A stretch of DNA of 64,000 nt from an uncultured bacterium (lineage in GTDB: Bacteria > Patescibacteriota > Minisyncoccia > Phycocordibacterales > CAIRYW01). The notes beneath the pieces are model-generated. The model worked only from the letters and a program-made list of their open reading frames with translations. It ran no database searches and was not told where the DNA came from. Of this stretch, positions 1 to 64,000 are shown one piece after another. The translations under genes and the position numbers were made by a program. The DNA is taken from NCBI GenBank assembly GCA_903882905.1, contig CAIRYW010000019.1, forward strand, positions 1,406 through 65,405. Direction: 5' to 3'. Positions within the stretch are counted from its first letter, which is position 1. Every line of letters begins with the position of its first letter.

Positions 1-11
1 ATTCCTCTAAG

Positions 12-44
12 AAGCCGTCCTATACCTATAGGCGGCTTTTCTTT
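12..44 (+). terminator. Rho-independent terminator-like hairpin (aagccgtcc..ggcggctttt + T-tract) closing an upstream gene
   Basis: GC stem gccgtcc/ggcggc followed by TTTTCTTTT at window start. Confidence 0.45.
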
Positions 45-91
45 TGGATAATTTTTTAAAATATTTTTTAAAACAGGTTATAATTTCAAGT

Positions 92-790
92 ATGAAAGCT
101 TCAATTATCATTCCGGCTTACAACGAAGAAAAATATATAGAAAAAACTCTTGAACTTGCTTTAAAACAAAATTATCCAGATTTTGAAATTATTGTTGTTG
201 ATAATAATAGTACTGATAAGACAAATGAATTAGCAAGAAAATTTGACGTAAAAGTTTTTCTAGAAAAAAACAAAGGCACTCTATGGACTAGGGAAAGGGG
301 AAGGAAAGAAGCAAGCGGAGAGGTTTTGGCTTTTCTAGATGCAGATTGTCTACCTGATTCCGACTGGCTTAGAGAAGGAGTGAAATGGTTCGAGTTCGAT
401 AAAAATGTTGTAGCGGTTACAGGCCCTTATGATTATTTTGATAGTTCTTCGTGGTATCGATTTTTTTCTATGTTTTTGCAAAAAAATATTTATTCCTTTT
501 TTAATATTTTTTTGCAAAGGATTCATAAAGGTGCAGTTTTAATTTTTGGAAATAGTTTTATAAGAGCATCCAGTGCAGAAAATATTGGAGGTTTTAATAC
601 TAATATTACTTTTTATGGCGATGATACGGACACAGCCAAAAGACTTTCAAAGTTTGGAAAAATTGTTTTTGATAAAAAACTTATAATAAAATCCTCATCG
701 AGAAGATTGAAAAAAGAAGGAATGATAAAAATACCACTTCTCTATGTTCTAACTTTTTTTAAAATATTAATTCTAGGCGAGAGAAAGTAG
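92..790 (+). CDS. Glycosyltransferase family 2
   Basis: N-terminal IIIPAYNEE...DFEIIVVDNNSTDKT and LDADC motifs. Likely ATG start at 92 after a tataat-like box; the ORF track starts at TTG 44. Confidence 0.8.
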   Translation: MKASIIIPAYNEEKYIEKTLELALKQNYPDFEIIVVDNNSTDKTNELARKFDVKVFLEKNKGTLWTRERGRKEASGEVLAFLDADCLPDSDWLREGVKWFEFDKNVVAVTGPYDYFDSSSWYRFFSMFLQKNIYSFFNIFLQRIHKGAVLIFGNSFIRASSAENIGGFNTNITFYGDDTDTAKRLSKFGKIVFDKKLIIKSSSRRLKKEGMIKIPLLYVLTFFKILILGERK

Positions 791-1108
791 TACAACTGAA
801 ATAAGAGCGAGGATAATTCCCAAAATACTCAATGTATTTAATTTTTCTCCAAATACGATAACTCCAATAAGAACTGTCAAAAGCAGACTGATGACTGACC
901 ACATTGTTCCTATAATGGATAGCTGATGTTTTTCCATAATTGCAGGCAACCAAGCAATCAAGGAAATTACATCGACTAGTAGTAAATAGAAAAGCAAACT
1001 AAAACTTGGATGCAGTGCAAATTTTTTGGAAAAGAATTCTCCAAAAGCAAAAAAAATTCCTGAGGTTATGAGCCAGACAATTGGTGGAAAGAAAAAAAGA
1101 AAATTCAT
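773..1108 (-). CDS. Small 4-TM EamA/SMR-like membrane protein (ArnE/ArnF-like flippase subunit candidate)
   Basis: 111 aa, four hydrophobic helices, convergent with and overlapping the GT2 gene end. Confidence 0.55.
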   Translation of the reverse strand: MNFLFFFPPIVWLITSGIFFAFGEFFSKKFALHPSFSLLFYLLLVDVISLIAWLPAIMEKHQLSIIGTMWSVISLLLTVLIGVIVFGEKLNTLSILGIILALISVVLLSLA

Positions 1109-1273
1109 CCCGCACTAGAAAATGACCTCGCTTTCAAAAGCGCGGAAATTTTCAAAATTACTTTTAAACTCGACTTGAAATTCCATGTTGTGATCGTTTG
1201 TAAGGTTAAGCTTTTAAGGTCATTTTACAGTGACGGGATTCATCATTGTTAAATTATTATAGCTCAAATAGTA

Positions 1274-2071
1274 TCATTCACCAGATCTTGCAAGAGAAAA
1301 ACATAATACATGTCGAGCGCCATTTTGTTTTAAAATCTTTTTAGCTTCATCTAAAGTTGAACCGGTCGTTGTGACGTCATCAACTAGAATGAAAAAGGAG
1401 TGCAAAAATTCCGCAGGAATTTTTGCACTAAAAGAATCTGTAAGATTGTACAATCTTTCTTTTCTAGCAAGATTAGTTTGGTGTAGTGTGTTTTTTACTT
1501 TTTTCAAAATATTTTTTTCTACAATTGAATCTAAGGGAAAATTTTTTGATAATAAATTTGAAATATCTAGAGCTTGATTGAAACCTTTTTCGTAGAGTCT
1601 TTTTTTGTGGGAGGGAATAGGGACAAAAATAATTTTTTTATTTTTTACTTCATCTGATCTAAATGACCAAATATTTTCTTCAATATACAAAGAAAGTTCG
1701 TCCGCTGAAAATTTAGCCAAAGAAGTGAGAATTTTCTTGTTTCTACTATATTTGATTTCTTTTATTGCTTCTTTAACTTCTCCGTTTTCGTAGGAGAAAA
1801 AACTAAGAATGTTGTTTTTCTCTAGAGGTGAGAAAAATTTTACCCAATCGTCTTCTGTATATTTTTCGAGCCTAGTTGTAAGCTCACTTTTTACAAATAA
1901 AAAATCTTCTACTATTTCCCACAAATATACTAAAACGTTGAGGAAATTGCTTTTTATGCGTGTTATAATATTCATATCTATATTTATGAATGATTTTATT
2001 AAGAATTTATTTAATTTTAACAAGACAGATACAAATGTGATAGGGATTGATATAGGATCTTCTTCTATCAA
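1274..2071 (-). CDS. comF: ComF family competence protein (phosphoribosyltransferase domain)
   Basis: C-terminal PRTase motif FILVDDVTTTGSTL...ARHVLCFSLAR. The true start may be internal Met 33 (~1975), which would remove the overlap with pilM. Confidence 0.7.
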   Translation of the reverse strand: MIEEDPISIPITFVSVLLKLNKFLIKSFINIDMNIITRIKSNFLNVLVYLWEIVEDFLFVKSELTTRLEKYTEDDWVKFFSPLEKNNILSFFSYENGEVKEAIKEIKYSRNKKILTSLAKFSADELSLYIEENIWSFRSDEVKNKKIIFVPIPSHKKRLYEKGFNQALDISNLLSKNFPLDSIVEKNILKKVKNTLHQTNLARKERLYNLTDSFSAKIPAEFLHSFFILVDDVTTTGSTLDEAKKILKQNGARHVLCFSLARSGE

Positions 2072-3101
2072 GATTGTTCAACTTGCTAAATCAAAAGGCA
2101 AAGCAATTTTAAAGACTTATGGAAGTCTTGCTATTGGTCCATATGCTGGAGTTACGATCGGCCAAGCGGCGGTTCTCCCTGGAGAAAAATTGAGCGAGAT
2201 AATAATTGATTTAATGAAAGAAGCAAATGTTAATACAACAAATGCTGGTGTGGCTATTCCACTTCGTTCGAGTTTGGTTTCTTTAATAGAAATGCCGAAC
2301 CTCTCGCAAAGTGAACTTCAAAAAATGGTTCCACTTGAAGCAAGAAAATATATTCCAGTACCAATAAGTGAAGTAACTATGGATTGGTGGGTTATTCCAA
2401 AAGATGAGACAAGAACTTTTTCTTCACCTCAGACTGCACCAATGATTAAGGCAGATAAAGCCGAAGTATTAGTTGTTTCTATTCATAATGAAGTTTTAAA
2501 TAATTACACTTCAATAATAAAAAATGCTGGTCTGTCCACAAGTTTTTTTGAAATTGAAATGTTTGCAACGATCAGATCTCTTATAGAACATGAACTTAGC
2601 CCTGTGATGATTTTTGACATGGGAGCTTCTGCAACAAAACTTTATCTTGTTGAAAGAGGAGTCGTTAAACAGTCACACATCATTAACAGAGGTTCACAAG
2701 ATATCACAATCGCTCTTTCTCAAGGACTTCAAGTTTCAATGGAAAAAGCTGAAAAAATAAAAAGAAGTATCGGGACACTTACAAAAGAAGAAGAGAAAAA
2801 TATTTATGATATTTCTGAGCTCACCATGGATTATATTTTTTCAGAGGCTGGAAGTGTTTTACTTGCTTTTGAGAAAAAAAACCACAAGAGTGTTTCGAGA
2901 GTGTATTTGACCGGAGGAGGAATTCTAATGAAAGGTTTTCTTGATATTGCAAAATCAAAGTTTCAAACAGACGTTGTAATAGGGGATCCTTTTACAAAAA
3001 TAGAGGTTCCAGCTTTTCTTTCGGAGATTCTTAAGGAAAGCGGATTAGATTTCGCTGTAGCTACAGGACTTGCTTTACGTAAGTTACAGGAATTTTTGTA
3101 G
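1986..3101 (+). CDS. pilM: Type IV pilus assembly protein PilM (actin-like ATPase fold)
   Basis: NVIGIDIGSSSIKIVQL start motif. The ORF-track start 1809 overlaps comF on the other strand; in-frame ATG at 1986 chosen. Confidence 0.8.
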   Translation: MNDFIKNLFNFNKTDTNVIGIDIGSSSIKIVQLAKSKGKAILKTYGSLAIGPYAGVTIGQAAVLPGEKLSEIIIDLMKEANVNTTNAGVAIPLRSSLVSLIEMPNLSQSELQKMVPLEARKYIPVPISEVTMDWWVIPKDETRTFSSPQTAPMIKADKAEVLVVSIHNEVLNNYTSIIKNAGLSTSFFEIEMFATIRSLIEHELSPVMIFDMGASATKLYLVERGVVKQSHIINRGSQDITIALSQGLQVSMEKAEKIKRSIGTLTKEEEKNIYDISELTMDYIFSEAGSVLLAFEKKNHKSVSRVYLTGGGILMKGFLDIAKSKFQTDVVIGDPFTKIEVPAFLSEILKESGLDFAVATGLALRKLQEFL

Positions 3102-3105
3102 GAGG

Positions 3106-3396
3106 AACCCAGCACCTTTTTATGCACTATGTGTATGTAATACAAAGCATTATTGATAAAAGTTTATATTTTGGCATTACTAATGATCTAAGCCGTCGCC
3201 TGTTAGAGCATAATGATAAGAAAAATTTTTCCACGAGTTATAAAGGTCCATGGAGGTATGTGTACATTGAAGGATATTTAAGTAGGAAAGATGCTGCTTT
3301 GAGAGAAAAAATTTTTAAGCATTACGGTAATGCACGGACTTATGTTAAACGTCGATTGAAAAATAGTTTAAGTGCATAAGAAGGTGCTGGGAAAAG
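3106..3396 (+). mobile_element. GIY-YIG ORF flanked by perfect 11-bp inverted repeats CCCAGCACCTT / AAGGTGCTGGG (copy A of the CCCAGCAC IR family)
   Basis: IR arms at 3108-3118 and 3381-3391 bracket the 3122-3379 ORF exactly; lies in the pilM-pilN intergenic region. Confidence 0.55.
3122..3379 (+). CDS. GIY-YIG nuclease domain protein (small, 85 aa)
   Basis: YVYVIQS...YFGITNDLSRRLLEHN GIY-YIG motif. Confidence 0.8.
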   Translation: MHYVYVIQSIIDKSLYFGITNDLSRRLLEHNDKKNFSTSYKGPWRYVYIEGYLSRKDAALREKIFKHYGNARTYVKRRLKNSLSA

Positions 3397-3462
3397 ATAT
3401 TAACACCATTCTCACTTTAGGCATTCGCATATTTTTCTAATAAGCGCTAAAATATAAGTAAG

Positions 3463-4185
3463 ATGGAAACAAAGTTTCAAAATACATTTATACCAAAATC
3501 AGCTCTTGATACTCCAAGTATTACTCCTAATAGACAAGCGAACTTTTTGACTTTTGTTTCAATGATTATTTTTCTTTTGAGTTGTGTTTTGGCGGGTGGT
3601 GTATTTCTTTGGGGACAGTATCTTGCAGGTCAGGTGAGTTCACTAAATCAAAGTCTAGAAATAAATAAAAATGCTTTTGAACCAGGCACGATTGAACAAT
3701 ATTCTAGATTAAATAGTCGATTCGATAGTGCAAGAGGTCTTCTATCAAGTCATGTCGCAGCTTCTGCATTCTTTGATTTGCTCAACAAAGATACTTTGAA
3801 AACAATTCAATTTTCAGATTTGAAGTATTCACAAGACGGAAGCGGCCTTATTTCTATCAAAATGTCTGGTAAAGCAAAGTCATATAACTCAGTTGCTTAT
3901 CAAGCCAAAATTTTTTCAAACGAAGTAGCTTTCAAGAACGCAGTATTTTCAAATCTAGATCTTGATCAGTCTGGAAATGTGATTTTTGAATTTGATACAC
4001 AAGTTAATCCAAGTCTCGTAACCTATCAAAATAATATTGCAGCCTATAAAAATCTTTCAAATAATGTACCTCAGACTTTAAGTATTCCAGATCAAAATTC
4101 AGTTTCAAGCAGTAGTAGCGTAGGAGGTTTATCTTTTCCACCAGTAACGTCTACAAGTTCAAATGTTAAATCTATAAAAAAATAA
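3463..4185 (+). CDS. pilN: PilN-like pilus assembly protein (single N-terminal TM)
   Basis: Position after pilM, TM helix then periplasmic domain, Ser-rich tail. Confidence 0.6.
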   Translation: METKFQNTFIPKSALDTPSITPNRQANFLTFVSMIIFLLSCVLAGGVFLWGQYLAGQVSSLNQSLEINKNAFEPGTIEQYSRLNSRFDSARGLLSSHVAASAFFDLLNKDTLKTIQFSDLKYSQDGSGLISIKMSGKAKSYNSVAYQAKIFSNEVAFKNAVFSNLDLDQSGNVIFEFDTQVNPSLVTYQNNIAAYKNLSNNVPQTLSIPDQNSVSSSSSVGGLSFPPVTSTSSNVKSIKK

Positions 4186-4743
4186 ATGAAAGCAACAATT
4201 TTTCCAATATTATTAATAGCCGGTGCAATAGGACTTTTTGTCTTAGTAACAAATCCTCAGTATCAAGCGGCCAAAGATGTACAGACTCAAGTAGGTAGTC
4301 TAAGTGAAGCTTTGGGTAAGTCCGAGCAAATTCTTGCAAAAAGATCCGAATTACAAATACAATATAATAATTTTTCTTCCAAAGATATTACCTCGATTGA
4401 CAAACTTCTTCCTGACAATGTCGATAACGTCCAATTGGTACTTGATATGAATGGAATCGCAAGAAATCATGGTATGGTTCTTAGAAATATAAAAATTCAG
4501 GATCAGGGCGGTTCTGGAAACGCTAGTGCGCAAGGAACTCAAGCTTTAGGTCCAAATAATAGTCCAGTTGGCTCTTTGTCGCTCTCTTTTGATGTAACAG
4601 GAGATTACCAAAGCTTCACAGGTTTTCTAAAGGATTTGGAACAAAGTCTTAGGATCGTTGATGTTACTGGAATTAGTTTTAAATCGACAGATAAGGGTAT
4701 CTACGATTATGTAGTAAATATAAAAACCTATTGGTTAAAATAA
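4186..4743 (+). CDS. pilO: PilO-like pilus assembly protein
   Basis: N-terminal TM plus coiled-coil; directly follows pilN. Confidence 0.6.
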   Translation: MKATIFPILLIAGAIGLFVLVTNPQYQAAKDVQTQVGSLSEALGKSEQILAKRSELQIQYNNFSSKDITSIDKLLPDNVDNVQLVLDMNGIARNHGMVLRNIKIQDQGGSGNASAQGTQALGPNNSPVGSLSLSFDVTGDYQSFTGFLKDLEQSLRIVDVTGISFKSTDKGIYDYVVNIKTYWLK

Positions 4744-4746
4744 AAT

Positions 4747-5157
4747 ATGAAAGATTTATACGAAAAATTTAAATTACCAATCATTATCATAGCCCTCTTG
4801 GGTTTGGCTTTTGTTTTTTACAACATGTTTTTTAAAACTACAGCCGACTCCTCTGCACTTGTTAGTAATCCTGTTTCAGGTAACTCTGTTTCTGCAGATT
4901 TTTTGCCACTCCTACTTAAAATTCAGGATATCAAATTTGATCAAGGTTTTTTTGCAAATAGTACATACACTTCACTTAAAGATTTTGGTCAAACAATAAT
5001 TACTGAAGATAAACAAAGGAATGATCCATTTTCTCCTGTCTCTGGAGTAAATGTTTCTTCTTCTACTGTCGAAGGTTTAGGATTTACTGTGCAAACTGTT
5101 ACAGGAACATCAACTACTTCTTCTTCAAATTCTACAGCAACAGTTAAGACTAAATAA
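4747..5157 (+). CDS. Membrane-anchored pilus assembly accessory protein (PilP-like candidate)
   Basis: N-terminal TM, Ser/Thr-rich tail, sits between pilO and pilB. Confidence 0.4.
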   Translation: MKDLYEKFKLPIIIIALLGLAFVFYNMFFKTTADSSALVSNPVSGNSVSADFLPLLLKIQDIKFDQGFFANSTYTSLKDFGQTIITEDKQRNDPFSPVSGVNVSSSTVEGLGFTVQTVTGTSTTSSSNSTATVKTK

Positions 5158-5160
5158 AAT

Positions 5161-6882
5161 ATGGATTTAATTACGATTCTTTCAAAAAAAGGAGTACTTT
5201 CTTCTGGAGATGCTGATAGAGCAAGATCTGAATCAAAATCCCCAGAGGATATCGAGGAGATTTTGAAATCATATGGTATCAGCAAAACTGATATTCTTTC
5301 TGCAAAAGGAGAAGAGATGAACATTCCTACAAAAGAGATTGAAAATCCAAATATACCGATGGAGACGCTTAAGTATATTCCAGAGGATTCTGCTAATTAC
5401 TATCAAGTTATTCCACTCGGTTTAAATAAGGGTGCCCTTGAAGTTGGGATTGTTGATCCGGAAAATATAGAGGCTAGAGATGCTATAAGCTTTATTGCTT
5501 CAAAAAATAACGTTCCTTATAAAATATTTTTAATTTCTAAAGAAGATTTTGATAAAGGAATACTTGCTTACAAAGGACTTTCTGGAGAAGTGACCAGAGC
5601 TCTTTCTGAACTGGAAGAAGACCTTACCGACGAAGAGAAGGAAATGATCAGTCTTAAAGATGAAAATATAAACAGAAAGATCAATTCTGTGAATATTATC
5701 GAGGATGCGCCGGTAAAAAAAATAGTTGCGACGATTTTACGATACGCTATTGAAGGTGAGGCTTCTGATGTCCACATAGAACCAATGGTTGATAAGGTCA
5801 GAGTACGTTTTAGACTCGATGGAGCATTGCATACATCACTTATTTTGCCTATAAAAGTATTAAATACTGTAGTAGCGAGAATAAAAATTCTTTCGGATAT
5901 GAAACTTGATGAAAAAAGAAAACCACAAGATGGTCGTTTTAGTGCACGTATAGATGGCAGAAAAATTGATTTTCGTGTTTCAACTTTCCCAACTTACTAT
6001 GGAGAAAAAGTGGTTATGAGAATTCTTGACCAAGCTAAGGGGGTTAAACCCCTTGATGATCTGGATATTTCAGAGAGGGATTTAAAAATGATTAAAGAGG
6101 CTATACACAAACCATACGGATTGATTTTAATTTCTGGTCCTACGGGTTCTGGAAAGACAACTACTCTATATTCTATGCTTGGTGAAGTTGATAAAGAATC
6201 AAACAATGTACTCTCACTTGAAGATCCTGTTGAATACAACGTAGAAGGAATGAGTCAATCACAAATCAGACCTGAGATCGATTATACTTTTGCTAACGGA
6301 CTTAGAACTACTCTGAGACAAGACCCAGATATTATTATGGTGGGAGAAATTAGAGATAAAGAAACTGCTGCTCTTGCGATTCAAGCAGCACTTACAGGAC
6401 ACCTTGTGTTCTCAACTATTCACACAAATGATGCAATCGGGGTAATACCAAGATTGGTAGATATGGGTGTTGATCCGTACCTTATTGCTCCAACCTTGAT
6501 TTTATCAATGGCCCAAAGATTAGTCGCAAAAATTGCTCCAGGAGGAGGAAAAGAAATGCCAATAGAAGGAAGTATTCAAGTCATGATAGATAAACAATTT
6601 GTAGATTTACCTGAAGAATTTAAGAGTTCAATTCCAAAAGGAAATACTGTAGTTGAGGCGATCCCTACGAGCGAGTTTCCAAAAGGTACTCACGGAAGAA
6701 TAGGTGTGTTTGAAGTCTTTAAGATGGATAGGGAATTAGAAAATATTATTCTCACAAATCCAATAGAGACGGAAATTTGGAAAGTTGTTAGAAAACAAGG
6801 AATGTTTACTATGAAAGAAAACGCTATTGTTAAAGCCATAAAGCATGAAATTCCTTTTGAAGAAATAAGTGGTCTTGCTTAA
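5161..6882 (+). CDS. pilB: Type IV pilus assembly ATPase PilB (GspE family)
   Basis: Walker A ISGPTGSGKTTTLYSML, GspE N-domain, Asp/His boxes. Confidence 0.9.
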   Translation: MDLITILSKKGVLSSGDADRARSESKSPEDIEEILKSYGISKTDILSAKGEEMNIPTKEIENPNIPMETLKYIPEDSANYYQVIPLGLNKGALEVGIVDPENIEARDAISFIASKNNVPYKIFLISKEDFDKGILAYKGLSGEVTRALSELEEDLTDEEKEMISLKDENINRKINSVNIIEDAPVKKIVATILRYAIEGEASDVHIEPMVDKVRVRFRLDGALHTSLILPIKVLNTVVARIKILSDMKLDEKRKPQDGRFSARIDGRKIDFRVSTFPTYYGEKVVMRILDQAKGVKPLDDLDISERDLKMIKEAIHKPYGLILISGPTGSGKTTTLYSMLGEVDKESNNVLSLEDPVEYNVEGMSQSQIRPEIDYTFANGLRTTLRQDPDIIMVGEIRDKETAALAIQAALTGHLVFSTIHTNDAIGVIPRLVDMGVDPYLIAPTLILSMAQRLVAKIAPGGGKEMPIEGSIQVMIDKQFVDLPEEFKSSIPKGNTVVEAIPTSEFPKGTHGRIGVFEVFKMDRELENIILTNPIETEIWKVVRKQGMFTMKENAIVKAIKHEIPFEEISGLA

Positions 6883-6950
6883 AAAATGTTACAATAATGC
6901 TAAAGATTACTGGTTAGGAATTTAAAAAGTAAATTTTAAATTAAAAAAAC

Positions 6951-7343
6951 ATGGAAGAGGATAAAAACAAAAAAAAATTCAGTGTAGTATTGGTTGACGA
7001 CGACAAATTCCTTTTGAATATGTATGCGATGAAATTTACGAAAGAAGGTTATGGTATTACCGCTTTTCAATCTTCAGAAGAAGCATTAGAAAAATTTAGA
7101 CTAGGACTTAGTCCAGACGTAGTTCTTTTGGATGTTGTAATGCCTGGTATGGATGGACTTTCTTTGTTAAAAATATTACGTGATGAAAAACTTATACTAA
7201 ACTCAGCTGTTGTCATACTTTCAAATCAAGGAGCTCAAAGCGATATAGATAATGCAAAGGCCTTAAAAATTGATGGATATATTGTGAAAGCAACAACTAT
7301 TCCATCAGAAGTTTTGAGAGAAGTCTCTAGAATTGTCGAATAA
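6951..7343 (+). CDS. Single-domain response regulator (CheY-like receiver)
   Basis: VVLVDDD...DVVLLDVVMPGMDG phospho-acceptor region; embedded between pilB and pilT. Confidence 0.8.
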   Translation: MEEDKNKKKFSVVLVDDDKFLLNMYAMKFTKEGYGITAFQSSEEALEKFRLGLSPDVVLLDVVMPGMDGLSLLKILRDEKLILNSAVVILSNQGAQSDIDNAKALKIDGYIVKATTIPSEVLREVSRIVE

Positions 7344-7369
7344 AAAAAAGCAAATAATTTATAAAAAAT

Positions 7370-8431
7370 ATGGATTACGACAAAGAAATCAAAGAATTAC
7401 TCGAAACTGTCATAAGAGAGGGAGCGTCCGATTTACATATTTCAGAAAAAAGACACCCAACTATTAGGGTTTCAGGTAATTTAATTCCGCTTGTGAAAAA
7501 AGAAGCATTTTCAACACAAGATACCAGAGGAATACTTCGAAAATTGGTTAAACCAGAACTTGAAGATGCTTTTGAAAAAAATAAAGAAATAGATTTTTCA
7601 TATGAATTTGAAGGAAAAGCACGTTTTAGAGGAAATGCTTTTTTCCAACAAGGGCATATTTCAATTGCCCTACGATTAATTCCTAAAATAATTCAATCCC
7701 TTGAAGAATTAAAACTTCCAGCAATTTTGGGTGATTTTGCAAAGAAGAAGCAGGGATTCTTTTTGGTTGTTGGTCCCGTTGGGCAAGGAAAGACTACAAC
7801 TCTTGCCTCGATGGTTGAATTAATAAACCAAGAAAGAGCCGAACACATTGTGACAATTGAAGATCCTATCGAATATGCTTATGATCAAAAAAAATCAATC
7901 ATCGATCAGCGCGAAGTAAGAATTGATACAAAAGATTTTCACTCTGCTCTTATTTCAACTCTCAGAGAAGATATGAATGTGATCATGGTAGGAGAGATGA
8001 GAGACCCTGAGACAATGTCAGCTGCTGTAACAGCGGCAGAAACAGGTCACTTGGTATTTTCTACACTACATACAAATAATGCCGCTCAGACTATTGATAG
8101 AATTATTGACTCATTTCCTCCAGGACAGCAGGAACAAATTAGAATTCAACTTGCGGGATCTCTCATTGGAGTATTTTCACAAAGACTTATTCCTAGAATT
8201 TCAGGTGGAAGAATTCCTGCTTATGAATTAATGATTGCGAATGATGCAGTAGCAAACTTGATTCGTGAAAAAAGAGTTCATGAAATTGATACTGTAATTG
8301 AGACAAGCTCAGAGCAGGGAATGATTGATATGAATAGATGTTTGGCTGATTTGGTGCGTGCTGGGGAAATCACAATCGAAAATGCTTATAAGTTTGCATT
8401 TAAACCAAAGTCGCTTGAGAAGATGTTGTAG
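7370..8431 (+). CDS. pilT: Twitching motility / pilus retraction ATPase PilT
   Basis: Walker A VVGPVGQGKTTTLASMV, AIRNLIRE-like motif. Confidence 0.9.
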   Translation: MDYDKEIKELLETVIREGASDLHISEKRHPTIRVSGNLIPLVKKEAFSTQDTRGILRKLVKPELEDAFEKNKEIDFSYEFEGKARFRGNAFFQQGHISIALRLIPKIIQSLEELKLPAILGDFAKKKQGFFLVVGPVGQGKTTTLASMVELINQERAEHIVTIEDPIEYAYDQKKSIIDQREVRIDTKDFHSALISTLREDMNVIMVGEMRDPETMSAAVTAAETGHLVFSTLHTNNAAQTIDRIIDSFPPGQQEQIRIQLAGSLIGVFSQRLIPRISGGRIPAYELMIANDAVANLIREKRVHEIDTVIETSSEQGMIDMNRCLADLVRAGEITIENAYKFAFKPKSLEKML

Positions 8432-8464
8432 AAATTAAGGAGCAAAGCGACTATAATTTCAAAA

Positions 8465-8590
8465 CCCAGTACTAACTTTTCGGAACAATTTAAAAAAAAT
8501 GAGAATTAATAAATTACATAACATATTGAAAATAAAAATCAGTCAGACGACTGATTTTTGTGGTAAATTATCAGAAAAGTTAGTGCTGGG
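8465..8590 (+). repeat. CCCAGCAC-core inverted-repeat element, copy B (arms cccagtactaacttttc / gaaaagttagtgctggg, one mismatch)
   Basis: 17-bp arms separated by ~92 bp in the pilT-pilC spacer; the interior contains an ATGAG..TTAAT..AAATATT stretch similar to copies D/E and a small hairpin aatcagtc/gactgatt. Confidence 0.55.
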
Positions 8591-8630
8591 TGGCGATTTT
8601 AATACTCGCTTCACTCGTTAAAAATCAGCC

Positions 8631-9830
8631 ATGCTCTTCAACTACAAAGCCATAGATCCAAAAGGTACTCAAATAAGCGGATCAGTAGATGCCGTTTCTA
8701 CTGATAGTGCTATTTCCTCAATTCAAAAAAGAGGACTTGTAATTGTTAGTATCAATGAAGCAAAAAAAGGATTTAATCAGACTTTCAGTTTTTTAAACCG
8801 AGTAAAAAATAAAGATATAGTTATCCTTTCAAGACAAATTGCCACTCTTTTCACCGCTCAAGTTTCAGCTCTTAGAGTCTTTAGAATGCTTTCTGACCAA
8901 ACAGATAATCCAGCACTTGGTGTAGTGCTTGTTGAAGTTGCAAGTGATTTGCAAGGGGGAACCTCTATATCAAAAGCTCTATCAAAACATCCAAAAGTTT
9001 TTTCAAATTTCTATGTAAATATGGTTAAAGCAGGGGAGGAGTCTGGGAAACTTGATCTTACTTTTACATACTTGGCAGATTATCTAGATAGAAATTTTGC
9101 AGTAACATCAAAAGCAAAAAATGCTCTGATTTATCCAGCTTTCGTAATTTTTACTTTTATTGTTGTTATGGCTGTGATGTTTACAGTTGTTATCCCTCAG
9201 ATAACTTCGATTATTACTGATGCTGGTCAAGCTATTCCTTTATCTACTCAAATAGTTATCGGTATTAGTAATTTCCTGAGAGATTACGGAATATTTTTAG
9301 TTATTGCAATATTAATTGCAGGTTTTTTTGTTATCAAATACAGCAGAACCGAAAAAGGTTCTTACGCCTTATCCGAATTTCAGTTGCTAGTTCCATATGT
9401 TGGGACTTTATATAAAAAACTTTATCTTTCAAGAATTGCAGATAATATGAACACCTTACTTACTTCTGGAGTACCTATGGTCCGTGCACTTGAACTTACA
9501 GCAGATGTTGTTGATAACAGGGTTTATCAAACGATTCTTCTTGCTTCATTAGAAGCCGTGAAAGCTGGTAGCACTCTTTCTGATGCTTTTTCAAAATATG
9601 AGCAAATTCCGGGGATTATTGTTCAAATGGTAAAAGTTGGAGAGGAGACAGGGGAACTCGGAAAAATTTTGGAAACTTTAGCAAAGTTTTACGAAAGAGA
9701 GGTAGTAAATGCTGTTGATACTCTTGTTGATTTAATTGAACCTGTCATGATTGTTGTGTTAGGTTTGGGTGTCGCCTTTTTGCTTGTTTCTGTGCTTATG
9801 CCTATCTACAACTTGTCCTCGTCAATTTAA
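8631..9830 (+). CDS. pilC: Type IV pilus platform protein PilC (GspF family)
   Basis: Two GspF repeats, three TM segments. Confidence 0.9.
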   Translation: MLFNYKAIDPKGTQISGSVDAVSTDSAISSIQKRGLVIVSINEAKKGFNQTFSFLNRVKNKDIVILSRQIATLFTAQVSALRVFRMLSDQTDNPALGVVLVEVASDLQGGTSISKALSKHPKVFSNFYVNMVKAGEESGKLDLTFTYLADYLDRNFAVTSKAKNALIYPAFVIFTFIVVMAVMFTVVIPQITSIITDAGQAIPLSTQIVIGISNFLRDYGIFLVIAILIAGFFVIKYSRTEKGSYALSEFQLLVPYVGTLYKKLYLSRIADNMNTLLTSGVPMVRALELTADVVDNRVYQTILLASLEAVKAGSTLSDAFSKYEQIPGIIVQMVKVGEETGELGKILETLAKFYEREVVNAVDTLVDLIEPVMIVVLGLGVAFLLVSVLMPIYNLSSSI

Positions 9831-9852
9831 GGAGAAAAAACTTAGAGGCTTA

Positions 9853-9907
9853 AAAACCTGCGAGGCTAAGCCTCAAGGATTTTAAGAGGCTTAGCCTCGC
9901 AGGTTTT
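9853..9907 (+). repeat. Perfect 22-bp inverted repeat AAAACCTGCGAGGCTAAGCCTC / GAGGCTTAGCCTCGCAGGTTTT (large hairpin) downstream of pilC
   Basis: Arms 9853-9874 and 9886-9907, 11-nt loop; likely terminator or REP-like structure. Confidence 0.6.
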
Positions 9908-9921
9908 CACTACAAAATTTG

Positions 9922-9961
9922 CCCAGCACCTTCTTTTGCTGCAGCAAAAGAAGGTGCTGGG
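9922..9961 (+). repeat. Perfect 40-nt palindrome CCCAGCACCTTCTTTTGCTG|CAGCAAAAGAAGGTGCTGGG (copy C of the CCCAGCAC family, no spacer)
   Basis: Self-complementary around a CTGCAG centre. Confidence 0.6.
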
Positions 9962-10127
9962 TTTTCCACACCCTATTTTTTTTAAAAAGTATTTAATGTA
10001 TAATTACAGGACAATTAAAAACAAATTCGCTCGGGTCGAATCGAGCAGAAATTAATTTAAAAGTTATTAGCGTGCCCTCTCAAGTTTTTTGAAGAAAAAT
10101 TTGTTAGGGTTATAAATTACTAAAAAA

Positions 10128-10496
10128 ATGAATAAACAAAAAGGTTTTACACTGATCGAACTTTTGGTTGTTATTGCAATCATTGGTATTTTGTCTGCAG
10201 TTGTTCTTACATCATTGACTGGAGCAAGAACGAAGGCTCAAACAGCAGCATATAAAGCAGAACTAGCTGGTTTGCAACCTGCATTGATTAGCGATTGTGA
10301 TACTGGAGCTTTAACAACTGGTGCTGGTGATTTAATTGCGAATGGTCAACATTCTCTTGGAACCGTAAGTGCTCAGACTTGTGCTACAAATGGAGGAACA
10401 TTTACTGTTGGTTTCACTGTCGGTACGGGTAAATCAGGAGGTACTTGTACAGCTGGCCAGATAACAGATTCTGCTGTAACGTTTACTGGTTGTTAA
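10128..10496 (+). CDS. Type IV pilin (class III signal peptide MNKQKG|FTLIEL)
   Basis: Prepilin N-methylation motif, hydrophobic helix, C-terminal Cys pair. Confidence 0.85.
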   Translation: MNKQKGFTLIELLVVIAIIGILSAVVLTSLTGARTKAQTAAYKAELAGLQPALISDCDTGALTTGAGDLIANGQHSLGTVSAQTCATNGGTFTVGFTVGTGKSGGTCTAGQITDSAVTFTGC

Positions 10497-10524
10497 AAGA
10501 AGATCTAAGACTCACTACATAAGT

Positions 10525-10563
10525 AAAAAAACAGAATTCCTTAATTGGAGTTCTGTTTTTTTT
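10525..10563 (+). terminator. Rho-independent terminator after pilin 1
   Basis: acagaattcc..ggagttctgt stem followed by 8 T. Confidence 0.65.
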
Positions 10564-10566
10564 GAG

Positions 10567-10596
10567 TTGATTATATTCCTAAAAAAGTTGTATAAT
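10567..10596 (+). promoter_or_regulatory. Sigma70-like promoter for pilin 2 (TTGATT -18 nt- TATAAT)
   Basis: Consensus-like -35/-10 with 18-nt spacer, ~20 nt upstream of ATG 10617. Confidence 0.5.
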
Positions 10597-10616
10597 CTAT
10601 ATATAAATATATTAAA

Positions 10617-11030
10617 ATGAATAAACAAAAAGGTTTTACACTTATCGAACTTTTGGTTGTTATCGCAATCATTGGTATTTTGTCTGCAGTTGTTCTTACA
10701 TCATTGACTAGTGCGAGAACAAAAGCAAGGAGGGGGGCTGCTATTTCGACTATGCAAGGTATTATGCATGAATTCTTAATTTGTGATATTGATGGTGGAT
10801 ATGGTCTAACAACTGCAATCACTGCTGGTACATCATATGTCTGTGTAAGTGCATCAGGAGGCACAACTGCCATGGCTGGTCATACAATCACTTGGCCAAG
10901 CATAGCAAACACTGGTTATGCTTATGCAACTCCTGCAGGTCTTCTTTCTGCTGGAACATATCAATATACTGCAACTATTTCTGGTGGACCCACAATTACA
11001 TGTACTCCCTCGACAAACGTCTGTAGTTAA
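10617..11030 (+). CDS. Type IV pilin paralog
   Basis: MNKQKGFTLIELLVVIAIIGILSAVV N-terminus identical to pilin 1. Confidence 0.85.
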   Translation: MNKQKGFTLIELLVVIAIIGILSAVVLTSLTSARTKARRGAAISTMQGIMHEFLICDIDGGYGLTTAITAGTSYVCVSASGGTTAMAGHTITWPSIANTGYAYATPAGLLSAGTYQYTATISGGPTITCTPSTNVCS

Positions 11031-11120
11031 AATTGTCTGGATAAAATTTACAGTCCTATTAAAATAAAATAATTGTCCTCGATCACTATAATTAATATTT
11101 TTTCGTGTTAAAATATTTAC

Positions 11121-11486
11121 ATGAAAAAAGGTTTTACACTTATCGAACTTTTAGTTGTTATTGCAATAATTGGTATTTTGTCTTCTGTGGTTCTTACGTC
11201 TTTGAATGGTGCGAGAGACAAAGCAAAAATTTCTGCTTTCAAGTCTGAACTTTCTTCTCTTCAGTCTGGGTTGGTAAGTATTTGTGATTCTAGAGATATT
11301 GATGTTGCAACTGATACTCCAGCAATTGGTGCCCATAGCGCAGCTGATATTGCGAGTTTTGCACAAAGTTGTGCCGATGACACCGACCCGGTTTATACAT
11401 TTAGTGTTACATTCACTCCAACAAATGGTGCTGCCTGCACTGATGGGACTATCACTGATTCTACTACTACGTACACTGGTTGCTAA
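11121..11486 (+). CDS. Type IV pilin paralog
   Basis: MKKG|FTLIELLVVIAIIG, C-terminal Cys pair. Confidence 0.85.
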   Translation: MKKGFTLIELLVVIAIIGILSSVVLTSLNGARDKAKISAFKSELSSLQSGLVSICDSRDIDVATDTPAIGAHSAADIASFAQSCADDTDPVYTFSVTFTPTNGAACTDGTITDSTTTYTGC

Positions 11487-11536
11487 TAAAAATAGTTTTA
11501 TAGTACTTGTTGGTGATACTAAGTGATTTTCAAAAT

Positions 11537-12019
11537 ATGAAAAAAGGTTTTACCCAGCACCAAGTTTTCACAAAACAAGAGTTAATCAAGCGTAAGTTTT
11601 CTATTAGAAAACTTAGTGCTGGGTTTACACTTATCGAACTTTTAGTTGTTATTGCAATAATTGGTATTTTGTCTTCTGTGGTTCTTACGTCTCTAAGTGG
11701 GGCACAAGATAAAGCTAGAAAAGCTGCGGTGATTTCAAGCTTGCAGAGTATTATGCACGAACTTACAATGTGTGATATTGATGGTGGTTTTGGTAGAACG
11801 GAAAACCCTATAGTAGCTGGCGATTATATATGTGTCACTCCAAGTGGAACTGTTAATACTCCTATGACAAATCATACGGCTACTTGGCCAAACATTACAG
11901 GTATTGGTGGTACATATGGGAGTGCTAGGAATGCATTTTCAACTGGAACCTATTCTTATATAGCGACAGTTAATGGTGCAACCATAACTTGTACTTACTC
12001 AACCCAAGTTTGTAGTTAA
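11537..12019 (+). CDS. Type IV pilin paralog with 25-aa insertion in the leader peptide (MKKGFT-[QHQVFTKQELIKRKFSIRKLSAGFT]-LIEL)
   Basis: Start ATG 11537, internal to ORF-track start 11507. The mature part is a paralog of the 10617 pilin; the insertion corresponds to IR element copy G. Confidence 0.75.
   Translation: MKKGFTQHQVFTKQELIKRKFSIRKLSAGFTLIELLVVIAIIGILSSVVLTSLSGAQDKARKAAVISSLQSIMHELTMCDIDGGFGRTENPIVAGDYICVTPSGTVNTPMTNHTATWPNITGIGGTYGSARNAFSTGTYSYIATVNGATITCTYSTQVCS
11546..11628 (+). mobile_element. CCCAGCAC-core IR element copy G (68-bp insert with 7-bp target duplication GGTTT(T)AC) inside the pilin leader-coding sequence
   Basis: Arms acccagcaccaagttt / aaacttagtgctgggt (one mismatch). 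Flanking GGTTTTAC / GGTTTAC duplication reconstitutes the G-F-T codons; total 75 bp, in frame. Confidence 0.6.
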
Positions 12020-12056
12020 AAACTTTTAGTATAGATAATTGTGTTAAAATGTTCTT

Positions 12057-12509
12057 ATGGAAAAAGGATTTTCATTAATGGAACTCATGGTTGCTGTTGC
12101 GGTCATCGGTATTTTGACTGCTGTGGTTATTCCTTCATATTTGTCTTCAAAAGCAAGGTCTAGAGATGCTATTCGTCTCGGAGACTTAAAGAGTATTTCT
12201 TTGGCTATACAAAATTCTTGGCAAGAAAGTGGTTATACAACTTGGCCACAAAGTTTATCCGATATTTCCTCATATTTTAATGGCGTAATACCCACTGATC
12301 CGTCTGATCATTCACAATATTTATATACTCCCTATAGTCTTGATAGGGCAACTCAGATTGGCAATGATCCAAGTACTCAGAAAAAAGATTTTTGTCTTGG
12401 AACGAAAATGGAAGTAATATCGGCAACAACTACTTGCAATATGCAGGATGCTTATGCCCAAGGTAAAAGTTATCCAACTGGTTACAATTATACTTATGTA
12501 GGGCCGTAG
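12057..12509 (+). CDS. Type IV pilin-like protein (MEKG|FSLMELMVAVAVIG)
   Basis: Prepilin motif with E5, hydrophobic N-helix. Confidence 0.75.
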   Translation: MEKGFSLMELMVAVAVIGILTAVVIPSYLSSKARSRDAIRLGDLKSISLAIQNSWQESGYTTWPQSLSDISSYFNGVIPTDPSDHSQYLYTPYSLDRATQIGNDPSTQKKDFCLGTKMEVISATTTCNMQDAYAQGKSYPTGYNYTYVGP

Positions 12510-12534
12510 TTTTTCATTATGTTATAATTTACAT

Positions 12535-13356
12535 ATGTTTTATTATCTTTCAGCAGTAATTTTTGTTGTCGGTACGATTATTGGCAGTTTTCTTAATGTC
12601 GTCGCTCTTAGAATCAATACTGGTAAGGGCTTAATGGGTAGGTCTTTTTGCATGTCTTGTGGAAAGACAATAAAATCATATGATCTTTTTCCTATCTTGA
12701 GTTTTCTATCTCTGGGTGGAAAATCCCGTTGTTGCAAGACAAAAATTTCTTGGCAGTATCCTTTGGTTGAATTTATCACAGGACTAATTTTTCTTTCAGT
12801 TTTTTTAAAGTTTTATAGTCTTGCATACGTTCCAGTTTTGGTTCCAACTTTTTGGTATTTAGCTTTTTGTATTTTGATTGTTATCACGATTTATGATGTA
12901 AGACATCAGATTATTCCAGATTTTCTTTCATATACTTTTGCATTTTTATCTGTTTTATATTTTGTTGGAGATAAAAGTCTTACAAGTATTTTTTCTTATC
13001 CAGAAATTTTAAATTTTTTGGCTGGCCCAATTATTTTTGCTGTGTTCTCTTTGGTTTGGTTTGTTTCAAAAGGGAGATGGATTGGTTTTGGAGATGGAAA
13101 ACTAGCCCTTGGAATGGGGTTTGCATTAGGATTTTCAGAAGCTCTTTCGGCAATTGCTTTTGCCTTTTGGATCGGGGCAATCTGGAGTATTTTTATACTA
13201 CTTTTTCAAAAACTTGGTATTGCAAAAAGTAAATTTAATTTTAAGAGCGCTGTGCCGTTTGCACCATTTATGATTGCGGGATTTCTTTTGGCTTTTATTT
13301 TGAGCGCTGATGTTTTTAGTTTAAATATGTTAATTTTTGGCCCAGCACCTTTTTAA
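12535..13356 (+). CDS. pilD: Prepilin peptidase PilD (A24 family, bifunctional)
   Basis: N-terminal Cys tetrad CMSCGK...CCKTK, multiple TM, catalytic Asp region. Confidence 0.85.
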   Translation: MFYYLSAVIFVVGTIIGSFLNVVALRINTGKGLMGRSFCMSCGKTIKSYDLFPILSFLSLGGKSRCCKTKISWQYPLVEFITGLIFLSVFLKFYSLAYVPVLVPTFWYLAFCILIVITIYDVRHQIIPDFLSYTFAFLSVLYFVGDKSLTSIFSYPEILNFLAGPIIFAVFSLVWFVSKGRWIGFGDGKLALGMGFALGFSEALSAIAFAFWIGAIWSIFILLFQKLGIAKSKFNFKSAVPFAPFMIAGFLLAFILSADVFSLNMLIFGPAPF

Positions 13357-13440
13357 TTTGTTAAAATCATGAGTTTAATTAAAATAATAAAAAAATATTT
13401 TTCAAAAAAAAATCTTAATGAAGTACAAAAAGGTGCTGGG
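13341..13440 (+). repeat. CCCAGCAC-core IR element copy D (14-bp arms CCCAGCACCTTTTT / AAAAAGGTGCTGGG) enclosing the start codon and leader of pseudopilin 13369
   Basis: Left arm overlaps the pilD stop; right arm encodes K-G-A-G of the cleavage site. Confidence 0.6.
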
Positions 13441-14076
13441 TTCACCCTCGTCGAAATGATGGTGGTCGTGGCTATTGTAATTGTCATGACTTCTATTTTG
13501 CTTTTGAAACAATCAAAGTTTTCAAGTGATATTTTGGTTACAAACGCTGCTTACGAAGTAGCCCTCTCAATCCGAGAAGCTCAAGTTTATGGTATTAGTT
13601 CCAAACAAACTTCCACAAATTTAAATGTTGGATATGGAATATATTTAGACAATTCATCCACAAATTCTTTTACTATTTATTCTGATGGCGGCTATTCTAG
13701 TAGTAATACATATAATTACACTTTTAATTACGGAGATACTGGCGAATCTTATGTTTCAATAGAAAATCCTCAACTTACACAAGGTCAGACAATAAAAAAA
13801 ATTTGCGTTGCTTCGACAATGAATAATATTAGTTGTTCTGATACTGATTCAACGCTCACAAAACTTAATATAGGTTTTATAAAGCCAAACCCTGAAGCTT
13901 TAATATATAAAAATGGTACTACTGGTACATCAAATAGGCTAAATGAAGCTTTTATAGTCGTTGCATCTGTTCTTGGAGATAAATGTAGAGTCGTCCGAAT
14001 AACTTCTATTGGACAAATATCAGTTGATACTCCTCGTCCTCTAGGTGACGAATGTACCGCTTTACCAACATTATGA
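13369..14076 (+). CDS. Minor pseudopilin with long 24-aa leader (..KKYFSKKNLNEVQKGAG|FTLVEM)
   Basis: Prepilin cleavage motif G|FTLVE after an extended leader; hydrophobic helix. Confidence 0.75.
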   Translation: MSLIKIIKKYFSKKNLNEVQKGAGFTLVEMMVVVAIVIVMTSILLLKQSKFSSDILVTNAAYEVALSIREAQVYGISSKQTSTNLNVGYGIYLDNSSTNSFTIYSDGGYSSSNTYNYTFNYGDTGESYVSIENPQLTQGQTIKKICVASTMNNISCSDTDSTLTKLNIGFIKPNPEALIYKNGTTGTSNRLNEAFIVVASVLGDKCRVVRITSIGQISVDTPRPLGDECTALPTL

Positions 14077-14639
14077 TAATAAAAAAAATAAAACAAAAAA
14101 ATATTGATGGTTTTACACTTATCGAATTAATGGTTTCTGTTAGTATTTTCGCTATTGTCGTTTTGGTTTCTATAACTGCAATCCTTGCAATTGTTGAAGC
14201 AAATAAAAAAGCTCAAGCTTTGGATGACGTAATAAACAATATGAATTTTAGTGTTGAAAGTATGGTAAGAGATTTAAGGACAGGCTATAACTATACTTGT
14301 TATATAAATGGAAGTTATGGAGCTTGTCCTTCTAATTCGGCAGTAAGCTCGATTACTTTTTTTTCTAGTATCTCTGGTTGTAATGTTACATATCATTTGG
14401 CTAGTAATGCGATTTATAAAAATATTTCATGTAACGGCGGAACTGACATGTCTCTTACTCCAAGTAATATTAATGTCAGTCGGTTTGATCTTTATGTTTC
14501 AAACCCTGCTTATGTTGCTCCTAATTACACACAACCAATTATTCTTATGGTTCTTCAAGCTAAAGCAAGTGTAGGAAAGCAATCAACTGAATTTGATTTG
14601 CAAACTTTAATTTCACAAAGGAGATTAAATATCCAATAA
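14073..14639 (+). CDS. Minor pseudopilin (MIIKKIKQKNIDG|FTLIELMV)
   Basis: ATG 14073 overlaps the upstream stop (ATGA); ORF-track start 14052. Confidence 0.75.
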   Translation: MIIKKIKQKNIDGFTLIELMVSVSIFAIVVLVSITAILAIVEANKKAQALDDVINNMNFSVESMVRDLRTGYNYTCYINGSYGACPSNSAVSSITFFSSISGCNVTYHLASNAIYKNISCNGGTDMSLTPSNINVSRFDLYVSNPAYVAPNYTQPIILMVLQAKASVGKQSTEFDLQTLISQRRLNIQ

Positions 14640-14643
14640 TATG

Positions 14644-14745
14644 AACCCAGCACCTTTATCTTTTCAAAATCATGAACTTCATAAATAAAACAAAAAAATA
14701 TTTTTTAAAGAAAAATTTATACAAAGCACATAAAGGTGCTGGGTT
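14644..14745 (+). repeat. CCCAGCAC-core IR element copy E (16-bp arms AACCCAGCACCTTTAT / ATAAAGGTGCTGGGTT) enclosing the start and leader of pseudopilin 14672
   Basis: Interior is homologous to copy D (aaaatcatga..ttaat..aaaaaaatatttt..); the right arm encodes KGAG. Confidence 0.6.
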
Positions 14746-15292
14746 CACATTAATTGAAACTATGGTTGCAATTACCATCCTTCTTGTAACTATTGTTGGA
14801 CCGATGGAGATCGCTTCGAAAGCTTTATTTTCTGCTTTTTATGCTAGAGATCAAATAACTGCATATTATTTAGCACAAGAGGGTATAGAGTCTTTAAGAA
14901 ACTTCAGAGATGTTTATTATTTAAATGGCTTTACTGGTTGGCCTTCTTTTGTGACAGATTGTTCATATGACGGGATAAGTAAGTATGGGTGTAAAGTTGG
15001 TGCTTCTAGTGGTGCGAATCCTGTTTATAGTGTATTAAAATGTACTGCTAAATGTGATACACCTAGTGATGCCCTATATTACAATAGTGGGAATGGTATA
15101 TATTCTTATATTACTGATTCTGGTAATACCAAATCAAAATATACTAGATTAGTGAAAGTTACCCCAGATGCAACAAATCCTAATGATGCCGCGCTCGTTG
15201 AATCGACAGTTTATTGGACAGGAAGTTATCTATCGAGCGGTACAAAATCTTTTACAATAAAAGAAATGCTTTATAACTGGCAGACGAAATAA
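14672..15292 (+). CDS. Minor pseudopilin with long leader (..KKYFLKKNLYKAHKGAG|FTLIETMV)
   Basis: Prepilin motif; the leader is similar to that of the 13369 gene. Confidence 0.75.
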   Translation: MNFINKTKKYFLKKNLYKAHKGAGFTLIETMVAITILLVTIVGPMEIASKALFSAFYARDQITAYYLAQEGIESLRNFRDVYYLNGFTGWPSFVTDCSYDGISKYGCKVGASSGANPVYSVLKCTAKCDTPSDALYYNSGNGIYSYITDSGNTKSKYTRLVKVTPDATNPNDAALVESTVYWTGSYLSSGTKSFTIKEMLYNWQTK

Positions 15293-15301
15293 ATAAGAAT
15301 T

Positions 15302-15838
15302 ATGACAAAAGATTTAAGATTTAAGAATAAAAAAGAAAATGTAGGGTTTACACTCCTGTATGCCTCAATGATTGCAGGTCTTTTACTCGCTATTGGAGCA
15401 GCGATACTTAGTATTACTGTAAAACAAATTTCACTTTCTGCCGCTGGGAGAGAGTCGCAGTTTGCATTTTACAATGCAGATACAGGAACAGAATGTGCAG
15501 TTTATTGGTATAGAACGTCAAAAACCGGTATTTGTCCAGCTGGCCTTTTTCCACCAAAAAGTGATAGTACAAACGATCAGTCTTGCACTAATATAAGCTC
15601 AAATCCACCTAAATGTTTAGGATTGGCTTTGACTGACAAATATGGCGGGCAAATAACATCTTTTGCACAAACTGGGTTATATTCTTTTAGCATCACTTCT
15701 CAGGGTGCAAATAATATTTGCTTTGATGTAACAATTGACAAGAATACTGACCCAAGTAAAACTATAATAACCTCTAGAGGGTACAATACTTGTGATAAGG
15801 GGAACAGATTCGAGAGAGCAATTGAAGTTGATTTCTAG
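15302..15838 (+). CDS. Non-canonical pilin-like protein (G|FTLLY, lacks Glu5; PilX/ComGG-like candidate)
   Basis: Hydrophobic N-terminal helix after a GFTLL motif, Cys-rich C-terminus; last gene of the pilin block. Confidence 0.5.
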   Translation: MTKDLRFKNKKENVGFTLLYASMIAGLLLAIGAAILSITVKQISLSAAGRESQFAFYNADTGTECAVYWYRTSKTGICPAGLFPPKSDSTNDQSCTNISSNPPKCLGLALTDKYGGQITSFAQTGLYSFSITSQGANNICFDVTIDKNTDPSKTIITSRGYNTCDKGNRFERAIEVDF

Positions 15839-15849
15839 AACTGATTTAA

Positions 15850-17889
<2,040 letters not shown>

Positions 17890-17912
17890 CCTTTATTTGC
17901 TATACTCATTCC

Positions 17913-18191
17913 ATGATTTCTAAAGATGATATTAAAAAATTGGCTACCTTGTCTCGGCTCCAAATATCGGATTCTGAGCTTGAAAGTGTCTCAAAAGAGA
18001 TAGGTTCAATTCTTGAATATGTTGGAACTATTAATTCTGCTATTGCAGGTGAAGAAGAAAATTCTCCAGAGATTTATAACAATTTGCGGGAAGATGAAAA
18101 CCCAAATGACACAGGGGCACAAACCGAGACCCTTTTGTCATCAGCACCAAAGAGAGAAGAGAATTTTGTAAAAGTAAAACAAGTAATGTAA
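17913..18191 (+). CDS. gatC: Glu-tRNA(Gln)/Asp-tRNA(Asn) amidotransferase subunit C
   Basis: 92 aa, LSRLQISDSELE motif, directly upstream of gatA and overlapping it by 1 nt. Confidence 0.8.
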   Translation: MISKDDIKKLATLSRLQISDSELESVSKEIGSILEYVGTINSAIAGEEENSPEIYNNLREDENPNDTGAQTETLLSSAPKREENFVKVKQVM

Positions 18192-19603
18192 TGGATTTAA
18201 AAACTCTTACAATAAAACAAGCACGTAAAGATCTAGATGCTAAAAAATACACAGCTGTTGATTTAGTATCCGCATATCTTGAGGCGATCAAAGAAAAAAA
18301 TTCAAATCTAAATGCATATCTAGAAGTTTATAATGACGTCATTGCTCAAGCGGAAGCAGCTGATAAAAGAATCCAGAATGGTGAAAAAGGCGAACTTTTA
18401 GGAATACCTCTTGCGCTCAAAGATAATATTTTAGTTAAAGGCAGAATTGCATCTGCAGCATCAAAAATTTTAGAAAATTATGTCGCAACATATGATGCAA
18501 CCGCTATAGAGAAACTCAAAAAAAGCGGAGCTATTTTCTTAGGAAGATGCAATATGGACGAATTTGCTATGGGAGGTTCAACCGAAAATTCTGCATTTGG
18601 CCCAACAAAAAACCCTTATGATACTTCACGTGTGGCAGGAGGCTCTTCTGGTGGCTCAATAGCTACAGTAGCCTCAGATATAGCTCTTGGCGCCCTAGGA
18701 TCTGATACAGGGGGTTCTATTAGGCAACCAGCAGCCTTTTGTGGGGTAGTAGGAATGAAGCCGTCTTATGGAAGAGTTTCTCGTTATGGTCTTATGGCTA
18801 TGGGATCTTCTTTGGATCAAATTGGACCTGTAGCAAAAACGATTGAAGACGCAGAAATTATTTTTAAAGTTATAGAAGGGAAAGATAATTTTGATTCAAC
18901 TTCGAAAGAGTCTCCAATCGAAAAAAGACAAAATAAAAAAATAATTGGAGTGCCTAGAAAAATTCTAGAAGAGAAGGGAATTTCCGAAGAAGTCTTGAAA
19001 AATTTTAACGAATCAATTGAAAAATTTAAATCTGCTGGATATGAAATCCTAGACATAGAACTTCCAAGAATTTCATATTCTCTTTCAGTTTATTATATTT
19101 TGATGCCGGCAGAAGTTTCCTCAAACATGGCACGTTTTGATGGTGTTAAATTTGGAACTCTTGCTGAGGGAGAAACTTTGACTGAGGATTATATGAAAAC
19201 TAGAGGTACACTTTTGGGTAAAGAAGTCAGAAGGAGAATTTTGCTTGGGACATATGTTTTGTCGGCTGGATATTATGATGCTTATTATGGAAAAGCTACA
19301 AAAGTGAGATCCTTGATAAAAAAAGATTTTGATGAAGCCTTTAAAAAAGTTGATGCAGTCTTGATGCCTGTCTCTCCAACGCCAGCTTTTAAAATTGGTG
19401 AAAAAACATCGGATCCAATAGAAATGTATTTGGCAGACATTTTTACAGTGACGGCAAATTTAATCGGAACGCCAGCTATATCAATTCCTTCTGGGTTTAC
19501 TACGGGCGAATTACCACTACCTCTAGCAATTCAATTAATTGCTCCTTATATGCAAGACGAAATTCTTTTTGAAATTGGAAAAGATTTTGAAAAGTTGAAA
19601 TAG
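18191..19603 (+). CDS. gatA: Glu-tRNA(Gln) amidotransferase subunit A (amidase signature)
   Basis: GGSSGGS amidase signature, Ser-cisSer-Lys triad context. Confidence 0.9.
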   Translation: MDLKTLTIKQARKDLDAKKYTAVDLVSAYLEAIKEKNSNLNAYLEVYNDVIAQAEAADKRIQNGEKGELLGIPLALKDNILVKGRIASAASKILENYVATYDATAIEKLKKSGAIFLGRCNMDEFAMGGSTENSAFGPTKNPYDTSRVAGGSSGGSIATVASDIALGALGSDTGGSIRQPAAFCGVVGMKPSYGRVSRYGLMAMGSSLDQIGPVAKTIEDAEIIFKVIEGKDNFDSTSKESPIEKRQNKKIIGVPRKILEEKGISEEVLKNFNESIEKFKSAGYEILDIELPRISYSLSVYYILMPAEVSSNMARFDGVKFGTLAEGETLTEDYMKTRGTLLGKEVRRRILLGTYVLSAGYYDAYYGKATKVRSLIKKDFDEAFKKVDAVLMPVSPTPAFKIGEKTSDPIEMYLADIFTVTANLIGTPAISIPSGFTTGELPLPLAIQLIAPYMQDEILFEIGKDFEKLK

Positions 19604-19769
19604 TTTACCCTTTAAAGTTTTTACCTATACTAGTTTTTCTACTGAAAAACTAGCTAAAAATTGCTTTTTAAGATTATCGAGTGTGATAGAATTTATATAT
19701 GTTCAGTTTATAGTTTTGTGCAAAATTAGCTAAGCAATTTTTAATAGGTAAAAATTTTCTAGGGTATAT

Positions 19770-20456
19770 ATGGCAGACGCACATAAAGAAGAATCACATA
19801 GTAGCGGAAGTACTGAAGGAGCTGGAGGGGCCTTAGATGCTTTATTTTGGTTACTTTTTGTTTTGGTTGTTTTAATGATTCTAGGAGCATTTTTCAAGAT
19901 GTTTGGAGTAGATTTTTCTACATTCCCAAGTATTTCATCCGTATTTGAGTTAATCTTTAATAAGATTCAAGTCTTTTCAGTCTTTTTATCTTTAGTGTTT
20001 TTTTCTGCTTCAATTTATTTTAGCGTAAAAGTTACAGAGCTTTTTCATGGAGCGCACAGTCATGGACATGATCACGGAGGACATGAACATCACAAGGACG
20101 AAGGAGAACAAGTTCATGATTTAAATATCCAAAATCATGGGCCAAATAAAAAATGGTTGAAGATTGAAGAAAAAATGAATTCTCAGAATGAGCAGGATTG
20201 GAGGATTGCAATTGTTGATGCGGATATAATTCTTGAAGAAATGCTTGGACGCATGGGTTATGTTGGAGAGGGGATTGCAGAAAAATTAAAGCAAGTTGAT
20301 AAAGCTGATTTTAAAACAATCCAAAATGCTTGGAATGCACACAAACTTAGAAACAGAATTGCCCACGAAGGAAGTAATTTCCACCTATCTAGAACAGAGG
20401 CTGAAATAGCGATTGATGATTTCAAAAAAGTTTTCGAAGAGTTCTACTTTATTTAA
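19770..20456 (+). CDS. His-rich membrane protein with C-terminal soluble domain carrying an Rx4H (HEPN-like) motif
   Basis: Two or three TM helices, HGAHSHGHDHGGHEHH tract, C-terminal ...AHKLRNRIAHEG... Confidence 0.5.
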   Translation: MADAHKEESHSSGSTEGAGGALDALFWLLFVLVVLMILGAFFKMFGVDFSTFPSISSVFELIFNKIQVFSVFLSLVFFSASIYFSVKVTELFHGAHSHGHDHGGHEHHKDEGEQVHDLNIQNHGPNKKWLKIEEKMNSQNEQDWRIAIVDADIILEEMLGRMGYVGEGIAEKLKQVDKADFKTIQNAWNAHKLRNRIAHEGSNFHLSRTEAEIAIDDFKKVFEEFYFI

Positions 20457-20458
20457 TG

Positions 20459-20531
20459 TGTCGGAGGTGGGGATCGAACCCACGACCCCAGGCTTATGAG
20501 TCCTGTGCTCTACCGACTGAGCTACCCCGAC
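20459..20531 (-). tRNA. tRNA-Met or tRNA-Ile2 (anticodon CAT), elongator type
   Basis: Reverse complement GTCGGGGTAGCTCAGTCGGTAGAGCACAGGACTCATAAGCCTGGGGTCGTGGGTTCGATCCCCACCTCCGACA folds as a canonical cloverleaf; G1-C72 pair, so not initiator-like; no encoded CCA. Confidence 0.85.
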
Positions 20532-20629
20532 AAATTCTCAATTTGTTATTTATACTACAAACCGGTATTTAAATAAAGATTTGACTTGAAATAGCTTTAA
20601 AATAAGAGTAAGATACTTGAACTTATATA

Positions 20630-20698
20630 GCGGGATGGAGGAGTAGTACCTCGTCAGGCTCATAACCTGAAGACATCGGTGCAAGTCCGGTTCCCGCA
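20630..20698 (+). tRNA. Non-canonical tRNA-like gene with CAT anticodon (69 nt; D-loop lacks GG, T-loop TGCAAGT)
   Basis: Acceptor GCGGGA/TCCCGC, D-stem GAGG/CCTC, perfect anticodon stem TCAGG/CCTGA with loop CTCATAA; atypical D and T loops. Confidence 0.45.
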
Positions 20699-20784
20699 AC
20701 ACGTAATACAATTTAAGCTTTCTTTTCTATTTTTTTTCTAAATATAGGTTAGCATAATTTCCTGTCACGGTATATAATTATATT

Positions 20785-21474
20785 GTGCCAATATATAAGG
20801 AAGTAAACAAAAAATTTTTCAAAAAATGGAATCCTGAGATGGCTTACGTTTTGGGTTTTTTTGCTGCTGATGGATATATAACGATAAATAAAAGAGGTGG
20901 TCATTTTTGGTCGATTCAAATTACAGATGAAGATTTACTTAATAATATAAGAAGAGTTATTAGATCAAATCATAAAATCAGTTCAAGAAAAAAAATCGGT
21001 AATAAGAAAATTAGTTATAGATTACAAATAGGAAGTATGGAAATGTGTGAGGATTTGTCCCAATTAGGATTTAGCGAAAGAAAAACGAAAAATCTTTCTA
21101 TCCCAAATGTTCCTGAAAAGTATTTCAAAGATTTTGTTAGGGGATATTTTGATGGAGATGGGAATGTTTGGGTTGGTTACACGCATAAAAAAAGTAAAAA
21201 TCCGCTTAATGTTGTTAGAACAGTCTTTACTTCTTGTGCTTTAGAGTTTCTTAGCACTTTAGGAAAAAGACTTGAAAAATTTTCAATATACAAAGGTGTA
21301 GTTAGTAAAGGAAAGGGAAATTACTACAGACTTACGTATAGTGTTCACGGTTCTTTAAAATTATATGATTTTATGTATAATGGTCTAAAATCAGATTTAT
21401 TTCTTAATAGAAAGAAAATGGTTTTTGATAGGTTTATCGAAAGTAGAAGAGTTGCGGCTGTAGCTCAACGGTAG
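20785..21474 (+). CDS. LAGLIDADG homing endonuclease (double-motif, free-standing)
   Basis: LGFFAADGYI and RGYFDGDGNV motifs; the last 21 nt overlap exon 1 of tRNA-Asp. Confidence 0.8.
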   Translation: MPIYKEVNKKFFKKWNPEMAYVLGFFAADGYITINKRGGHFWSIQITDEDLLNNIRRVIRSNHKISSRKKIGNKKISYRLQIGSMEMCEDLSQLGFSERKTKNLSIPNVPEKYFKDFVRGYFDGDGNVWVGYTHKKSKNPLNVVRTVFTSCALEFLSTLGKRLEKFSIYKGVVSKGKGNYYRLTYSVHGSLKLYDFMYNGLKSDLFLNRKKMVFDRFIESRRVAAVAQR

Positions 21475-21742
21475 AGCACTCCCCTGTAGAATACTGCAGC
21501 TTTCTGTCGAAATGGCAGATTGAAACTCTCTGGGATATCGGTGAAGGCTAAGTTTACAAACTGTAAATATGCGAATACCGAGGGAACCCCTTTGTTTAAA
21601 ACTTTGGGGGCGCCGTAGAGACTAGATACCAGAGCACCTAAACCTTGATTTATCAGGCACGGTGAAGATATAGTCCACGCCTTTATGAAAATATTGGATA
21701 AGTGCACGGGAGAGGTCGAGGGATCATCACCCTTCAGCCGCG
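21454..21742 (+). tRNA. tRNA-Asp(GTC) interrupted by a group I intron (exon 1 21454-21487, exon 2 21705-21742)
   Basis: Exons join to a canonical cloverleaf with anticodon loop CTGT|CAC, stems CTCCC/GGGAG, discriminator G; 3' flank is ...AAG, so no encoded CCA. Confidence 0.7.
21488..21704 (+). ncRNA. Group I intron (217 nt, ORF-less) in the tRNA-Asp anticodon loop
   Basis: 5' splice site after U (P1: exon CUGU with IGS GCAG at 21497-21500); P7-like GACUA 21620-21624 / UAGUC 21671-21675; terminal G 21704. Confidence 0.6.
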
Positions 21743-21922
21743 CAAGAAAAAAACGCCTAAAGGCGTTTTTTTTTGTGGCTGAGAAAGGTGTGGGACACCT
21801 TTCGCAAGGGCGATGATGGGCGCAACGATGTTTTGTCAGCAGACAAAACAGTGAGCTGGGATAGCAAAATTTCCGAGCGACGGCGAAGAAATATTTGTGA
21901 TCATCACCCTTCAGCCGCGCAA
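21743..21922 (+). mobile_element. tRNA-associated mini-element E1: terminator + ~150-bp element ending AAATATTTGTGATC, then a 24-bp direct repeat of the tRNA-Asp T-loop-to-3' end with a second terminator
   Basis: gatcatcacccttcagccgcgcaa at 21722-21745 repeated at 21899-21922; interior motifs gttttgtcagcagacaaaac and agcgacggc shared with E2/E3. Confidence 0.55.
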
Positions 21923-22029
21923 TAAAAATCCCCGAAAGGGGATTTTTTCGTGGTCAATAAAAGCATAAGTAACGAAATAGATAAACCTACGTCTTTTGTG
22001 TTGTCTAAATCTGGTATAATTTTCTACAT

Positions 22030-23067
22030 ATGAAAAACTCTCAAAAAGGATTTATTGGTAAATTAGTTCTAATTATTATCGCAATCCTAATTATAGGTGG
22101 TTTATTTTTATACTATCAAAATAATAATCAATCAAAAGTAAATAATAATGTGGTCGATAATTTTTTATCGAAATGTGGTTTTAAAGTAACTTCAATTACT
22201 CCAAATGAAAAAGTAAATTTTCCTTTAATTGTGAAAGGTGTGATCGATAATTCAAATGCAAAAACTCTTGGGTGCTCTTGGCAAATGTTTGAAGGTGAAG
22301 CTGGTGTAGCGCAATTATATTTCAATAATAATCAAAGTTGGAATCCGATTGGTGTCGGTGTACCAATAAATGTTGCTGATTGGATGACTACGTCGACTAC
22401 CTTTTCCGTATTACTTAACTTTAATAATGACGGAATTGGGTTGTCTACAGGAACTCTAATGAAAATTACTTTCACAGAAGAAAATCCATCAGGACAAGGA
22501 ATAACTGATTCAATAGATCTTCCTATTATATTCGGTAACATTTCCTCTGTCTCAGAAAATGCAGTCTATGAAAATAAGCTAAACGGTTTTTCTTTTTCCT
22601 ATCCAAGTAAATTTAGTCTCGCAGATAATGAAACTATTTTAAATCAACCTTGGGAATACAATACAACAGATACTGGAAATTTAATTGCAAGAGTTGTGAT
22701 CCCAAGAACTATTCAGCCGAAAACAAATTTTGGTGAAGCTTATTTCGATGTCGGTGTGAGCACGAGTACAGATTCAATAAAAAATTGTCTTATATCTTCA
22801 GGTGTTAATACAACAGATGTATCTAGTATAAGTATAAATGACCAGAGTTTTGAAGTTTTTCATTACAACGACGCAGGAGCTGGAAATTTTTATGATGTAA
22901 CAAGTTATCATACAGTCAAGAATGGAAAATGTTTTGTGCTGGAATCTTTTGTTCATTCGTCAAATATAGGGAATTATTCACCGGACCAAGGAATAAAAGA
23001 ATTCGATAAAATTTTAGTAAATAATATTTTGAAAAATATAGTTGAATCATTCCAGTTTTTAAATTGA
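22030..23067 (+). CDS. Hypothetical membrane-anchored secreted protein
   Basis: N-terminal TM (KLVLIIIAILIIGGLFLY), Asn/Ser-rich extracellular region; no recognisable domain. Confidence 0.5.
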   Translation: MKNSQKGFIGKLVLIIIAILIIGGLFLYYQNNNQSKVNNNVVDNFLSKCGFKVTSITPNEKVNFPLIVKGVIDNSNAKTLGCSWQMFEGEAGVAQLYFNNNQSWNPIGVGVPINVADWMTTSTTFSVLLNFNNDGIGLSTGTLMKITFTEENPSGQGITDSIDLPIIFGNISSVSENAVYENKLNGFSFSYPSKFSLADNETILNQPWEYNTTDTGNLIARVVIPRTIQPKTNFGEAYFDVGVSTSTDSIKNCLISSGVNTTDVSSISINDQSFEVFHYNDAGAGNFYDVTSYHTVKNGKCFVLESFVHSSNIGNYSPDQGIKEFDKILVNNILKNIVESFQFLN

Positions 23068-23082
23068 TTTAAATAAAAATAT

Positions 23083-23502
23083 ATGGAAGAAAAAGAATTT
23101 AGAGTTGGTGTCGGCGTGATGATTTTTAAAGAAAATAAGATTCTACTTGGCAAGAGAAAGGGAAGTCATGGGTCAGGAGAATTTTCTTTCCCAGGAGGAA
23201 AAATGGAATACAAAGAATCTTTCAAAGATTGTGTTTTACGAGAAATTAAGGAAGAGTGTGGAGTAGAAATCGATAATATTGAATTTTTGATTGTCGCAAA
23301 TATAAAACAATATTTACCAAAACATCATGTCCTTGTGGGCTTTAGAGCGACATGGAAATCGAGTGAGCCTGCAGTATTGGAGCCAGAAAAATGTGAAGGC
23401 TGGGGTTGGTACGACTTAGATAAACTACCTGAACCACTTTTTGAAGCATCAAAAATAATGATTGATGCTTATAAAGATAAAAGATCTTTCCTAGATAGCT
23501 AA
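23083..23502 (+). CDS. NUDIX hydrolase
   Basis: Nudix box GGKMEYKESFKDCVLREIKEECG. Confidence 0.8.
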   Translation: MEEKEFRVGVGVMIFKENKILLGKRKGSHGSGEFSFPGGKMEYKESFKDCVLREIKEECGVEIDNIEFLIVANIKQYLPKHHVLVGFRATWKSSEPAVLEPEKCEGWGWYDLDKLPEPLFEASKIMIDAYKDKRSFLDS

Positions 23503-24011
23503 ATAATCTTTCCTTTTAATATTTTCATTACGTCTTTTCTAACTGCCGGGATTTTTTTGTTTGCATCTATAAAAATTGCATCTTTAAACTTTGGCGCTGA
23601 ATAGCGTAAGCAATTTTTTTTGATATCTCTTATTGTTCTACATTTTTTTCTACTTCTAGCTCTTTTAATACTATTTTCTAATTTAGTTTTTAAAAAAAGA
23701 TGAATATAATTTATTTTTCCTATTTTTATTTTTAATTCCTTTATTAATACTACTGTCCATGAACTACTTATTACAACATTTATATTTTTTGCAATATAGG
23801 AATTAATCATGTCAATCATCACACGTCTTGTGAGATTGTGATAAGAAATATTTTTCTGAAATGAATTAATAAAATATTTTATTATATCCATATCCAAAAA
23901 AACTGTTTTATTTGGAAGTTTTTTCTTTAGGTAACTAGCAAGAGTTGTTTTACCGGCACCTATAGGCCCATTTATTAGTAAAACAAAAGGTTTTACTTTA
24001 TGAGTTTTCAT
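23499..24011 (-). CDS. P-loop NTPase / small kinase-like protein (AAA_33-like)
   Basis: Walker A LLINGPIGAGKTTLAS, DMD Walker B-like; 170 aa. Confidence 0.6.
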   Translation of the reverse strand: MKTHKVKPFVLLINGPIGAGKTTLASYLKKKLPNKTVFLDMDIIKYFINSFQKNISYHNLTRRVMIDMINSYIAKNINVVISSSWTVVLIKELKIKIGKINYIHLFLKTKLENSIKRARSRKKCRTIRDIKKNCLRYSAPKFKDAIFIDANKKIPAVRKDVMKILKGKII

Positions 24012-24084
24012 ATCTTCATTATATCACACTTTATAATAAAGAGCAATTAGCTAATAATAAGATAGTCTGTAGAATTATAAAACT

Positions 24085-24780
24085 ATGAGCAAGACTTTTT
24101 GGGAAAAAGAATATAAAGATCCAAGACATTTAGCGATGTCAGATGAGCCTGCAGAAGACTTAATTCATTTTGCTAAGTGGACAGTTAGGAATGCAGAATG
24201 GAATCCATTTCCAAAAGATGGCTTTACACTTGATATTGGTTGTGGAAATGGAAGGAATATTATAAATCTTTGTGAAGAATACAATATGCATGGATTAGGT
24301 ATAGATATTTCGTCTACTGCAATTGAACAAGCTACAAACAAGACAAAAACAAAAAATTTAAAAATTAATTACGTAATAATGGAGGTAAAGGATCGGCTAC
24401 CAATCGAAGATGCAACTTGTGACGTCGTTTTAGATATGATGACTTCACATTTTTTGAATGAAGCAGATAGAAAATCTTTGGCGTTAGAGATTGCAAGAGT
24501 TACAAAGCCCTATGGTTGGGTAATGTTTAAAACTTTTATTATGGATGGAGATAGTCATGCGAAAAGATTGATTAAAGAATTTCCAGCCGGAGAAGAGGGA
24601 AGTTATATTCATCCAAAAATAAAGGTTGCTGAACATGTTTTTACTGAACAAGAAATTTATGATTTATTTTCTCCGAATTTTAAAATATTTAAGATGTTGA
24701 AAAGTTATAAGCATGTTCTTGATGGCAAACCACACAAGAGGAGAACAGTTTCTGTTTATCTAGAAAGAAAGAGAGATTAA
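24085..24780 (+). CDS. Class I SAM-dependent methyltransferase
   Basis: Motif I LDIGCGNGRN, acidic post-I residue, motif II VVLDM. Confidence 0.7.
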   Translation: MSKTFWEKEYKDPRHLAMSDEPAEDLIHFAKWTVRNAEWNPFPKDGFTLDIGCGNGRNIINLCEEYNMHGLGIDISSTAIEQATNKTKTKNLKINYVIMEVKDRLPIEDATCDVVLDMMTSHFLNEADRKSLALEIARVTKPYGWVMFKTFIMDGDSHAKRLIKEFPAGEEGSYIHPKIKVAEHVFTEQEIYDLFSPNFKIFKMLKSYKHVLDGKPHKRRTVSVYLERKRD

Positions 24781-24796
24781 TAATTAATAAAAAAAT

Positions 24797-25228
24797 ATGC
24801 AATCAAAAGATTTAACAAAAGAAGCCCCAAGAAGTCCTTATGAATTAATTAATGGTTTTACTATCTTAGCAAGGACAATAGATAAGTGCAGAGCTGTTAT
24901 TGCTGAAACAAATGGAGAATACCACTTTGATTGTCCTTTGGATAAAGCTTTATTTGGTTTTAAAGGAATCGATGCAAACGAGTTTAAGGATTTTGTTGCA
25001 TCAGGTAGTAGTGATGAAGAAATCGGAGAGTGGGTTTTTGAACATGGAACTCAAAAAACAGTTGATGAAATAAAAACTTGGAGTAAACATTTTCATTCTG
25101 ATTTCTCTTACTCAACAGATCCAAATAAAAGCACTTGGTTTAAAGGTGAATGCGAAAGACTTGGACTTGATCCAATGAAAACAACCCTTTTTGATTATCT
25201 AGAAGTAGACGATAAGGCAAGTTTTTAA
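24797..25228 (+). CDS. Conserved hypothetical protein (DUF-type, 143 aa)
   Basis: Intact ORF after the methyltransferase; no clear catalytic motif. Confidence 0.45.
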   Translation: MQSKDLTKEAPRSPYELINGFTILARTIDKCRAVIAETNGEYHFDCPLDKALFGFKGIDANEFKDFVASGSSDEEIGEWVFEHGTQKTVDEIKTWSKHFHSDFSYSTDPNKSTWFKGECERLGLDPMKTTLFDYLEVDDKASF

Positions 25229-25285
25229 AATACTTTTTTTAAATTGAAAATACTGTCCGATTATAATAGTATGTGCTGACAACTT

Positions 25286-25552
25286 GCCGTTGTAGCTCAG
25301 TTGGTAGAGCACGTCATTGGTTAGTTAAATAGCCCATCATTTTGGAAACGAAATGATGAATCCCGAATTACGGTTAAAGTCCACGCAAGTGGGTAAGACC
25401 GTGGCGAGAAATCGCCCGAACGACTGACAAGGGACGCTAAACCGAAAAGGTATGTGTAAGATACAGTCTAATCCTTTTATAAGTCATTGCGGCGAAATAA
25501 AGGTAGGAAATGAATGACGAGGTCTCCGGTTCAATCCCGGACAACGGCTCCA
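25286..25552 (+). tRNA. tRNA-Thr(GGT) interrupted by a group I-like intron (exon 1 25286-25321, exon 2 25513-25552, encoded CCA)
   Basis: Acceptor GCCGTTG/CAACGGC, anticodon stem CGTCA/TGACG, loop TTGGT|AA, variable AGGTC, T-arm TCCGG-TTCAATC-CCGGA. Confidence 0.7.
25322..25512 (+). ncRNA. Group I-like intron (191 nt) in the tRNA-Thr(GGT) anticodon loop after position 36
   Basis: Insertion after U, terminal G 25512, P7-like GACUG / CAGUC pairing elements; no ORF. Confidence 0.5.
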
Positions 25553-25555
25553 TTT

Positions 25556-25587
25556 AAAAACCACCAGCAAATTTGCTGGTGGTTTTT
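25556..25587 (+). terminator. Bidirectional rho-independent terminator
   Basis: aaaaaccaccagcaaatttgctggtggttttt. Confidence 0.7.
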
Positions 25588-25613
25588 AATTTCCATAGAA
25601 TCAGATATCACAT

Positions 25614-25838
25614 TTAGGCAGATATTTTTGAAGATGAAACGCACGCTTTGCAAGTTTTTTTGTGAATTACAACTTCAACGATTGCAGCAACACCGACAAG
25701 AATGTAGACAATATTTGCTAAAGTACTTCCTGCTCCAAAAGCCATTGCGACTAAGTCCCATCCTCCAATTCCTACCAAAAGCCAGTTAAGGCCTCCAATA
25801 ATAAGAAGGATGAAAGAAATCATGTGAATAGTTTTCAT
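25614..25838 (-). CDS. DUF378 family small membrane protein
   Basis: GGLNWLLVGI...STLANIVYILVG signature, two TM helices. Confidence 0.65.
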   Translation of the reverse strand: MKTIHMISFILLIIGGLNWLLVGIGGWDLVAMAFGAGSTLANIVYILVGVAAIVEVVIHKKTCKACVSSSKISA

Positions 25839-26033
25839 AGAGTTTTGAAATTAAATTGTTAATTTCGACCTCGAGTCTGACACTTAAATTATAACACTTT
25901 ATTTAGAGTTATAGACACCTAAGAGAATAATGTTTGAGCCTTTGCAACAATTAATAAGGTTTGATGACTTTCATCTTGATTTAGAGACCATATTGAAATG
26001 TAATGGTACATTATCAAATTCGTCATATAGGTT

Positions 26034-26477
26034 GTGAGGAACATACCAAAAAAATATTTAATTGTGATTGGGGTTTTTGTTGTTGTTGTCTTGGTGTCAC
26101 TTTTTATTATATTTAATCCATTCAATCATCTCGATAGCGCCACACTTGCCGCAAGAAGAGGAGCTACCGAACTCTTATCAGTCACCATCATGACTGATTT
26201 AGTTAGTTACTATAATGTTGAGAGTAATTTTTTGGACTTCTCAAAAAGTCTTGCAGTAAAACAAAAAATTGCGGGGGAGATTTTAGATCTAAAAACAAAA
26301 TACGGAGGAGACTATGATTATAAAATTTTTGAAATATCAGAAAGGGGATTGTCTATTAAGACAGTCGAGAAAACTACGGGGACTTATTATTGTATCGATA
26401 ACGCAACCTATGTTCCTGTTGAAATTAAAAGCGATCAATTTACTGTAAATTCAGATTGTACTGGAAAAAGATTGTGA
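26034..26477 (+). CDS. Hypothetical membrane-anchored protein
   Basis: N-terminal TM, no known domain. Confidence 0.45.
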   Translation: MRNIPKKYLIVIGVFVVVVLVSLFIIFNPFNHLDSATLAARRGATELLSVTIMTDLVSYYNVESNFLDFSKSLAVKQKIAGEILDLKTKYGGDYDYKIFEISERGLSIKTVEKTTGTYYCIDNATYVPVEIKSDQFTVNSDCTGKRL

Positions 26478-26532
26478 TTTTTTTAAATTAAGTAATTGAT
26501 TTATTCGGTGCTATGTAATATCTTTTCTTAGT

Positions 26533-26608
26533 GCCGATGTAGCTCAGTTGGTAGAGCAGGCGCTTCGTAAGCGTCAGGTCGACAGTTCGATTCTGTCCAT
26601 CGGCTCCA
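26533..26608 (+). tRNA. tRNA-Thr(CGT)
   Basis: GCCGATGTAGCTCAGTTGGTAGAGCAGGCGCTTCGTAAGCGTCAGGTCGACAGTTCGATTCTGTCCATCGGCTCCA, canonical cloverleaf, encoded CCA. Confidence 0.9.
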
Positions 26609-26676
26609 TAAATATAGAATATCTATATTTAGAGAATCGAAAAGCGCAGATATATTTTTCTGGTAATATTGTATTA

Positions 26677-27549
26677 ATGAAAGAAGAAAAAGAGAAAAGA
26701 ATATTAGAAATAGAACAACTTATGACAGGCTCGGATTTTTGGGCTGATAAAGAAAAAGCTCAACTTTTGATTAAAGAATTACAGGAGTTAAAGACTACTG
26801 TTGAGGGCGGAAGTCCCTTTGATAGCGGAGATGCTATTTTGACGATTTTTTCTGGAGCAGGGGGAATTGATTCTGAAGATTTTGCCTCAATGCTTCTTTC
26901 GATGTACCAAAAATATGTTGCAAAGAGAGGATGGGGAACGTACTTGGTTCATGAAAATAAAAATGATCATGGTGGAATTCGCAATACTACTTTTGAAATA
27001 AAAGGAAAGAACGCGTATGGAATTTTAAAAAATGAATCAGGTGTTCATCGTCTTGTGCGACTTTCTCCGTTTAATTCAAAAAGTTTGAGACATACCTCAT
27101 TTGCAATGGTTGAAATAATTCCAAAGTTTGAAAAAAAAATGAATATAGAGGTACCAGAATCTGAACTTAAAATTGAATTTTCAAAATCTAGTGGTCCAGG
27201 AGGACAAAATGTAAACAAAAGAGAAACAGCTGTGAGGATTGTTCATGTTCCAACAAAAATTTCGGTGCATGTAGATTCTCAGAGGAGTCAGGGACAAAAT
27301 AAAGAAAAAGCACTTGAGATTTTAAAAGGCAAACTCTACACGATTTTTGAGGCAGAAAGAATTGCTCGAGAAAAGGGAATGCAAATATCTAAGACCACAG
27401 ATGTGGAGTGGGGAAATCAGATTCGCTCTTATGTTTTGCATCCATATAAGATGGTTAAGGACCATAGAACGAATGTTGAGACCGCAAATACAGAAGCTGT
27501 TTTAAATGGAGATATCGAAAAATTCTTAGAAGCCGAAAAATTTCTGTGA
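26677..27549 (+). CDS. prfB: Peptide chain release factor 2 (short N-terminal domain, no +1 frameshift site)
   Basis: SPF tripeptide (RLSPFNSK), GGQ (SGPGGQNVNK). The ORF-track start 26548 runs through the tRNA-Thr gene and is spurious; first ATG is 26677. Confidence 0.85.
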   Translation: MKEEKEKRILEIEQLMTGSDFWADKEKAQLLIKELQELKTTVEGGSPFDSGDAILTIFSGAGGIDSEDFASMLLSMYQKYVAKRGWGTYLVHENKNDHGGIRNTTFEIKGKNAYGILKNESGVHRLVRLSPFNSKSLRHTSFAMVEIIPKFEKKMNIEVPESELKIEFSKSSGPGGQNVNKRETAVRIVHVPTKISVHVDSQRSQGQNKEKALEILKGKLYTIFEAERIAREKGMQISKTTDVEWGNQIRSYVLHPYKMVKDHRTNVETANTEAVLNGDIEKFLEAEKFL

Positions 27550-27561
27550 AGAAATTTTGAG

Positions 27562-27665
27562 GCCCAGCACATAGTTTTTCTGATTTCGTGCCATGTTGGT
27601 CTAATTTTGATATAATTAATACACATTGAGTTTTAATTTTCTACCCAGAAAAACTATGTGCTGGG
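27562..27665 (+). repeat. CCCAGCAC-core IR element copy F (21-bp arms GCCCAGCACATAGTTTTTCTG / CAGAAAAACTATGTGCTGGGC)
   Basis: Perfect arms separated by 62 bp between prfB and ftsE. Confidence 0.6.
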
Positions 27666-27705
27666 CATTAATTTCTAAAACTCATTTCATTCGTTAAGAA
27701 ATTAT

Positions 27706-28386
27706 ATGATCTACTTTGATAAAGTTTCAAAAAAATATTCTGATACATCTACTGCTCTTGAAGAGATAACAATTTCTGTGGAACCAAAAGAGTTTGTTTC
27801 TATTGTGGGCCACTCTGGTGCAGGAAAAACGACGCTTCTTAAAATGATTTTAGGTGAAGAATCACCGTCACAGGGAAGTGTCTATTTTGAATCAGTAAAC
27901 ATTCATAAATTAGGGAAGCACGATATAAACAAATATCGCAGAAGAATTGGTACTGTTTTTCAAGATTTCAGACTTTTACCCCACTTAACAGTTTTTGAAA
28001 ATATAGCTTTTGCTATGGAAGCCTCAGGAAGAAGTGAAGAAGATATTGCTTCTGATGTTCCTCATGTTCTTGAATTGGTAAATCTTTCAGACAAGATCAT
28101 GTCTTTTCCAAGACAACTTTCTGGTGGAGAAAAACAAAGAGTTGCTATTGCGCGTGCGATTGTAAATCAACCAGATATTATTATTGCTGACGAGCCGACT
28201 GGAAACCTAGATCCAATTTCAAGTAGAGAAATTATTGATATCCTTCAAAAAATAAATGAATTAGGAACAGTAGTCATTCTTGCAACTCATAATAAAGAAA
28301 TTGTTGATTCACTTGGAAAGAGAGTCATTACTATGGAAAAAGGAAAAATTATTAGAGACAACAAGAAAGGTAAATTTGTGATGTAA
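27706..28386 (+). CDS. ftsE: Cell division ABC ATPase FtsE
   Basis: Walker A GHSGAGKTT, LSGGEKQRVAIARA signature, paired with ftsX. Confidence 0.85.
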   Translation: MIYFDKVSKKYSDTSTALEEITISVEPKEFVSIVGHSGAGKTTLLKMILGEESPSQGSVYFESVNIHKLGKHDINKYRRRIGTVFQDFRLLPHLTVFENIAFAMEASGRSEEDIASDVPHVLELVNLSDKIMSFPRQLSGGEKQRVAIARAIVNQPDIIIADEPTGNLDPISSREIIDILQKINELGTVVILATHNKEIVDSLGKRVITMEKGKIIRDNKKGKFVM

Positions 28387-28390
28387 AAAT

Positions 28391-29311
28391 ATGTTTTGGA
28401 TTAATACAAAAAGAATAGTCAGACTTGGTTTTATAAATTTTGCTAGAAATATTTCTGTTTCTATTGCAGCTGTTTTAATTACAACTGTTGCTTTATTGGT
28501 TATAGCTTCACTTATGTTTTCAAGAGCTGTTCTTGATTCAACTTTGTCTCAAATACAAAATGCCGTTGATATAAGAGTTTATCTTTCAAATTCTGCAAAC
28601 AATGATGAAATTGCATCGCTCCAAAAAAGAATAGAAGCCTTGCCTGAAGTTGCCCAAGTTTCATTATCGACAAATGATCAAGAGTTGGCTGATTTTACAA
28701 GCAGACATCAAAATGATCAGCTTACCCTTCAAGCTATAGAAGAGATTGGTGCAAATCCTTTTGGATCAGCGTTTAGTATCAAAGCAAAAGATATTTCTCA
28801 ATATTCAGGTATCGCATCATTTTTAGATGCAGAACAAAATCAGACTCAAAGTAGTATTATCGACCGTGTAAACTATTCAAGAAATAAACAAGCAATCGAC
28901 GTTATAAATAAAATGATTGCCTCATCAAAAAAACTTGGAATTACAGGAGTAATATTTTTCTCATTGATTTCACTTTTGATAACCTTCAACACAATTAGCC
29001 TTGCAATATATATGGCAAGAGAAGAGATATCTGTGATGAGACTTGTCGGCGCAAGTACGCGTTATATTCGAGGGCCATTTATAGTGAGTGGTTTGATTTA
29101 TGGTCTGTGTGCATCAATACTTTCACTAATAATTATCCTTCCTATTACTTATTGGGTGGGGCCAAAAATCTATGATTTAGGAACCGGAATAAACCTATTT
29201 AACTTTTATCTATCAAATATAGTTATGTTTATTGGTGTTATCACTGCTTCAGGTCTTGCTATCGGAGCTTTGTCTAGCTATTTGGCCGTAAGAAAGTATT
29301 TAAAAGTCTAA
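28391..29311 (+). CDS. ftsX: Cell division permease-like protein FtsX
   Basis: 4 TM with large first extracellular loop, follows ftsE. Confidence 0.8.
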   Translation: MFWINTKRIVRLGFINFARNISVSIAAVLITTVALLVIASLMFSRAVLDSTLSQIQNAVDIRVYLSNSANNDEIASLQKRIEALPEVAQVSLSTNDQELADFTSRHQNDQLTLQAIEEIGANPFGSAFSIKAKDISQYSGIASFLDAEQNQTQSSIIDRVNYSRNKQAIDVINKMIASSKKLGITGVIFFSLISLLITFNTISLAIYMAREEISVMRLVGASTRYIRGPFIVSGLIYGLCASILSLIIILPITYWVGPKIYDLGTGINLFNFYLSNIVMFIGVITASGLAIGALSSYLAVRKYLKV

Positions 29312-29332
29312 AAAACCAATTAGGTCATATCA

Positions 29333-29364
29333 AATATGCTCTGTAAATAGAGCATATTTTTTTA
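29333..29364 (+). terminator. Rho-independent terminator after ftsX
   Basis: aatatgctctgtaaatagagcatattttttt. Confidence 0.65.
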
Positions 29365-29385
29365 TTTTCGATACAATAGAAAGCA

Positions 29386-31020
29386 ATGAAAAAGTCACAT
29401 AAATACATTTTTGTAGTTGGAGGAGTGATGTCTGGAGTAGGAAAAGGAGTGACAACTTCTTCAATCGGAATGCTTCTTCAGTCCTGCGGTTACAAAGTAA
29501 ATATTGTAAAAGTAGATCCTTATCTAAACGTTGATGCTGGTACAATGAATCCAACAGAGCACGGAGAAGTTTTTGTGCTCGACTCTGGATTAGAGACCGA
29601 TCAAGACATGGGAAACTATGAAAGATTTTTAAACCGTGATATTTCGTCTAATTGTTATATGACCAGTGGAATGGTTTACAAATCTGTAATCGAAAAAGAA
29701 AGATCTCTTGGATATGGAGGTAAATGTGTTGAAGCGATTCCGGATATTCGAGATGAAATTATCAAACGTTTCAATTTTGCAGGAGATAAAGCTCATTCTG
29801 ATATTTCTATAATTGAAATTGGAGGAACAGTTGGTGATTACCAAAACATAATGTTCATCGAAGCGGCTCGAGTAATGAAAATCAGAAATCCCAAAGATGT
29901 TATTTTCATAATGGTCTCCTATCTTCCAGTTCCAGGAAAATTAGGAGAAATGAAATCAAAGCCGACACAAAACGCAATGCGAATGCTTAATTCCTATGGA
30001 GTTCAAGCAGATGTTTTGATTGCAAGAAGTGAAGTTGGAATGGACGATAAGAGAAGAGAAAAAATTGCTATTTCATGCAGTATTCCAAAAGACTATGTCA
30101 TTTCTGCACCAGATGTTGATGTTATTTATGAAGTTGCAGAAAATTTTGAAAAAGGAAATTTAAGTAAAATTATTTTGAATTTGATTAGTCTTCCTAAAAA
30201 GCCATTAGATCTAACTCCTTGGAAAAACTTTATTTCAAAAGTTAAAAATGTAAAAAAAGAAGTAAAAATCGCTGTGGTAGGAAAATATTTTGATACAGGA
30301 GATTTTACACTTTCTGATGCATATCTTTCTGTTATTGAAGCAGTCAAGTTTTCTGCATACCACAGTGGCGCAAAAGCAAAGCTTACATGGCTTAATTCAA
30401 AAGAATTTGAAAAAGATTCAAGTAAATTAAATTCTCTCAAAAATTTTGATGGAATCATTGTTCCAGGAGGATTTGGAGAAACAGGAATCGAAGGAAAGCT
30501 TTCTGCTATTAAATTTGCAAGAGAAAATAAAATTCCATATTTTGGACTATGTTACGGTATGCAACTCATGGTAATTGAATACGCACGCAATGTTTTAGGC
30601 TGGAAAGATGCAAATACATCCGAAATTACAAAAAAATCTGATCATTTGGTGATTGATATAATGCCAGACCAAGAGAAAAAACTTTTGGAAAAGGATTTTG
30701 GTGGATCAATGAGACTCGGTGCTTACCCAGCTGTTCTAAAGAAGGGAACAGTCGCATTTGCAAGTTACGATATAGATAAAATTTCTGAACGTCATCGACA
30801 TCGATACGAAGTAAATCAGGAGTTTATAAAAGATTTAGAAAATGCTGGTTTGGTTTTTTCTGGAACATCTCCAGACGGAAAATTAATGGAAATTGCCGAA
30901 CTTCCAAAATCAAAACATCCATTTTTCCTAGGAACTCAATTTCATCCAGAATTTAGAGCACGACCTCTTTCACCGCACCCACTCTTTTCAGCTTTCATAA
31001 AAGCTGCGCTAAAGAAATAA
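29386..31020 (+). CDS. pyrG: CTP synthase
   Basis: N-terminal synthetase motif VVGGVMSGVGKG, C-terminal glutamine amidotransferase (GLCYGMQ). Confidence 0.9.
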   Translation: MKKSHKYIFVVGGVMSGVGKGVTTSSIGMLLQSCGYKVNIVKVDPYLNVDAGTMNPTEHGEVFVLDSGLETDQDMGNYERFLNRDISSNCYMTSGMVYKSVIEKERSLGYGGKCVEAIPDIRDEIIKRFNFAGDKAHSDISIIEIGGTVGDYQNIMFIEAARVMKIRNPKDVIFIMVSYLPVPGKLGEMKSKPTQNAMRMLNSYGVQADVLIARSEVGMDDKRREKIAISCSIPKDYVISAPDVDVIYEVAENFEKGNLSKIILNLISLPKKPLDLTPWKNFISKVKNVKKEVKIAVVGKYFDTGDFTLSDAYLSVIEAVKFSAYHSGAKAKLTWLNSKEFEKDSSKLNSLKNFDGIIVPGGFGETGIEGKLSAIKFARENKIPYFGLCYGMQLMVIEYARNVLGWKDANTSEITKKSDHLVIDIMPDQEKKLLEKDFGGSMRLGAYPAVLKKGTVAFASYDIDKISERHRHRYEVNQEFIKDLENAGLVFSGTSPDGKLMEIAELPKSKHPFFLGTQFHPEFRARPLSPHPLFSAFIKAALKK

Positions 31021-31141
31021 TTCGGAGGACTTGTAGGTAATTCCTCCTGTGGAGGTTTTTCCTCTAAGTCTTTTTATTTTGATTTTTTGGTTAAAAAAAG
31101 CTAAAGTAATTGAGCTTTTAGTATTTCTATAAGCAATAAAT

Positions 31142-31296
31142 TGCGGGTTCGTCTAATGGTAGGACGTTCACTCTGAGGAGCTATTGGGGTGAGCTTGGGA
31201 TAAGGGACCCAAGTGCAAGACCGGAATCCGCGTAGGCGGATGAGGAGGGGTCGCGAAATTTTTCAGCAGAAAAATATTTGTGACCGAGTCCCTGAC
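31142..31296 (+). pseudogene. Degenerate tRNA-Gln-like copy: 5' part (31142-31190) + 95-bp insertion (31191-31285) in the T-loop + T-loop/T-stem fragment GAGTCCCTGAC; broken anticodon stem, no 3' acceptor strand
   Basis: First 24 nt identical to the downstream tRNA-Gln; the insertion ends AAATATTTGTGACC and contains tttcagcagaaaaa (mini-element E2). Confidence 0.55.
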
Positions 31297-31306
31297 AAAA
31301 AAATAT

Positions 31307-31380
31307 TGCGGGTTCGTCTAATGGTAGGACATCTCCCTCTGGAGGAGGCTATTGGGGTTCGAGTCCCTGACCCGCAGCCA
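31307..31380 (+). tRNA. tRNA-Gln(CTG)
   Basis: U1-A72 pair, discriminator G, anticodon loop CTCTGGA, encoded CCA. Confidence 0.8.
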
Positions 31381-31455
31381 GCGCTTTAAAATTTTGATTA
31401 TTCTACTTCCGGTTAACTAAGTTAACCAAAGGTTTGAAATTGGAGTTTATAAAAA

Positions 31456-32154
31456 ATGAAAACAGAACCAAATGACGAAGTAATTAAGAATAGTAAATAT
31501 TATTTTTATGTTGCTATTTTATTTGTTGCAACCTTAATGATCTCAAATACGGTTGCGGTTAAGTTGGTCGGATTAGGACCGATGGTTTTTTCTGGTGCTT
31601 TTATAATTTTTCCTGTTGTTTATATTTTTGGAGACATTCTTACAGAAGTTTATGGATATAAAGCAACAAGAAGAATAATTTGGGCTGGATTTTTTAGTCA
31701 AATATTGATGGTGCTCTGTTATTGGTTGGTGCAAATTATGCCATCTGCAGATGTTTGGCCAAATCAAAATGCGTATGAATTAATTCTTGGATCTGTTCCA
31801 AGAATTGTATTTGCATCATTGATTGCCTATTTCATAGGTGAATTTGCTAATTCATATGTTATGTCAAAAATGAAGATTTTTACTAACGGTAAATATCTTT
31901 GGACAAGGACTATTGGTTCTACTGTTGTTGGCCAGTTGCTAGACACCATTATTTTTACAACAATTGCTTTTGGAGGGACAGTTCATGTATCTGTTTTATT
32001 TGTAATTATTGTATTTGAATATTTCGGTAAAGTTTTTTATGAGACAATCTTGACTCCTGTGACATATTTTGTGATTAAGAAATTGAAAAAAGCCGAAGGT
32101 CTAGATGTTTATGATAGGGGTATAGACTATAATCCTTTTGGTTTTGAGGAATAA
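31456..32154 (+). CDS. YhhQ/DUF165 family queuosine-precursor transporter
   Basis: FPVVYIFGDILTEVYGYKATRRII motif, 6 TM. Confidence 0.7.
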   Translation: MKTEPNDEVIKNSKYYFYVAILFVATLMISNTVAVKLVGLGPMVFSGAFIIFPVVYIFGDILTEVYGYKATRRIIWAGFFSQILMVLCYWLVQIMPSADVWPNQNAYELILGSVPRIVFASLIAYFIGEFANSYVMSKMKIFTNGKYLWTRTIGSTVVGQLLDTIIFTTIAFGGTVHVSVLFVIIVFEYFGKVFYETILTPVTYFVIKKLKKAEGLDVYDRGIDYNPFGFEE

Positions 32155-32230
32155 ATTTTTAATTGAGTAGCCTTTAGGCAAGGTGAGTCCTTGCCGAAGG
32201 GTGAGGATTGATAACTGAGGTTTAAATGTT

Positions 32231-32743
32231 ATGAATAAAAAAATTTTTGTTAGTGACAAAATGCAGAAAAAATATACTTATGTTCTTTCTCAACCTGTAG
32301 GGGAAAATTTTGACCCTGAATTTAAACCAGATTTAACTCCAAAAGAAATGCTTGAGCTTGGGGTTTTTGGCGGTAGATATCTTCGTGATTGCAGAGATGA
32401 ATTTCCAAAAGAATGGTTTAGTAAAGCAAAATTGTATGAAGGTATTAAGGGACACAATAAAAAACTAAACTATTTTGGTGTTGATGCTTCACAGTCTTTG
32501 TCAGAATGGCTGAAGAAAGGTTGGATATATAAAGATGATCCTCGTGGATGGTTTGAGTGGTATTGTCGTTACTATATGGGGCGGCGCATACCAGATGAGG
32601 ATAAAAGGCAGATTAAAAGATGGAAAGCTATGAGAAGACATATTTCTCAGTTGAAAAATAATTGTAGAGAAGGGGATATTTTCTGTCGTCCTAGACAACG
32701 CCAGGCGCTGTTACATTGGGCATATGATAGTCGGCTGATATAA
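32231..32743 (+). CDS. Conserved hypothetical protein (basic, WFEWYCRYYMGRR motif)
   Basis: Intact 170-aa ORF; family not recognised with certainty. Confidence 0.45.
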   Translation: MNKKIFVSDKMQKKYTYVLSQPVGENFDPEFKPDLTPKEMLELGVFGGRYLRDCRDEFPKEWFSKAKLYEGIKGHNKKLNYFGVDASQSLSEWLKKGWIYKDDPRGWFEWYCRYYMGRRIPDEDKRQIKRWKAMRRHISQLKNNCREGDIFCRPRQRQALLHWAYDSRLI

Positions 32744-32774
32744 TTATTAGGTTGATAATTAATAAATTGAAAAT

Positions 32775-33011
32775 ATGAAAAATAAAAATTGCGAAAGTTG
32801 CATGATGCCATTTGCAAAAGACCCTGGGGTGAGAGAGTCAGAGAAGTCTTGTAGCTATTGTTTTAATAACGGAAAGCTTTGCTACGAAGGGAATGATTTG
32901 AAAGTCTTTCAAGAGGCAAGTTATGATGCAATGGTTAAAAAGGGAATGAACAAATATAAAGCAAAATTCTTTACATTTTTAATTAGATTTGCTCCAAGGT
33001 GGAAAAAATAA
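32775..33011 (+). CDS. Zinc-ribbon domain protein
   Basis: CESC...CSYC Cys4 arrangement, 78 aa. Confidence 0.5.
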   Translation: MKNKNCESCMMPFAKDPGVRESEKSCSYCFNNGKLCYEGNDLKVFQEASYDAMVKKGMNKYKAKFFTFLIRFAPRWKK

Positions 33012-33136
33012 AAGCAATTATTTAATTTATCCATCTATAAAATTTTTTTTAAAAATATGTAATTTTGCTCTGAAAATAGATATCCACAGGTTGTTTCGTA
33101 AACAAAAATGTATGTGTTACAATTTGTCCAATTTAC

Positions 33137-34111
33137 ATGAATAATCCTTGGAATCTAAAAGAACAATTTCTTAATGAAGTGAATGAAAAAGGAGGATTTG
33201 TTAATTGTCACGGACACTTTGACAAGGCTTTTTATATTACCAAGGATGGTCTCGATAAGACCATGGTGGATATGGAAACCAAGTGGAGAATGAGCGATGA
33301 CATAAAAAGGAATTCCACTGAAGATGAAATCGCCACTCGAATCAGAACAGCATTGGATATATTAGTGTCGCAGGGAGTAAAACTCACTGCGACTTTTGTT
33401 GATGCCTACGATGCAGTAGGACATAAAGCAATTGATGCTGCCCTGAAAGTAAAAGAAGAATATAAAGATAAGATAAAACTGCTTATTGCTACTCAACCAC
33501 TCGGAGGGCTTGTTGATAAAAACGCTCGCGAACTTTTTGAAGCAATTTCGGCCAAGGCGGATATTGTTGGAGGGCTACCTTCAAAAGATCGACCAAATGA
33601 TGACGAGAATTTTGATTTACTTTTTGAAATTGCAAAAAAATTAAATAAGCCACTTCATGTACACATTGATCAAGAAAATAATCCAAATGAAAGAGATACT
33701 GAAAGATTGATTGAGTATACGATAAAGCATGGTTATCAAGGAAGGGTAGTTGCAGTTCATGCTATTTCAGTCTCGGCACAAAACAAAGAGTACAGAAAAG
33801 AAATATATAAAAAATTAGCAGATGCAAAAATCGCAGTGATTGTTTGTCCTTCCGCTGCGATTTCAATGAGACAGCTTGATCAATTTTCATCTCCGATACA
33901 CAACTCAATTGCAAACGTTTCTGAGATGCTTGAAGCTGGAGTTTTAGTTGGCCTCGGTGTAGATAATATTTCTGATTTCTATCAGCCATTTATTGATGGT
34001 GATATGTGGACTGAAGTTAGAATGCTTCAGGAAGCTTGCAGGTATTATAACTTTGAGAATTTAGTAGACATTGCGTCGGTAAATGGTAAAAAGATTTTAG
34101 AAATTAAATAA
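33137..34111 (+). CDS. Amidohydrolase superfamily protein (cytosine deaminase-like metal-dependent hydrolase)
   Basis: VNCHGHFD metal-binding HxH, HVHIDQ, conserved Asp near the C-terminus. Confidence 0.65.
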   Translation: MNNPWNLKEQFLNEVNEKGGFVNCHGHFDKAFYITKDGLDKTMVDMETKWRMSDDIKRNSTEDEIATRIRTALDILVSQGVKLTATFVDAYDAVGHKAIDAALKVKEEYKDKIKLLIATQPLGGLVDKNARELFEAISAKADIVGGLPSKDRPNDDENFDLLFEIAKKLNKPLHVHIDQENNPNERDTERLIEYTIKHGYQGRVVAVHAISVSAQNKEYRKEIYKKLADAKIAVIVCPSAAISMRQLDQFSSPIHNSIANVSEMLEAGVLVGLGVDNISDFYQPFIDGDMWTEVRMLQEACRYYNFENLVDIASVNGKKILEIK

Positions 34112-34119
34112 AAAATTTT

Positions 34120-35406
34120 ATGGCAAAACTTTGGCAGACAAAATCAACATCGCTTCATCCGCTAGTAGAGAAATATACTGTAGGTAATGATTATATTCTT
34201 GATACAAAGCTTTTGCCTTTTGATATTGAAGCTTCAAAGGCGCACGCCCAGGCTTTGGTGAAAATGAAAATTTTGACACAAGCAGAATTTGAAAAATTAA
34301 AAACTGGATTAAATGAAATTTTAAAACTATATAAAGAAGGGAAGTTTGAAATAAAACAATCTGATGAGGATTGCCATACAGCTATCGAAAATTATTTAAC
34401 CGAAAAATACGGAGTGCTTGGAAAAAAGATTCACACATGCAGATCAAGAAATGATCAGGTTTTGGTTGCAACAAGACTTTATACAAAAAATGAGCTCAAA
34501 GAAATAAGTCGTGAACTTATTAATGCTCAAAAAGTATTTTTAAAAATCGCAAAAAAATATGAGTTTGTTCCTATGCCTGGATATACACATACAAGAAGGG
34601 CGATGCCTTCAAGTGTAGGGCACTGGGCAGCTGCTTATGTTGAGGAATTGATTAACGACCACATGATCCTTGAATCGGCGTATAAGTTGAATGACCAAAA
34701 CCCTCTTGGCGCAGCCGCTGGTTTTGGAATAAATATGCCACTCGATAGAAAGCTTACAACTAAATTGATGAAGTTTGATAGAGTTCAGGTCAATACGCTT
34801 TATTGTGTTAACAGTAGAGGGCCTTCAGAAAGTTTTATTCTTTCCGTTATGACAAAAATTATGATGACTTTGGGACGTTTAGCGGGGGAGATGATTTGGT
34901 TTTCGACTCCAGAGTTTGGATTTTTTAATTTGCCAAATGAATTTACGACAGGTTCTTCAATAATGCCCCAGAAGAAAAATCCAGACGTTTTTGAAATTTT
35001 GAGAGGAAATGTAAATGTGGTTGTATCGCTTCAGAGTCAGATTAGAGATATTTCTAAAAATTTAATTTCTGGGTACAACAGAGATACACAACTTACAAAA
35101 GAGTCTTTGATTGAAGGCTTAGAAATTACAAAAAAAAGTTTGGAGATCGTATCTCTAGTAATGGAAAAAGTTACTCCTAACAAAGAAAATCTAATGAAAT
35201 CTATTGCACCAGAATTTTTAGCTGTAAATGAAGCTAATAAATTGGTGAAAGGCGGTATGGCTTTCCGAGATGCATATCAAAATGTAAAAGAAAACCTAGA
35301 CAAGCTTACTGTAGGAGATCCAGTAAAAGTTATAAAAGAAATAAATTCACTTGGTGCTCCAGGTAATTTAAGACTTCAGGACTATAAAGTAAGTAAACCG
35401 CTTTAA
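34120..35406 (+). CDS. argH: Argininosuccinate lyase family (fumarate lyase superfamily)
   Basis: RSRNDQV signature, GSSIMPQKKNPD, MPGYTHTRRAMP. Confidence 0.75.
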   Translation: MAKLWQTKSTSLHPLVEKYTVGNDYILDTKLLPFDIEASKAHAQALVKMKILTQAEFEKLKTGLNEILKLYKEGKFEIKQSDEDCHTAIENYLTEKYGVLGKKIHTCRSRNDQVLVATRLYTKNELKEISRELINAQKVFLKIAKKYEFVPMPGYTHTRRAMPSSVGHWAAAYVEELINDHMILESAYKLNDQNPLGAAAGFGINMPLDRKLTTKLMKFDRVQVNTLYCVNSRGPSESFILSVMTKIMMTLGRLAGEMIWFSTPEFGFFNLPNEFTTGSSIMPQKKNPDVFEILRGNVNVVVSLQSQIRDISKNLISGYNRDTQLTKESLIEGLEITKKSLEIVSLVMEKVTPNKENLMKSIAPEFLAVNEANKLVKGGMAFRDAYQNVKENLDKLTVGDPVKVIKEINSLGAPGNLRLQDYKVSKPL

Positions 35407-35464
35407 TTGAAAGAAAGAAGTTATTTTGAGATTAAGTTACTTAGCCTGAAAAAGTAAATATATT

Positions 35465-36538
35465 ATGTTATATCAACCTTTCTACAATCCAGAAAAATCA
35501 TACGAAGAAAATTTTAAGGAAGGACCGTATGGAATTTTTTCTGATAAAGAAATTTTTCTTGAAGAAGGTGAGCCTCAATATGATTTTTTGGGACACAAAG
35601 TTTATTCACCATTTGGAATTCCTGCTGGCCCTTTAATAAATGGGAATTTTGTAGAAGCTGCGCTTGATAAAGGTTTTGATATTGTGACGTACAAAACAGT
35701 GCGAACAAAAAAATATCCATGCCATCCTTGGCCAAATGTTTTAGCAGTACATTTAGAGGGCGATCTAACTATCGAAAAGGCAAATAATAAACTTGCGGCG
35801 GATGGTGATTATAAAGAACCGCTTTCTATTACTAATTCTTTTGGTGTACCTTCTTTTGAGCCAGAGTTTTGGCAAAAGGACATAGAACAGGTTGTAAAAA
35901 ATACCCGAAAAGGTCAAATAATTGTTGGAGCTTTTCAGGGAACTAAAACAGAAGACGGAAATGTAGAAAATTATATAAAAGATTTTTGCTTGGCGGCTCG
36001 AGTATTAAAAGAGAGTGGAGTAAAAGTATTTGAAGTAAATTTTAGTTGTCCAAATGAAGGGACTACAAATTTACTTTGTTTTGATGTGGATAGAAGTGAA
36101 CTCGTTGCTAAGGCTATAAAAGAAGAAATTGGGGAGCTTCCTTTGATTGTGAAGATTGCTTACTTTAAAGAGGAAGAAATACTTAAAAATTTTGTAAAAA
36201 AAGTTGGTCCTGTTGTTCAAGGAATTTCAGCAATCAACACAATTTCAGCTGAAATAATAGACAAAGATGGAAATCAGGCGCTTCCGGGGGAAGGAAGAAT
36301 TAGAAGTGGGGTTTGCGGACATTCTATTAAGTGGGCAGGACTTGAGATGGTGAAGAGGCTAAAGAAACTTCGTACAGAGTTTGGATATTCTTATACTATA
36401 ATAGGCGTAGGAGGTGTAAACGAAGTAAAAGATTTTATTGAATACAGAGAACAAGGTGCAGATATTGTGATGTCTGCAACTGGTGCGATGTGGAATCCTT
36501 ATTTAGCAAAAGAAATTAAAGAACAATTACAGAAATAA
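35465..36538 (+). CDS. pyrD: Dihydroorotate dehydrogenase-like flavoenzyme
   Basis: NFSCPN motif, IGVGGV FMN-binding tail; adjacent to pyrE/pyrF. Confidence 0.7.
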   Translation: MLYQPFYNPEKSYEENFKEGPYGIFSDKEIFLEEGEPQYDFLGHKVYSPFGIPAGPLINGNFVEAALDKGFDIVTYKTVRTKKYPCHPWPNVLAVHLEGDLTIEKANNKLAADGDYKEPLSITNSFGVPSFEPEFWQKDIEQVVKNTRKGQIIVGAFQGTKTEDGNVENYIKDFCLAARVLKESGVKVFEVNFSCPNEGTTNLLCFDVDRSELVAKAIKEEIGELPLIVKIAYFKEEEILKNFVKKVGPVVQGISAINTISAEIIDKDGNQALPGEGRIRSGVCGHSIKWAGLEMVKRLKKLRTEFGYSYTIIGVGGVNEVKDFIEYREQGADIVMSATGAMWNPYLAKEIKEQLQK

Positions 36539-36542
36539 ATTT

Positions 36543-37169
36543 ATGAGTGATGTAATAGAAATTTTAAAAAAAGTTGGTGCACTAATTCCAAATGATCATT
36601 TTGTTGGTACTTCTGGAATGCATATTGATACGTATATAAATAAAGATGCACTCTATCCGCACACCAAAGAAACCTCAGAAGTCGGAAAATTATTTGCAGA
36701 AAAATATAAAGATAAAAATATTGATGTTGTAGTTGCTCCCGCGCTTGGGGGTATTATTTTGTCTGTTTGGACCGCATACCACTTGAGCGAGTTGAATTCA
36801 AAAGATGTTTTGGGAGTTTATACAGAAAAAACTCCAGAAGGGAATCAAATTTTTACTAGAGGTTATGATAAATATGTAACTGGAAAAAATATTTTAATAG
36901 TTGAAGATTTAACAACCACTGGTGGATCGGTTTTGAAAGTTGTAAATACTGTAAAAGAGAAAAGAGGAAATATTATTGGAGTTTGCGTGATGGTGAACAA
37001 AAATCCAAAATTAGTTAATAGCGAAACTTTAGACATTCCTTTTGATTCGCTCGCCGAATATCCTGTGGAGGCATTCGATGCAAAGGACTGTCCACTTTGT
37101 AAGACTGGAGTTCCGGTGAATGTCACTGTTGGTCATGGAAAAAAATTTGTTGAGAGTCAGAAAATATAA
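36543..37169 (+). CDS. pyrE: Orotate phosphoribosyltransferase
   Basis: PRTase motif ILIVEDLTTTGGS. Confidence 0.8.
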   Translation: MSDVIEILKKVGALIPNDHFVGTSGMHIDTYINKDALYPHTKETSEVGKLFAEKYKDKNIDVVVAPALGGIILSVWTAYHLSELNSKDVLGVYTEKTPEGNQIFTRGYDKYVTGKNILIVEDLTTTGGSVLKVVNTVKEKRGNIIGVCVMVNKNPKLVNSETLDIPFDSLAEYPVEAFDAKDCPLCKTGVPVNVTVGHGKKFVESQKI

Positions 37170-37178
37170 AATAAAAAA

Positions 37179-37988
37179 ATGAATCCTATAGAAAAATATA
37201 ATATTAGAGCAAGAAAAATTAATTCTCTTGTCTGTGTTGGGCTTGATGCAGATTTTGATAAGATGCCAGAAAAATTTAAAAGTCTCGGAGGTAGTGAAGC
37301 TCAGTTTCAATTTAATAAATATATTATTGATTCCACAAATGAATTTGCATCTGCCTTCAAACCAAATGCAGCATTTTATGAGGCAAGAGGAGTTGAGGGA
37401 ATGGAAGCCTTGAAAAAGACTATGGATTACATCCACGAGTTTTATCCAGATGTTTTTACAATTTTTGACGCCAAGCGTGCAGATATTGGAAATACAAATA
37501 ATGGCTATATTACATCGATTTTTGATTGGTTTGGATTTGATGCTGTAACACTTCATCCATATTTAGGACAAGAAGCCCTACAACCTTTTTTTGATAGAAA
37601 TGATAAATGTTCAATAATTTTGGCTCGTACCTCAAATCCCGGAGCTCCAGAATTTCAAGATTTAATTTTGAAAGATTCAGATGAGCCTCTTTGGCAAAAT
37701 GTTGCAAAAAAAGTAAGTAGTGAATGGAATGAAAATAAAAATCTAATGATCGTGCTTGGGGGCACCTATCCAGAAGAAATTGGAAAAGCTCGTCAGATTA
37801 CTGGTGAGATGACTTTTTTGGTTCCTGGGATTGGTGCTCAAGGTGGAGAAGTAAAAGATGTTATTATCAAAGGGAAAAATAGTGAGGGTTTAGGTTTGAT
37901 AATAAATTCCTCACGAGGAATTATTTTTGCCGAAAATCCGGCGGAAGAAGCACAAAAACTCAGAGATGAAATTAGAAAATATCTGTAA
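37179..37988 (+). CDS. pyrF: Orotidine 5'-phosphate decarboxylase (long type 2)
   Basis: VGLDA, FDAKRADIGNT catalytic Lys/Asp motif. Confidence 0.8.
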   Translation: MNPIEKYNIRARKINSLVCVGLDADFDKMPEKFKSLGGSEAQFQFNKYIIDSTNEFASAFKPNAAFYEARGVEGMEALKKTMDYIHEFYPDVFTIFDAKRADIGNTNNGYITSIFDWFGFDAVTLHPYLGQEALQPFFDRNDKCSIILARTSNPGAPEFQDLILKDSDEPLWQNVAKKVSSEWNENKNLMIVLGGTYPEEIGKARQITGEMTFLVPGIGAQGGEVKDVIIKGKNSEGLGLIINSSRGIIFAENPAEEAQKLRDEIRKYL

Positions 37989-38002
37989 TTAATAAAAATA
38001 AT

Positions 38003-39256
38003 ATGAAAATTTTAATTGTAGGGAGCGGAGGCAGAGAACACGCACTAGCATGGAAAATCAAACAATCATCAAAGGTTGAAGAACTTTTTATTGCGCCAGG
38101 AAATCCTGGAACTGCAAAATTAGGAACAAATATTTCAATTACAAAAACTGAAGAAATAATTGATTGGCTAAAAGAAAATGAAGTGGATTTGGTTTTGATA
38201 GGGCCTGATAATTATTTGGCTGATGGAATCGTTGATGAAATTCAGAAAATGGAGATTGCGGTTTTCGGCCCAACAAAAGATGCATCAGAAATAGAATGGT
38301 CAAAATCTTTTGCAAAACAGTTTATGCAGGAAGAAGGAATCCCAACTGCTCGATTTAAAGTTTTTAATAGTTTTGAAGAAGCAAATAAATATATTGAGAC
38401 ACAAAACTTTCCGCTAGTTATAAAGGCTAGTGGTCTGGCTTTGGGAAAAGGAGTCATAATTGCCCAAACTTTCGAAGAAGCAAAAAAAACTCTCGAGGAA
38501 ATCATGACCACAAAAATATTTGGTGATGCTGGTGATGAAGTGGTTATTGAAGAATTTTTAGTAGGAAAGGAAATTTCAACGCATGCATTCTGTGATGGAG
38601 AAAATGTTTCAATGTTTCCAGCCTCACAAGACCACAAGACAATTTTTGAAGGCGATAAAGGCCCAAATACAGGCGGTATGGGCACAATTGCGCCAGTGCC
38701 TTGGGTCACAGAAGAACACATGAAAGCTATCGAAAATCAGATTGTTAGACCTACAATTAATGCTCTCAAAAAAAGAGGCAGACCTTTTAAGGGAGTGTTA
38801 TTTCCTGGAATAATGATTACCGAAAGTGGTCCAAAAGTTATTGAATTTAATGCTCGTTTTGGTGATCCTGAAACTGAATCTTATATGAGAATTCTTAAAA
38901 CTGATTTGGTTGATATTCTTTTGACTTGTGTAGATGGAAAATTAAATGAGCAGAAAATTGAATGGGAAAATTTTAGTGCTTGTACTGTAATGTGTGCCTC
39001 AGGTGGATATCCTGGAAGTTATGAAAAGGGAAAGGTGATTGGCGGTTTGGATAATTTAGAAAAAGATGTGGTTGTTTTTCATGCAGGCACAAAAGAAATT
39101 AATGGAGAAATTGTTACAAACGGAGGAAGGGTTTTAGGTATAAGTGCTATTGGAAGTGATTTGAACGAAGCTCTTTCAAAAGCTTATGGCTCGATCGAAA
39201 AAGTTTCCTTTGATGGAATGCAGTTTAGGAAAGACATAGGAGCTAAATCAATTTAA
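38003..39256 (+). CDS. purD: Phosphoribosylamine--glycine ligase
   Basis: MKILIVGSGGREHALAWK N-terminus, ATP-grasp domain. Confidence 0.9.
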   Translation: MKILIVGSGGREHALAWKIKQSSKVEELFIAPGNPGTAKLGTNISITKTEEIIDWLKENEVDLVLIGPDNYLADGIVDEIQKMEIAVFGPTKDASEIEWSKSFAKQFMQEEGIPTARFKVFNSFEEANKYIETQNFPLVIKASGLALGKGVIIAQTFEEAKKTLEEIMTTKIFGDAGDEVVIEEFLVGKEISTHAFCDGENVSMFPASQDHKTIFEGDKGPNTGGMGTIAPVPWVTEEHMKAIENQIVRPTINALKKRGRPFKGVLFPGIMITESGPKVIEFNARFGDPETESYMRILKTDLVDILLTCVDGKLNEQKIEWENFSACTVMCASGGYPGSYEKGKVIGGLDNLEKDVVVFHAGTKEINGEIVTNGGRVLGISAIGSDLNEALSKAYGSIEKVSFDGMQFRKDIGAKSI

Positions 39257-39259
39257 AAT

Positions 39260-40069
39260 ATGAAATTAATTTCTCTAAATATTGAGCTCAATAAGCACAG
39301 AGAAGTTGTTTTAAATTTCTTTAAAAAAGAAAATCCAGATGTTATTTGCGTCCAAGAACTTTTAGAAGAAGATTTTTTAAGATTTAAAAAAGAATTAGGG
39401 ATGGAAGGAGTACTTGGAATGTGGGATTACATAACCGATCTTCATCGTCCAGAATGCAGAGGTAAAAGGCACGGAGTTGCAATTTTTTCAAAAAATATTC
39501 TAAGTTCGGGTTCTAATTTTTATATGGGTAAAGAGGAGGATATTTTAAAACCTTTTGAGGAATATTTACTTGATAATAAAAGACAAGCTAATAGTGTTTT
39601 GCTTTGGATTGAAACAAAAAACAACAAAGGAGAGAAATTTAAATTTGCGACAACCCATTTACCTGTAACAAAAGAAGGGGAGGTAACAGATTATCAGCTT
39701 CAGATTGTCAGTTCTCTTTTGAAAGAACTTAAGAAAATTCCAGAATTTATTGTGTGTGGTGATACAAATGCCCCAAGAGGAAGAGAAGCCTTTGATCGGA
39801 TTGCTCGAATATACAAAGATAATATTCCTCTAGAATATAAAACAAGTCTTGATCAGAATCTCCATAGAGTCAAAGGTCTTATTCATATGGTTGATGCACT
39901 TTTTACGACATCAGGTTACAAAGCTTCAAATGTAAAATTAGTTGACGGAGTTAGTGACCATATGGCAATCGTTGCGGATATAGAAAAGGCCAAAAAAATA
40001 TCAAACAAGTTACTTGGCTTTCCGGTAAAGGTAGTAAAAAGACTTTCTATTCTCTCTAAAATGAAGTAG
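39260..40069 (+). CDS. Endonuclease/exonuclease/phosphatase (EEP) family protein
   Basis: VICVQEL, CGDTN, SDHMAIVAD motifs. Confidence 0.7.
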   Translation: MKLISLNIELNKHREVVLNFFKKENPDVICVQELLEEDFLRFKKELGMEGVLGMWDYITDLHRPECRGKRHGVAIFSKNILSSGSNFYMGKEEDILKPFEEYLLDNKRQANSVLLWIETKNNKGEKFKFATTHLPVTKEGEVTDYQLQIVSSLLKELKKIPEFIVCGDTNAPRGREAFDRIARIYKDNIPLEYKTSLDQNLHRVKGLIHMVDALFTTSGYKASNVKLVDGVSDHMAIVADIEKAKKISNKLLGFPVKVVKRLSILSKMK

Positions 40070-40078
40070 TCTTGTTGG

Positions 40079-41578
40079 ATGGCAAAAGATGAAGTCATTC
40101 TACGCTTTGAAAAACTCAGTTTTGAGTATGGTCATACCAAACCTATTTTAGATGAGGTTGATTGTTCAATTCGGAGAGGAACAAAAACCACAATCATGGG
40201 ACAAAACGGTGCTGGAAAAAGCACTATTTTTCAACTTATTACAGGAGGACTCAAACCCGAATCTGGAAGAGTAATTGTTTCAAATGGACCGACTATTGCT
40301 ATTTCTAGACAAGTTATTCCTCGAAACGAATTAGACCTGACAGTAAGAGAATTTTTTCTAAAAGCTTTTGAAGATTCTGTACAAGCAGGACTCAGGAAAG
40401 ATACAGGAAGAATTTATGATATTGATCCAAAAATTGATGATGTACTTGAAGTGGTGAATTTGAAAGGTCACATAAAAATGCACGAAAGGATTGTGAGGAG
40501 TTTTTCTGGCGGGCAGCAGGCGAGATTACTTTTGGCCTCTGCGCTTATTCAAGATCCAGATCTTTTGCTTTTGGATGAACCAACAAATAATCTTGATAAA
40601 GCAGGCATAGAACACCTAACAAAATTTCTTAAGGATTACAAAAAAACAGTAATTGTTATTTCCCATGAGGCAGATTTTCTAAACTCTTTTACTGATGGAG
40701 TTTTATATTTGGATATTTTCACAAAAAAGCTTGAGCAGTATGTCGGAAACTATTTTGATGTGTCAGAGCAAATTTTAGCAAGACTTGAAAAAGAAAATAG
40801 AAAAAATGCTTTGCTTGCAAAAGAAATTCAAGAGAACAAAGACAAGGCAAACTTTTTTGCGATGAAGGGAGGTCAGATGAGAATGGTTGCGAAAAGAATG
40901 CGTGAAAAAGCAGAAGAGCTTGAAGAAGAAAAAGTTGATATTAGAAGAGAAGATAAAACTATTCGTTCTTTTGTCATTCCACACCAGCCGGATTTGATTG
41001 GAGATATCATTAGCCTTACGGGATTTAGTGTTATGAATCCAAAGACCCATAAAATTGTAAAAAGAAAAACAAATATAATTTTGAGAAAAAATCAGCATTT
41101 ACTCTTAAAGGGTCCAAATGGAATCGGAAAGAGTACTTTGCTTGAATCTATTGCAAAGGGGACGGCAGATGGAATTGTTATTCCAAAAGATGTAAAGGTT
41201 GGATATTACAGACAGGATTTTTCCACATTAAATTTTGATGACACAGTTTATGATTGTTTGCTTCAGGTGATGGATAAGCATGTGGAAGAAACTATGCGCG
41301 GGGTGGCCGCAGGATTTTTAATTACTGGAGATATGATTCGTACCAGAATTGGAAATCTATCAGAAGGTCAAAAAGGTTTAGTGGCTTTTGCAAGACTGGT
41401 ACTTGAAAGACCGGGGCTGTTAATTTTGGATGAGCCGACAAACCATATAAATTTTAGGCACATTCCAATTATTGCTGAGGCACTAAATAAATATCAAGGC
41501 GCTATGATTTTGGTTAGTCATGTTCCAGACTTCGTAGAAAAAATTAGAATTGATGATGTCCTCGATTTAGAGCAATAA
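40079..41578 (+). CDS. ABC-F family ATPase (tandem ABC domains, EttA/Uup-like)
   Basis: Two Walker A (GQNGAGKST, GPNGIGKST) and two signature motifs, no TM domain. Confidence 0.85.
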   Translation: MAKDEVILRFEKLSFEYGHTKPILDEVDCSIRRGTKTTIMGQNGAGKSTIFQLITGGLKPESGRVIVSNGPTIAISRQVIPRNELDLTVREFFLKAFEDSVQAGLRKDTGRIYDIDPKIDDVLEVVNLKGHIKMHERIVRSFSGGQQARLLLASALIQDPDLLLLDEPTNNLDKAGIEHLTKFLKDYKKTVIVISHEADFLNSFTDGVLYLDIFTKKLEQYVGNYFDVSEQILARLEKENRKNALLAKEIQENKDKANFFAMKGGQMRMVAKRMREKAEELEEEKVDIRREDKTIRSFVIPHQPDLIGDIISLTGFSVMNPKTHKIVKRKTNIILRKNQHLLLKGPNGIGKSTLLESIAKGTADGIVIPKDVKVGYYRQDFSTLNFDDTVYDCLLQVMDKHVEETMRGVAAGFLITGDMIRTRIGNLSEGQKGLVAFARLVLERPGLLILDEPTNHINFRHIPIIAEALNKYQGAMILVSHVPDFVEKIRIDDVLDLEQ

Positions 41579-41580
41579 AT

Positions 41581-42294
41581 TTAATTCATTCCTAAATCCC
41601 CAAGGAATTTTTTTAATTCCTCACCCTCAATATTTCTGTGAGCTCCTTCGCTAAGTGAGTCCAATTTAATATTCATTATTCTTATGCGCTTCAGGTCGTC
41701 TACTTCTTGAAAGAGGGCAGAGCACATTCTGCGGATTTGGTGTTTTTTTCCTTCAGTTAGAATTACTTTAAATTTTCTTTCATCTAAAATTTGAACTTTG
41801 CAGGGAGCTGTTTTTTCAGCTTCTATCTGAACACCAGCCTCCATCTTTTCTTTAAAATTTGATCTCAGATCATTTTTGGTTGTTACGATGTATTCTTTCT
41901 CGTGGAAATATTTTGGACCAAGTAATCTTTCGGTAATTCTTCCATCATTTGTAAGAATAATTAGGCCATGAGAATCTTTGTCTAGTCTGCCGATAGGGTA
42001 CACATCTTTTAGTGCAAAAACATTCTTGATTTCTTTTTCTCCTTTTTGGGCGCTGTGAGTGACGATTCCTCTAGGTTTATTGTAAGCAATGTACATGTAA
42101 GGCTTTTGTTTGCCTCTAAAACTTACTTTAACTAGGTCGCTTTCACTTACCTTGTCTCCTAAAACCGCTTGTTTGCCATTAATAAATACCTGACCTTTTT
42201 CAATCAGTTCATCAGCCCCTCTTCGGGTCGAATGACCTTTTAAGGCTAAATATTTGTTGATTCTCATTGGGTAAAGTGGTTTTTGGATTTCCAT
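41581..42294 (-). CDS. rRNA pseudouridine synthase (RsuA/RluB family, S4 domain)
   Basis: S4 RNA-binding N-terminus, PIGRLDKDSHGLIILTNDG catalytic Asp motif. Confidence 0.8.
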   Translation of the reverse strand: MEIQKPLYPMRINKYLALKGHSTRRGADELIEKGQVFINGKQAVLGDKVSESDLVKVSFRGKQKPYMYIAYNKPRGIVTHSAQKGEKEIKNVFALKDVYPIGRLDKDSHGLIILTNDGRITERLLGPKYFHEKEYIVTTKNDLRSNFKEKMEAGVQIEAEKTAPCKVQILDERKFKVILTEGKKHQIRRMCSALFQEVDDLKRIRIMNIKLDSLSEGAHRNIEGEELKKFLGDLGMN

Positions 42295-42330
42295 AATTGG
42301 CAGTATAGCATTTCGCGATAGAATATCAGT

Positions 42331-42576
42331 ATGGCTTATTACGTTTATATTCTTGAATGCAAAGATAAAACTTTATATACAGGTTCAACTAATGATCTTC
42401 AAAAAAGAGTTTTTACCCATAATAATTCGAAAACAGGTGCAAAATATACAAAAGCACGCAGGCCAGTCGTATTAAAATATTCTGAAAAATTTAGAACGAA
42501 AAGTAAGGCTATGAAAAGGGAGTGCACAATAAAAAATTTAACAAGAAAAGAAAAATTGAAGCTAATTAAGTTATAA
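42331..42576 (+). CDS. GIY-YIG nuclease domain protein (second copy, 81 aa)
   Basis: YYVYILECKDKTLYTGSTNDLQKRVFTHN; no flanking CCCAGCAC repeats. Confidence 0.8.
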   Translation: MAYYVYILECKDKTLYTGSTNDLQKRVFTHNNSKTGAKYTKARRPVVLKYSEKFRTKSKAMKRECTIKNLTRKEKLKLIKL

Positions 42577-42583
42577 TTAAAAA

Positions 42584-43672
42584 ATGGTTGTAAGCAAACT
42601 CAAAAATTTTTACCACAGGTATGAGAGGCATATTGGTACTCTGACTATAGTTATTGGTTTTGTTTTTGATAATCTCACTCTTCGAAATGCTTCAATTAAT
42701 ACTCAGACACAAGTTTTTCTTCTTTACCTAGTCCTTTCGGCAGTCTCAATACTTTTTCTTCATTTTCTTGAAAGTAAAGATGGAAGAAAAGAAAAATCAG
42801 AGACATTATATTTTTGGGTTTTTCTTTTGATGCAATTTTCGATTGGGGCACTTTTCAGTATGTTTTTTGTTTTTTACTCTCGTGGGTTTGCTCTTTCGGC
42901 ATCATGGCCATTTCTTTTACTTCTTTTTGCGAACTTAGTTGGAAATGAACTTTTTAAAAAATATTACACAAGACTTAGTTTGCAGGTGTCACTTTTTTTC
43001 CTCGGAATTTTTTCTTTCTTTATCTATTACATACCAGTGATTCTCCATGAGATGAGTGATAAAGTCTTTATCTATAGTGGACTTGCTAGCTTGCTGTCGT
43101 GGTTTATTTTTATGAGACTGCTTGATTTGGTTTCTTTTAAAAAAACAAACAAATCCAGAATAAGAATTATAATTGGAGTTTTATCTGTTTATGTTTTGAT
43201 AAATATTTTTTATTTTACGAATCTTATTCCTCCTGTGCCTCTTGTGATGAAAGATGGAGGTGTTTATCACAATTTTTCTATAAATGATCAAGGTGATTAT
43301 ATTGTTTATCATGAGCCAACAACCCTTTGGGAAAATTTATTGAATGAGTATCCTGTTTACCACAGAGTTTTCGGTGAAAGTGTTTATGTAGTTACTTCTG
43401 TTTATGCACCTTCTGAATTAGGCACTCAAATAATTCATGATTGGCAATATTACGATACAGCTTCAAAAAAATGGATTAGTGCTAGCAAAATAGTTGTACC
43501 TATTGTTGGTGGTAGGGAAGGAGGATATAGATTTTATTCGTTGAAACAAAATTTAACCGCAGGAAATTGGAGAGTAGATGTTGAAACGCTTCGAGGGCAA
43601 AATATTTCAAGAATAAAGTTTGAGATTGTTGATGCAACCTCTACTCCAAATCTCGAGCAGGTTACGTATTAA
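42584..43672 (+). CDS. Polytopic membrane protein with C-terminal extracytoplasmic domain, hypothetical
   Basis: ~7 TM helices then a ~150-aa soluble domain. Confidence 0.5.
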   Translation: MVVSKLKNFYHRYERHIGTLTIVIGFVFDNLTLRNASINTQTQVFLLYLVLSAVSILFLHFLESKDGRKEKSETLYFWVFLLMQFSIGALFSMFFVFYSRGFALSASWPFLLLLFANLVGNELFKKYYTRLSLQVSLFFLGIFSFFIYYIPVILHEMSDKVFIYSGLASLLSWFIFMRLLDLVSFKKTNKSRIRIIIGVLSVYVLINIFYFTNLIPPVPLVMKDGGVYHNFSINDQGDYIVYHEPTTLWENLLNEYPVYHRVFGESVYVVTSVYAPSELGTQIIHDWQYYDTASKKWISASKIVVPIVGGREGGYRFYSLKQNLTAGNWRVDVETLRGQNISRIKFEIVDATSTPNLEQVTY

Positions 43673-43756
43673 CCACATACCTGTGGATAAAGTTGGGTAG
43701 GTCGGTCCTACGGTAAAAAAAAGAATACAGAACATGGTTGTTGTGTATTCTTGGGT

Positions 43757-43999
43757 TCAAATAGACTCGCTCTGAGGGTCTTCTGAAGACGTCTCTTTGA
43801 TGTCGATGATTTCATCTGGATCGATCTTGTCGATCTCGGCACGCTCTACATCGGACAATTCGGCGACGATAAGTAGTTCGCCTTTGTCATTTGTGCTCGG
43901 TTTTACATCCCTTTCAATAAGGAACTTGATGACTTTTCCATAATCACGACACGAACAAGGACGGATTGTGTAGGGTTTCTTCGTATCTTGCTTATTCAT
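43757..43999 (-). CDS. Hypothetical small acidic protein on a compositionally atypical (GC-richer) segment
   Basis: 80-aa ORF; local GC clearly above the window average. Confidence 0.35.
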   Translation of the reverse strand: MNKQDTKKPYTIRPCSCRDYGKVIKFLIERDVKPSTNDKGELLIVAELSDVERAEIDKIDPDEIIDIKETSSEDPQSESI

Positions 44000-44061
44000 A
44001 AAATCTCAATTTAGGTTGGCTCCTGTGAGCGGGTGGACTTTTCAACGAAATAGTACTCCCA

Positions 44062-45324
44062 TTACACGTTCTTTTCAATGCAGTGGGTACCTGCAACAAA
44101 ACCTGTTGTCCAGCAAAGTTGTAAACTATAACCACCAGAAGGGCGGTCAATGTTTAAAATATCGCCGACTAAATAAAGGTTAGAAAATTTTCTCGAGCGC
44201 ATGGTTTTAAAATCCACTTCAGAAAGATCAACTCCGCCGCTTGAGATAATGGCTTTGTCTACTCCTAAAAGCTTATCTATATGAATTGGAATATCTTTTA
44301 ACAATTTTATAAAATTTAATCTTTCTTCTCTGGTAACGCTGTTTGATTTTTTTTCGGGATCAATTTTTGAAAGTTCTAACACGACAGGAACTATTGCGGA
44401 GGGAATAAGTTCACTCAAAGAATTTTTAAATTTCGTATTACTTTTTTCTGAGAAAACTTCTTGGAGCTTTGTGTTAAGTTGACTGTAATCAAATGTTGGT
44501 AATAAATCTAATGAAACTGTTACTTCGCCATATTTCAAAAGTTCCCCAATATCTTTACTCATATTTAAAATTGTTGGTCCGCTTACTCCAACGTGTGTAA
44601 AAAGAATCTTTCCTTTTTTTATTTGTCTTTTTTCTCCATTCTGAATTACTGTTAATTTGATATCTGATAAGCTCACTCCTGCGAGTCTATGAGTCCAAAC
44701 ATCTTTTGTTGCAAGTGGAACAAGTGATGGTGTCGGTTCTGTTACAGTATGTCCAATATCTTTTAGCCATTTAAATCCATCACCAGTTGAACCTGTTTCT
44801 GGGTGTGATGTTCCCCCTGTGGCCATGACAACTGATTTGGCTAAAATTATTTTTTTATTTTTTAATTTAACACCAGTAACTTTTTTCTTATCATCAGATA
44901 AAATAATTTCAGTGACAGGTGAATTTGCTAGGATTGTGACACTTTTTTCTCTAATATATTTTTCTAAAACATTTAAAACAGACTGTGACATATTACTTGT
45001 AGGGAAGACTCGGAGTCCTGGTTCTACTTTTGTTTCCATCCCTTTTGAATTAAAAAAATCTAATGTTTCTTTTACTCCATATTGGGAAAAAGCTGAAAAT
45101 AAAAATTTTCCATCATCTTTAAATTTTTCTAAAAGTTTTCGTGTATCAAATTCGGCATTAGTTACATTACATCTTCCTCCGCCGGTGATTAAAAGTTTCT
45201 TACCTAGTGTTTCATTTTTTTCAATCAAAATAACCTCACCGCCTAGTCCTGCAGCCCTGCCGGCAGCCATCATTCCAGCTGGTCCGCCTCCAACCACCAA
45301 TACATCAAAGATTTTTTCTTCCAT
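44062..45324 (-). CDS. HI0933-family NAD(P)/FAD-dependent oxidoreductase (BaiN/aminoacetone oxidase-like)
   Basis: N-terminal DVLVVGGGPAGMMAAGRAA dinucleotide-binding motif, GGGRCNVTN. Confidence 0.8.
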   Translation of the reverse strand: MEEKIFDVLVVGGGPAGMMAAGRAAGLGGEVILIEKNETLGKKLLITGGGRCNVTNAEFDTRKLLEKFKDDGKFLFSAFSQYGVKETLDFFNSKGMETKVEPGLRVFPTSNMSQSVLNVLEKYIREKSVTILANSPVTEIILSDDKKKVTGVKLKNKKIILAKSVVMATGGTSHPETGSTGDGFKWLKDIGHTVTEPTPSLVPLATKDVWTHRLAGVSLSDIKLTVIQNGEKRQIKKGKILFTHVGVSGPTILNMSKDIGELLKYGEVTVSLDLLPTFDYSQLNTKLQEVFSEKSNTKFKNSLSELIPSAIVPVVLELSKIDPEKKSNSVTREERLNFIKLLKDIPIHIDKLLGVDKAIISSGGVDLSEVDFKTMRSRKFSNLYLVGDILNIDRPSGGYSLQLCWTTGFVAGTHCIEKNV

Positions 45325-45444
45325 TAGCCAATATTATCATAAGATGCCTAGTTTCTAGGTAATTTGAGTTGGCTCGGGACGGCATCATAAAGTAAGACAA
45401 GTAAGATATAAAACCAAAATTATTACTAGAACGTAATATAGCAA

Positions 45445-46245
45445 GTGATAAATATGCCAGCTTTAGTTAAAAAAATATTTAATAATGTTTTACTTGAACC
45501 TATTCTTTTAGGTGTTCTTTTGTTTGCGATTGTCTCGTCTGTTTTGTTTTCATCTATGAATAACAAAAGTTTTTCTAATCAAAATATTGTTCCATCAACA
45601 ACTTCCAAACTAAGTAATAATGCCGGAGTGTTAGTTGTTCCAAAAGTAAATACAACAACGATTCAGACAAAAGTTTTGTTGATAGTTCCATATACTGATG
45701 AAGTGCCCACAAATACTTGGACTGGACCATGGAAAAACGCCTGTGAGGAAGCTTCAATCACGATGGTAGAAAAATTCTACAAAGGACAAAAAACGATAAT
45801 TAAATCTGAAGCAGCGACATTTATGCAAATGCTGTTTGATGCAGAAAATAAACTTTATGGATCAAATGCAAATTCTGATGCTCCTAGAAGTAATTATTTA
45901 GTAAATAATTACACTTCTTTTCTTGGAGTAATCAAAACAAACCCAACTCTTGAAGATATTAAAGCTGAGCTTAGAGCAGGTCATCCTGTCATTGCTTTTC
46001 ATAACGGCTTTGATCTTAGTAATAAAGATATTCCTTTTTTGCCAACAGGTTCTGCTTACCATTCAACTGTAATTGTTGGTTACGATGACAACCAGAAAGC
46101 ATTTATTGTTAATGATCCGGGAGATACAACTTTAGGGAAAGATCATGTTTATGGTTACGACTTATACATGAACTCTCTTCATGACTATAACTACACAGAT
46201 AAAAAAGCGGATGGTCCTGCAAGAGTAATTTTTACCTCCAAGTAA
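45445..46245 (+). CDS. Membrane-anchored papain-like (C39-like) cysteine peptidase candidate
   Basis: N-terminal TM; Cys in WKNACEEAS and His in YHSTVIVGYDD form a plausible catalytic dyad. Confidence 0.5.
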   Translation: MINMPALVKKIFNNVLLEPILLGVLLFAIVSSVLFSSMNNKSFSNQNIVPSTTSKLSNNAGVLVVPKVNTTTIQTKVLLIVPYTDEVPTNTWTGPWKNACEEASITMVEKFYKGQKTIIKSEAATFMQMLFDAENKLYGSNANSDAPRSNYLVNNYTSFLGVIKTNPTLEDIKAELRAGHPVIAFHNGFDLSNKDIPFLPTGSAYHSTVIVGYDDNQKAFIVNDPGDTTLGKDHVYGYDLYMNSLHDYNYTDKKADGPARVIFTSK

Positions 46246-46301
46246 TTATTTCTATCATTATTCGTCTTAGGTATATATAATTATCAATTAAAATTAAATT
46301 T

Positions 46302-46454
46302 ATGCTCACAACAATTGCAATCGTACTTGTGCTTCTATGGGTTCTCGGTGTTATTGGAGTCTATTCAATAGGGTGGTTTATTCACATTCTTTTGGTAATC
46401 GCAGTTATCTTAATTCTTATTAGAGTAATTCGCGGAGAAAATCCTTTTAAGTAG
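46302..46454 (+). CDS. Lmo0937-family small membrane protein (50 aa)
   Basis: MLTTIAIVLVLLWVLGVIGVYSIGWFIHILLVIAVILILIRVIRG; below the ORF-track size cutoff. Confidence 0.6.
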   Translation: MLTTIAIVLVLLWVLGVIGVYSIGWFIHILLVIAVILILIRVIRGENPFK

Positions 46455-46460
46455 ATAAGA

Positions 46461-46499
46461 AAGAGCGAACTTGGAGTTATTTACCAAGTTCGCTTTTCC
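46461..46499 (+). terminator. Rho-independent terminator
   Basis: agcgaacttgg..ccaagttcgct stem + TTTT. Confidence 0.65.
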
Positions 46500-46676
46500 T
46501 TGACTAAACTCTATTTTTGATATATTATACAAAAGTAAGTTAATCTCATTGGTTTTGTTCGGGTATTTCCGAATTCAAGGACTAAAAATCTTTAAAAACT
46601 GGCGAGAACACTAATCGCCTTACACTCAATTAAAGATTAGATAAGACGCGGTAAAACCGTGTTGTAAAAGAAATAT

Positions 46677-47936
46677 ATGTTTAATAAAAGTAGCGGAAGT
46701 CATTCCGCAAGCAGAGGATCTTTTAGAGGTCCTGCAAGAAGTAGTTCATCAAGAGGTCCTTCAAGAGGAGGGCGTTCTTTTGGTGGTGGTAGCCGAGGTG
46801 GAGGAGGTGGTCGTGGAAGAAGTTTTAAGAGATCAATTGATCCTTCTAAATTTATAAACAAAGCTGTCATTACAGAAGAGGTAGTGCATTTTGTGCCAGA
46901 GCACAATTTCATCGATTTTGATATTGATCCTCGTCTTAAAGATAATATTGTAAAGAAGGGATATAAAACTCCAACACCTATTCAAGATAGAGCTATTCCT
47001 TATGTACTCAAGGGAGTGGATGTTGTGGGTATTGCAAATACAGGGACAGGAAAAACCGCTGCCTTTTTAATTCCATTAATTAATAAAGTTTTAAAAGATC
47101 CAAAAGAAAGAATTCTTGTTGCAGTTCCAACTCGCGAACTTGCTCAACAAATTGAAATGGAGCTTCTGGGATTTGCAAAATATCTTCCGATATTTTCAGT
47201 CTGTGCAGTGGGTGGAGCCCCGATCGCTAAGCAGATGGCTGGACTTCGCAGACAACATAGTTTTGTAATTGGAACACCAGGAAGAATTAAAGATCTTATT
47301 GAAAAAAGATGTTTGGATCTCTCAATGTTTAAAACTGCAGTGCTTGATGAAGCAGACAGAATGCTTGATATGGGATTCGTAAATGATATGAGATTTTTTA
47401 TGGCGAAGATGCCAAAAGATCGTCATACACTTTTCTTTTCAGCAACAATGTCTCGTGAAGTTGAAACTTTGATCAAAGAATTTTTGAAGGAACCAGTTTC
47501 TATTTCTGTTAAGACAGGAGATACAGCAAAAGGAGTTGAACAAGATGTTATTAAAGTTGAAAAAGGAAAAAATAAAGTCGATGTGTTACAACAACTTCTT
47601 TCTTCTGAAGGATTTAGCAAAGTGTTAATTTTTGGAGAAACAAAACACGGTGTTGAGAGACTAAGTAAAGATTTGATTGCGAGAGGTTTTAAAGCAGAGT
47701 CTATTCATGGAAATAAAAATCAATCAAAGAGACAAAGAGCTTTAGGACTTTTCAAAGATAACCATATCCAAGTGCTAGTTGCGACTGATGTTGCGGCTCG
47801 TGGAATTGATGTAAATGACATAAGTCATGTTATCAACTACGATATTCCTGCAACTTACGACGATTATATTCACCGTATCGGAAGAACAGGCAGAGCTGGT
47901 AAAAAAGGAAAGGCTTTGACTTTCATCAACGGATAA
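46677..47936 (+). CDS. DEAD-box ATP-dependent RNA helicase with N-terminal Arg/Gly-rich region
   Basis: Q motif, GTGKT, DEAD (VLDEADRML), SAT, HRIGRTGR; ~60-aa RGG-rich N-terminus. Confidence 0.9.
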   Translation: MFNKSSGSHSASRGSFRGPARSSSSRGPSRGGRSFGGGSRGGGGGRGRSFKRSIDPSKFINKAVITEEVVHFVPEHNFIDFDIDPRLKDNIVKKGYKTPTPIQDRAIPYVLKGVDVVGIANTGTGKTAAFLIPLINKVLKDPKERILVAVPTRELAQQIEMELLGFAKYLPIFSVCAVGGAPIAKQMAGLRRQHSFVIGTPGRIKDLIEKRCLDLSMFKTAVLDEADRMLDMGFVNDMRFFMAKMPKDRHTLFFSATMSREVETLIKEFLKEPVSISVKTGDTAKGVEQDVIKVEKGKNKVDVLQQLLSSEGFSKVLIFGETKHGVERLSKDLIARGFKAESIHGNKNQSKRQRALGLFKDNHIQVLVATDVAARGIDVNDISHVINYDIPATYDDYIHRIGRTGRAGKKGKALTFING

Positions 47937-47979
47937 AAGTCAGTTTGTAGGAAAAAGTTTCAGTGAACAGAAAATCAAC

Positions 47980-48016
47980 AAAGCCCGCAAGACGAAGTCT
48001 TGCGGGCTTTGTTTTG
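47980..48016 (+). terminator. Rho-independent terminator after the helicase
   Basis: aaagcccgcaagacgaagtcttgcgggctttgtttt. Confidence 0.8.
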
Positions 48017-48096
48017 ACTTAGAAATTGAAATCACTATTTATGATACAATTAGTTTGTTAGTAGGAGTTTTAAACTAAAATAATCAAAAAAATATT

Positions 48097-48609
48097 ATGC
48101 CTAAATTTATTGGATATATGCTTATGGGAGTCGCTGGTATTTGGCATGGAATGTTCGGTGCACATGTACCGGTAAATAATAACGCACAGTATGGAGGACA
48201 ATATGGCCAAAATTCAATGCAAAATCGTCCTGTTAATCCAAATGGAACAAGTATTATGGGTACTGTATCAAGTATTAATGGGACAACAATTATTATTCAA
48301 GCTCTTCAGAGACCAGATCCAACTTTAGCAACTACTACTTCTGTTGATTTTACTGTTGATGCATCCAATGCAAGAATCATTAAATCAGGATCAACAACCA
48401 CTGCTACTGTTGCAAATATCGGAGTTGGCGACAGAGTAATCGCACAAGGTACTGTTGATGGAAATTCAATTACTGCAAGACTTATTATTGATACATTACC
48501 TCCAGAGCAGATTCAAAAGCCTGCAACAAAAGCTCCAGCAAAGAATCCAGTAAAAGCTCCAACAAAAGTTACTAAACCATCTTCAACCAAAACTCCTGTC
48601 AAGAAATAG
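48097..48609 (+). CDS. Secreted hypothetical protein with Pro/Thr/Lys-rich C-terminal tail
   Basis: Signal/TM at the N-terminus, low-complexity PAKNPVKAPTKVTKP tail. Confidence 0.5.
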   Translation: MPKFIGYMLMGVAGIWHGMFGAHVPVNNNAQYGGQYGQNSMQNRPVNPNGTSIMGTVSSINGTTIIIQALQRPDPTLATTTSVDFTVDASNARIIKSGSTTTATVANIGVGDRVIAQGTVDGNSITARLIIDTLPPEQIQKPATKAPAKNPVKAPTKVTKPSSTKTPVKK

Positions 48610-48620
48610 TATAAGAATTA

Positions 48621-48653
48621 AAACCGGCGGGCTTCGAGCCCGCCGGTTTTTTT
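48621..48653 (+). terminator. Rho-independent terminator
   Basis: aaaccggcgggcttcgagcccgccggttttttt. Confidence 0.8.
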
Positions 48654-48680
48654 ATTAAGATAGTGTTAAAATATTATCAC

Positions 48681-50342
48681 ATGAATTCACAATTAAATTT
48701 AAAATCGGAGTTACAAAAAGTTATAAAAGGTGAAGTTTTTGATGATGCAGAAACTATAAAAAAATATAGTCACGATGCGAGTTTACTTGAGGTTTTGCCA
48801 TCATTTGTCATATTTCCAAAAGATAAAGAAGATATAAAAAACATCGTCAAGTTTGTAAATGAAAATAAATTCCAATATCCAGAATTATCAATAACAGGCA
48901 GATCGGCAGGGTCTGATATGACTGGAGGACCTCTCAGTGAATCTATAATTCTTGATTTTACGAAATATTTTAAAAGAGATGAAATAAATTTTGAAAAATT
49001 AGAAGCAGTAGTCGAACCTGGAGTTTTTTATCGGGATTTTGAAAAAGAAACCTTGTTAAAAAGAATTTCTTATCCTTCGTATCCTGCTTCAAAAATGCTT
49101 GCAGCTTTTGGAGGAATGGTAATGAATAATTCCGCAGGAGAAAGAACTCTTCGTTATGGCCAGACCAGAGACTATGTTGAAGGACTAAAGATAGTTCTCT
49201 CTGACGGTAACGAATATGAAATTAAGCCATTAAGTTTAAATGAACTTAGAGAAAAGATTTCCCAAGGAGACTTTGAAGGTGAGTTGTATAGAAAGACATT
49301 CGAATTAATTGAAAAAAATTACGAGAATATAAAAGAAGCTAAACCAAAAGTTTCAAAAAATTCTTCTGGCTATGCGCTCTGGAGAGTAATAGATAAAGAA
49401 AAAGGTATTTTTGACCTTACGCAGCTTTTTGTTGGCTCTCAAGGAACTCTTGGAATTTTGACAGAAGCTAAAGTTAAACTAATAAGAGAAAAATCTTTTA
49501 GGAAAATGATTGTGGTATTTTTTAATAGTTGGAATGATTTGCCTGCAGTTGTAAACGAAGTTCTACCATATGATCCAGAAAGTATGGAAACGTTTGATGA
49601 TGCCACCTTAAAATTAGGAATTCGTTTTATGCCAGAGATTGCAAAAAAAGCTCATATTAGTTTTTTTAAATTCGCTTTACAATTTTTACCAGAAGTTTGG
49701 ATTGGAATAAAGATGCTTAGGTTACCTAAACTAATTGTAATGATTGAACTGACTGAGGATAGTGAACAAGAAATAAAAAGAAAAACAAATGAAATTGTAA
49801 CAAGGTTAAAAAAATTTAGTGGAATACAATATAGAATTTTAAAAAACGAGAAAGAAGAAGATAAATATTGGGTAATGAGAAGAGAAAGTTTTAATTTACT
49901 TCGTCAGCATGTCAAAGGGAAGAGAACTGCACCTTTTGTGGAAGATTTTTGCATACTGCCCGCACGAATGCCAGAGTTTTTGCCAAAGCTTTTGAAAATT
50001 CTCAAAGATAACAAAATCAAAGCAAATATTGCTGGACATGCAGGGGATGGAAATTATCACATAATTCCTTTGATGGATTTAACTAAAGAAAGTGAGCGAG
50101 CAAAAATTGTACCTGTAGCTGAAAAAGTTTTTGCCTTAATTAAAGAATATGGAGGAACAATTACTGCCGAGCACAATGATGGAATTATTCGAACCCCGTT
50201 TCTTAGAGAAATGTTTGGTGAAAAAATTTATGGCTTATTTGAAGAGATAAAAAACATTTTTGATCCTAAGAATATTTTTAATCCTGGTAAAAAAGTGGGA
50301 GGAAGCAAAGAGTATATAAATAAGCATATTTCGAAGCAGTAA
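48681..50342 (+). CDS. FAD-linked oxidase (GlcD / D-lactate dehydrogenase family, PCMH-type FAD-binding)
   Basis: GRSAGSDMTGG FAD-binding motif, C-terminal FAD-oxidase domain; start at in-frame ATG 48681. Confidence 0.75.
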   Translation: MNSQLNLKSELQKVIKGEVFDDAETIKKYSHDASLLEVLPSFVIFPKDKEDIKNIVKFVNENKFQYPELSITGRSAGSDMTGGPLSESIILDFTKYFKRDEINFEKLEAVVEPGVFYRDFEKETLLKRISYPSYPASKMLAAFGGMVMNNSAGERTLRYGQTRDYVEGLKIVLSDGNEYEIKPLSLNELREKISQGDFEGELYRKTFELIEKNYENIKEAKPKVSKNSSGYALWRVIDKEKGIFDLTQLFVGSQGTLGILTEAKVKLIREKSFRKMIVVFFNSWNDLPAVVNEVLPYDPESMETFDDATLKLGIRFMPEIAKKAHISFFKFALQFLPEVWIGIKMLRLPKLIVMIELTEDSEQEIKRKTNEIVTRLKKFSGIQYRILKNEKEEDKYWVMRRESFNLLRQHVKGKRTAPFVEDFCILPARMPEFLPKLLKILKDNKIKANIAGHAGDGNYHIIPLMDLTKESERAKIVPVAEKVFALIKEYGGTITAEHNDGIIRTPFLREMFGEKIYGLFEEIKNIFDPKNIFNPGKKVGGSKEYINKHISKQ

Positions 50343-50481
50343 TGAGCAAGGGTGACCCTTGCTCAATTTGCCTAGCCATGAAAAATGGTCTTGATAAGGA
50401 AGGCTTGGAGGAAAAACCTCCGCGGGAGGAATTACCTCCAAGCCCATTTGATTTTCCTTCTTTTCTGTATATAATGTTTAA

Positions 50482-51126
50482 ATGGTAACAATTACAGTAA
50501 AAAAGAGAGATTCTAAAGAAAGCCTTTCAAGACTTAGGTCAAATGGCAGTATCCCTGCAGTATTTTATGGTCCAAAGCAGGATTCTACACCTATTTCTTT
50601 GGACTATATTCAATTTAATAAAGTTTTGAGCGAAAACGGTGAATCATCAGTTATTTCTCTGATTGGAGATGCTGGTGAACACGACGCTCTCATTCATGAT
50701 ATTTCAAGAGAACCTGTCACAGGTAAAATTGTTCACGTTGACCTTTATGTTATGGAAAAAGGTAAGAAAGTTAAGGTTAATGTTCCTGTTGAATACGTTG
50801 GAGTTTCTGCTGCTGTTAAAGACATGGGAGCAATTCTCGTTAAAGTTATGCATGAAATTGAAGTTGAGGCTATGCCAAAAGATCTTCCTCATAATCTTGA
50901 AGTAGATATTTCAAAGATTGTTGACCTGGATTCACATGTTTCTGCAGGAGATATTAAACTACCCCATGGTGTTCTATTAGTTACTGGAGCAGAAGAAATT
51001 GTCGCTTTAGCTAAGATGGCTAAAGAAGAAGTTGAGGAAACAACCCCAATCGACCTTTCATCGATTGAAGTAGAGAAGAAAGGAAAGGAAGAAACCGAGG
51101 AAGGGGTAGAGGAAGCAAAGAAATAA
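50482..51126 (+). CDS. rplY: Ribosomal protein bL25 (Ctc/general stress protein form)
   Basis: N-terminal RSNGSIPAVFYG region, acidic C-terminal extension. Confidence 0.8.
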   Translation: MVTITVKKRDSKESLSRLRSNGSIPAVFYGPKQDSTPISLDYIQFNKVLSENGESSVISLIGDAGEHDALIHDISREPVTGKIVHVDLYVMEKGKKVKVNVPVEYVGVSAAVKDMGAILVKVMHEIEVEAMPKDLPHNLEVDISKIVDLDSHVSAGDIKLPHGVLLVTGAEEIVALAKMAKEEVEETTPIDLSSIEVEKKGKEETEEGVEEAKK

Positions 51127-51166
51127 TTTTCTTTGCTTTTTAAATTTGTTTTTTACTTAATTCTAA

Positions 51167-52519
51167 ATGATAAAAAATTTTAAAGGTTCTTTCGCAATTT
51201 TTTTTATCCTAATTTTACTTATAGGAGGTTTTTTGTTTTTATATAAAAAAAGTGAAGCTCAGATTGTAACTGATCCAGCCCAAAGAGCTGTTTTGCAGTC
51301 TCAACTTAATGAAATAGAAGCCGAGATAGCACAACAACAAGCTATTCTCGCCCAAAAACAAACAGAAGGATCTTCTATCTCACGAGACATTGCAATTCTT
51401 GATGCAAAAATCAAAGCATCACAATTAAAAATCAAAGCATACGATATTCAAATCAATCAACTTGGACAAGATATAACAGTTAAAACAAAAACTATTCAGA
51501 CTTTGGATGGTCAAATTTCTTCAGGCCAAGATTCTCTTGGACAAATTTTAAGACAAACTAAAGCACTTGATGATGTATCTCTTCCAGAGGTTTTGCTTTC
51601 GGGTCAAGATATTTCTTCTTTTTTTGTTGATTTAGATTCTTTTGATGCTGTTAAAACTTCACTATCAGATACTTTCAATAATCTTCGAGATGCAAAACAG
51701 GAAAACCAAAATCAGAAAGCAGATTTGAGTAAAAAACAAAATGCTACAATAGATACAAAGACCAATGTTCAAAAAGAACAAGCTCTTATCAAACAAAATC
51801 AAGCCGAAAAACAAAGACTTCTTTCTTTAAACAAGACAGAGCAGGCAGGATACCAGGCGGTGATTGCATCAAAATCTGCTCAAGCAGCAAAAATCCGTGC
51901 AGCACTTTTTTCCTTGGCTAACACTGCAGCAATTCCATTCGGGACAGCTCTTGAGTATGCTCAGGCTGTTCAAAAAATTACAAGCGTTGATCCAGCTTTT
52001 CTATTGGCTATTGTTACTCAAGAATCAAATCTTGGATCAAATGTTGGAGCTTGCTATTTAACTAACACGACAACTGGTGCAGGAGTGAATGTAACGAGTG
52101 GAAGAGTTTGGTCAAATCTTATGAAGCCGTCAAGAGATGTCGCTCCTTTTCTTGCAATAACTAGTGCTATTGGAAGAGATCCAATGAAGACAAAAGTTTC
52201 TTGTCCAATTGCTGGTGCTGGAGGATACGGAGGGGCAATGGGTCCAGCGCAATTTATTCCTTCAACTTGGGTTTTATTTGAGGACAGAATTAAATCTGGA
52301 TTGGGTGTGCAAAATACTGATCCATGGAATCCTGAACAAGCCTTTTTAGCCTCAGCACTTTATTTGTCTGATCTTGGAGCTGTAAATGGAAGTTATACTG
52401 GAGAAATAAAAGCCGCATGTAAATATTATGGTTCAGGCGGATCAACTTGTACTTACGGAAAACAAGTGATGGCGAAAGTGGCACAAATACAGGCTAATAT
52501 AAATATACTTAATAATTAG
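51167..52519 (+). CDS. Coiled-coil protein with C-terminal lytic transglycosylase (SLT/lysozyme-like) domain
   Basis: N-terminal TM, Gln-rich coiled coil, C-terminal VTQESNLGS...GAMGPAQFIPSTW SLT motif. Confidence 0.65.
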   Translation: MIKNFKGSFAIFFILILLIGGFLFLYKKSEAQIVTDPAQRAVLQSQLNEIEAEIAQQQAILAQKQTEGSSISRDIAILDAKIKASQLKIKAYDIQINQLGQDITVKTKTIQTLDGQISSGQDSLGQILRQTKALDDVSLPEVLLSGQDISSFFVDLDSFDAVKTSLSDTFNNLRDAKQENQNQKADLSKKQNATIDTKTNVQKEQALIKQNQAEKQRLLSLNKTEQAGYQAVIASKSAQAAKIRAALFSLANTAAIPFGTALEYAQAVQKITSVDPAFLLAIVTQESNLGSNVGACYLTNTTTGAGVNVTSGRVWSNLMKPSRDVAPFLAITSAIGRDPMKTKVSCPIAGAGGYGGAMGPAQFIPSTWVLFEDRIKSGLGVQNTDPWNPEQAFLASALYLSDLGAVNGSYTGEIKAACKYYGSGGSTCTYGKQVMAKVAQIQANINILNN

Positions 52520-52579
52520 TTTAGATTCTCTGCCAAAAAGTTGCCTTTTTGAAGGTTTTTTTGTAGTATGTACGAACAT

Positions 52580-52849
52580 ATGAAAAAAGATATACATCCA
52601 GCAAATTACAGAAAAGTAGCTTTTGAAGATACCTCAAATAAGGAGATTTTTCTTATTTCCTCAACTGTTGCTACAAAAGAAACTACAAAAGTAGATGGTA
52701 AAGAATATCCACTATACAAAGTTGAAATTTCAAGTGCCTCACATCCTTTTTATACAGGAAACGACAATGTCGTTGACTCAGCAGGAAGAGTGGAAAGATT
52801 CAAAGCAAGAGCAACTAAAACTGGAGCTAAGAAAGAAAGTAAAAAATAA
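52580..52849 (+). CDS. rpmE: Ribosomal protein bL31 (type B, non-zinc form)
   Basis: MKKDIHPANYRKVAF...HPFYTG; the ORF-track start at 52568 adds 4 aa. Confidence 0.8.
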   Translation: MKKDIHPANYRKVAFEDTSNKEIFLISSTVATKETTKVDGKEYPLYKVEISSASHPFYTGNDNVVDSAGRVERFKARATKTGAKKESKK

Positions 52850-52860
52850 CTTCTCCTTTT

Positions 52861-52890
52861 AAAACCCAAGGCATACTTGGGTTTTTATTT
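52861..52890 (+). terminator. Rho-independent terminator after rpmE
   Basis: aaaacccaaggcatacttgggttttt. Confidence 0.75.
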
Positions 52891-52891
52891 T

Positions 52892-53899
52892 ATGGAACCT
52901 TCAAATTTCGATTTATCAAAATATAAAGAAAATAACAAAACTCGCTTTTTAGCAGAGGATTTTGAGCGTCTTTTGAAAGAAGAAATTGAAATCAAAGATA
53001 TCATTGCAAAAGAGCCAAGTATGAAAGAACTTTCAGAGGAAGAACTTGAAACAATTGAAAAACAAAAAAAAGAAATTGTCATACAAATGGAATCTATTTT
53101 GAAAGAGGAAGAAGTAGAAGAAGAATTTCCAAATGAAATAGTTCTTGAAGTGCGCGCTGGAGCTGGAGGCGAAGAAGCTTCACTTTTTGCAGAATCACTT
53201 GCAAAGATGTATGAGGGATATGCAAACATCGAAGGATTTGAATGGAGACCAGTAGATGAATCACAAAGTCAGATTGGAGGTTTTAAAGAAGCATCATTTG
53301 AGGTTAGAGGTAGAGATGTCTATAAAAAACTTAGGTATGAGACGGGTGTGCACAGAGTCCAAAGAATTCCAGCTACAGAAAAATCTGGAAGAGTACACAC
53401 ATCAACTGCTTCTGTTGCAATTTTGCCCATTAGAAAGAAAACAAAATTAGAAATTAAAGAAAGTGATCTTTTGATTGAGACTTCAAGATCAGGAGGAAAA
53501 GGGGGTCAAAATGTGAACAAAGTGGAAACAGCAGTGAGAATAGTTCACAAGCCAACTGGTATCGAAGTTAGAAGTACTTCACAGCGAAGTCAGCTGAAAA
53601 ATAAAGAAATGGCAATGTCTATTCTTTTTGCAAAGCTTGAAGCTCTTAAAGAAGAAACTGAAAACAAAAAATTTGCAAAAGACAGAAAAGCACAAATTGG
53701 GACAGGAGATCGTTCGGAAAAAATCCGAACTTATAATTATCTCCAGGATAGAATTACAGACCATAGAATAAAAGAATCTTGGCATAATTTACCTCAAATA
53801 ATGTTTGGTAACATAAAACCGATCATAGATGCTATTGCCGAGAAAGTAGAAAGTGGAAATGTTTCAGAAAACTCGTCCGGTGAGGATTTAGAGGATTAA
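52892..53899 (+). CDS. prfA: Peptide chain release factor 1
   Basis: PAT tripeptide ([10 protein letters not shown]), GGQ ([11 protein letters not shown]). ATG 52892 chosen because the ORF-track TTG 52877 lies in the terminator stem. Confidence 0.85.
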
Positions 53900-53905
53900 T
53901 TTTTT

Positions 53906-53950
53906 AAAGGACCGACCTTAAATCTTCAAAAAGGTCGGTCCTTTTGTTTT
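53906..53950 (+). terminator. Rho-independent terminator after prfA
   Basis: aaaggaccgacc..ggtcggtccttttgttttt. Confidence 0.75.
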
Positions 53951-54010
53951 TAAAAAACCTCCCCTGGGGTATAATTAAATTACTATTAATTAATCGGTTA
54001 ATTATAAACA

Positions 54011-55516
54011 ATGAAAAAATATCTTTCTCTTCTCGGTGTTGGTTTGCTTTCTTTAGCAGTTTTTTCTCCAACGTTTGCTCAAAGTACAAGTACATCCTCA
54101 ACTGATTTAAACGTAACTACTCAAGCTTTAATAAAAGTATTAACCCAACTTCTTCAACAACTTGAATTGCAGTTGCAAACTTTGTTGGCAGAGCGGGGGA
54201 ATAATACTAATATCAATATGTCTGGTGGTAATTGCTCTTCTGGGCAAACGTGGAGTGGTTTAAATGGTGGTTGTATATCTCAAACACAAAATCAATCCTC
54301 ATCAATCACAGTTACTTCACCAAATGACGGAGACAGCTTAGTTATTGGTCAGAGTTATCAAATTAAGTGGATTCCTAATTCCACAAAAGTAAATATATTC
54401 TTAAACACATACGATCAAAACGGAAATCAGATCGGAAACGGACAACTTCAATGGATTGCTCAGGCAATAGATAATACTGGAATTTATAACTGGACACCGT
54501 CAACATCTGCCTTGACTCTCAGTACTGCATATAAATATAAAATAAGAATCACAAAGGCAAATGATTTGTCTTATGGTGTAAGTGATATGGGAGAATCTGC
54601 AGGGTTCTTTACTCTCAGAAATAGTTCAACACAAAATCAACCTTTCACAATTACTTTTCCAACACAGGGAGCAAGTCTTCAGGCTGGGCAGACTTATAAC
54701 GTAAGTTGGACGGGTTCTGATACAAATGTTAATAGCTATGCTGTGTATTTAAGTGGAGGAAAGCTTGGATCAAATGGTAGTAGTTTTATTGGTACAGCAT
54801 ATCCTCGCGGTGCTGGAAATGTTGGAACATTTTCTTGGGCAATTCCTGCTGACTTAACTTCAGCTTCAAATTACCAAATTCAATTTAGTGGAGCAGGTGC
54901 TACGGGTGGAAATAGTGGGACATTTAGTATTTCTGGTTCAACACAAAATCAACCTTCAATAACGATCAATTCACCGGGATCAGGTAAAATGTATAATCAA
55001 GGTGATACTTTAAACATTTCTTGGATAGCAAATGGTGTTAGTGGTGTTGGCTTAGGTCTAGACCATACCGATGGAACTTTCGCATCAATTATTGCTGTAG
55101 GTCTTCCTACTTCAGGAAATTATTCTTGGCAAATACCATCTAACTTTCCAACAGGTTCTTATGTAATTGTTGGTTCAGTTAATAATAATGGTAATCTAAT
55201 TTACAGTAATGGCCCTACTATTTCTATTGGTTCAGCGCAAAATCAAACAGTTTATCCGCCAAATATAGAAAGTGTTGGGTCGTCAGCCAATCCAGCAAAT
55301 TCATTTTATCCAGGTGATAATGTAAAGATTGTTGGAAGTAATTTTCCTCAAAATCCAACTATAATGATAGGTAATGCGTATGTTCTAGGACAGACAAATT
55401 CAAGTGGAATGAATATAAATTTTATAGCCCCATCACTTTCAGCAGGAACTTACAGTTTAAGTATTGCAGCAAAAGGTGGAGGTAATACTGTTCAAGTCAC
55501 AGTTTTATCTAGATAG
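54011..55516 (+). CDS. Secreted repeat protein (about five ~75-aa Ser/Thr/Asn/Gly-rich Ig-like repeats); adhesin or surface-layer candidate
   Basis: Signal peptide, recurring ..Y.I.W..S..VNI.L.. repeat units. Confidence 0.55.
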   Translation: MKKYLSLLGVGLLSLAVFSPTFAQSTSTSSTDLNVTTQALIKVLTQLLQQLELQLQTLLAERGNNTNINMSGGNCSSGQTWSGLNGGCISQTQNQSSSITVTSPNDGDSLVIGQSYQIKWIPNSTKVNIFLNTYDQNGNQIGNGQLQWIAQAIDNTGIYNWTPSTSALTLSTAYKYKIRITKANDLSYGVSDMGESAGFFTLRNSSTQNQPFTITFPTQGASLQAGQTYNVSWTGSDTNVNSYAVYLSGGKLGSNGSSFIGTAYPRGAGNVGTFSWAIPADLTSASNYQIQFSGAGATGGNSGTFSISGSTQNQPSITINSPGSGKMYNQGDTLNISWIANGVSGVGLGLDHTDGTFASIIAVGLPTSGNYSWQIPSNFPTGSYVIVGSVNNNGNLIYSNGPTISIGSAQNQTVYPPNIESVGSSANPANSFYPGDNVKIVGSNFPQNPTIMIGNAYVLGQTNSSGMNINFIAPSLSAGTYSLSIAAKGGGNTVQVTVLSR

Positions 55517-55725
55517 TGTTATAGAAATAGTCATAAAACATAAGGAGGCATCCTAACAGAGGATGGTCTCTTTATGTAGAAAGTTGCAAAAGGCCTAATA
55601 AGCTGATAATATAGCCCTCACATACGTGTCCCGTTAGAAATCAAACGGGGGAGGAAAAGACGTTAAATATATATAGATATCAACATATTTTATTAAAAAA
55701 TTATAGAAAATAAATTCTAACTGGG

Positions 55726-56445
55726 ATGGCAAAAACAGACAAAGAAATACCAAAAACAATCCAAGAAATGTTCGACGCAGGGGTGCATTTTGGCCTAATT
55801 AAGAGCCGAAGAGATCCTTCAACAAAGTCTTATATTTTTGGACAAAAAGGAAGTATGGAGATTTTTGATCTCGAAAAGACTAGTGGAATGCTAGAAAAAG
55901 CATTGGAACAAGTTAGCAAACTCGGAACAGAAAAGAAAACAATTCTTTTTGTCTCAAGTAAGAATGAATCAAAATCTTTAGTAAAATCTGCGGCTGAAAG
56001 ACTAAGTATGCCTTTTATTGCTGGACGTTGGATTGGAGGACTTCTTACTAACTTTAACGAAATAAAAAAGCGTTCAAGTAGACTTGTTGATTTAGAATCA
56101 AAAAAAGAAAAAGGAGAACTTATAAAATATACAAAAAAAGAAAGATTGCTTCTTGATAGAGAAATGGCAAACTTGAATGAACTTTTTGGAGGCATAAGAA
56201 CTCTTACAAAAATTCCAGATGCAATTTTTGTTGTTGATTCAAGAAAAGAATCAATTGCAGTTTTGGAAGCAAAAGGAATGAAGGTTCCAGTGATTGCACT
56301 TGCTTCAAGTGATTGCAATCTTAAAGAAGTTACTTTTCCAATTCCAGGGAATGATGCTTCAAGATCAAGTATTGAATATATTTTGAAGAGAGTAACTGAT
56401 GCATATCAGAGTGCGCCTGTTGCAGCCCCAGCGCCCACAGTTTAA
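55726..56445 (+). CDS. rpsB: Ribosomal protein uS2
   Basis: MFDAGVHFG, long structured upstream leader. Confidence 0.85.
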   Translation: MAKTDKEIPKTIQEMFDAGVHFGLIKSRRDPSTKSYIFGQKGSMEIFDLEKTSGMLEKALEQVSKLGTEKKTILFVSSKNESKSLVKSAAERLSMPFIAGRWIGGLLTNFNEIKKRSSRLVDLESKKEKGELIKYTKKERLLLDREMANLNELFGGIRTLTKIPDAIFVVDSRKESIAVLEAKGMKVPVIALASSDCNLKEVTFPIPGNDASRSSIEYILKRVTDAYQSAPVAAPAPTV

Positions 56446-56478
56446 TTAAATTTAAAAATTAATTTTGTTCATTTAACT

Positions 56479-57069
56479 ATGATTACTACAGAACAAGTAA
56501 AAGAACTTCGTGATAGAACAGGAATCTCTATTATGCAATGCAAAAAAGCCCTTGAGGATGCAGGAGGTGATGCAGAAAAGGCATTAGTACTACTACAGAA
56601 AAAAGGAGCAGAAGTCGCAGATAAAAAATCAGATAGAAGCCTAGGGGCAGGTGTTGTTGTGTCATATATTCACAATACAGGCACTGTAGGTACATTAATT
56701 GAACTTTGGTGCGAAACAGATTTCGTGGCTAAAAATGAAGAGTTTAAGGCCCTTGCAAAGGATATCGCTATGCACATTGCCGCTACAAATCCCGCATATC
56801 TTTCTGTAGAGGATATTCCAGAAGCTGACAGAGCAACTGCTAAAGAAGTGTTTGCAAAGGAAGTCGAAGGAAAGCCAGAAGCAATGAAACAACAAATTCT
56901 TGATGGAAAAATTGCTGCTTATTTCAAAGACAAAGTTCTTTTAGAACAGGAATATATAAAGGATCCATCACTTACAATTTCCACACTGCTAAAAAATGCT
57001 ATTCAGAAGTTTGGTGAAAAGACTGTCATTGGAAAATTCGTAAGATTTTCTACAGTAGCAAAGTTCTAA
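56479..57069 (+). CDS. tsf: Elongation factor Ts (short form)
   Basis: ITTEQVKELRDRTGISIMQCKKALEDAGGDAEKA UBA-like N-terminus. Confidence 0.85.
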   Translation: MITTEQVKELRDRTGISIMQCKKALEDAGGDAEKALVLLQKKGAEVADKKSDRSLGAGVVVSYIHNTGTVGTLIELWCETDFVAKNEEFKALAKDIAMHIAATNPAYLSVEDIPEADRATAKEVFAKEVEGKPEAMKQQILDGKIAAYFKDKVLLEQEYIKDPSLTISTLLKNAIQKFGEKTVIGKFVRFSTVAKF

Positions 57070-57081
57070 TTTATTTCAACT

Positions 57082-57462
57082 ATGTTTGCAACATCTATTA
57101 CAGTTTTTTTGGTCTCATTTATTGGAGCTATTTTTCTTGTAATAAATAGAGCAAGATTTAGTGACGGAAGAGTTGCTTATGTTAGTTTTCCAAAAGAATG
57201 GGATAAACTCCTTTCAGGGTTTTATCATGCTTCAAAAGTTCTTTTTACTGAATTACCAAAACATGTTGCCATCAATGTTTATCATTTTTTTGTCATTACA
57301 TTTGTTGATGCATCAAAGAAGACAAAACTCTTGATTTATCCAAAGATTTCACATATTGTAGAGACAGTTAAAGGAACGAATTTGCCGGAACAGAAGAAGC
57401 CGGCATCAGAGTTTTTGAAAGCGATCGTGAAGGAAGAAGTAGATAGTGAAAAAACAATATAA
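57082..57462 (+). CDS. Hypothetical membrane-associated protein
   Basis: 126-aa ORF immediately before tRNA-Thr. Confidence 0.4.
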   Translation: MFATSITVFLVSFIGAIFLVINRARFSDGRVAYVSFPKEWDKLLSGFYHASKVLFTELPKHVAINVYHFFVITFVDASKKTKLLIYPKISHIVETVKGTNLPEQKKPASEFLKAIVKEEVDSEKTI

Positions 57463-57464
57463 AC

Positions 57465-57540
57465 GCCGCCTTAGCTCAGTTGGTAGAGCGCCACTTTTGT
57501 AAAGTGGATGTCCTCAGTTCAAATCTGAGAGGCGGCTCCA
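57465..57540 (+). tRNA. tRNA-Thr(TGT)
   Basis: GCCGCCTTAGCTCAGTTGGTAGAGCGCCACTTTTGTAAAGTGGATGTCCTCAGTTCAAATCTGAGAGGCGGCTCCA, encoded CCA. Confidence 0.9.
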
Positions 57541-57809
57541 GAAAAAAGTCCCTTATGGGGACTTTTTTATTTGCCACCTCAGAACTCAATGGGTATTGAG
57601 TTCATTCAGATTTGAAAGGCGCAGCTAGGTTTTTCAGCAGAAAAACCAGCGAGTCGGGTGAGAAGCGAAGACTTGAAGCTTCGCAAGACCTTTTCAGATT
57701 TTTTATGAGATTTGCGAAATAAAAATCGAAAAGGTGTACTGAAACTGTAAGTTTCGAGAAATTTTGAAAGCGACGGCTTTCAAAATATTCGTGACCAAAT
57801 CTGAGAGGC
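57541..57809 (+). mobile_element. tRNA-associated mini-element E3: terminator + ~225-bp element ending AAATATTCGTGACC, then a 14-bp direct repeat of the tRNA-Thr(TGT) T-loop/3' region (caaatctgagaggc)
   Basis: Repeat at 57520-57533 and 57796-57809; interior tttttcagcagaaaaa and agcgacggc are shared with E1/E2. Confidence 0.55.
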
Positions 57810-57837
57810 TTAAAGTAACTCGTGACTAAATCCCTTT

Positions 57838-58548
57838 TTACTTCTTCGTACTCGTTGCAGTACTACTTGCAACGCTAGCAGCTTTAAGGTCGGCTTTTGT
57901 CTCAGCTGGATATTGTTCAGTTAGGATTTTTTCCAAAACTTCTTTTTCTTGAAAGCCGTTAATTGTTTTGTCTCCGATGACAATAGCGGGAAGATTATTT
58001 TTGATGTCAAAGATTTGAATGATAGTTGATATTGCAGAAAGATCTAATCCGTAATCGAATGAATAAACACGTAGGTCTGGATATTTTTGTCGAAGATATG
58101 TTAGTGCGTAACTTGCTTTGTCACACTCAGGACATTTTGTTCCTTGGTCGTAGAAATAAAGGGCGAACATAAATTTTTTACCACATTTATCAGAAACCTG
58201 TCTCATCAAAAGATAATCCTTTATCTCAAGTAATGAGTAGTATTTTTTTAGTTGAATAATTTCTGAAGCATTGCTACCAGAATTATTTTCGCTATAACTA
58301 ATTTTTTCTCCAAGGTCTGAAATTTCTGATGATAATAGGGAATTGCCGGCTTCTTTGCATGAAAGTTCTGATAGCAGTGAAAATTGAGTTTCAGATGAAA
58401 GTATGTCTGTTGAAACTGTATCTTGAATAGATTTGATTTCGGTGATGCGCTTACTATTGATCGCATTGCTTATGTAAATTGCAGTGACAAAAATCGTACC
58501 TGTTATCAAAAACACTAATAAATATTTTTTCCAGTCTGTTTTTTTCAT
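57838..58548 (-). CDS. Membrane-anchored thioredoxin-fold protein (CPEC active-site motif, DsbA-like)
   Basis: N-terminal TM, GTKCPECDKA CxxC motif. Confidence 0.55.
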   Translation of the reverse strand: MKKTDWKKYLLVFLITGTIFVTAIYISNAINSKRITEIKSIQDTVSTDILSSETQFSLLSELSCKEAGNSLLSSEISDLGEKISYSENNSGSNASEIIQLKKYYSLLEIKDYLLMRQVSDKCGKKFMFALYFYDQGTKCPECDKASYALTYLRQKYPDLRVYSFDYGLDLSAISTIIQIFDIKNNLPAIVIGDKTINGFQEKEVLEKILTEQYPAETKADLKAASVASSTATSTKK

Positions 58549-58573
58549 TCGAATGTTTTTATTTTAAATTAAT

Positions 58574-59872
58574 TTAACGCCAAGAAGCATCTTTAGTAGT
58601 CACTGTATTATATATTGCTTTTGTAATCCAGAAAGGTGAAATAATTATGTAAACAGTTAAAAAGTAAATTACTTCAAATGAAAAATGCCATTTACCAGTC
58701 GAAATTTTATGTCCGAGCCATACTGTAAATATAGTAACAGCAATGAGAGAAAGTCCTAATATTGAAACTGCGCTTGTATCAAAATAGAACCAATCAAAAT
58801 TTGGTGCATGAAAATAGAAACCTCCAAAATATATTTTTTCAAATTCCATCCACAATGAATTAAATAAACTAACAACACCTTTGATAAAAACGAAAAAACT
58901 AAGAAATACTCCAAATGCTGCAAAAGGTAAAACTATTAAGCCAAGGTCGCCGTATTTTTTATTGAAAACCATTCCTTTGTAGTCAATAAGGTTTGCCAAA
59001 AAACCGCTAACCCAACGTACTCTTTGTTTGTATAATTTTTTGATACTGTTTGGTCCAACTGTATAAACCAAGGCTCTTGGTTCGTTAACAATTTTATAAC
59101 CATTTTTTTGAAGGCGCATAGCCATTTCCATATCCTCAGTATTATGAGCCTTACGGTACATTCCAACTTTTTCAAAAACTGATTTTCTATAAAAAGAAAA
59201 AGGTCCAGGGGCAATGTGAATAGCTCCAATAGCGCAAAAAGCTTTTCTGACAAAATTTCCGTATTGATATTCGGCTTTTTGAGTTTTACGAATAATATTG
59301 TTTGCATCATCAATTACCACAGAAGGTGTTACAGCCATCACATTTTCATTTCTAAATCTCTGAACAATCAATTTCAATGCTTCTCTATCAACAAAAGAAT
59401 CAGCATCAAGACAACCGATAAATTCTGCTTTTGAAGTTTGAATGCCAAGATTTAATGCAGTATGTTTCCCACCATTTTCTTTTGAAAGGACAATAATATT
59501 TTTTTTATCTTCAAATTTTTTTAGAACCTCAAGTGTGTTGTCTGTGGAGCCGTCGTTGATTGCAAAAATATTATATTTATCTTTAGGATAATCAAGGGCT
59601 AAAAGGGAATGTAGGGTTTTTGATATAGTAGTTTCTTCGTTAAAAATTGGGACAATGATGTCTACAAATGGAAAGTAGTCCCCGTCTTTTTTTTCATCGT
59701 CTGAACCATCCATAAGAGACATTAATAAAAATACCTCGAAGTAAAGCGAGACGAAAATGAAGATATAGTTCGTTAAACCTATGAGTCCAGTCATTAGGTA
59801 GCATTTTACCGCATTTTGGGTTTTTTGGGAATAATTACCTATATTTGATATAATCTTTTGAATGCAAGACAA
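58574..59872 (-). CDS. Processive family-2 glycosyltransferase (cellulose/chitin-synthase-like, integral membrane)
   Basis: DGSTDNT, CLDADS, QRVRW (QxxRW) motifs, flanking TM helices. Confidence 0.75.
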   Translation of the reverse strand: MSCIQKIISNIGNYSQKTQNAVKCYLMTGLIGLTNYIFIFVSLYFEVFLLMSLMDGSDDEKKDGDYFPFVDIIVPIFNEETTISKTLHSLLALDYPKDKYNIFAINDGSTDNTLEVLKKFEDKKNIIVLSKENGGKHTALNLGIQTSKAEFIGCLDADSFVDREALKLIVQRFRNENVMAVTPSVVIDDANNIIRKTQKAEYQYGNFVRKAFCAIGAIHIAPGPFSFYRKSVFEKVGMYRKAHNTEDMEMAMRLQKNGYKIVNEPRALVYTVGPNSIKKLYKQRVRWVSGFLANLIDYKGMVFNKKYGDLGLIVLPFAAFGVFLSFFVFIKGVVSLFNSLWMEFEKIYFGGFYFHAPNFDWFYFDTSAVSILGLSLIAVTIFTVWLGHKISTGKWHFSFEVIYFLTVYIIISPFWITKAIYNTVTTKDASWR

Positions 59873-60566
59873 AAATGAAAAAACAGGGCATTTACACCCA
59901 ATAACTTTAGCAATAGACGAAATCAGACGAATCTTTAAGGAAGTTGGCTTTTCTGTGGCTGAGGGACCTGAAATTGAAAAAGAATATTACAATTTTGATG
60001 CATTAAATATGCCAGCTGATCATCCTGCCCGCGATATGCAAGATACTTTTTGGGTAGCGCCACTAAGTGAAAAAAAAGTTTTGCGTACACATACTTCTCC
60101 TGTACAGATTCATTATATGGAAAATCACAAACCGCCGATTGCAATTATTGTGCCAGGTAAGGTTTATCGAAATGAAGCTACTGATGCGACTCACGGAGCG
60201 GAATTTTATCAAGTTGAAGGACTTTATATAAACAAAAAAGTTTCGATGGCAGATTTAAAGGGAGTGCTTTCACATTTTTTCAAGGAATTTTTTGGACCTG
60301 ATGTTGAAATTAGATTTCGACCAAGTTTTTTTCCTTTTACCGAACCTTCTGTAGAAATTGATATGAAGTACAAAGATAAGTGGCTTGAGATGATGGGAGC
60401 TGGGCTTGTGCATCCAAAAGTTTTGGAAGCAGGAGGAATTGATTCAAAAGAATACAGTGGTTTTGCTTTTGGTGGCGGAATCGACAGAATGGTGATGCTT
60501 AAATATGGCATTGAAGATTTACGTTTGCTTTATTCAGGAGATTTGAGGGTAATTAATCAGTTTTAA
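59862..60566 (+). CDS. pheS: Phenylalanine--tRNA ligase alpha subunit (catalytic core only, lacks N-terminal helical domain)
   Basis: Class II motifs: ADHPARDMQDTF, FRPSFFPFTEPS, GLVHP; 234 aa. Confidence 0.85.
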   Translation: MQDKNEKTGHLHPITLAIDEIRRIFKEVGFSVAEGPEIEKEYYNFDALNMPADHPARDMQDTFWVAPLSEKKVLRTHTSPVQIHYMENHKPPIAIIVPGKVYRNEATDATHGAEFYQVEGLYINKKVSMADLKGVLSHFFKEFFGPDVEIRFRPSFFPFTEPSVEIDMKYKDKWLEMMGAGLVHPKVLEAGGIDSKEYSGFAFGGGIDRMVMLKYGIEDLRLLYSGDLRVINQF

Positions 60567-60570
60567 TTTT

Positions 60571-62520
60571 ATGTTAGTTTCATACAAATGGCTTCAGACT
60601 TATTTCAAAGACCCACTTCCAAGTGTGGAAGATTTGGCTGAGTTGATTACTTTTAGTTCTTTTGAAATTGAAAACATTGAAAAAAAAGCCAATGATTTTG
60701 TTTTGGATGTAAAAGTTTTGCCAGACCGCGCTTGTTATGCATTAAGTCACCAAGGAATTGCAAAAGAAATTTCTGCGGTTTTGACTGACAATGTATTTAC
60801 TCCACGCGACACAAGTTTTTCTTCAAAATCTGAATTTAAAACTCCAGAAGTCCTTATTCAGAATATAGATATTTGCAAAAGATATGTGGCAACAAAAGTT
60901 ATAAATATTTCTCATGAATCGCCTTTGTGGCTGAAAGAAAGATTAAATTCTGTAGGACAGCGTTCAATAAGTTTGCTTGTTGATCTAACAAACTTTGTGA
61001 TGCTTGATATTGGTGAGCCGATGCATGTTTTTGATGCTGAAAAAATTGTGGAAAAAATAGTTGTACGTGATTCAGAAAAAGATGAAAAAATTGAACTGCT
61101 AGATGGAAAAGAAGTTGCTCTGCCTGAGGGAACTCTTTTGATTTGTGATGAAAAAGGACCACTTGCTGTGGCTGGTATTAAAGGCGGAAAGAAAGCAGAA
61201 GTTGGAGCACATACCGAGTCAGTTATTGTTGAAGCAGCAAATTTTGATTCTACTGCTATTAGAAAAACTTCTACAAAAATTGGTATAAAAACAGATTCAT
61301 CAAAAAGATTTGAAAACAATCTCTCTTCAGAGAAAGCTATTGAAGGTATGAAATATTTTCTAAAGCTTTTGAAAAAGGAAGATTCTTTGATTTCAGTTAG
61401 TGAAATAAATGACCAGAATTTTTCAAATGAGACTGAAAAAATGCTTGAGGCTCCTTTTGAAAAAGTTAGAGAAATGCTTGGAGTGGATATTTCAAATGCT
61501 GAAATAATTAATTGTCTAAATAGAGTTGGTCTTATATCTGAGATGGCTGGAGACAAAATCTTGTTGAGAGTTACTCAAGAAAGAAAAGATATAAATATTG
61601 CAGAGGATGTTGCAGAAGAGGTAGGACGCATTTACGGGTATAACAAAATTATAGGTACATTTCCCGAAATTAAAAATCTATATTCAGCAAACAAAAATTT
61701 TTCAGTTCAAAACAAAATTAGAAACTTTTTAGTAGAAAAAGGATTTTCAGAAATAATTACTTATTCATTGAATGAATTAGGGGAAGTAAAGTTAGCAAAT
61801 CCGCTTGCTTCAGATAAGGGGCAACTTAGAACAAATTTGTCTGATTCAATCGAGGAAAAACTGGCATTTAATCTTCATTCTTCAGATCTGTTAAATACAA
61901 ATGAGATAAGAATTTTTGAGATCGGAACAATTTTTCTAAAAGATGGTGAAAGGAAATCACTTGCGATTGGCGTTGCATATAAAAAAACAAAAGGTAAAAC
62001 TCGTCCTAACGATGAAATTAAAATCGTCCGAGATGAACTTTTTGAAGCACTTAATTTGAATCTAAATACTGTATGCACAATTGATGATTCTGGTGGGTTA
62101 ATTATGGAAGGTTCAAAACAAATTGGGACAATTAATAACAAAGATGGAATCTTTGAAATAGATTTAGATTTTATTACTGGTTTAGTGAATGAAAATGAAG
62201 ATACTTTCATCGAGACGAAAAGTATACTTGAGAAATATCAACCATTTTCTGTTTATCCTTTCGTTGTCCGTGATATTGCCGTTTTTGTTCCAAGCGAAGT
62301 TAAACAGGAAGAAATTTTGAAGATTATTAAAATTCAAGCGGGAGAACTTTTGGTAAAGACAAATCTTTTCGACGTGTTTTCTAAAGATGGAAAGACTTCA
62401 TATGCTTTTAGATTGATTTTCCAGTCTTTTTATAAAACCCTTGTTGAAAAAGAAGTTGAAGAAATAATGTATAGAATTACATCAGTTTTGAATTCCAGAG
62501 AAAATTGGAAAGTTAGATAA
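60571..62520 (+). CDS. pheT: Phenylalanine--tRNA ligase beta subunit (short form without N-terminal OB tRNA-binding domain)
   Basis: B3/4, B5 (LGVDISNAEIINCLNRVG), FDX-ACB C-terminal domains; 649 aa. Confidence 0.8.
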   Translation: MLVSYKWLQTYFKDPLPSVEDLAELITFSSFEIENIEKKANDFVLDVKVLPDRACYALSHQGIAKEISAVLTDNVFTPRDTSFSSKSEFKTPEVLIQNIDICKRYVATKVINISHESPLWLKERLNSVGQRSISLLVDLTNFVMLDIGEPMHVFDAEKIVEKIVVRDSEKDEKIELLDGKEVALPEGTLLICDEKGPLAVAGIKGGKKAEVGAHTESVIVEAANFDSTAIRKTSTKIGIKTDSSKRFENNLSSEKAIEGMKYFLKLLKKEDSLISVSEINDQNFSNETEKMLEAPFEKVREMLGVDISNAEIINCLNRVGLISEMAGDKILLRVTQERKDINIAEDVAEEVGRIYGYNKIIGTFPEIKNLYSANKNFSVQNKIRNFLVEKGFSEIITYSLNELGEVKLANPLASDKGQLRTNLSDSIEEKLAFNLHSSDLLNTNEIRIFEIGTIFLKDGERKSLAIGVAYKKTKGKTRPNDEIKIVRDELFEALNLNLNTVCTIDDSGGLIMEGSKQIGTINNKDGIFEIDLDFITGLVNENEDTFIETKSILEKYQPFSVYPFVVRDIAVFVPSEVKQEEILKIIKIQAGELLVKTNLFDVFSKDGKTSYAFRLIFQSFYKTLVEKEVEEIMYRITSVLNSRENWKVR

Positions 62521-62545
62521 TCTTTTAATTAATAATTAATAAAAT

Positions 62546-63058
62546 ATGAATATACATCCAATTTTTGTTCACTTTCCAATTGCTTTACTTACAGTTTATG
62601 CAATTTTAGAGATGATTCATTTTAGAAAACTTATTTATAAGATTGAATTTTTTTATATTAAATTTTTATTACTAATTATAGGAACACTCGGCGCTTTTAT
62701 ATCTCTTGCGACAGGGGATAGCGCTTCAAGATTACATCGAGATGTTCGAGCTCTTGTTCATCTGCATAGTAATTTTGCATCTGCAACAACAATAATTTTT
62801 GGAGTACTTCTTCTTGTTTATATTTTTGATTGGGTGCACCTTGTATTCGGTGAAAAACTTTCCAGTTCAAAATTTTCAAAAATTTGGAGTCTTAAAAAAC
62901 TTGTAGTTCATAAAGTATTTAGTGGGCCAGTTATTATTCTTCTGGCTATTTTAGGATTAATTGCCTTATTGATAACTGGTGCTCTTGGGGGAGCGATTGT
63001 GTATGGTGTAAGCGGCGATCCATTTACTGCCTTTGTTTATAAAATTTTCTTTCCGTAA
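62546..63058 (+). CDS. DUF2231-like polytopic membrane protein
   Basis: HPIFVHFPIALL start motif, 4 TM. Confidence 0.55.
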   Translation: MNIHPIFVHFPIALLTVYAILEMIHFRKLIYKIEFFYIKFLLLIIGTLGAFISLATGDSASRLHRDVRALVHLHSNFASATTIIFGVLLLVYIFDWVHLVFGEKLSSSKFSKIWSLKKLVVHKVFSGPVIILLAILGLIALLITGALGGAIVYGVSGDPFTAFVYKIFFP

Positions 63059-63166
63059 GAAGTTCACTCTCTTTTTAGACTGAAAAAAGCACCAAAATAA
63101 AGGTTTTTAGCGTATCAATGCATGTGAGGTTTTACACAATTACAACAACCAAAATAAAAATTCAAA

Positions 63167-63757
63167 ATGAAAAAATACATAATTTCTACACTGACCGTGC
63201 TAACCTTTGCTGTTTATGTGCTCTACCAAAGAGTCAGTGGAAGTCCTGTTGTTCTTCCAAATAATCAATTAGCAACAAATACGACGTCGGACGTTACGTC
63301 TCAAAGTTCTTCTTCTGGAGATGGAGGAAATAATATTTTTTCTAATATTTTAAATTCAGTTACAACTTCATCGCCTACTCCAGCTCCGATAACAACTAAA
63401 AAAACTACAACAGTAAAAACTACACCAGTTGTTGTTAAACCAACACCAGTGCCAGTCGCACAACAACAAGGTAAATATAAAAATGGTACGTACACAGGAA
63501 GTGTTGGGGATGCGTATTATGGAAATGTTCAGGTCCAAGCTGTAATTCAAAATGGTGCGTTAGCAAATGTAGTTATTCTTGATTATCCACAAGATCGAAG
63601 TCGATCAGTTTCTATAAATACCAGAGTGATGCCAATTTTAGTTAGTGAAGCGATTCAAGCTCAGAGTGCAAACGTTAACACAGTCTCTGGAGCAACAGAT
63701 TCAAGTGGAGCTTTTAGGCAGTCTCTAGATGCTGCATTGTCACAAGCTTTAATTTAA
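63167..63757 (+). CDS. Secreted FMN-binding domain protein (flavinylation target)
   Basis: Signal peptide, Thr/Pro linker, FMN_bind motif VSGATDSS. Confidence 0.7.
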   Translation: MKKYIISTLTVLTFAVYVLYQRVSGSPVVLPNNQLATNTTSDVTSQSSSSGDGGNNIFSNILNSVTTSSPTPAPITTKKTTTVKTTPVVVKPTPVPVAQQQGKYKNGTYTGSVGDAYYGNVQVQAVIQNGALANVVILDYPQDRSRSVSINTRVMPILVSEAIQAQSANVNTVSGATDSSGAFRQSLDAALSQALI

Positions 63758-63765
63758 ATTAAAAA

Positions 63766-64000
63766 TGAAAGAAACTCGCATAATGATGGGGATGACGATT
63801 ACAGTTGAAATAGCTGATAAAGTTTTTGATCCTAAAATTTTTAAAAAAGTTTTTGATTATTTTGAGTATGTAGATCAAAAATTTAGTATGTACAAACCAA
63901 CAAGTGAAATTTCACACATAAATAAAAAACAAATTAAAAAAGAGGAATATAGCCACGATATGCAGGAAGTTTTGAATTTATCAGAAGAAACAAAAAAAGT
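63766..64000 (+). CDS. ApbE-like FAD:protein FMN transferase (partial, runs off the window end)
   Basis: N-terminal MGMTITVEIAD, typical of the ApbE family; truncated by the window. Confidence 0.5.

Follow-up and report, generated by a model that had tools for sequence, protein, structure and literature searches.

Two pseudopilin genes begin inside ~100-bp segments that are bounded by perfect 14-nt inverted arms (CCCAGCACCTTT../..AAAGGTGCTGGG). These segments, E5 and E6, probably belong to a family of hairpin-ended insertions with the termini (A)CCCAGCAC...GTGCTGGG(T), the long form of which carries a small single-domain GIY-YIG gene, e.g., in E1. Copies of the element family recur both within this genome and across many Patescibacteria. 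Coordinates refer to the window, i.e., the whole 64,000-nucleotide stretch of DNA that was analyzed, and all features are on its plus strand.

Two gene starts between inverted arms

E5 (13341..13440) lies at the 5' end of pseudopilin gene 1 (13369..14076), with its left arm at 13341-13354 and its right arm at 13427-13440 (CCCAGCACCTTTTT and AAAAAGGTGCTGGG, 14 nt, perfect). E6 (14646..14743) lies at the 5' end of pseudopilin gene 3 (14672..15292), with arms at 14646-14659 and 14730-14743 (CCCAGCACCTTTAT and ATAAAGGTGCTGGG) that are likewise perfect over 14 nt, reach 16 nt with their flanks, and extend to 28 nt at 89% complementarity. The gap between the arms is 70-72 bp, and the loops hold the start codons (13369-13371 in E5 and 14672-14674 in E6). 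These coordinates and arms agree with the initial annotation, in which both genes began within inverted-arm segments of about this size. Also as described there, the left arm is located 5' of the ATG and, at gene 1, overlaps the stop codon of the A24 prepilin peptidase gene pilD (12535..13356). The TAA occupies 13354-13356, so its T is the final base of the E5 left arm. The last five sense codons of pilD (G-P-A-P-F) and its stop either overlap this arm or come from it; native 3' ends of pilD for comparison are present in the loci L207 and L083. The right arm of E5 translates as K-G-A-G, directly followed by F-T-L, as had been read from the sequence.

The Pfam N_methyl motif was identified in genes 13369 and 14672 as well as in the pilin gene 11537, and it directly adjoins the right arm. 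All three products have the features of a PilD substrate, namely a leader-final Gly, F-T-L-(I/V)-E, and a hydrophobic helix. The leaders read MSLIKIIKKYFSKKNLNEVQKGAG|FTLVEMM for gene 1 and MNFINKTKKYFLKKNLYKAHKGAG|FTLIETM for gene 3. E5 and E6, with an interior of the form AAAATCATGA..AAAAAATATTTTT, are 76% identical over 112 nt, and their collinearity (76-78% identity) includes the 5' untranslated AAAATC, which upholds the proposed DNA-level homology of the interiors. The mature parts of genes 1 and 3 gave no alignment. No target duplication was found at E5 or E6.

Upstream of the E6 left arm is a vestigial ATG (14641..14643), whose frame is not that of the gene and ends at a stop. Its position is that of the gene 3 start in the relatives L083 and L081; because it adjoins the left arm at the relatives' start position, the working start of gene 14672 is the ATG between the arms. 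A comparison of L081 with L082 showed a similar exchange, in which the old leader was lost in L081 and an ATG internal to the element is now the start. The 28-nt extended repeat of E6 was considered as an inverted duplication of the FTLIE codons and judged coincidental; as L083 and L081 show, its left part consists of the usual gene 2 terminus and the former ATG. E6 has an orthologous copy in L204, where the arms are identical (14/14), the loop ends have diverged, and the proteins are 53% identical. The E6 arms share a compensatory change, TTTAT/ATAAA, which is the same in L204. Four contigs from other samples were 100% identical over the region that they have in common with the window, and neither polymorphism nor mobility was seen.

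In RNA folding predictions, the stems dominated the structures of E5 (−26.0 kcal/mol, z −4.1) and E6 (−29.9 kcal/mol, z −7.8), in keeping with the strong mRNA structure that had been predicted from the stem. A search of Rfam over the elements returned chance-level matches only, and membership in a known RNA family was rejected.

Related elements and their insertion site

The initial annotation counted three copies, all at pilin-family genes. The third copy, at pilin 11537, was found, but the total in the window is seven elements with shared termini, one of them with a nuclease gene. The arm pair of the family is CCCAGCACC..GGTGCTGGG, and CCCAGCACC occurs nine times in the window against 0.21 expected, a count that none of 100 shuffles reached. 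E1 (3108..3391), between pilM and the next pilus gene, has 21-nt arms with one mismatch and encloses an 85-aa GIY-YIG nuclease ORF (3122-3379; Pfam GIY-YIG over residues 1-72, E = 1.1e-13). Pfam detected no second domain in this ORF, and the solved structures most similar to it by sequence are the UPF0213 proteins BH0048 (E = 2e-5) and EF2693. E2 (8465..8590) is ORF-less and located in the pilT-pilC spacer; in L081 and L083, this same spacer holds a GIY-YIG gene bracketed by arms with another terminus (ACCCTGTTAAATGA). Downstream of pilC, E3 (9922..9961) is a compact, perfect 40-nt palindrome with an orthologous copy in L083 (7139-7178). E7 (27563..27665), also ORF-less, occupies the spacer after a release-factor gene and has 21-nt perfect arms (23 nt with one mismatch). 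The elements thus have MITE-type features: terminal inverted repeats, arms of 14-23 nt, and ORF-less forms of 40-126 bp. Promoter-like sites at the elements were not above chance, and E3 alone was scored as terminator-like, on the minus strand only, although by eye TTTT follows the stem on the plus strand; a promoter or terminator role of the elements was rejected.

The pilin copy, E4, shows what an insertion of this family looks like. The 71-nt element (11553-11623; 18-nt arms with one mismatch) lies in the leader of pilin 11537 and is flanked by duplicated TTTA (11549-11552 and 11624-11627; 11549..11627 in all). Element plus TTTA form a 75-nt in-frame insertion of 25 codons, MKKGFT[QHQ..LSAGFT]LIELL, and the paralogue 11121 represents the empty site. 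Filled/empty comparisons indicated a 4-bp target duplication at fresh insertions, of the form TNNA and in most cases TTYA. In an unbiased metagenome set, an exact 4-nt duplication was observed at 12 of 99 distinct loci (0.72 expected); all 12 were TNNA, and eight were TTYA or its complement. Two more filled/empty pairs have a TTTA duplication (L082 vs. L083 gene 1, and L205 vs. L206), and further same-site insertions with a 4-bp duplication were recognized from filled sites alone in L083 genes 3 and 4 and in the L192 major pilin. The codons added, with translation inferred, number 15 in each of the two L083 genes, 17 in L205, and 22 in L192.

The recurrent target is the prepilin cleavage site, at the TTTA within GGN-TTT-ACN (Gly-Phe-Thr), where at least six independent insertions from several sub-families have occurred. 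The earlier observation that elements recur at the prepilin cleavage codons therefore extends to E4, L083 genes 3 and 4, L082, L205, and L192. In every retained copy, the element length plus 4 is a multiple of 3. Since the element also ends in GGG, the right junction reads ..G-A-G|F-T and the insert becomes an extra leader peptide. Only about 2-3 of the 99 unbiased hairpins were in pilin-like contexts, and the recurrence at Gly-Phe-Thr may reflect the survival of tolerated insertions more than targeting.

Hundreds of hairpins elsewhere have the same termini. Across many metagenomic organisms, ORF-less ones whose arms are identical were found in a major pilin gene as well as in the genes for RNase P RNA, 5S, and 16S; L006, L007, L008, and L097 are rRNA insertion cases. 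The arms differ among copies but remain complementary within each, with compensatory changes at positions 9-13, and the exact 9-11-nt arm sequence is kept in organisms of 30-65% G+C. Arm mismatches limited to G-U were considered as a sign of RNA-level selection and set aside, as the cases are few. In the relative L207, the locus is without elements. Homologues of the nuclease were sought in genome contigs with a four-sequence alignment as the query. The closest ones (Patescibacteria, Omnitrophota) have the halves of a split inverted repeat close on either side, an arrangement found at 13 or more loci in these groups, and homologues with 62-66% identity lie within 16S rRNA genes, at two different positions, in brackets that have the same termini. 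Direct repeats that contain hairpins instead flank many of the more distant homologues (Bacteroidota, Bifidobacteriaceae, Kiritimatiellae, and others).

Origin of the bracketed starts

In E5 and E6, the left arm is upstream of the start codon, unlike in the leader-internal insertions at Gly-Phe-Thr. E5 and E6 would be rearranged copies, with the start codon and the leader now enclosed by the arms. Such a unit would have been copied between gene 1 and gene 3, and at gene 3 it would have displaced the older start. Since PilD removes the leader, this segment is presumably a place where a compact genome tolerates insertions, and in this it would resemble the helix tips at which these hairpins sit in rRNA, RNase P RNA, and 5S RNA. 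The strong mRNA stem would then be a by-product, which may or may not affect translation.

The origin of the interior is a separate matter. The leader in E5 and E6 (KKYF.KK..KG) is of a native type: L005 has the leader MKKYFSKKNTNHQKG|FS with the arms absent, a 24-nt motif is common to L005 and the E5/E6 interior and occurs nowhere else in 206 loci, and many arm-less orthologues have MKKFF.KK-type leaders. Because L005 carries the interior leader without arms, an insertion at Gly-Phe-Thr followed by loss of the old leader is not a full explanation of E5. The interior may be a native leader caught between the arms, rather than sequence brought by the element, to judge from these alignments. The initial annotation held that the element supplied both the start and the leader, and it named universal conservation, in relatives, of long KKYF..KGAG leaders encoded by non-palindromic DNA as the observation that would count against this. 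L005 and the many arm-less orthologues go part of the way to that observation; the arms are element DNA and the gene 14672 start does lie between them, but the leader inside is of the native type. We also considered the interior as a fossil of the nuclease ORF, from resemblances seen by eye (KKYF to K.LYFG, and KN.L..A to the C-terminus). This was rejected as unsupported: no similarity between the E5/E6 interiors and the nuclease gene was shown, and global alignments of the interior to five long-form elements scored z values of −0.75 to 1.2, with one of 2.8, against shuffles.

The native-type leader is also where the most serious competing explanation begins, one that we regard as possible though rather unlikely. 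It treats the leaders as ordinary and the arms as scars of two compact hairpins that inserted separately, one upstream of the start and the other at Gly-Phe-Thr, and whose inner halves were then lost by palindrome-stimulated deletion, so that the native leader and start were left untouched between the remaining arms. For the downstream hairpin, the deletion would have run between the AAAGG at the end of the native leader and the AAAGG of the right arm, and compared with L005, the right arm has only six extra bases, AAAGG[TGCTGG]G. Removal of 13341-13368 from the window leaves TTTGGATGAGT, in which pilD and gene 1 overlap by a typical ATGA stop/start, and in L207 and L083 the native start is a few bases past the same TTAATTTTT. 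The arm-less leader of L005 and the commonness of KK[YF]F.KK leaders among arm-less orthologues fit this account as well. However, two separate half-deletions would be needed, and the compensatory TTTAT/ATAAA change of E6, present also in L204, points to a single palindrome of origin. The collinearity of E5 and E6, including AAAATC, next to mature genes that cannot be aligned, argues that arms and interior were copied as one unit, and the vestigial ATG before the E6 left arm likewise speaks against scars around an untouched start.

Selection on the RNA itself was also weighed. A 14-16-bp helix that closes a loop around the start codon could tune minor-pilin translation, as a thermosensor or through ribosome access, and the predicted folds are strong and specific. 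The E6 arms are perfectly retained in L204 and the loop ends are not, which is compatible with such a role, although nuclease specificity or homogenization among copies would explain it equally. The start codon itself sits in an open A/U-rich loop of ~70 nt, outside the stem; the orthologues in L083, L207, and L005 work without a stem; and arms of this sequence are also present in rRNA, in RNase P RNA, in spacers, and around the nuclease gene, so they are a family-wide rather than a gene-specific property. We consider a regulatory RNA unlikely on this basis, and gating of translation by the stem is a conjecture. A little less probable again is that the hairpin is a working part of the pilus operon, with ends shaped for entry at Gly-Phe-Thr and for rebuilding the cleavage site, providing or enclosing the start and leader of both minor pilins and serving as a single-strand nuclease target within DNA-uptake genes; the element's nuclease would in that case be linked to expression of the pilus or to recombination at its locus, much as Neisseria NTS/SsnA limits transformation. 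Inverted repeats around a start-codon segment are, in addition, a known layout of phase variation, in which a recombinase would flip the segment between the arms and switch the pilin genes on and off. We think such intragenic invertons very improbable here, with only 70-72 bp between the arms, a single orientation in five of five independent assemblies (the window and the four other contigs), and the same arms bounding target-duplicated insertions and enclosing a nuclease gene. The window contains no Y1 (tyrosine) transposase homologue. The flipped junction was not found in metagenome contigs either, which is a weak point, as the native form may be missing there too.

Relation to known hairpin systems and meaning

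The closest known systems are the Ssn/SRM hairpin-nuclease pairs and the Rickettsia palindromic elements. Ssn genes encode ~90-aa single-domain GIY-YIG proteins and are bracketed by a hairpin-forming repeat (SRM/NTS) that has many genomic copies, clustered near surface and pilus-related genes; 2% of NTS repeats are inside genes (Chenal et al. 2025, PMC11893778). For cleavage, the loop sequence is dispensable and the stem halves are separable, and the paper makes no mention of Patescibacteria (PMC11893778). The window has a comparable pair, an 85-aa single-domain GIY-YIG gene bracketed by 21-nt arms that recur at six other loci. Arms split by 22-266 nt, as found here, fit the separability of the Ssn stem halves, and the direct repeat-gene-repeat layout of Ssn appears in many of the more distant homologues that we retrieved. 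In contrast to Ssn genes, which lie between two complete hairpins, the gene here is between the two arms of one inverted repeat, and the hairpins occur in coding leaders and structural RNA genes with target duplications. The SRM motif HGTCWYN(0-2)YYVSBRHN(0-5)WNVSBRGN(0-2)RNCYNB had no match in the window or in 18 homologue loci. By analogy with Ssn, the nuclease would act on the hairpin in single-stranded DNA and is the likely agent of element spread or maintenance.

REP/REPIN repeats with RAYT, and MITEs, resemble the present family in their genome-spread short hairpin repeats, in having one copy of an enzyme gene with this repeat on its flanks, and in their terminal inverted repeats, small size, and short target duplication. 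The enzyme here is a GIY-YIG nuclease, unlike the Y1 or DDE transposases of REP/REPIN-RAYT (IS200-like) and MITEs. No autonomous transposase element with the same ends was identified beside the short forms; the long form encodes the nuclease. Rickettsia palindromic elements, reportedly described by Ogata et al. 2000, are short palindromic repeats that lie in frame within protein genes and are translated as additional peptide at tolerated positions, and are said to occur in the small genomes of host-dependent bacteria. The in-frame palindromic insertions in E4, L083, L205, and L192 are like them by description, with translation inferred. They differ in their target, one specific codon triplet of a processing site that is rebuilt by the end of the element, in the loss of the added peptide once cleavage has taken place, and in the existence of a nuclease-bearing long form.

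A third point of contact is the rRNA genes of the CPR, which contain non-intron, GIY-YIG-encoding insertions at several scattered sites, along with numerous short insertions that lack ORFs and sit at the tips of stem-loops (Tsurumaki et al. 2024, PMC11270868). L006, L007, L008, and L097 are insertion sequences of this kind. That study makes no mention of inverted repeats, palindromes, or hairpin ends, and protein-coding genes, RNase P RNA, and 5S RNA are outside its coverage (PMC11270868). The present reading would join three matters so far described apart, namely the non-intron GIY-YIG insertions in CPR rRNA, the unexplained short rRNA insertions, and the Ssn-type nuclease/hairpin pairs; one hairpin element family would then cover all three and also protein-coding genes. 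The GGG end and the TTYA duplication restore G|F-T, and the inserted peptide is cut away by the peptidase, which gives a molecular reason why an essential processing site can house a mobile element. This would account for many of the unusually long and variable pseudopilin leaders of Patescibacteria, and gene callers would be liable to misplace the starts of element-bearing pseudopilin genes. The exact 9-11-nt arm sequence is a candidate recognition site for a new single-strand nuclease specificity.

Hairpin-ended elements and the GIY-YIG nuclease gene

The distal type IV pilus operon in the window was ordered pilM, pilB/T-type ATPases, pilC, five pilin paralogues, pilD, and four pseudopilins, with DNA ligase and gatCA downstream. 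The named homologues were from Patescibacteria (labeled 'Candidatus Paceibacterota' and 'Wolfebacteria'), and the G+C content of the window was 34%. A scan for paired termini identified seven elements: E1 (3108-3391, 284 bp) between pilM and the next pilus gene; E2 (8465-8590, 126 bp) in the pilT-pilC spacer; E3 (9922-9961), a perfect palindrome of 40 nt after pilC; E4 (11553-11623, 71 bp) within pilin gene 11537; E5 (13341-13440, 100 bp; arms CCCAGCACCTTTTT / AAAAAGGTGCTGGG) at the start of pseudopilin gene 1 (13369-14076); E6 (14646-14743, 98 bp; arms CCCAGCACCTTTAT / ATAAAGGTGCTGGG) at the start of pseudopilin gene 3 (14672-15292); and E7 (27563-27665, 103 bp) after the release-factor gene. 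The window contained 9 copies of the motif CCCAGCACC, where 0.21 were expected, and RNA folding predicted long stems for all seven elements (z-scores -4 to -9). Across 16 elements from the window and its relatives, arm positions 1-8 were nearly invariant, and positions 9-13 varied in a compensatory fashion (position 12, for example, was C-G, G-C, T-A or A-T). No Rfam family matched the elements.

Two other features were noted in the window. Directly after pilC, 14 nt ahead of E3, lay an inverted repeat (AAAACCTGCGAGGCTAAGCCTC...; 9853-9907) with perfect 22-nt arms and a loop of 11 nt; unrelated in sequence to the CCCAGCAC family, it may serve as a terminator or represent a different repeat. 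A tRNA gene (26533-26605) overlapped the TTG start that mechanical calling assigned to the release-factor ORF (26548-27549; PCRF and RF-1 domains), whose true start must be further downstream, unless the gene is frameshifted like prfB.

Inside E1, an 85-aa ORF consisted of a single GIY-YIG domain (Pfam E = 1.1e-13), with UPF0213 proteins as its best solved relatives. This protein family comprised 3439 clusters at E <= 0.001, mostly of 85-100 aa. Homologues 62-66% identical were bracketed by CCCAGCAC as in the window, but lay within 16S rRNA genes: in L006/L007 (3080-3384) at the tip of the V3 hairpin, and in L008 (2074-2377) in the V2 region; gene callers had extended one of these ORFs into the rRNA, to 121 aa. 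A scan of one genome per species yielded 72 homologue loci, the closest of which (Patescibacteria and Omnitrophota) had tight brackets of split inverted repeats. In L009 and L010 these were the window's own termini, and other loci had other termini, such as ATCCCGTTAGAGA or ACCCCGCCC. Many of the more distant homologues (Bacteroidota, Bifidobacteriaceae, Kiritimatiellae, and others) were flanked instead by long direct repeats with hairpins. Family membership and the association of the hairpin family with the nuclease gene are established, and the GIY-YIG protein would act on the hairpin.

Insertion at the prepilin cleavage site

E4 was a clean case of insertion. The empty site in paralogue 11121 reads MKKG|FTLIELL, and the filled site in gene 11537 reads MKKGFT[QHQVFTKQELIKRKFSIRKLSAGFT]LIELL, with DNA 3' of the insertion identical to the paralogue. 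The insert consisted of the 71-nt element plus a duplicated TTTA, 75 nt in total. The event recurred repeatedly in syntenic loci of relatives: L083 carried a 41-nt CCCAGCACC hairpin plus TTTA in both gene 3 (MSLKKLFKKIGNKIGFT[QHLLFLKKKEGAGFT]LIET) and gene 4 (MKKNNQKNKGFT[QHLIFSSKKEGAGFT]LLYA). TTTA likewise accompanied a 131-nt element with CCCGCACAC ends in L082 gene 1 (empty site, L083 gene 1) and a CCCAGCGC hairpin in L205 gene 3 (empty site, L206), and the major pilin of L192 read MKKKGFT[QHLL..KKGAGFT]LIELL with a CCCAGCACC hairpin. In every pilin-gene case the element ended in GGG, so that its junction with the duplicated TTTA and C (GGG-TTT-AC) restored Gly(-1), Phe(+1), and Thr(+2); the overall inserted length was always divisible by three. 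These cases demonstrate target duplication, a rebuilt cleavage site, and in-frame retention. The inserted peptide would be cut off by PilD, which would make the cleavage site permissive.

A cleavage motif could be recognised in 214 orthologues of genes 1 and 3; their median leader was 15 aa, and a raw regex screen found about 40 leaders of at least 30 aa. A tandem G-F-(T) signature was present in at least seven leaders and a (G/S)AG|F ending in nine. Many long leaders (e.g., P0311, P0302, P0299, P0045, P0048, and P0104) carried the peptide ..LKA(K/N)SYKLKA.. just before the cleavage site, a sequence pattern that suggests yet another repeat family at that site in other Patescibacteria. L081 had a further hairpin family, with ends CCCTACAAA..TTTGGAGGG, inserted in the leaders of its pseudopilin genes 2 and 3 (10702-10800 and 11336-11460). 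Its insertions encode a common peptide (..FLPKS..FLL.NKKVKILE..), and the gene 3 leader holds two different elements. At the contig end of L083, downstream of gatA, a LAGLIDADG-type ORF (17656-18288) may represent the insertion of an intron or homing endonuclease, as reported for CPR.

Structure and origin of E5 and E6

The initial annotation placed the starts of genes 13369 and 14672 within inverted-repeat elements, and this description proved correct and the pattern far beyond chance, given the arms, the identity of E5 to E6, the motif count, and the fold energies. Both genes start within segments with perfect 14-nt inverted arms, and in each the left arm precedes the start codon. In E5 this arm encodes G-P-A-P-F at the end of pilD (12535-13356) and the T of its stop codon, and each right arm encodes K-G-A-G directly before F-T-L. 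E5 and E6 were collinear, with 76% identity over 112 nt, and their arms dominated the predicted RNA fold (-26.0 and -29.9 kcal/mol, z -4.1 and -7.8, respectively).

E5 and E6 are not simple insertions; target duplication was absent at both. They would have arisen by rearrangement and then been copied between genes. In L081, an element of the L082 type was present and the old leader was lost; its left arm adjoins the pilD L-I-F codons and supplies the pilD stop, and the start codon of the gene is an ATG within the element, the same architecture as in E5. Directly before the E6 left arm, at exactly the position where L083 and L081 start gene 3, the window retains an ATG (14641-14643) that is out of frame and runs into a stop. 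The E6 arrangement was kept with identical 14-nt arms in L204, whose protein is 53% identical, indicating an old and stable state. The alignment of E5 with E6 is gap-free and takes in the untranslated AAAATC that precedes the ATG, whereas the mature parts of genes 1 and 3 could not be aligned, so arms and interior were probably copied together. These comparisons point to an element that displaced an older start.

Other observations are evidence for an interior that would be native leader. Syntenic locus L005 (39% protein identity) has a gene 1 leader, MKKYFSKKNTNHQKG|FS, without arms. A 24-nt motif was common to this leader, E5, and E6 and occurred nowhere else among 206 loci; in the window it was confined to E5 and E6 even at three mismatches. 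Leaders of the KK[YF]F.KK type were common among arm-less orthologues. L207 had no elements at this locus and a native pilD/gene 1 junction of TTAATTTTTGGAAATG, and deletion of 13341-13368 from the window would give a typical ATGA stop/start overlap. Two origins are plausible for the interior: a native leader that was captured by the arms, or the element's loop, inherited by L005 and later stripped of its arms there. The proposal that the elements supply start codon and leader has good support at gene 14672 and may hold for gene 13369. A shuffle test did not support the idea that the interior derives from the nuclease ORF.

A regulatory RNA structure is a possible reading of the stem, although the loop that contains the start codon is open and A/U-rich and some orthologues have no arms; that the stem gates translation, as initially proposed, is a conjecture. 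The same segments could be imagined as an invertible switch, which is unlikely with arms only 70-72 bp apart, a single orientation in five assemblies, and no flipped junction in a scan of metagenome contigs.

The L005 pilus locus, from a more distant relative, lacked CCCAGCAC elements and carried an IS200-like Y1 transposase gene among its pilin genes (3911-4594) and a PemK toxin pair after pilC (1747-2333). Contigs from other samples matched the window at 100% identity across 13281-14266 and further, and one (L001 1-200) diverged completely upstream of window 12787, within pilD. Contig ends fell at 13245, 13281, and 15170, with several contigs beginning 60-96 nt before E5 or stopping at 15170, a pattern that may reflect variants in the population or assembly breaks caused by repeats.

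Target preference and relation to known systems

A metagenome scan with CCCAGCACCTT-N14-44-AAGGTGCTGGG, unbiased toward pilins, recovered at least 120 loci in organisms of 30-65% G+C. Among the matches listed, 12 of 99 distinct flanks had an exact 4-nt duplication (0.72 expected under shuffled pairing) and none had a longer one. All 12 were TNNA, and eight were TTTA, TTCA, or their complements, making a Phe codon plus the first Thr base (TTY-A) a preferred target. Pilin-like contexts accounted for only 2-3 of these 99 listed flanks, so the best account of the recurrence at G-F-T is a favoured tetranucleotide together with the survival of those insertions that were tolerated.

In unrelated metagenomic organisms, structural RNA helices also housed compact hairpins whose arms (CCCAGCACCTT..AAGGTGCTGGG) match those of the window exactly: two different helices of RNase P RNA (L110 1090-1137, L113 5402-5462, and L133 3103-3168), a 160-nt 5S rRNA (L191 5659-5722), and a 16S rRNA gene (L097 623-673). 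Peripheral helix tips and cleaved leader peptides are both sites where a hairpin does little harm. The finding is real and more general than the initial annotation recognised.

Among characterised systems, Ssn/SRM comes closest. The Neisseria enzyme SsnA, a single GIY-YIG domain of 94 aa, cleaves single-stranded DNA beside a repeated hairpin, which also flanks its gene; the loop is dispensable, the stem halves may be on separate strands, and the system restrains transformation (PMC11893778). However, the published SRM motif was not found in the window or in 18 homologue loci, and NTS repeats are rarely within genes (PMC11893778), whereas hairpins of the window family lie in coding leaders. Their in-frame insertion resembles that of the Rickettsia palindromic element (RPE). 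In the CPR rRNA literature, non-intron GIY-YIG insertions and short insertions without explanation are described, and hairpin ends are not mentioned (PMC11270868). The system is an Ssn-like nuclease/hairpin pair with RPE-like in-frame insertion, and what distinguishes it from the known kinds is insertion into the prepilin cleavage site with regeneration of that site.

Follow-up and report, generated by a model that had tools for sequence, protein, structure and literature searches.

A free-standing gene for a double-motif LAGLIDADG homing endonuclease is physically entangled with the tRNA-Asp gene in Patescibacteria. The protein is encoded in at least 507 species-representative genomes of this group and a tRNA-Asp(GTC) gene lies immediately downstream of its gene in 75 of 75 assessable loci, 36 with a group I intron in the tRNA and 39 without; the gene is thus tied to tRNA-Asp and not to the intron. 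In the window, by which is meant the whole 64,000-nt stretch of DNA analysed here (all features described below lie on its + strand), the endonuclease gene runs into a split tRNA-Asp gene and carries in its own promoter a short mimic of that tRNA gene. With moderate confidence, we propose that the enzyme would cut canonical tRNA-Asp genes, that the carrier's own copy would be protected either by the intron or by a change in the D-arm, and that the promoter mimic would act as an uncleavable operator for autorepression. The arrangement appears to be an undescribed variant of free-standing or collaborative homing: no description of it was found in the searched literature, where the sole related statement, made in passing, is that CPR tRNAs can carry group I introns (PMC8172020).

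An intact endonuclease gene overlapping a split tRNA-Asp gene

The endonuclease gene (20785-21474) starts with GTG and encodes 229 aa. The product matches Pfam LAGLIDADG_3 (E 1.4e-13) and contains the motifs LGFFAADGYI and RGYFDGDGNV, whose catalytic aspartates, D29 and D125, are encoded at 20869-20871 and 21157-21159; both motifs and both aspartates are invariant in A1 and, with few exceptions, across 72 loci. Searching the PDB by sequence yielded no close characterised relative (best profile E about 2e-4). The AlphaFold2 model (pLDDT 90, pTM 0.88) consists of two alpha-beta-beta-alpha-beta-beta-alpha domains with their elements in the expected order, and its top Foldseek matches are all LAGLIDADG enzymes; I-AniI, I-HjeMI and I-Tsp061I are the best PDB neighbours and, together with bI3 maturase, match the model at E about 1e-10 to 1e-9 and TM 0.63-0.68. 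The modelled fold would form the tandem-domain DNA-binding saddle of such endonucleases. The dN/dS ratio of the gene is 0.09-0.24, pairs of intronless loci included, and the ORF product is a monomeric LAGLIDADG protein of two domains, intact and maintained by selection. Cutting both DNA strands at a specific target of ~20 bp is a putative activity of this protein, with the site predicted from the 23-bp promoter mimic.

The tRNA-Asp(GUC) gene that follows is split in two. Exon 1 (21454-21487, GCGGCTG...CCCCTGT) comprises the 5' strand of the acceptor, a short D-arm, the 5' strand of the anticodon stem and C32, U33, G34 and U35; exon 2 (21705-21742, CACGGGAG...CAGCCGCG) resumes with C36, A37 and C38 and continues through the 3' strand of the anticodon stem, the T-arm and the 3' strand of the acceptor to a discriminator G, with an atypical T-arm loop (AUCAUCA) and no encoded CCA. 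The first 21 nt of exon 1 double as the last six endonuclease codons and the stop, a TAG at 21472-21474 that falls in the D-loop of the tRNA. Throughout the family the endonuclease stop lies inside the tRNA, usually at U8-A9-G10, from which the window differs; the protein C-termini ...MR[SPL]* come from ATG-CGG-NCG-TAG, that is, from tRNA nucleotides 1-10. ARAGORN with default settings misses the split gene in the window; with its intron option, it reports tRNA-Asp(gtc) with a 217-nt intron, and the 39 intronless orthologues read continuously through CTGTCAC. A free-standing LAGLIDADG gene with a 21-nt overlap and a tRNA-Asp(GUC) identity, both claimed by the first-pass annotation, are thus confirmed, the former by the ORF and exon coordinates. 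Directly 3' of the tRNA lies a terminator-like hairpin, an inverted repeat (AAAAAAACGCCT / AGGCGTTTTTTT) followed by a T run (21747-21772). An element that duplicates the tail of the tRNA as a repeat is also present downstream.

The 3' coding region of the endonuclease gene contains a promoter-like element (21354-21381; TTTAAA, 16 nt, TATAAT; 10/12 matches), written in the codons S-L-K-L-Y-D-F-M-Y-N and proposed to be the promoter of tRNA-Asp. It lies 72 nt upstream of the tRNA 5' end in the window and 60-82 nt upstream across the family. Most of the 57 distinct loci that have the element conserve the stretch CTTTGAAA...ATGTATAAT down to its synonymous sites; an in-frame promoter box was not found in 16 other loci, and the spacer of 15-16 nt, which is below the optimum, counts against this assignment. 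Signs of decay are seen in the family as pseudogenes (L032, L059, L078), loss of a motif (L049), an internal deletion (L116) and C-terminal footprints. Loci with a decayed endonuclease retain the embedded element; the deletion edge lies just upstream of CTTTGAAA and the last ~100 nt of the ORF, with the element in them, survive. A side idea is that RNase P cleavage at the 5' end of the tRNA would strip the mRNA of the endonuclease stop codon and leave it non-stop; it carries less weight because of the separate promoter-like element found inside the ORF.

The intron and its facultative pairing with the gene

The intron (21488-21704, 217 nt) lies between U35 and C36 and is ORF-less. It matches the Rfam group I model RF00028 with 53.0 bits (gathering score 50, E 3e-12) under permissive filters only; a default Rfam scan misses it. 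Default filters applied to the tRNA-Asp introns of relatives report those of L014, L042 and L053 at 52.5-82.5 bits and do not report those of L002, L007, L009, L047 and L081. L053 also holds a second, separate RF00028 match of 64 bits. P1 (CUGU|AG-AAUA-CUGCAG) places a U.G pair at the splice site, and G is the last nucleotide of the intron. When 36 homologous introns are aligned (RNAalifold), 35 of the 51 predicted pairs show compensatory changes, the splice-site U.G is invariant (36/36) and the terminal G is present in all. As the intronless orthologues lack any interruption, they fix both the CTGT|CAC junction and the GUC anticodon; the first-pass annotation had named this junction and a 217-nt ORF-less group I intron, and on both points it was right. 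The pattern of intron and junction is far above chance expectation, and self-splicing to ligated exons is predicted at that junction. The insertion position 35/36 is constant across the whole intron family, and it is plausible that it is unusual among bacterial tRNA introns.

A free-standing endonuclease gene next to an ORF-less intron is found in the window and in 35 further loci. On the endonuclease tree, intron-containing and intronless states are interleaved. A sample of intron loci drawn without regard to the endonuclease gene comprises about 24 with the full gene, about 5 with a C-terminal remnant and about 10 with no gene by tblastn, several of these tblastn-negative loci keeping the 3' footprint on inspection. 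The pairing is therefore facultative, since more than half of the 75 loci have no intron and intron loci often have a decayed or absent gene; joint inheritance of intron and gene, as collaborative homing expects, was not found.

A tRNA-Asp mimic in the promoter and a proposed homing cycle

The promoter of the endonuclease gene contains a 23-bp bipartite mimic of the tRNA-Asp gene (20747-20769, GGTTAG-N9-CTGTCACG), which is the proposed uncleavable operator. Its left block (20747-20752) equals D-loop positions G18-G22 and its right block (20762-20769) equals anticodon-loop nucleotides 32-39, so that the mimic includes CTGT|CACG, the sequence across the intron insertion site; the 9-nt spacing is that of the tRNA itself, and the centre is AT-rich (consensus comparison anchored on CTGTCA). 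In a set of 100 distinct upstream regions, the mimic is matched perfectly by 32 and with at most two mismatches by 55; of 2000 shuffles, a single one comes within three mismatches. The promoter-like site that the mimic overlaps (20749-20778; TTAGCA, 18 nt, TATAAT; 10/12 matches in the promoter scan) has a -10 box that ends 6 nt before the GTG, and the mRNA is for this reason probably leaderless; the layout TATAAT-N6-(A/G)TGCC is conserved across loci. The mimic is placed between the -35 and -10 hexamers or, in a second clade, over the -10 box and the start codon, where the second promoter architecture (L070-L083) reads GTATAG-N9-CTGTCA. At the level of sequence, the endonuclease's own promoter is overlapped by a homing-site-like putative operator. 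The left block also overlaps the -35-like TTAGCA, which could contribute to its conservation and counts against the operator reading.

Two other functions of the motif were considered and rejected. An RNA mimic of the anticodon arm, in the manner of the thrS operator, would call for a stem, and the five to seven flanking positions pair no better than shuffled ones; recognition is likely to take place at the DNA level, because stem covariation around the mimic is absent. A site for reverse splicing of the intron (CCUGU.CACG) is equally present in intronless loci, and the GGTTAG block would be left unaccounted for. The content of the mimic suggests instead that the enzyme recognises the corresponding stretch of the tRNA gene, a site that the intron would interrupt. 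To this extent the collaborative homing invoked in the first-pass annotation has indirect support, as the mimic copies both the junction sequence and the D-loop block at the spacing of the tRNA; the pairing with an intron is not the core of the system, for 39 of 75 loci have no intron and the intron also occurs where the gene is decayed or absent.

The state of the D-arm is associated with that of the intron. Of the intron-containing tRNAs, 24 of 36 have GGTTAG at precisely the right offset, and of the intronless ones 4 of 35 (odds ratio 15.5, p 2e-6, with phylogeny ignored; both the type of D-arm and the presence of the intron go in part with the clade). Intron-containing tRNAs keep a canonical D-arm and intronless tRNAs mostly have aberrant ones: a 1-nt insertion (GGTTAG-T-AGC), GGTTAAC, GGCCAA, GGCTAA or a shortened D-loop. 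An intronless locus that combines the canonical target (GGTTAG-N9-CCTGTCACG) with the lack of a promoter, L049, has lost LAGLIDADG motif 2. Exceptions are L052, L067 and L071, which are intronless with GGTTAG at the right offset and have single changes elsewhere in the site, and L006, L019 and L030, which are intronless with an apparently intact gene and have the short-D-loop type of tRNA that the window's spliced tRNA also represents; either this type is already resistant, in which case the window intron would not be needed for immunity, or tRNA-Asp is not cut. Recent co-conversion of the exons is an unlikely cause of the uniform D-arm of intron alleles: the anticodon stem, which is nearer to the intron, is more variable than the D-arm.

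In the proposed cycle, the enzyme would recognise canonical tRNA-Asp DNA over about 22 bp that reach from the D-loop into the anticodon loop (predicted target, nucleotides 17-39, TGGTTAGAGCNCNNNCCTGTCACG) and cut alleles devoid of the endonuclease gene. Repair from the donor allele would copy the gene into the cut allele together with the neighbouring immunity determinant; the gene lies only about 25 bp from the proposed cut and often between two conserved tRNA genes. The carrier's tRNA-Asp would escape through an intron that splits the right-hand block (CTGT|CACG) or through an altered D-arm. As the promoter copy combines both recognition blocks with a TATAAT-like centre, the protein could bind there, leave the DNA uncut and repress the leaderless transcript that encodes it; such binding has a precedent in PDB entries that show I-SmaMI on 'uncleavable central four' DNA. 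After invasion, the tRNA would depend on the promoter inside the endonuclease gene, so that the ORF could decay while a footprint of ~100 nt persists. The window intron is best seen as a putative immunity partner in collaborative homing and not as the original home of the gene.

That the gene once resided inside the intron and moved out, leaving a rearranged classical mobile intron, had been offered as an equal alternative in the first-pass annotation. Its adjacency to an ORF-less intron in the window would fit; no ORF was found in about 80 related introns (36 + ~45, all 194-300 nt long), and the intronless loci have the gene at the identical overlapping position, which makes such a relocation very improbable. 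The protein could also have been domesticated and be mobile no longer, kept by host-level selection because it binds DNA to regulate its own promoter and tRNA-Asp transcription, or because it serves the intron as a maturase in trans. The dN/dS values, the occurrence of the gene in hundreds of species and the presence of the bifunctional I-AniI and of bI3 maturase among the best structural neighbours all agree with this, and so does the comparison with the closest relative (L001), where the gene is syntenic and diverges much like host genes (about 81% identity, against 89% for GatA and 72% for a membrane protein), so that at this locus the pattern looks vertical and domesticated rather than mobile. 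WhiA and other known domesticated LAGLIDADG proteins do not keep their catalytic motifs invariant in this way. Here, by contrast, hardly any variation is seen in either aspartate or either motif; there are many pseudogenes, internal deletions and C-terminal footprints, as a selfish cycle of invasion and decay predicts, the intron states interleave on the protein tree, and a maturase role would leave the 39 intronless loci unexplained. Domestication is for us an unlikely explanation that retains an appreciable chance.

The promoter motif might, alternatively, be the historical relic of an invaded tRNA-Asp-like sequence (a Loizos-type 'endonuclease-gene invasion') later recruited as a promoter; the true cleavage site would then be another one, such as the junction immediately before the tRNA 5' end. 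Sequences flanking I-TevII do resemble the I-TevII target (PMC3984707), and the mimic overlaps both -35-like and -10-like hexamers. A neutral leftover would not outlast divergence to 45-65% protein identity, though, and conservation is highest in CTGTCACG, a block within the promoter spacer, a region in which sigma-70 promoters have no sequence constraint; the motif is moreover kept in two different promoter layouts, and no trace of a tRNA acceptor or D-stem is seen upstream of GGTTAG. A relic is hence improbable.

The reading of the mimic as an operator and of the tRNA as a target leads to a broader and more tentative picture, one that we would put somewhat below even: in much of the CPR radiation, a selfish LAGLIDADG endonuclease would have taken hold of an essential tRNA gene by overlapping its 5' end, donating its promoter and cutting unprotected tRNA-Asp; the intron and the odd D-arms would be alternative immunity devices from an arms race, the mimic would make expression self-limiting, and the family would be a natural series of all the stages in which endonuclease genes and ORF-less introns join and part. 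If true, this would be the first large cellular case of free-standing or collaborative homing by a LAGLIDADG enzyme, spread over hundreds of species; to our knowledge, the known examples come from phages. It would explain the unusual D-arms of CPR tRNA-Asp genes and why tRNA finders frequently miss them, and it would show that a selfish gene which gives an essential gene its promoter can thereby become difficult to delete. The loci form a natural experiment (gene alone, gene with intron, intron with gene footprint, intron alone) through which one could then test directly how mobile introns arise and whether introns serve as immunity. The predicted target is present in most bacteria, and the family holds about 3000 naturally occurring versions of a compact meganuclease scaffold of 225 aa, every one with a clue to its target built in.

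Comparison with known systems

I-AniI, I-HjeMI, I-Tsp061I and bI3 maturase share the monomeric two-domain LAGLIDADG fold with the window protein at an identity of only 15-19%; they are intron-encoded in mitochondria or archaea, whereas the window gene is free-standing. Group I introns of bacterial tRNAs are known from cyanobacterial and plastid tRNA-Leu(UAA), cyanobacterial tRNA-fMet (with I-Ssp6803I), Azoarcus tRNA-Ile and Agrobacterium tRNA-Arg. Like the window intron, these are small introns of self-splicing type that sit in the anticodon loop, are closed by the anticodon stem and have a U.G pair at the 5' splice site; the window intron differs in its host, tRNA-Asp, and in its insertion after U35, and the endonuclease that accompanies it has its gene outside the intron and is of another family than I-Ssp6803I. 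References for these introns are collected in PMC3984707.

In collaborative (trans) homing, a free-standing endonuclease cooperates with an intron encoded nearby, as F-CphI does with the psbA intron of cyanophages and mobE with the nrdB intron of phage Aeh1 (Zeng et al. 2009; Bonocora and Shub 2009; summarised in PMC3984707). As in these cases, the predicted target in the window spans the intron insertion site, so that the intron would protect its carrier. In comparison with F-CphI and mobE, the enzyme is of the LAGLIDADG family, the host is a cellular CPR chromosome and not a phage, and the host gene is a tRNA gene, which the endonuclease gene overlaps and would supply with a promoter; the gene occurs equally often without the intron, and variation of the putative target appears to substitute for intron protection.

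Two enzymes, SegB of phage T4 and I-TevI, provide the nearest parallels to single parts of the proposed cycle. SegB is reportedly a free-standing GIY-YIG endonuclease in a tRNA gene cluster. It resembles the window enzyme in being free-standing among tRNA genes, and it cleaves within a tRNA gene region, as the window enzyme is proposed to do, with preferential inheritance of its own locus as the outcome; it differs in enzyme family and in being a phage gene, and involves no overlap with a tRNA, no intron and no target mimic in the promoter. I-TevI is said to repress its own transcription through an operator that resembles its homing site, overlaps its promoter and is not cleaved. The homing-site-like operator over the enzyme's own promoter is what the two systems have in common, and we infer for the window protein, too, a binding that leaves the operator uncleaved and represses transcription. 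I-TevI is an intron-encoded GIY-YIG enzyme; in the window, the operator is a predicted one, and protection from cleavage would come from the altered centre of a LAGLIDADG site.

The endonuclease gene, the split tRNA-Asp and its intron

The first-pass annotation had placed a double-motif LAGLIDADG gene upstream of a tRNA-Asp, overlapping it by 21 nt, and this description holds. The open reading frame at 20785-21474 (+ strand, GTG start, TAG stop) encodes a 229-aa protein that matches Pfam LAGLIDADG_3 (E 1.4e-13) and carries the motifs LGFFAADGYI and RGYFDGDGNV; its 3'-most 21 nt are the 5'-most 21 nt of the tRNA, whose joined exons, 21454-21487 (+; 3' end CCCCTGT) and 21705-21742 (+; 5' end CACGGGAG), fold as a cloverleaf whose anticodon loop, CUGUCAC, is that of tRNA-Asp(GUC). 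A default ARAGORN run on the window missed this split tRNA. An AlphaFold2 model built from 30 homologues (pLDDT 90, pTM 0.88) gives the window protein two alpha-beta-beta-alpha-beta-beta-alpha domains; the closest solved structures are I-AniI, I-HjeMI, I-Tsp061I and the bI3 maturase (TM 0.63-0.68, identity 15-19%), and a PDB profile search found no characterised enzyme close by sequence (best E-value 2e-4). Among the loci compared, the overlap is typically 10 nt, the protein ending in ...MR[S/P/L] and the stop codon being U8-A9-G10 of the tRNA; it is 15 nt where positions 8-10 are UGG, and the window uses another frame, stopping at the D-loop TAG. The tRNA-Asp of the window's clade, found also at loci L002, L006, L012, L017, L019, L022, L030, L034, L036, L037, L039 and L044, has a shortened D-loop (AACGGUAG), no encoded CCA and a T-loop (AUCAUCA in the window, GUCAGCA in relatives) without the usual T54, Psi55, C56, A58 pattern.

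[quoted passage not shown] The window intron reaches 53.0 bits (E 3e-12; gathering score 50) with permissive filters only, and the default Rfam scan of the window missed it. Its P1 is CUGU|AG-AAUA-CUGCAG with a U.G pair at the splice site, and its terminal nucleotide is G. In the alignment of the homologous introns the core of GTAGAGACTAGATACC and GAAGATATAGTCC is strongly kept, RNAalifold predicts 51 pairs (compensatory double changes in 35), the U.G pair never varies, and the intron is closed off by the anticodon stem. There are two subtypes: under default Rfam filters both minor-subtype introns scanned (L042, L053) reach about 82 bits each, and one of six of the main subtype is reported (L014, 52.5 bits), the other five going unreported like the window's. 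The junction CTGT|CAC proposed earlier stands independently of the window, since 39 intronless orthologous tRNA-Asp genes read CTGTCAC continuously.

Further intron-like sequences were observed. L053 has a second group I intron (1892-2104; RF00028, 64 bits) beside the tRNA at 2314-2387, some 400 nt upstream of the start of the endonuclease gene, so that CPR tRNA clusters may hold several introns. ARAGORN with its intron option predicts, shortly after tRNA-Asp at L010 (889-1153) and L083 (3300-3555), tRNA-Thr(GGT) genes interrupted by candidate introns of 180-190 nt, in which Rfam reported no group I intron at the gathering threshold. Thirteen human-gut metagenome contigs (L089, L107, L109, L112, L120, L132, L135, L136, L142, L144, L155, L157 and L161) match the intron 5' junction without a tRNA-Asp; their upstream sequence, TTGGTATCTACAGTGC-CCTGTAG..., is unrelated, and its 16-mer is common to them across many gut assemblies.

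Linkage to tRNA-Asp, decay and neighbouring elements

Databases hold 2894 relatives of the protein. Among the best 120, identity is 59-82% and length about 223-230 aa, and those that are named belong to Parcubacteria-group CPR bacteria. A scan of one genome per species finds relatives in at least 507 genomes. Eighty loci were fetched, 75 of them with enough downstream DNA to judge, and tRNA-Asp(GTC) lies immediately 3' of the gene in all 75, with the intron in 36 and without it in 39; the gene is linked to tRNA-Asp rather than to the intron. As the 3' end of a tRNA-Met gene is often found upstream, the gene often occupies the spacer between two conserved tRNA genes. Three loci come from MAGs with non-CPR labels, L025 (Nitrospira) and L059 (Gammaproteobacteria) on 3-3.5-kb contigs and L069 (Azotimanducaceae) on a 28.8-kb contig, probably through binning contamination rather than true host range.

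Almost every copy retains the two catalytic motifs intact, and dN/dS is 0.09-0.24, pairs of intronless loci included. Decay products are nonetheless common: early stops occur at L032, L059 and L078, motif 2 is gone at L049, L116 has an internal deletion, and there are C-terminal remnants. In a sample drawn independently of the gene, by scanning metagenomes for the intron 5' junction and keeping genuine tRNA-Asp introns preceded by 750 nt or more of sequence, the full gene is present at about 24 loci, a C-terminal tblastn match only at about 5, and no tblastn match at about 10, several of which still retain the ORF's final 100-130 nt. Judged by its sequence, the gene is functional, yet it behaves as a selfish element. 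The window and L001/L002, its closest relative, form a pair in which inheritance looks vertical: the locus is syntenic, and at about 81% the identity of the endonuclease falls between that of a membrane protein encoded nearby (72%) and that of GatA (89%). The 'mini' gene of L116, about 300 nt upstream of tRNA-Asp in the oriented locus, joins the putative operator, the promoter and the first 20 or so codons to the last 40 or so, the nuclease body being deleted; it looks like a snapshot of decay with both putative promoters kept.

Just upstream of the endonuclease gene the window carries two divergent tRNA(CAU) genes at 20458-20531 (-) and 20629-20700 (+), which are swapped in order and orientation in L001/L002; the (+) gene, in which position 1 is A and the T-arm (GGUGCAAGUCC) is atypical, is possibly an initiator tRNA or a tRNA-Ile2. 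Downstream, the tRNA tail is directly repeated (21722-21771 and 21899-21948, insert 21773-21898, overall 21722-21948). The same series (terminator hairpin, insert of 110-220 nt, exact duplicate of the 20-25 nt that end the tRNA, second terminator) follows 13 of the 247 tRNA genes of the loci compared: it occurs in L001/L002 after tRNA-Met, at L050 (tRNA-Leu), at L054 (two tRNA-Thr) and at L023, L046, L052, L066, L072, L073 and L080, in the last of which the duplicate includes the terminator too. The insert's 5' end is a hairpin-split reverse complement of the tail, and many inserts have the core GCGGAGC-hairpin-AGYGAGCYGGGG in common. For the window copy the predicted fold is a long rod (-58.9 kcal/mol, z -5.3), and Rfam gives no match; the element could be a structured RNA, an attenuator-like tail/anti-tail/tail arrangement or a tRNA-targeting miniature element.

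Putative promoters upstream of and inside the gene

When gene upstream regions and tRNA-Asp genes are compared, both anchored on CTGTCA, the promoter consensus (tGGTTAG-t.tAaT.tc-CTGTCAcg-.g.TAtAAT-N6-(A/G)TGCC) and the tRNA consensus (tGGtTAG-AGCACtCgC-CTGTCACG) agree in two blocks with the same 9-nt spacing, G18-G22 of the D-loop and C32 to G39. Between them, the promoter copy has an AT-rich, TATAAT-like sequence in place of the tRNA centre. All 14 specified bases match in 32 of 100 distinct upstream regions, 55 have at most two mismatches, and 60 at most three (against 1 of 2000 shuffles). In the window the blocks GGTTAG (20747-20752, +) and CTGTCACG (20762-20769, +) lie inside a promoter-like TTAGCA-18-TATAAT found by promoter scan; 6 nt separate its -10 box from the GTG, pointing to a leaderless mRNA. 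In L070, L072, L074, L077, L079 and L083, which form a second clade, the layout is TGTATAGTGTATAATACTGTC-ATG, with a GTATAG-N9-CTGTCA version over the -10 box and start codon. An RNA stem-loop mimic was ruled out, the positions flanking CTGTCAC being complementary no more than chance. The site of a monomeric LAGLIDADG enzyme typically looks like this 23-bp span, in which two specified blocks flank a centre that is less so; from this we infer that the protein recognises tRNA-Asp DNA from D-loop to anticodon loop, and the promoter copy would be an operator, bound but uncleavable.

A promoter-like TTTAAA-16-TATAAT at 21354-21381 lies inside the 3' region of the ORF (promoter scan, 10/12 matches). 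Over the S-L-K-L-Y-D-F-M-Y-N coding region, 57 distinct loci give the consensus CTTTGAAATTATAyGATTTTATGTATAAT, in which hardly any position varies, synonymous ones included (always TAT-AAT, TTG-AAA), despite saturated dS between these genes; no in-frame box was found in 16 other loci. Its spacing of 15-16 nt is below the sigma-70 optimum, and its TATAAT stands 60-82 nt from the tRNA 5' end. The element is probably the tRNA-Asp promoter. Once invasion has happened, the tRNA would rely on the endonuclease gene's 3' end, and this would explain why that end outlasts decay of the ORF; the footprints left always start just upstream of CTTTGAAA.

Proposed immunity, competing readings and known systems

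If the enzyme recognises the site defined by the mimic, carriers must protect their own tRNA-Asp. The intron interrupts the right-hand block of this site exactly (CTGT|CACG). GGTTAG stands at the exact offset in 24 of the 36 intron-containing tRNAs, another 10 of which share the short D-loop seen in the window (ACGGTAG), but in only 4 of 35 distinct intronless tRNAs (Fisher odds ratio 15.5, p 2e-6, kinship of loci ignored). The intronless variant GGTTAG-T-AGC, in which a 1-nt insertion shifts the block and weakens the D-stem, occurs in several separate endonuclease clades; the rest include GGTTAAC, GGCCAA, GGCTAA and GGATAGT. Both states interleave on a UPGMA tree of the endonuclease proteins. 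The exceptions are informative: L049, with a canonical intronless target, is promoterless and has lost motif 2, L052 has a changed 31-39 pair adjoining the loop, L071 a C25-to-T change, and L067 neither promoter nor overlap. The immunity model is weakened by L006, L019 and L030, which are intronless with intact-looking genes and the tRNA type of the window's spliced tRNA: either the short-D-loop tRNA would already be resistant and the window intron unneeded for protection, or the model is wrong.

The reading we favour, with slightly better than even confidence, is a free-standing homing endonuclease directed against canonical tRNA-Asp genes. It would spread by repair-mediated copying, the gene lying about 25 bp from the cut; immunity would be provided either by a D-arm change or, in a collaborative-homing arrangement, by the intron, the target-mimic operator would limit its own expression, and the gene's 3' end, by providing the tRNA promoter, would entrench it. 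Low dN/dS, vertical-looking inheritance and maturase-like structural neighbours favour a domesticated regulator or maturase, a reading that we consider rather unlikely given the invariant catalytic residues, the decay series and the existence of intronless loci. That the mimic is a relic of an old insertion, now retained merely as a promoter, is less probable still, for CTGTCACG is conserved in the promoter spacer and kept in two promoter layouts. The first-pass suggestion that the gene had moved out of the intron is opposed by every comparison, with no ORF in 36 introns and the gene present at 39 intronless loci, and we regard it as very improbable. The descriptive findings are solid; the mechanism of the favoured homing endonuclease is a testable proposal.

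Free-standing endonucleases, collaborative homing and the endonuclease-invasion model are established in phage systems (PMC3984707), and group I introns in CPR tRNAs have received passing mention (PMC8172020). The literature searched by full text describes neither a tRNA-Asp gene overlapped by a LAGLIDADG gene nor an intron at position 35/36 of tRNA-Asp, nor a promoter mimic of tRNA-Asp, nor a tRNA promoter embedded in an endonuclease gene. Group I introns in bacterial tRNAs are classical, and T4 SegB is, like the present gene, a free-standing endonuclease sited among tRNA genes. The proposed operator has a parallel in I-TevI, a known case of endonuclease autorepression, and its being bound but uncut would parallel the LAGLIDADG complexes with uncleavable 'central four' substrates that appear among PDB titles.

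Follow-up and report, generated by a model that had tools for sequence, protein, structure and literature searches.

Three related elements beside three tRNA genes

What are the short, related elements that lie beside three different tRNA genes in a 64,000-nucleotide stretch of DNA from an uncultured bacterium (GCA_903882905.1 CAIRYW010000019.1:1406-65405; hereafter the window)? A preliminary description had reported such elements at tRNA-Asp, tRNA-Gln and tRNA-Thr(TGT). We find that they are copies of a conserved structured RNA module of ~100 bases. The elements are real and related: they share an exact motif, are recognized by a covariance model, and adjoin copies of tRNA 3' sequence (Table 1). 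The window contains the motif, AAATATTYGTGAYC, at exactly three sites, on the + strand only (21889-21902, 31272-31285, and 57783-57796), and the tRNA strand carries all three elements. A two-block pattern, AAATTT..AAATATTYGTGAYC, has three matches in the window versus none in 100 shuffles. The covariance model used for the window scan, built from copies in other genomes, matches these three elements and no others (E = 1e-10 to 1e-21). Together, these results rule out chance or a simple repeat as the origin.

All three elements terminate in AAATATTYGTGAY, with the neighboring tRNA copy running from C56 directly 3' of it. The junction had been placed after C56. Its location at the T loop stands, but the exact point does not: the last C of the motif as described is already C56, which makes position 56 the first of the tRNA copy (T55 in some other genomes). 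The Y before C56 pairs inside the element (alignment columns 61-106). Other details of the preliminary description needed correction. The repeat at tRNA-Asp is 24 nt long and includes G53-T55. The spans 21743-21898 and 57541-57796 took in the hairpin and T run that follow each tRNA, whereas the elements proper begin at ~21775 and ~57573. TTTTTCAGCAGAAAAA, listed as a shared motif, forms the tip of hairpin HP3 in the Gln copy, while its look-alike at the Asp and Thr sites corresponds to HP2; the two are therefore not homologous.

The tRNA-Asp gene was missed by a default ARAGORN run because of its 217-nt group I intron. A consensus promoter and terminator scan of the window left obvious hairpins unflagged, including that at 21747-21774, and yielded no usable promoter. 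Gene order around the Gln site is not conserved in relatives.

Table 1. Features of the three element-bearing sites in the window. CM, covariance model.
Feature	Position	Strand	Detail or basis
tRNA-Asp(GTC)	21454-21745	+	217-nt group I intron 21488-21704, position 35/36; ARAGORN with intron option; Rfam RF00028, 53 bits
Repeat copy X1, 3' part of tRNA-Asp	21722-21745	+	GATCATCACCCTTCAGCCGCGCAA; sequence
Terminator-like hairpin and T run directly 3' of tRNA-Asp	21747-21774	+	A7-CGCC-TAAA-GGCG-T9; read from sequence
Asp element, whole 5' clamp	21775-21818	+	MFE fold z = -5.6; CM alignment
Asp 5' clamp, antisense to acceptor 3' strand	21775-21782	+	GTGGCTGA
Asp 5' clamp, HP1	21783-21803	+	Loop UGGGA
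Asp 5' clamp, antisense to T loop and T stem	21808-21815	+	GGGCGATG; then J1 ATG
Asp element, conserved core	21819-21901	+	P2, HP2 (loop AGCA), GAGCTGGGA, HP3 basal helix with bulged A, GTGAT end; CM R1 match 21805-21913, 83.4 bits; structure counts
Repeat copy X2, 3' part of tRNA-Asp	21899-21922	+	24 nt, identical to 21722-21745
Terminator after Asp X2	21923-21950	+	Orthologous to terminator in relative L216
Degenerate 5' part of second tRNA-Gln copy, upstream of intact gene	31142-31190	+	~positions 1-54; comparison with 31307-31380
Gln element, in T loop of degenerate tRNA-Gln copy	31191-31284	+	GAG, HP1 (GGGA in loop), TGCAAG, P2, short HP2, GAGGAGGGG, HP3 with GTGAC end; CM R1 match 31209-31296, 44.5 bits; fold z = -4.0
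tRNA-Gln fragment C56-C67	31285-31296	+	CGAGTCCCTGAC
Intact tRNA-Gln(CTG), 3' of fragment	31307-31380	+	
tRNA-Thr(TGT)	57465-57540	+	
Terminator-like hairpin and T run after tRNA-Thr(TGT)	57541-57572	+	
Thr element, whole	57573-57795	+	CM R1 match in two pieces, 57604-57695 (34.9 bits) and 57704-57807 (42.4 bits), ~90-nt domain between; fold z = -6.6
Thr 5' side, acceptor-like strand			GCCACCTCAG
Thr 5' side, HP1	57582-57603		Loop UGGGU
Thr 5' side, antisense-T	57606-57614		TCAGATTTG
Thr core 5' half	to 57659		Up to GAGTCGGGT
Thr lineage-specific inserted domain	~57660-57752		
Thr 3' end	terminus at 57795		HP3, GTGAC
tRNA-Thr fragment C56-C69	57796-57809	+	CAAATCTGAGAGGC

A conserved fold under selection on the tRNA strand

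The core of the element (~95 nt) comprises a 3-bp helix, P2, around hairpin HP2, followed by a long basal helix, HP3, with a bulged A; purine-rich linkers join them. Many copies also have a further hairpin, HP1, and an acceptor-like helix. Minimum free energy folds of the three window copies recover this architecture, with z scores from -4.0 to -6.6. Many invariant alignment positions are imposed by the search pattern. The fold shows strong covariation: for 35 base pairs, 90.7% of alignment cells are paired versus 72.9% in shuffles, and none of 500 shuffles scores as high; in a slid alignment, the same pairs fall to 38-49%. Both-sided changes occur in 22 of the tested pairs, and the G·U at columns 64-103 is invariant. 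The invariant G·U and the RNA-type covariation make the fold strand-specific, and we thus show that selection on the fold acts on the tRNA strand. A K-turn in the P2/HP2 internal loop was considered and discarded, since the geometry does not fit.

The flanks are copied from the neighboring tRNA

The core is closed by a helix, P1, in which an antisense copy located 5' of the core pairs with the tRNA-derived 3' flank. The 3' strand of this clamp is a sense copy of the neighboring tRNA from C56 to ~N73/C74, and the 5' strand is the Watson-Crick antisense of that segment, often interrupted by HP1 at the T-stem/acceptor junction. Each copy's own flanks form an anchored helix of 4.8 bp, compared with 2.0 bp when partners are swapped. 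The acceptor-like helix and HP1 branch at or beside the 65/66 junction, as in tRNA. The antisense strand is not a leftover of the tRNA's own 5' half: it is a Watson-Crick complement that includes positions 73-75. It extends over positions 73-75 in L146 and 73-74 in L198, and in L107 it covers positions 73-74 and places an A opposite T69.

Duplication of the tRNA segment leaves the real tRNA gene intact. The resulting direct repeats (X1 in the gene, X2 beyond the element) range from 12 to 24 nt within the window and from 18 to 44 nt elsewhere. They run from the T loop to the tRNA 3' end; X2 is often truncated (7-14 nt). The antisense and both repeat copies co-vary, and they do so even with the window's tRNA-Asp, whose T loop is unusual. 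The antisense is closer to X1 in nine cases and to X2 in four, as expected under neutral decay. As a comparison bearing on a mature-tRNA template, CC follows N73 in 7/21 X2 copies versus 3/21 genes, a slight excess.

A family spread across Patescibacteria

Patescibacteria account for a large part of bacterial diversity, and their genomes are tiny. A strict pattern search of genome_contigs recovered at least 119 loci, nearly all from this group (the candidate phyla radiation, by MAG taxonomy labels), and the covariance model gave 136 matches in 100 loci. The family is common to the Patescibacteria lineages sampled, with a near-identical core across deep lineages. Viral contigs and the phage and plasmid collections contained no element matches; 88 matches of a first, loose pattern in viral contigs were all chance matches in coding regions. 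A same-strand tRNA lies within 300 nt upstream of 80 of 127 copies (63%; 4% expected), and none of the 127 has an opposite-strand tRNA alone. As initially proposed, a single family occupies several tRNA species: its host genes comprise more than 15 tRNA species plus tmRNA, the latter preceding copies in L100 and L199.

Copies follow 5/5 tRNAs in L177 (an 8-kb locus) and lie within tRNA operons in L175, in spacers of 12-23 nt. Many other tRNAs have no element, and a terminator-like hairpin often separates tRNA and element. The core is also inserted into the T, anticodon, or D loop of degenerate tRNA copies beside intact genes, and at the 3' end of tRNA copies. Despite their small genomes, some Patescibacteria thus carry a module of 100-170 nt beside most tRNA genes sampled. 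This implies either that a selfish RNA element has been very successful or that a part of tRNA biology in these organisms has been missed.

Gain, loss, and a possible host function

Over the time that separates related species, copies turn over: we show gain, swapping, tandem amplification, decay, and loss. In the window, L211, and L212, the Thr(TGT) locus holds an intact element; L210 has a decayed copy there, and L208 has lost it. An element accompanies tRNA-Met in L216 and is missing from that gene in the window. Presence/absence polymorphism, which the preliminary description had named as its test against conserved operon elements, is therefore seen among relatives. The orthologous Asp site in L216 holds a different subtype with the same host terminator downstream. 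One locus carries two subfamilies side by side, and tandem units occur in L134 and L175. Lineage-specific variants are common to copies within a locus. A tie between subtype and tRNA identity, as pure vertical descent would give, is unsupported: nearest-neighbor cores share an anticodon in only 6/53 cases, the tRNA species usually being different. We found no pristine empty site, and the one same-species contig compared had identical spacing, with no between-strain insertion polymorphism.

These observations bear on the main alternative, a reading that we consider rather doubtful, in which the element is a host-beneficial cis module of tRNA operons that spread by duplication and gene conversion, not transposition. 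The clamp and HP1 would offer a tRNA-like or long double-stranded entry for RNase P, RNase III, or RNase Z, or else regulate the tRNA's 3' half or act as its decoy, while the conserved core would bind a lineage-wide protein. A host function would explain equally well why the core is near-identical across deep lineages and why, in some loci, no tRNA lacks a copy. Also in its favor are the constant co-orientation with tRNA, the placement in narrow operon spacers, the tRNA-like branching, the co-variation of the three tRNA-derived strands, and the variants common to within-locus copies. However, a beneficial module sits poorly with its decay or loss beside the same tRNA in close relatives, where nothing has visibly replaced it, and with the many tRNAs that do without it. 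Truncated X2 copies, the terminator-like hairpins that part tRNA from element, and cores inside dead tRNA copies upstream of genes also count against it.

Comparison with known mobile elements

A tyrosine-recombinase core site consists of two inverted binding arms around a 6-8 bp overlap and acts on DNA. The preliminary description favored a tyrosine-integrase att-site reading. Integrase-less miniature elements resembling CIMEs, integrated at a T-loop attB by a tyrosine recombinase encoded elsewhere, now seem very improbable. The elements do resemble tRNA T-loop integrative elements and CIMEs in lying between direct tRNA 3' repeats that start in the T loop, in leaving the tRNA intact, and in forming tandem arrays; X2 is also still joined to the ancestral host terminator. 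Patescibacteria encode Phage_integrase-family proteins (e.g., L216 6004-6900), although, as first noted, no integrase gene adjoins any window copy. Yet the unit is only ~150 bp, and its inverted halves are split by ~95 nt that fold strand-specifically, with RNA-type covariation and G·U pairs. Integrative elements also differ in having no antisense copy of their target. Copies in operon spacers, in anticodon and D loops, and at 3' ends, the range of host genes, and the absence of matches from the viral, phage, and plasmid collections also speak against an att site.

We give similarly little credence to a remnant or miniature of a known RNA mobile element, whether a group I or II intron fragment or an IS200/IS605 omega-RNA-like scaffold with the flank as guide. 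Group I introns have a conserved catalytic core (P3-P9), interrupt functional genes, and are spliced out. Patescibacteria tRNAs often contain them (PMC13011429); the one in tRNA-Asp is 100 nt upstream of the Asp element. Like those introns (at tRNA position 35/36 and in the tmRNA T loop), the elements are structured RNAs in loops of stable-RNA genes, with a flank pairing that resembles a P1/P10 helix or exon-binding site, a pattern of invasion, decay, and loss, and probable co-transcription with the host RNA. Unlike them, the elements have no P3-P9 core and are too small for a group I fold; RF00028 matches the tRNA-Asp intron and none of the elements. The interrupted tRNA copies are degenerate or truncated with an intact copy adjacent, and so, judged by sequence, give no sign of splicing.

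Group II introns comprise domains 1-6, including the D5 catalytic hairpin, between 5' GUGYG and 3' AY ends, and IIC introns insert after terminators. A bulged A 8 nt before an AY end, which recalls domain 6, together with a GTGYG-like 5' end and the post-terminator position, prompted us to consider a mini group II intron. We reject this candidate on three grounds: the GTG is part of P1; HP2, at the positions expected for the D5 triad, has freely covarying pairs; and Patescibacteria are reported to have no group II introns (PMC13011429).

As in omega-RNAs (TnpB, IscB) and their ORF-less derivatives, a conserved scaffold abuts ~20 nt of target-derived sequence at its end. Here, however, the would-be guide is locked in P1 with an internal antisense, and none of the copies examined adjoins an ORF for TnpB, IscB, or reverse transcriptase. 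Rfam intron, ribozyme, and HEARO families do not match the elements even at E = 10, nor do covariance models for hammerhead, twister, pistol, hatchet, and HDV ribozymes at E up to 10. The lone weak intron-type match (17 bits, a plastid D1 fragment) is at chance level.

Other systems share single traits. R2 elements, which reside in rRNA genes and carry a 5' HDV-like ribozyme, likewise make their home in stable-RNA genes, fold with host flank, and are expressed by co-transcription, as we presume for the element. They differ in that the element is bacterial, has no ORF or known ribozyme fold, and duplicates its target. Plant mitochondrial t-elements and mascRNA-type signals resemble it in that an acceptor/T-like helix beside genes could recruit tRNA-processing enzymes; they have no conserved inserted core and are neither derived from nor matched to the adjacent tRNA. 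MITEs and REP-type repeats have fixed terminal inverted repeats, a fixed-length target duplication, and no RNA-level constraint. In our elements, the inverted repeat is target-derived and different at every tRNA, repeat length varies, and covariation is of the RNA type.

An apparently undescribed structured-RNA family

Sensitive Rfam 15 scans with two window copies and the best member returned no match, and a literature search found no paper describing the element. The family is thus apparently previously undescribed, close to the fallback of the preliminary description, an undescribed structure-targeted tRNA-associated repeat. Our leading interpretation, which we put a little short of an even chance, is a new Patescibacteria-wide family of noncoding structured RNAs in tRNA and tmRNA units, gained and lost at the RNA level while the gene stays intact. 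The element would be co-transcribed with the neighboring tRNA, and its active form would be the RNA, as a ribozyme, guide, or protein-binding scaffold. This RNA may drive persistence or spread to new loops and ends of stable-RNA genes, and the direct repeats could permit precise loss, and transfer, by recombination.

It is conceivable, if on the unlikely side, that the core is the RNA part of a new Patescibacteria-specific system, either a ribozyme- or guide-based mobile element or an antisense-guided ribonucleoprotein. A mobile element might recognize exposed tRNA or tmRNA loops and ends via templated antisense and insert while duplicating its target; a ribonucleoprotein might act on the T-loop region of tRNA for processing, modification, or quality control. 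We know of no bacterial precedent for either form, and our analysis identified neither a trans-acting protein nor a reverse transcriptase or recombinase for the family. A selfish element would imply an unknown way to copy the target in both orientations. A templated antisense clamp would represent a new mode of target acquisition, and a catalytic core a new class of ribozyme. With the element, several oddities of these genomes have an explanation: unusual T loops, "degenerate tRNA copies," and orphan 3' fragments of tRNAs. The covariance model can now be used to mask or annotate such elements.

Three tRNA-linked elements in the window

We find exactly three occurrences of AAATATTYGTGAYC in the window, all on the + strand, and the two-block pattern AAATTT..AAATATTYGTGAYC gives three matches, compared with none in 100 shuffles. 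The 3' part of the adjacent tRNA gene is copied directly after each of the three sites. Thus, the three related, tRNA-joined elements of the preliminary description, at tRNA-Asp, tRNA-Gln, and tRNA-Thr, are real. Their tRNA copies do begin in the T loop, but at position 56 rather than after it, since the copy's C56 is itself the last C of the motif. The element spans first proposed wrongly took in a hairpin and T run 3' of the tRNA. A CAGCAG hairpin thought to be shared by all three is not: covariance-model alignment separates the hairpin of the Gln copy from the homologous one of the Asp and Thr copies. The covariance model R1 recovers exactly three copies in the window.

Coordinates of features in the window and at loci of other genomes (L numbers)
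Feature	Location	Position	Strand	Remarks
tRNA-Met, normal	window	20458-20531	minus	
tRNA-Met(CAT), atypical	window	20629-20700		T arm GGTGCAAGTCCGG; 53.8 bits
LAGLIDADG_3 ORF, free-standing	window	20785-21474		229 aa; between tRNA-Met and tRNA-Asp
tRNA-Asp(GTC)	window	21454-21745		ARAGORN with introns
Group I intron of tRNA-Asp	window	21488-21704		217 nt; after U35 (position 35/36); RF00028, 53 bits
Region with T loop ATCATCA	window	21720-21732 and 21897-21909		
Asp direct repeat	window	21722-21745 = 21899-21922		24 nt
AAATATTYGTGAYC sites	window	21889, 31272, 57783	+	
tRNA-Thr(CGT)	window	26533-26608		
Release-factor ORF	window	26548-27549		PCRF/RF-1 domains
tmRNA then element	L100	1204-1967		
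tmRNA then element	L199	7067-7692	minus	
Five tRNAs, each with a copy	L177	4087-7958		in an 8-kb locus
Copy past 23S-5S operon	L183	3590-3760	minus	
Remnant of window LAGLIDADG_3 ORF	L216	~1600-1690		decayed

A conserved RNA fold

The elements carry a conserved, strand-specific RNA fold. Aligning the three window copies reveals hairpins with compensatory changes, and their minimum free energy (MFE) folds recover the outer helix, the extra hairpin HP1, the closing helix P1, and the core (MFE z of -5.6, -6.6, and -4.0 for Asp, Thr, and Gln). The structure was tested on an alignment of 51 members (A2), using a fold comprising P1, a 3-bp P2 around hairpin HP2, and a long basal HP3 (GGUCGCGAAAUUU... 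/ ...AAAU(A)UUYGUGAC, including a bulged A). Paired cells make up 90.7% of this alignment versus 72.9% when shuffled, with none of 500 shuffles as high, and sliding the partners reduces them to 38-49%. Changes on both sides are found at 22 of the 35 pairs, and the middle pair of P2 can be GC, CG, AU, or UA. Columns 64-103 form G·U in all 51 sequences; therefore, the fold exists only on the tRNA strand. The invariance of AAATTT and AAATATTYGTGA is ascertained, because the search pattern fixed these positions; P1, P2, HP2, and upper HP3 were left free.

The clamp copies the end of the adjacent stable RNA

In the commonest unit, the tRNA is followed by a short trailer, in which a terminator-like hairpin is common. 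Next come the antisense of tRNA positions 66-75 (acceptor 3' strand), the conserved HP1 (loop CUGC in many lineages, UGGGA/U in the window), the antisense of positions 56-65, a three-base linker, and the core, terminating in GUGAC. The unit ends with a sense tRNA copy running from C56 to ~N73/C74, usually 18-21 nt long. Some copies take in part of the trailer as well, for lengths of 31 nt in L153 and at least 44 nt in L134. The clamp is built from the end of the adjacent stable RNA, copied in both sense and antisense. An element's own 5' and 3' flanks pair in an anchored helix averaging 4.8 bp, versus 2.0 bp with partners swapped. That the antisense strand is simply the tRNA's own 5' half is ruled out by true complementarity at three loci: L107 has an A opposite T69, where the tRNA itself has G·U, and covers positions 73-74, while pairing is perfect over positions 73-75 in L146 and 73-74 in L198.

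Two other arrangements exist. In a second class, the U tract after HP1 (TTTTGTGG) supplies the 5' strand of P1, and CCACAAA, similar to the extreme tRNA 3' end plus trailer, supplies the 3' strand. In a third, a degenerate tRNA copy directly upstream of the intact gene harbors the core. The T loop holds it at window Gln, L110, and L120; the other sites are the anticodon loop (L145), the vicinity of position 26 (L164), and the D arm (L173, L098). The preliminary description likened the elements to integrase-less mini integrative elements at T-loop sites. Such integration accounts for the direct repeats, yet it explains neither why the inverted arms are split nor the covariation of the RNA nor this range of insertion positions, and we regard it as very unlikely.

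Linkage to tRNA and tmRNA genes

Elements are co-oriented and tightly linked with tRNA or tmRNA genes, and the intact gene is always retained. A same-strand tRNA ends within 300 nt upstream of 80 of the 127 pattern instances (~4% expected), and a further 11 have one only just downstream; an opposite-strand tRNA is the sole neighbor of none of the 127. Among apparent orphans, the L168 element adjoins an intron-containing tRNA-Asp, and those of L100 and L199 lie directly downstream of tmRNA, whose region from T loop to 3' end they copy. L100 has two elements in succession, the first of which matches the tmRNA acceptor strand, trailer included, in antisense over a perfect 12 nt and the T loop over 9 of 11 nt.

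Copies can be dense. All five tRNAs of the L177 cluster (Arg, Gly, Pro, Arg, and Gly) are followed by one; four of these copies have a variant 3' domain in common (GAGCCAGTGCCCAGAC...GTCGAGGG), and the fifth is canonical. This variant escapes the search pattern, and the family is therefore broader than the pattern sample. L175 has elements between tRNAs with spacers of 12-23 nt, one unit being partly duplicated in tandem, and L134 has two tandem units.

In L183, a copy lies ~400 nt past the rRNA operon, on the opposite strand, and adjoins an apparent inverted 5' fragment of 5S rRNA (TCCTGGCGATAACCTATCCCGAACC). Elements may thus also associate with 5S.

Distribution and novelty

A strict pattern built from the Asp and Gln copies was run on one-genome-per-species bacterial and archaeal contigs. 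It detected at least 119 loci; among the matches listed, nearly all were labeled Patescibacteria, including Nomura-, Morani-, Kaiser-, Taylor-, Yonath-, and Zambryskibacteria, Paceibacterota, and Saccharibacteria. R1 gave 136 matches in 100 loci, ~30 of them not caught by the pattern. The pattern had no matches in 2.9 million viral contigs, and BLAST of the best member against phage and plasmid collections returned none.

Three short contigs from MAGs labeled Polaromonas or Bdellovibrionales (L089, L159, and L178) have the tRNA-plus-element look typical of Patescibacteria and are probably mis-binned. An alphaproteobacterial hit (L195) was rejected as a chance pattern match.

Sensitive Rfam 15 scans with two window copies and the best member found nothing. 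We found no description in the literature, literal motifs included, although a description may exist in unpublished or non-indexed work. Neither the models nor the neighboring ORFs support an origin from known introns or guide-RNA scaffolds, and we regard such an origin as very unlikely. Judged from sequence, the family fits none of the Rfam families, published descriptions, or known classes of element tested.

Gain, decay, and loss between relatives

Elements turn over between related species. The tRNA-Thr(TGT) locus (EF-Ts, small ORF, tRNA, and convergent gene) is syntenic in relatives at 76-80% protein identity. In the window, the element remains intact and contains an inserted domain specific to this lineage. 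L211/L212 also have an intact element (83.8 bits), in which the insertion is different and just 7 nt of the tRNA copy are left. In L210 the element has decayed (13.9 bits); in L208 it is missing, and an acceptor-like 5' strand is fused directly to a tRNA fragment (AGCCTCCTCA joined to TCTGAGAGGCT). The element at tRNA-Asp in L216 belongs to a different subtype, with a short HP2 and without HP1, and its clamp fits L216's own canonical T loop. The terminator AAAAATCCCCGAAAGGGGATTTTT after the Asp element is the same in L216 and the window, so the sense copy plus terminator represents ancestral host flank. In L216 an element also follows an atypical tRNA-Met whose window counterpart has none; tRNAs in L213 and L214 likewise lack elements. 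Nearest-neighbor cores share an anticodon in just 6 of 53 cases and usually adjoin different tRNA species. The presence/absence differences proposed in the preliminary description as a check are seen between related species, but not in the one same-species contig.

Our favored reading, held tentatively and at somewhat less than even confidence, is a new kind of noncoding, RNA-level element, subject to gain and loss, that colonizes the loops and ends of stable-RNA genes. The main alternative, possible though rather unlikely, is a domesticated tRNA-operon module that would provide a processing site, tRNA-like or double-stranded, or regulate the tRNA 3' half. Extreme conservation and loci where every tRNA has a copy fit it; elements that have decayed or vanished beside the same tRNA, truncated sense copies, and copies within dead tRNA genes fit poorly. 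We infer that the element is transcribed together with the tRNA and that it functions as RNA. Its flanking direct repeats could allow precise loss, tandem amplification, and transfer via recombination, and the core is a candidate ribozyme, guide, or protein-binding scaffold.

tRNA-Asp and neighboring genes

Default ARAGORN reports five tRNAs in the window and misses tRNA-Asp because of its group I intron; the Rfam tRNA model also misses this gene. The intron position agrees with the group I insertion site reported for Patescibacteria (PMC13011429). The tRNA-Asp T loop is unusual, the L216 ortholog having the canonical TTCAAGT. The Asp repeat reaches its full length because G53-A54-T55 of the tRNA equals the element end GTGAT. 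These sequences suggest that gene conversion has altered functional tRNA-Asp, with the element side as donor.

The final 21 nt of the LAGLIDADG_3 ORF overlap the start of tRNA-Asp; at this site L216 has a different 229-aa ORF and a remnant of the window ORF. The atypical tRNA-Met is divergent from the normal one, and its L216 ortholog is inverted, with the element downstream. Finally, the mechanical TTG start of the release-factor ORF falls within tRNA-Thr(CGT), and the true start is probably further downstream.
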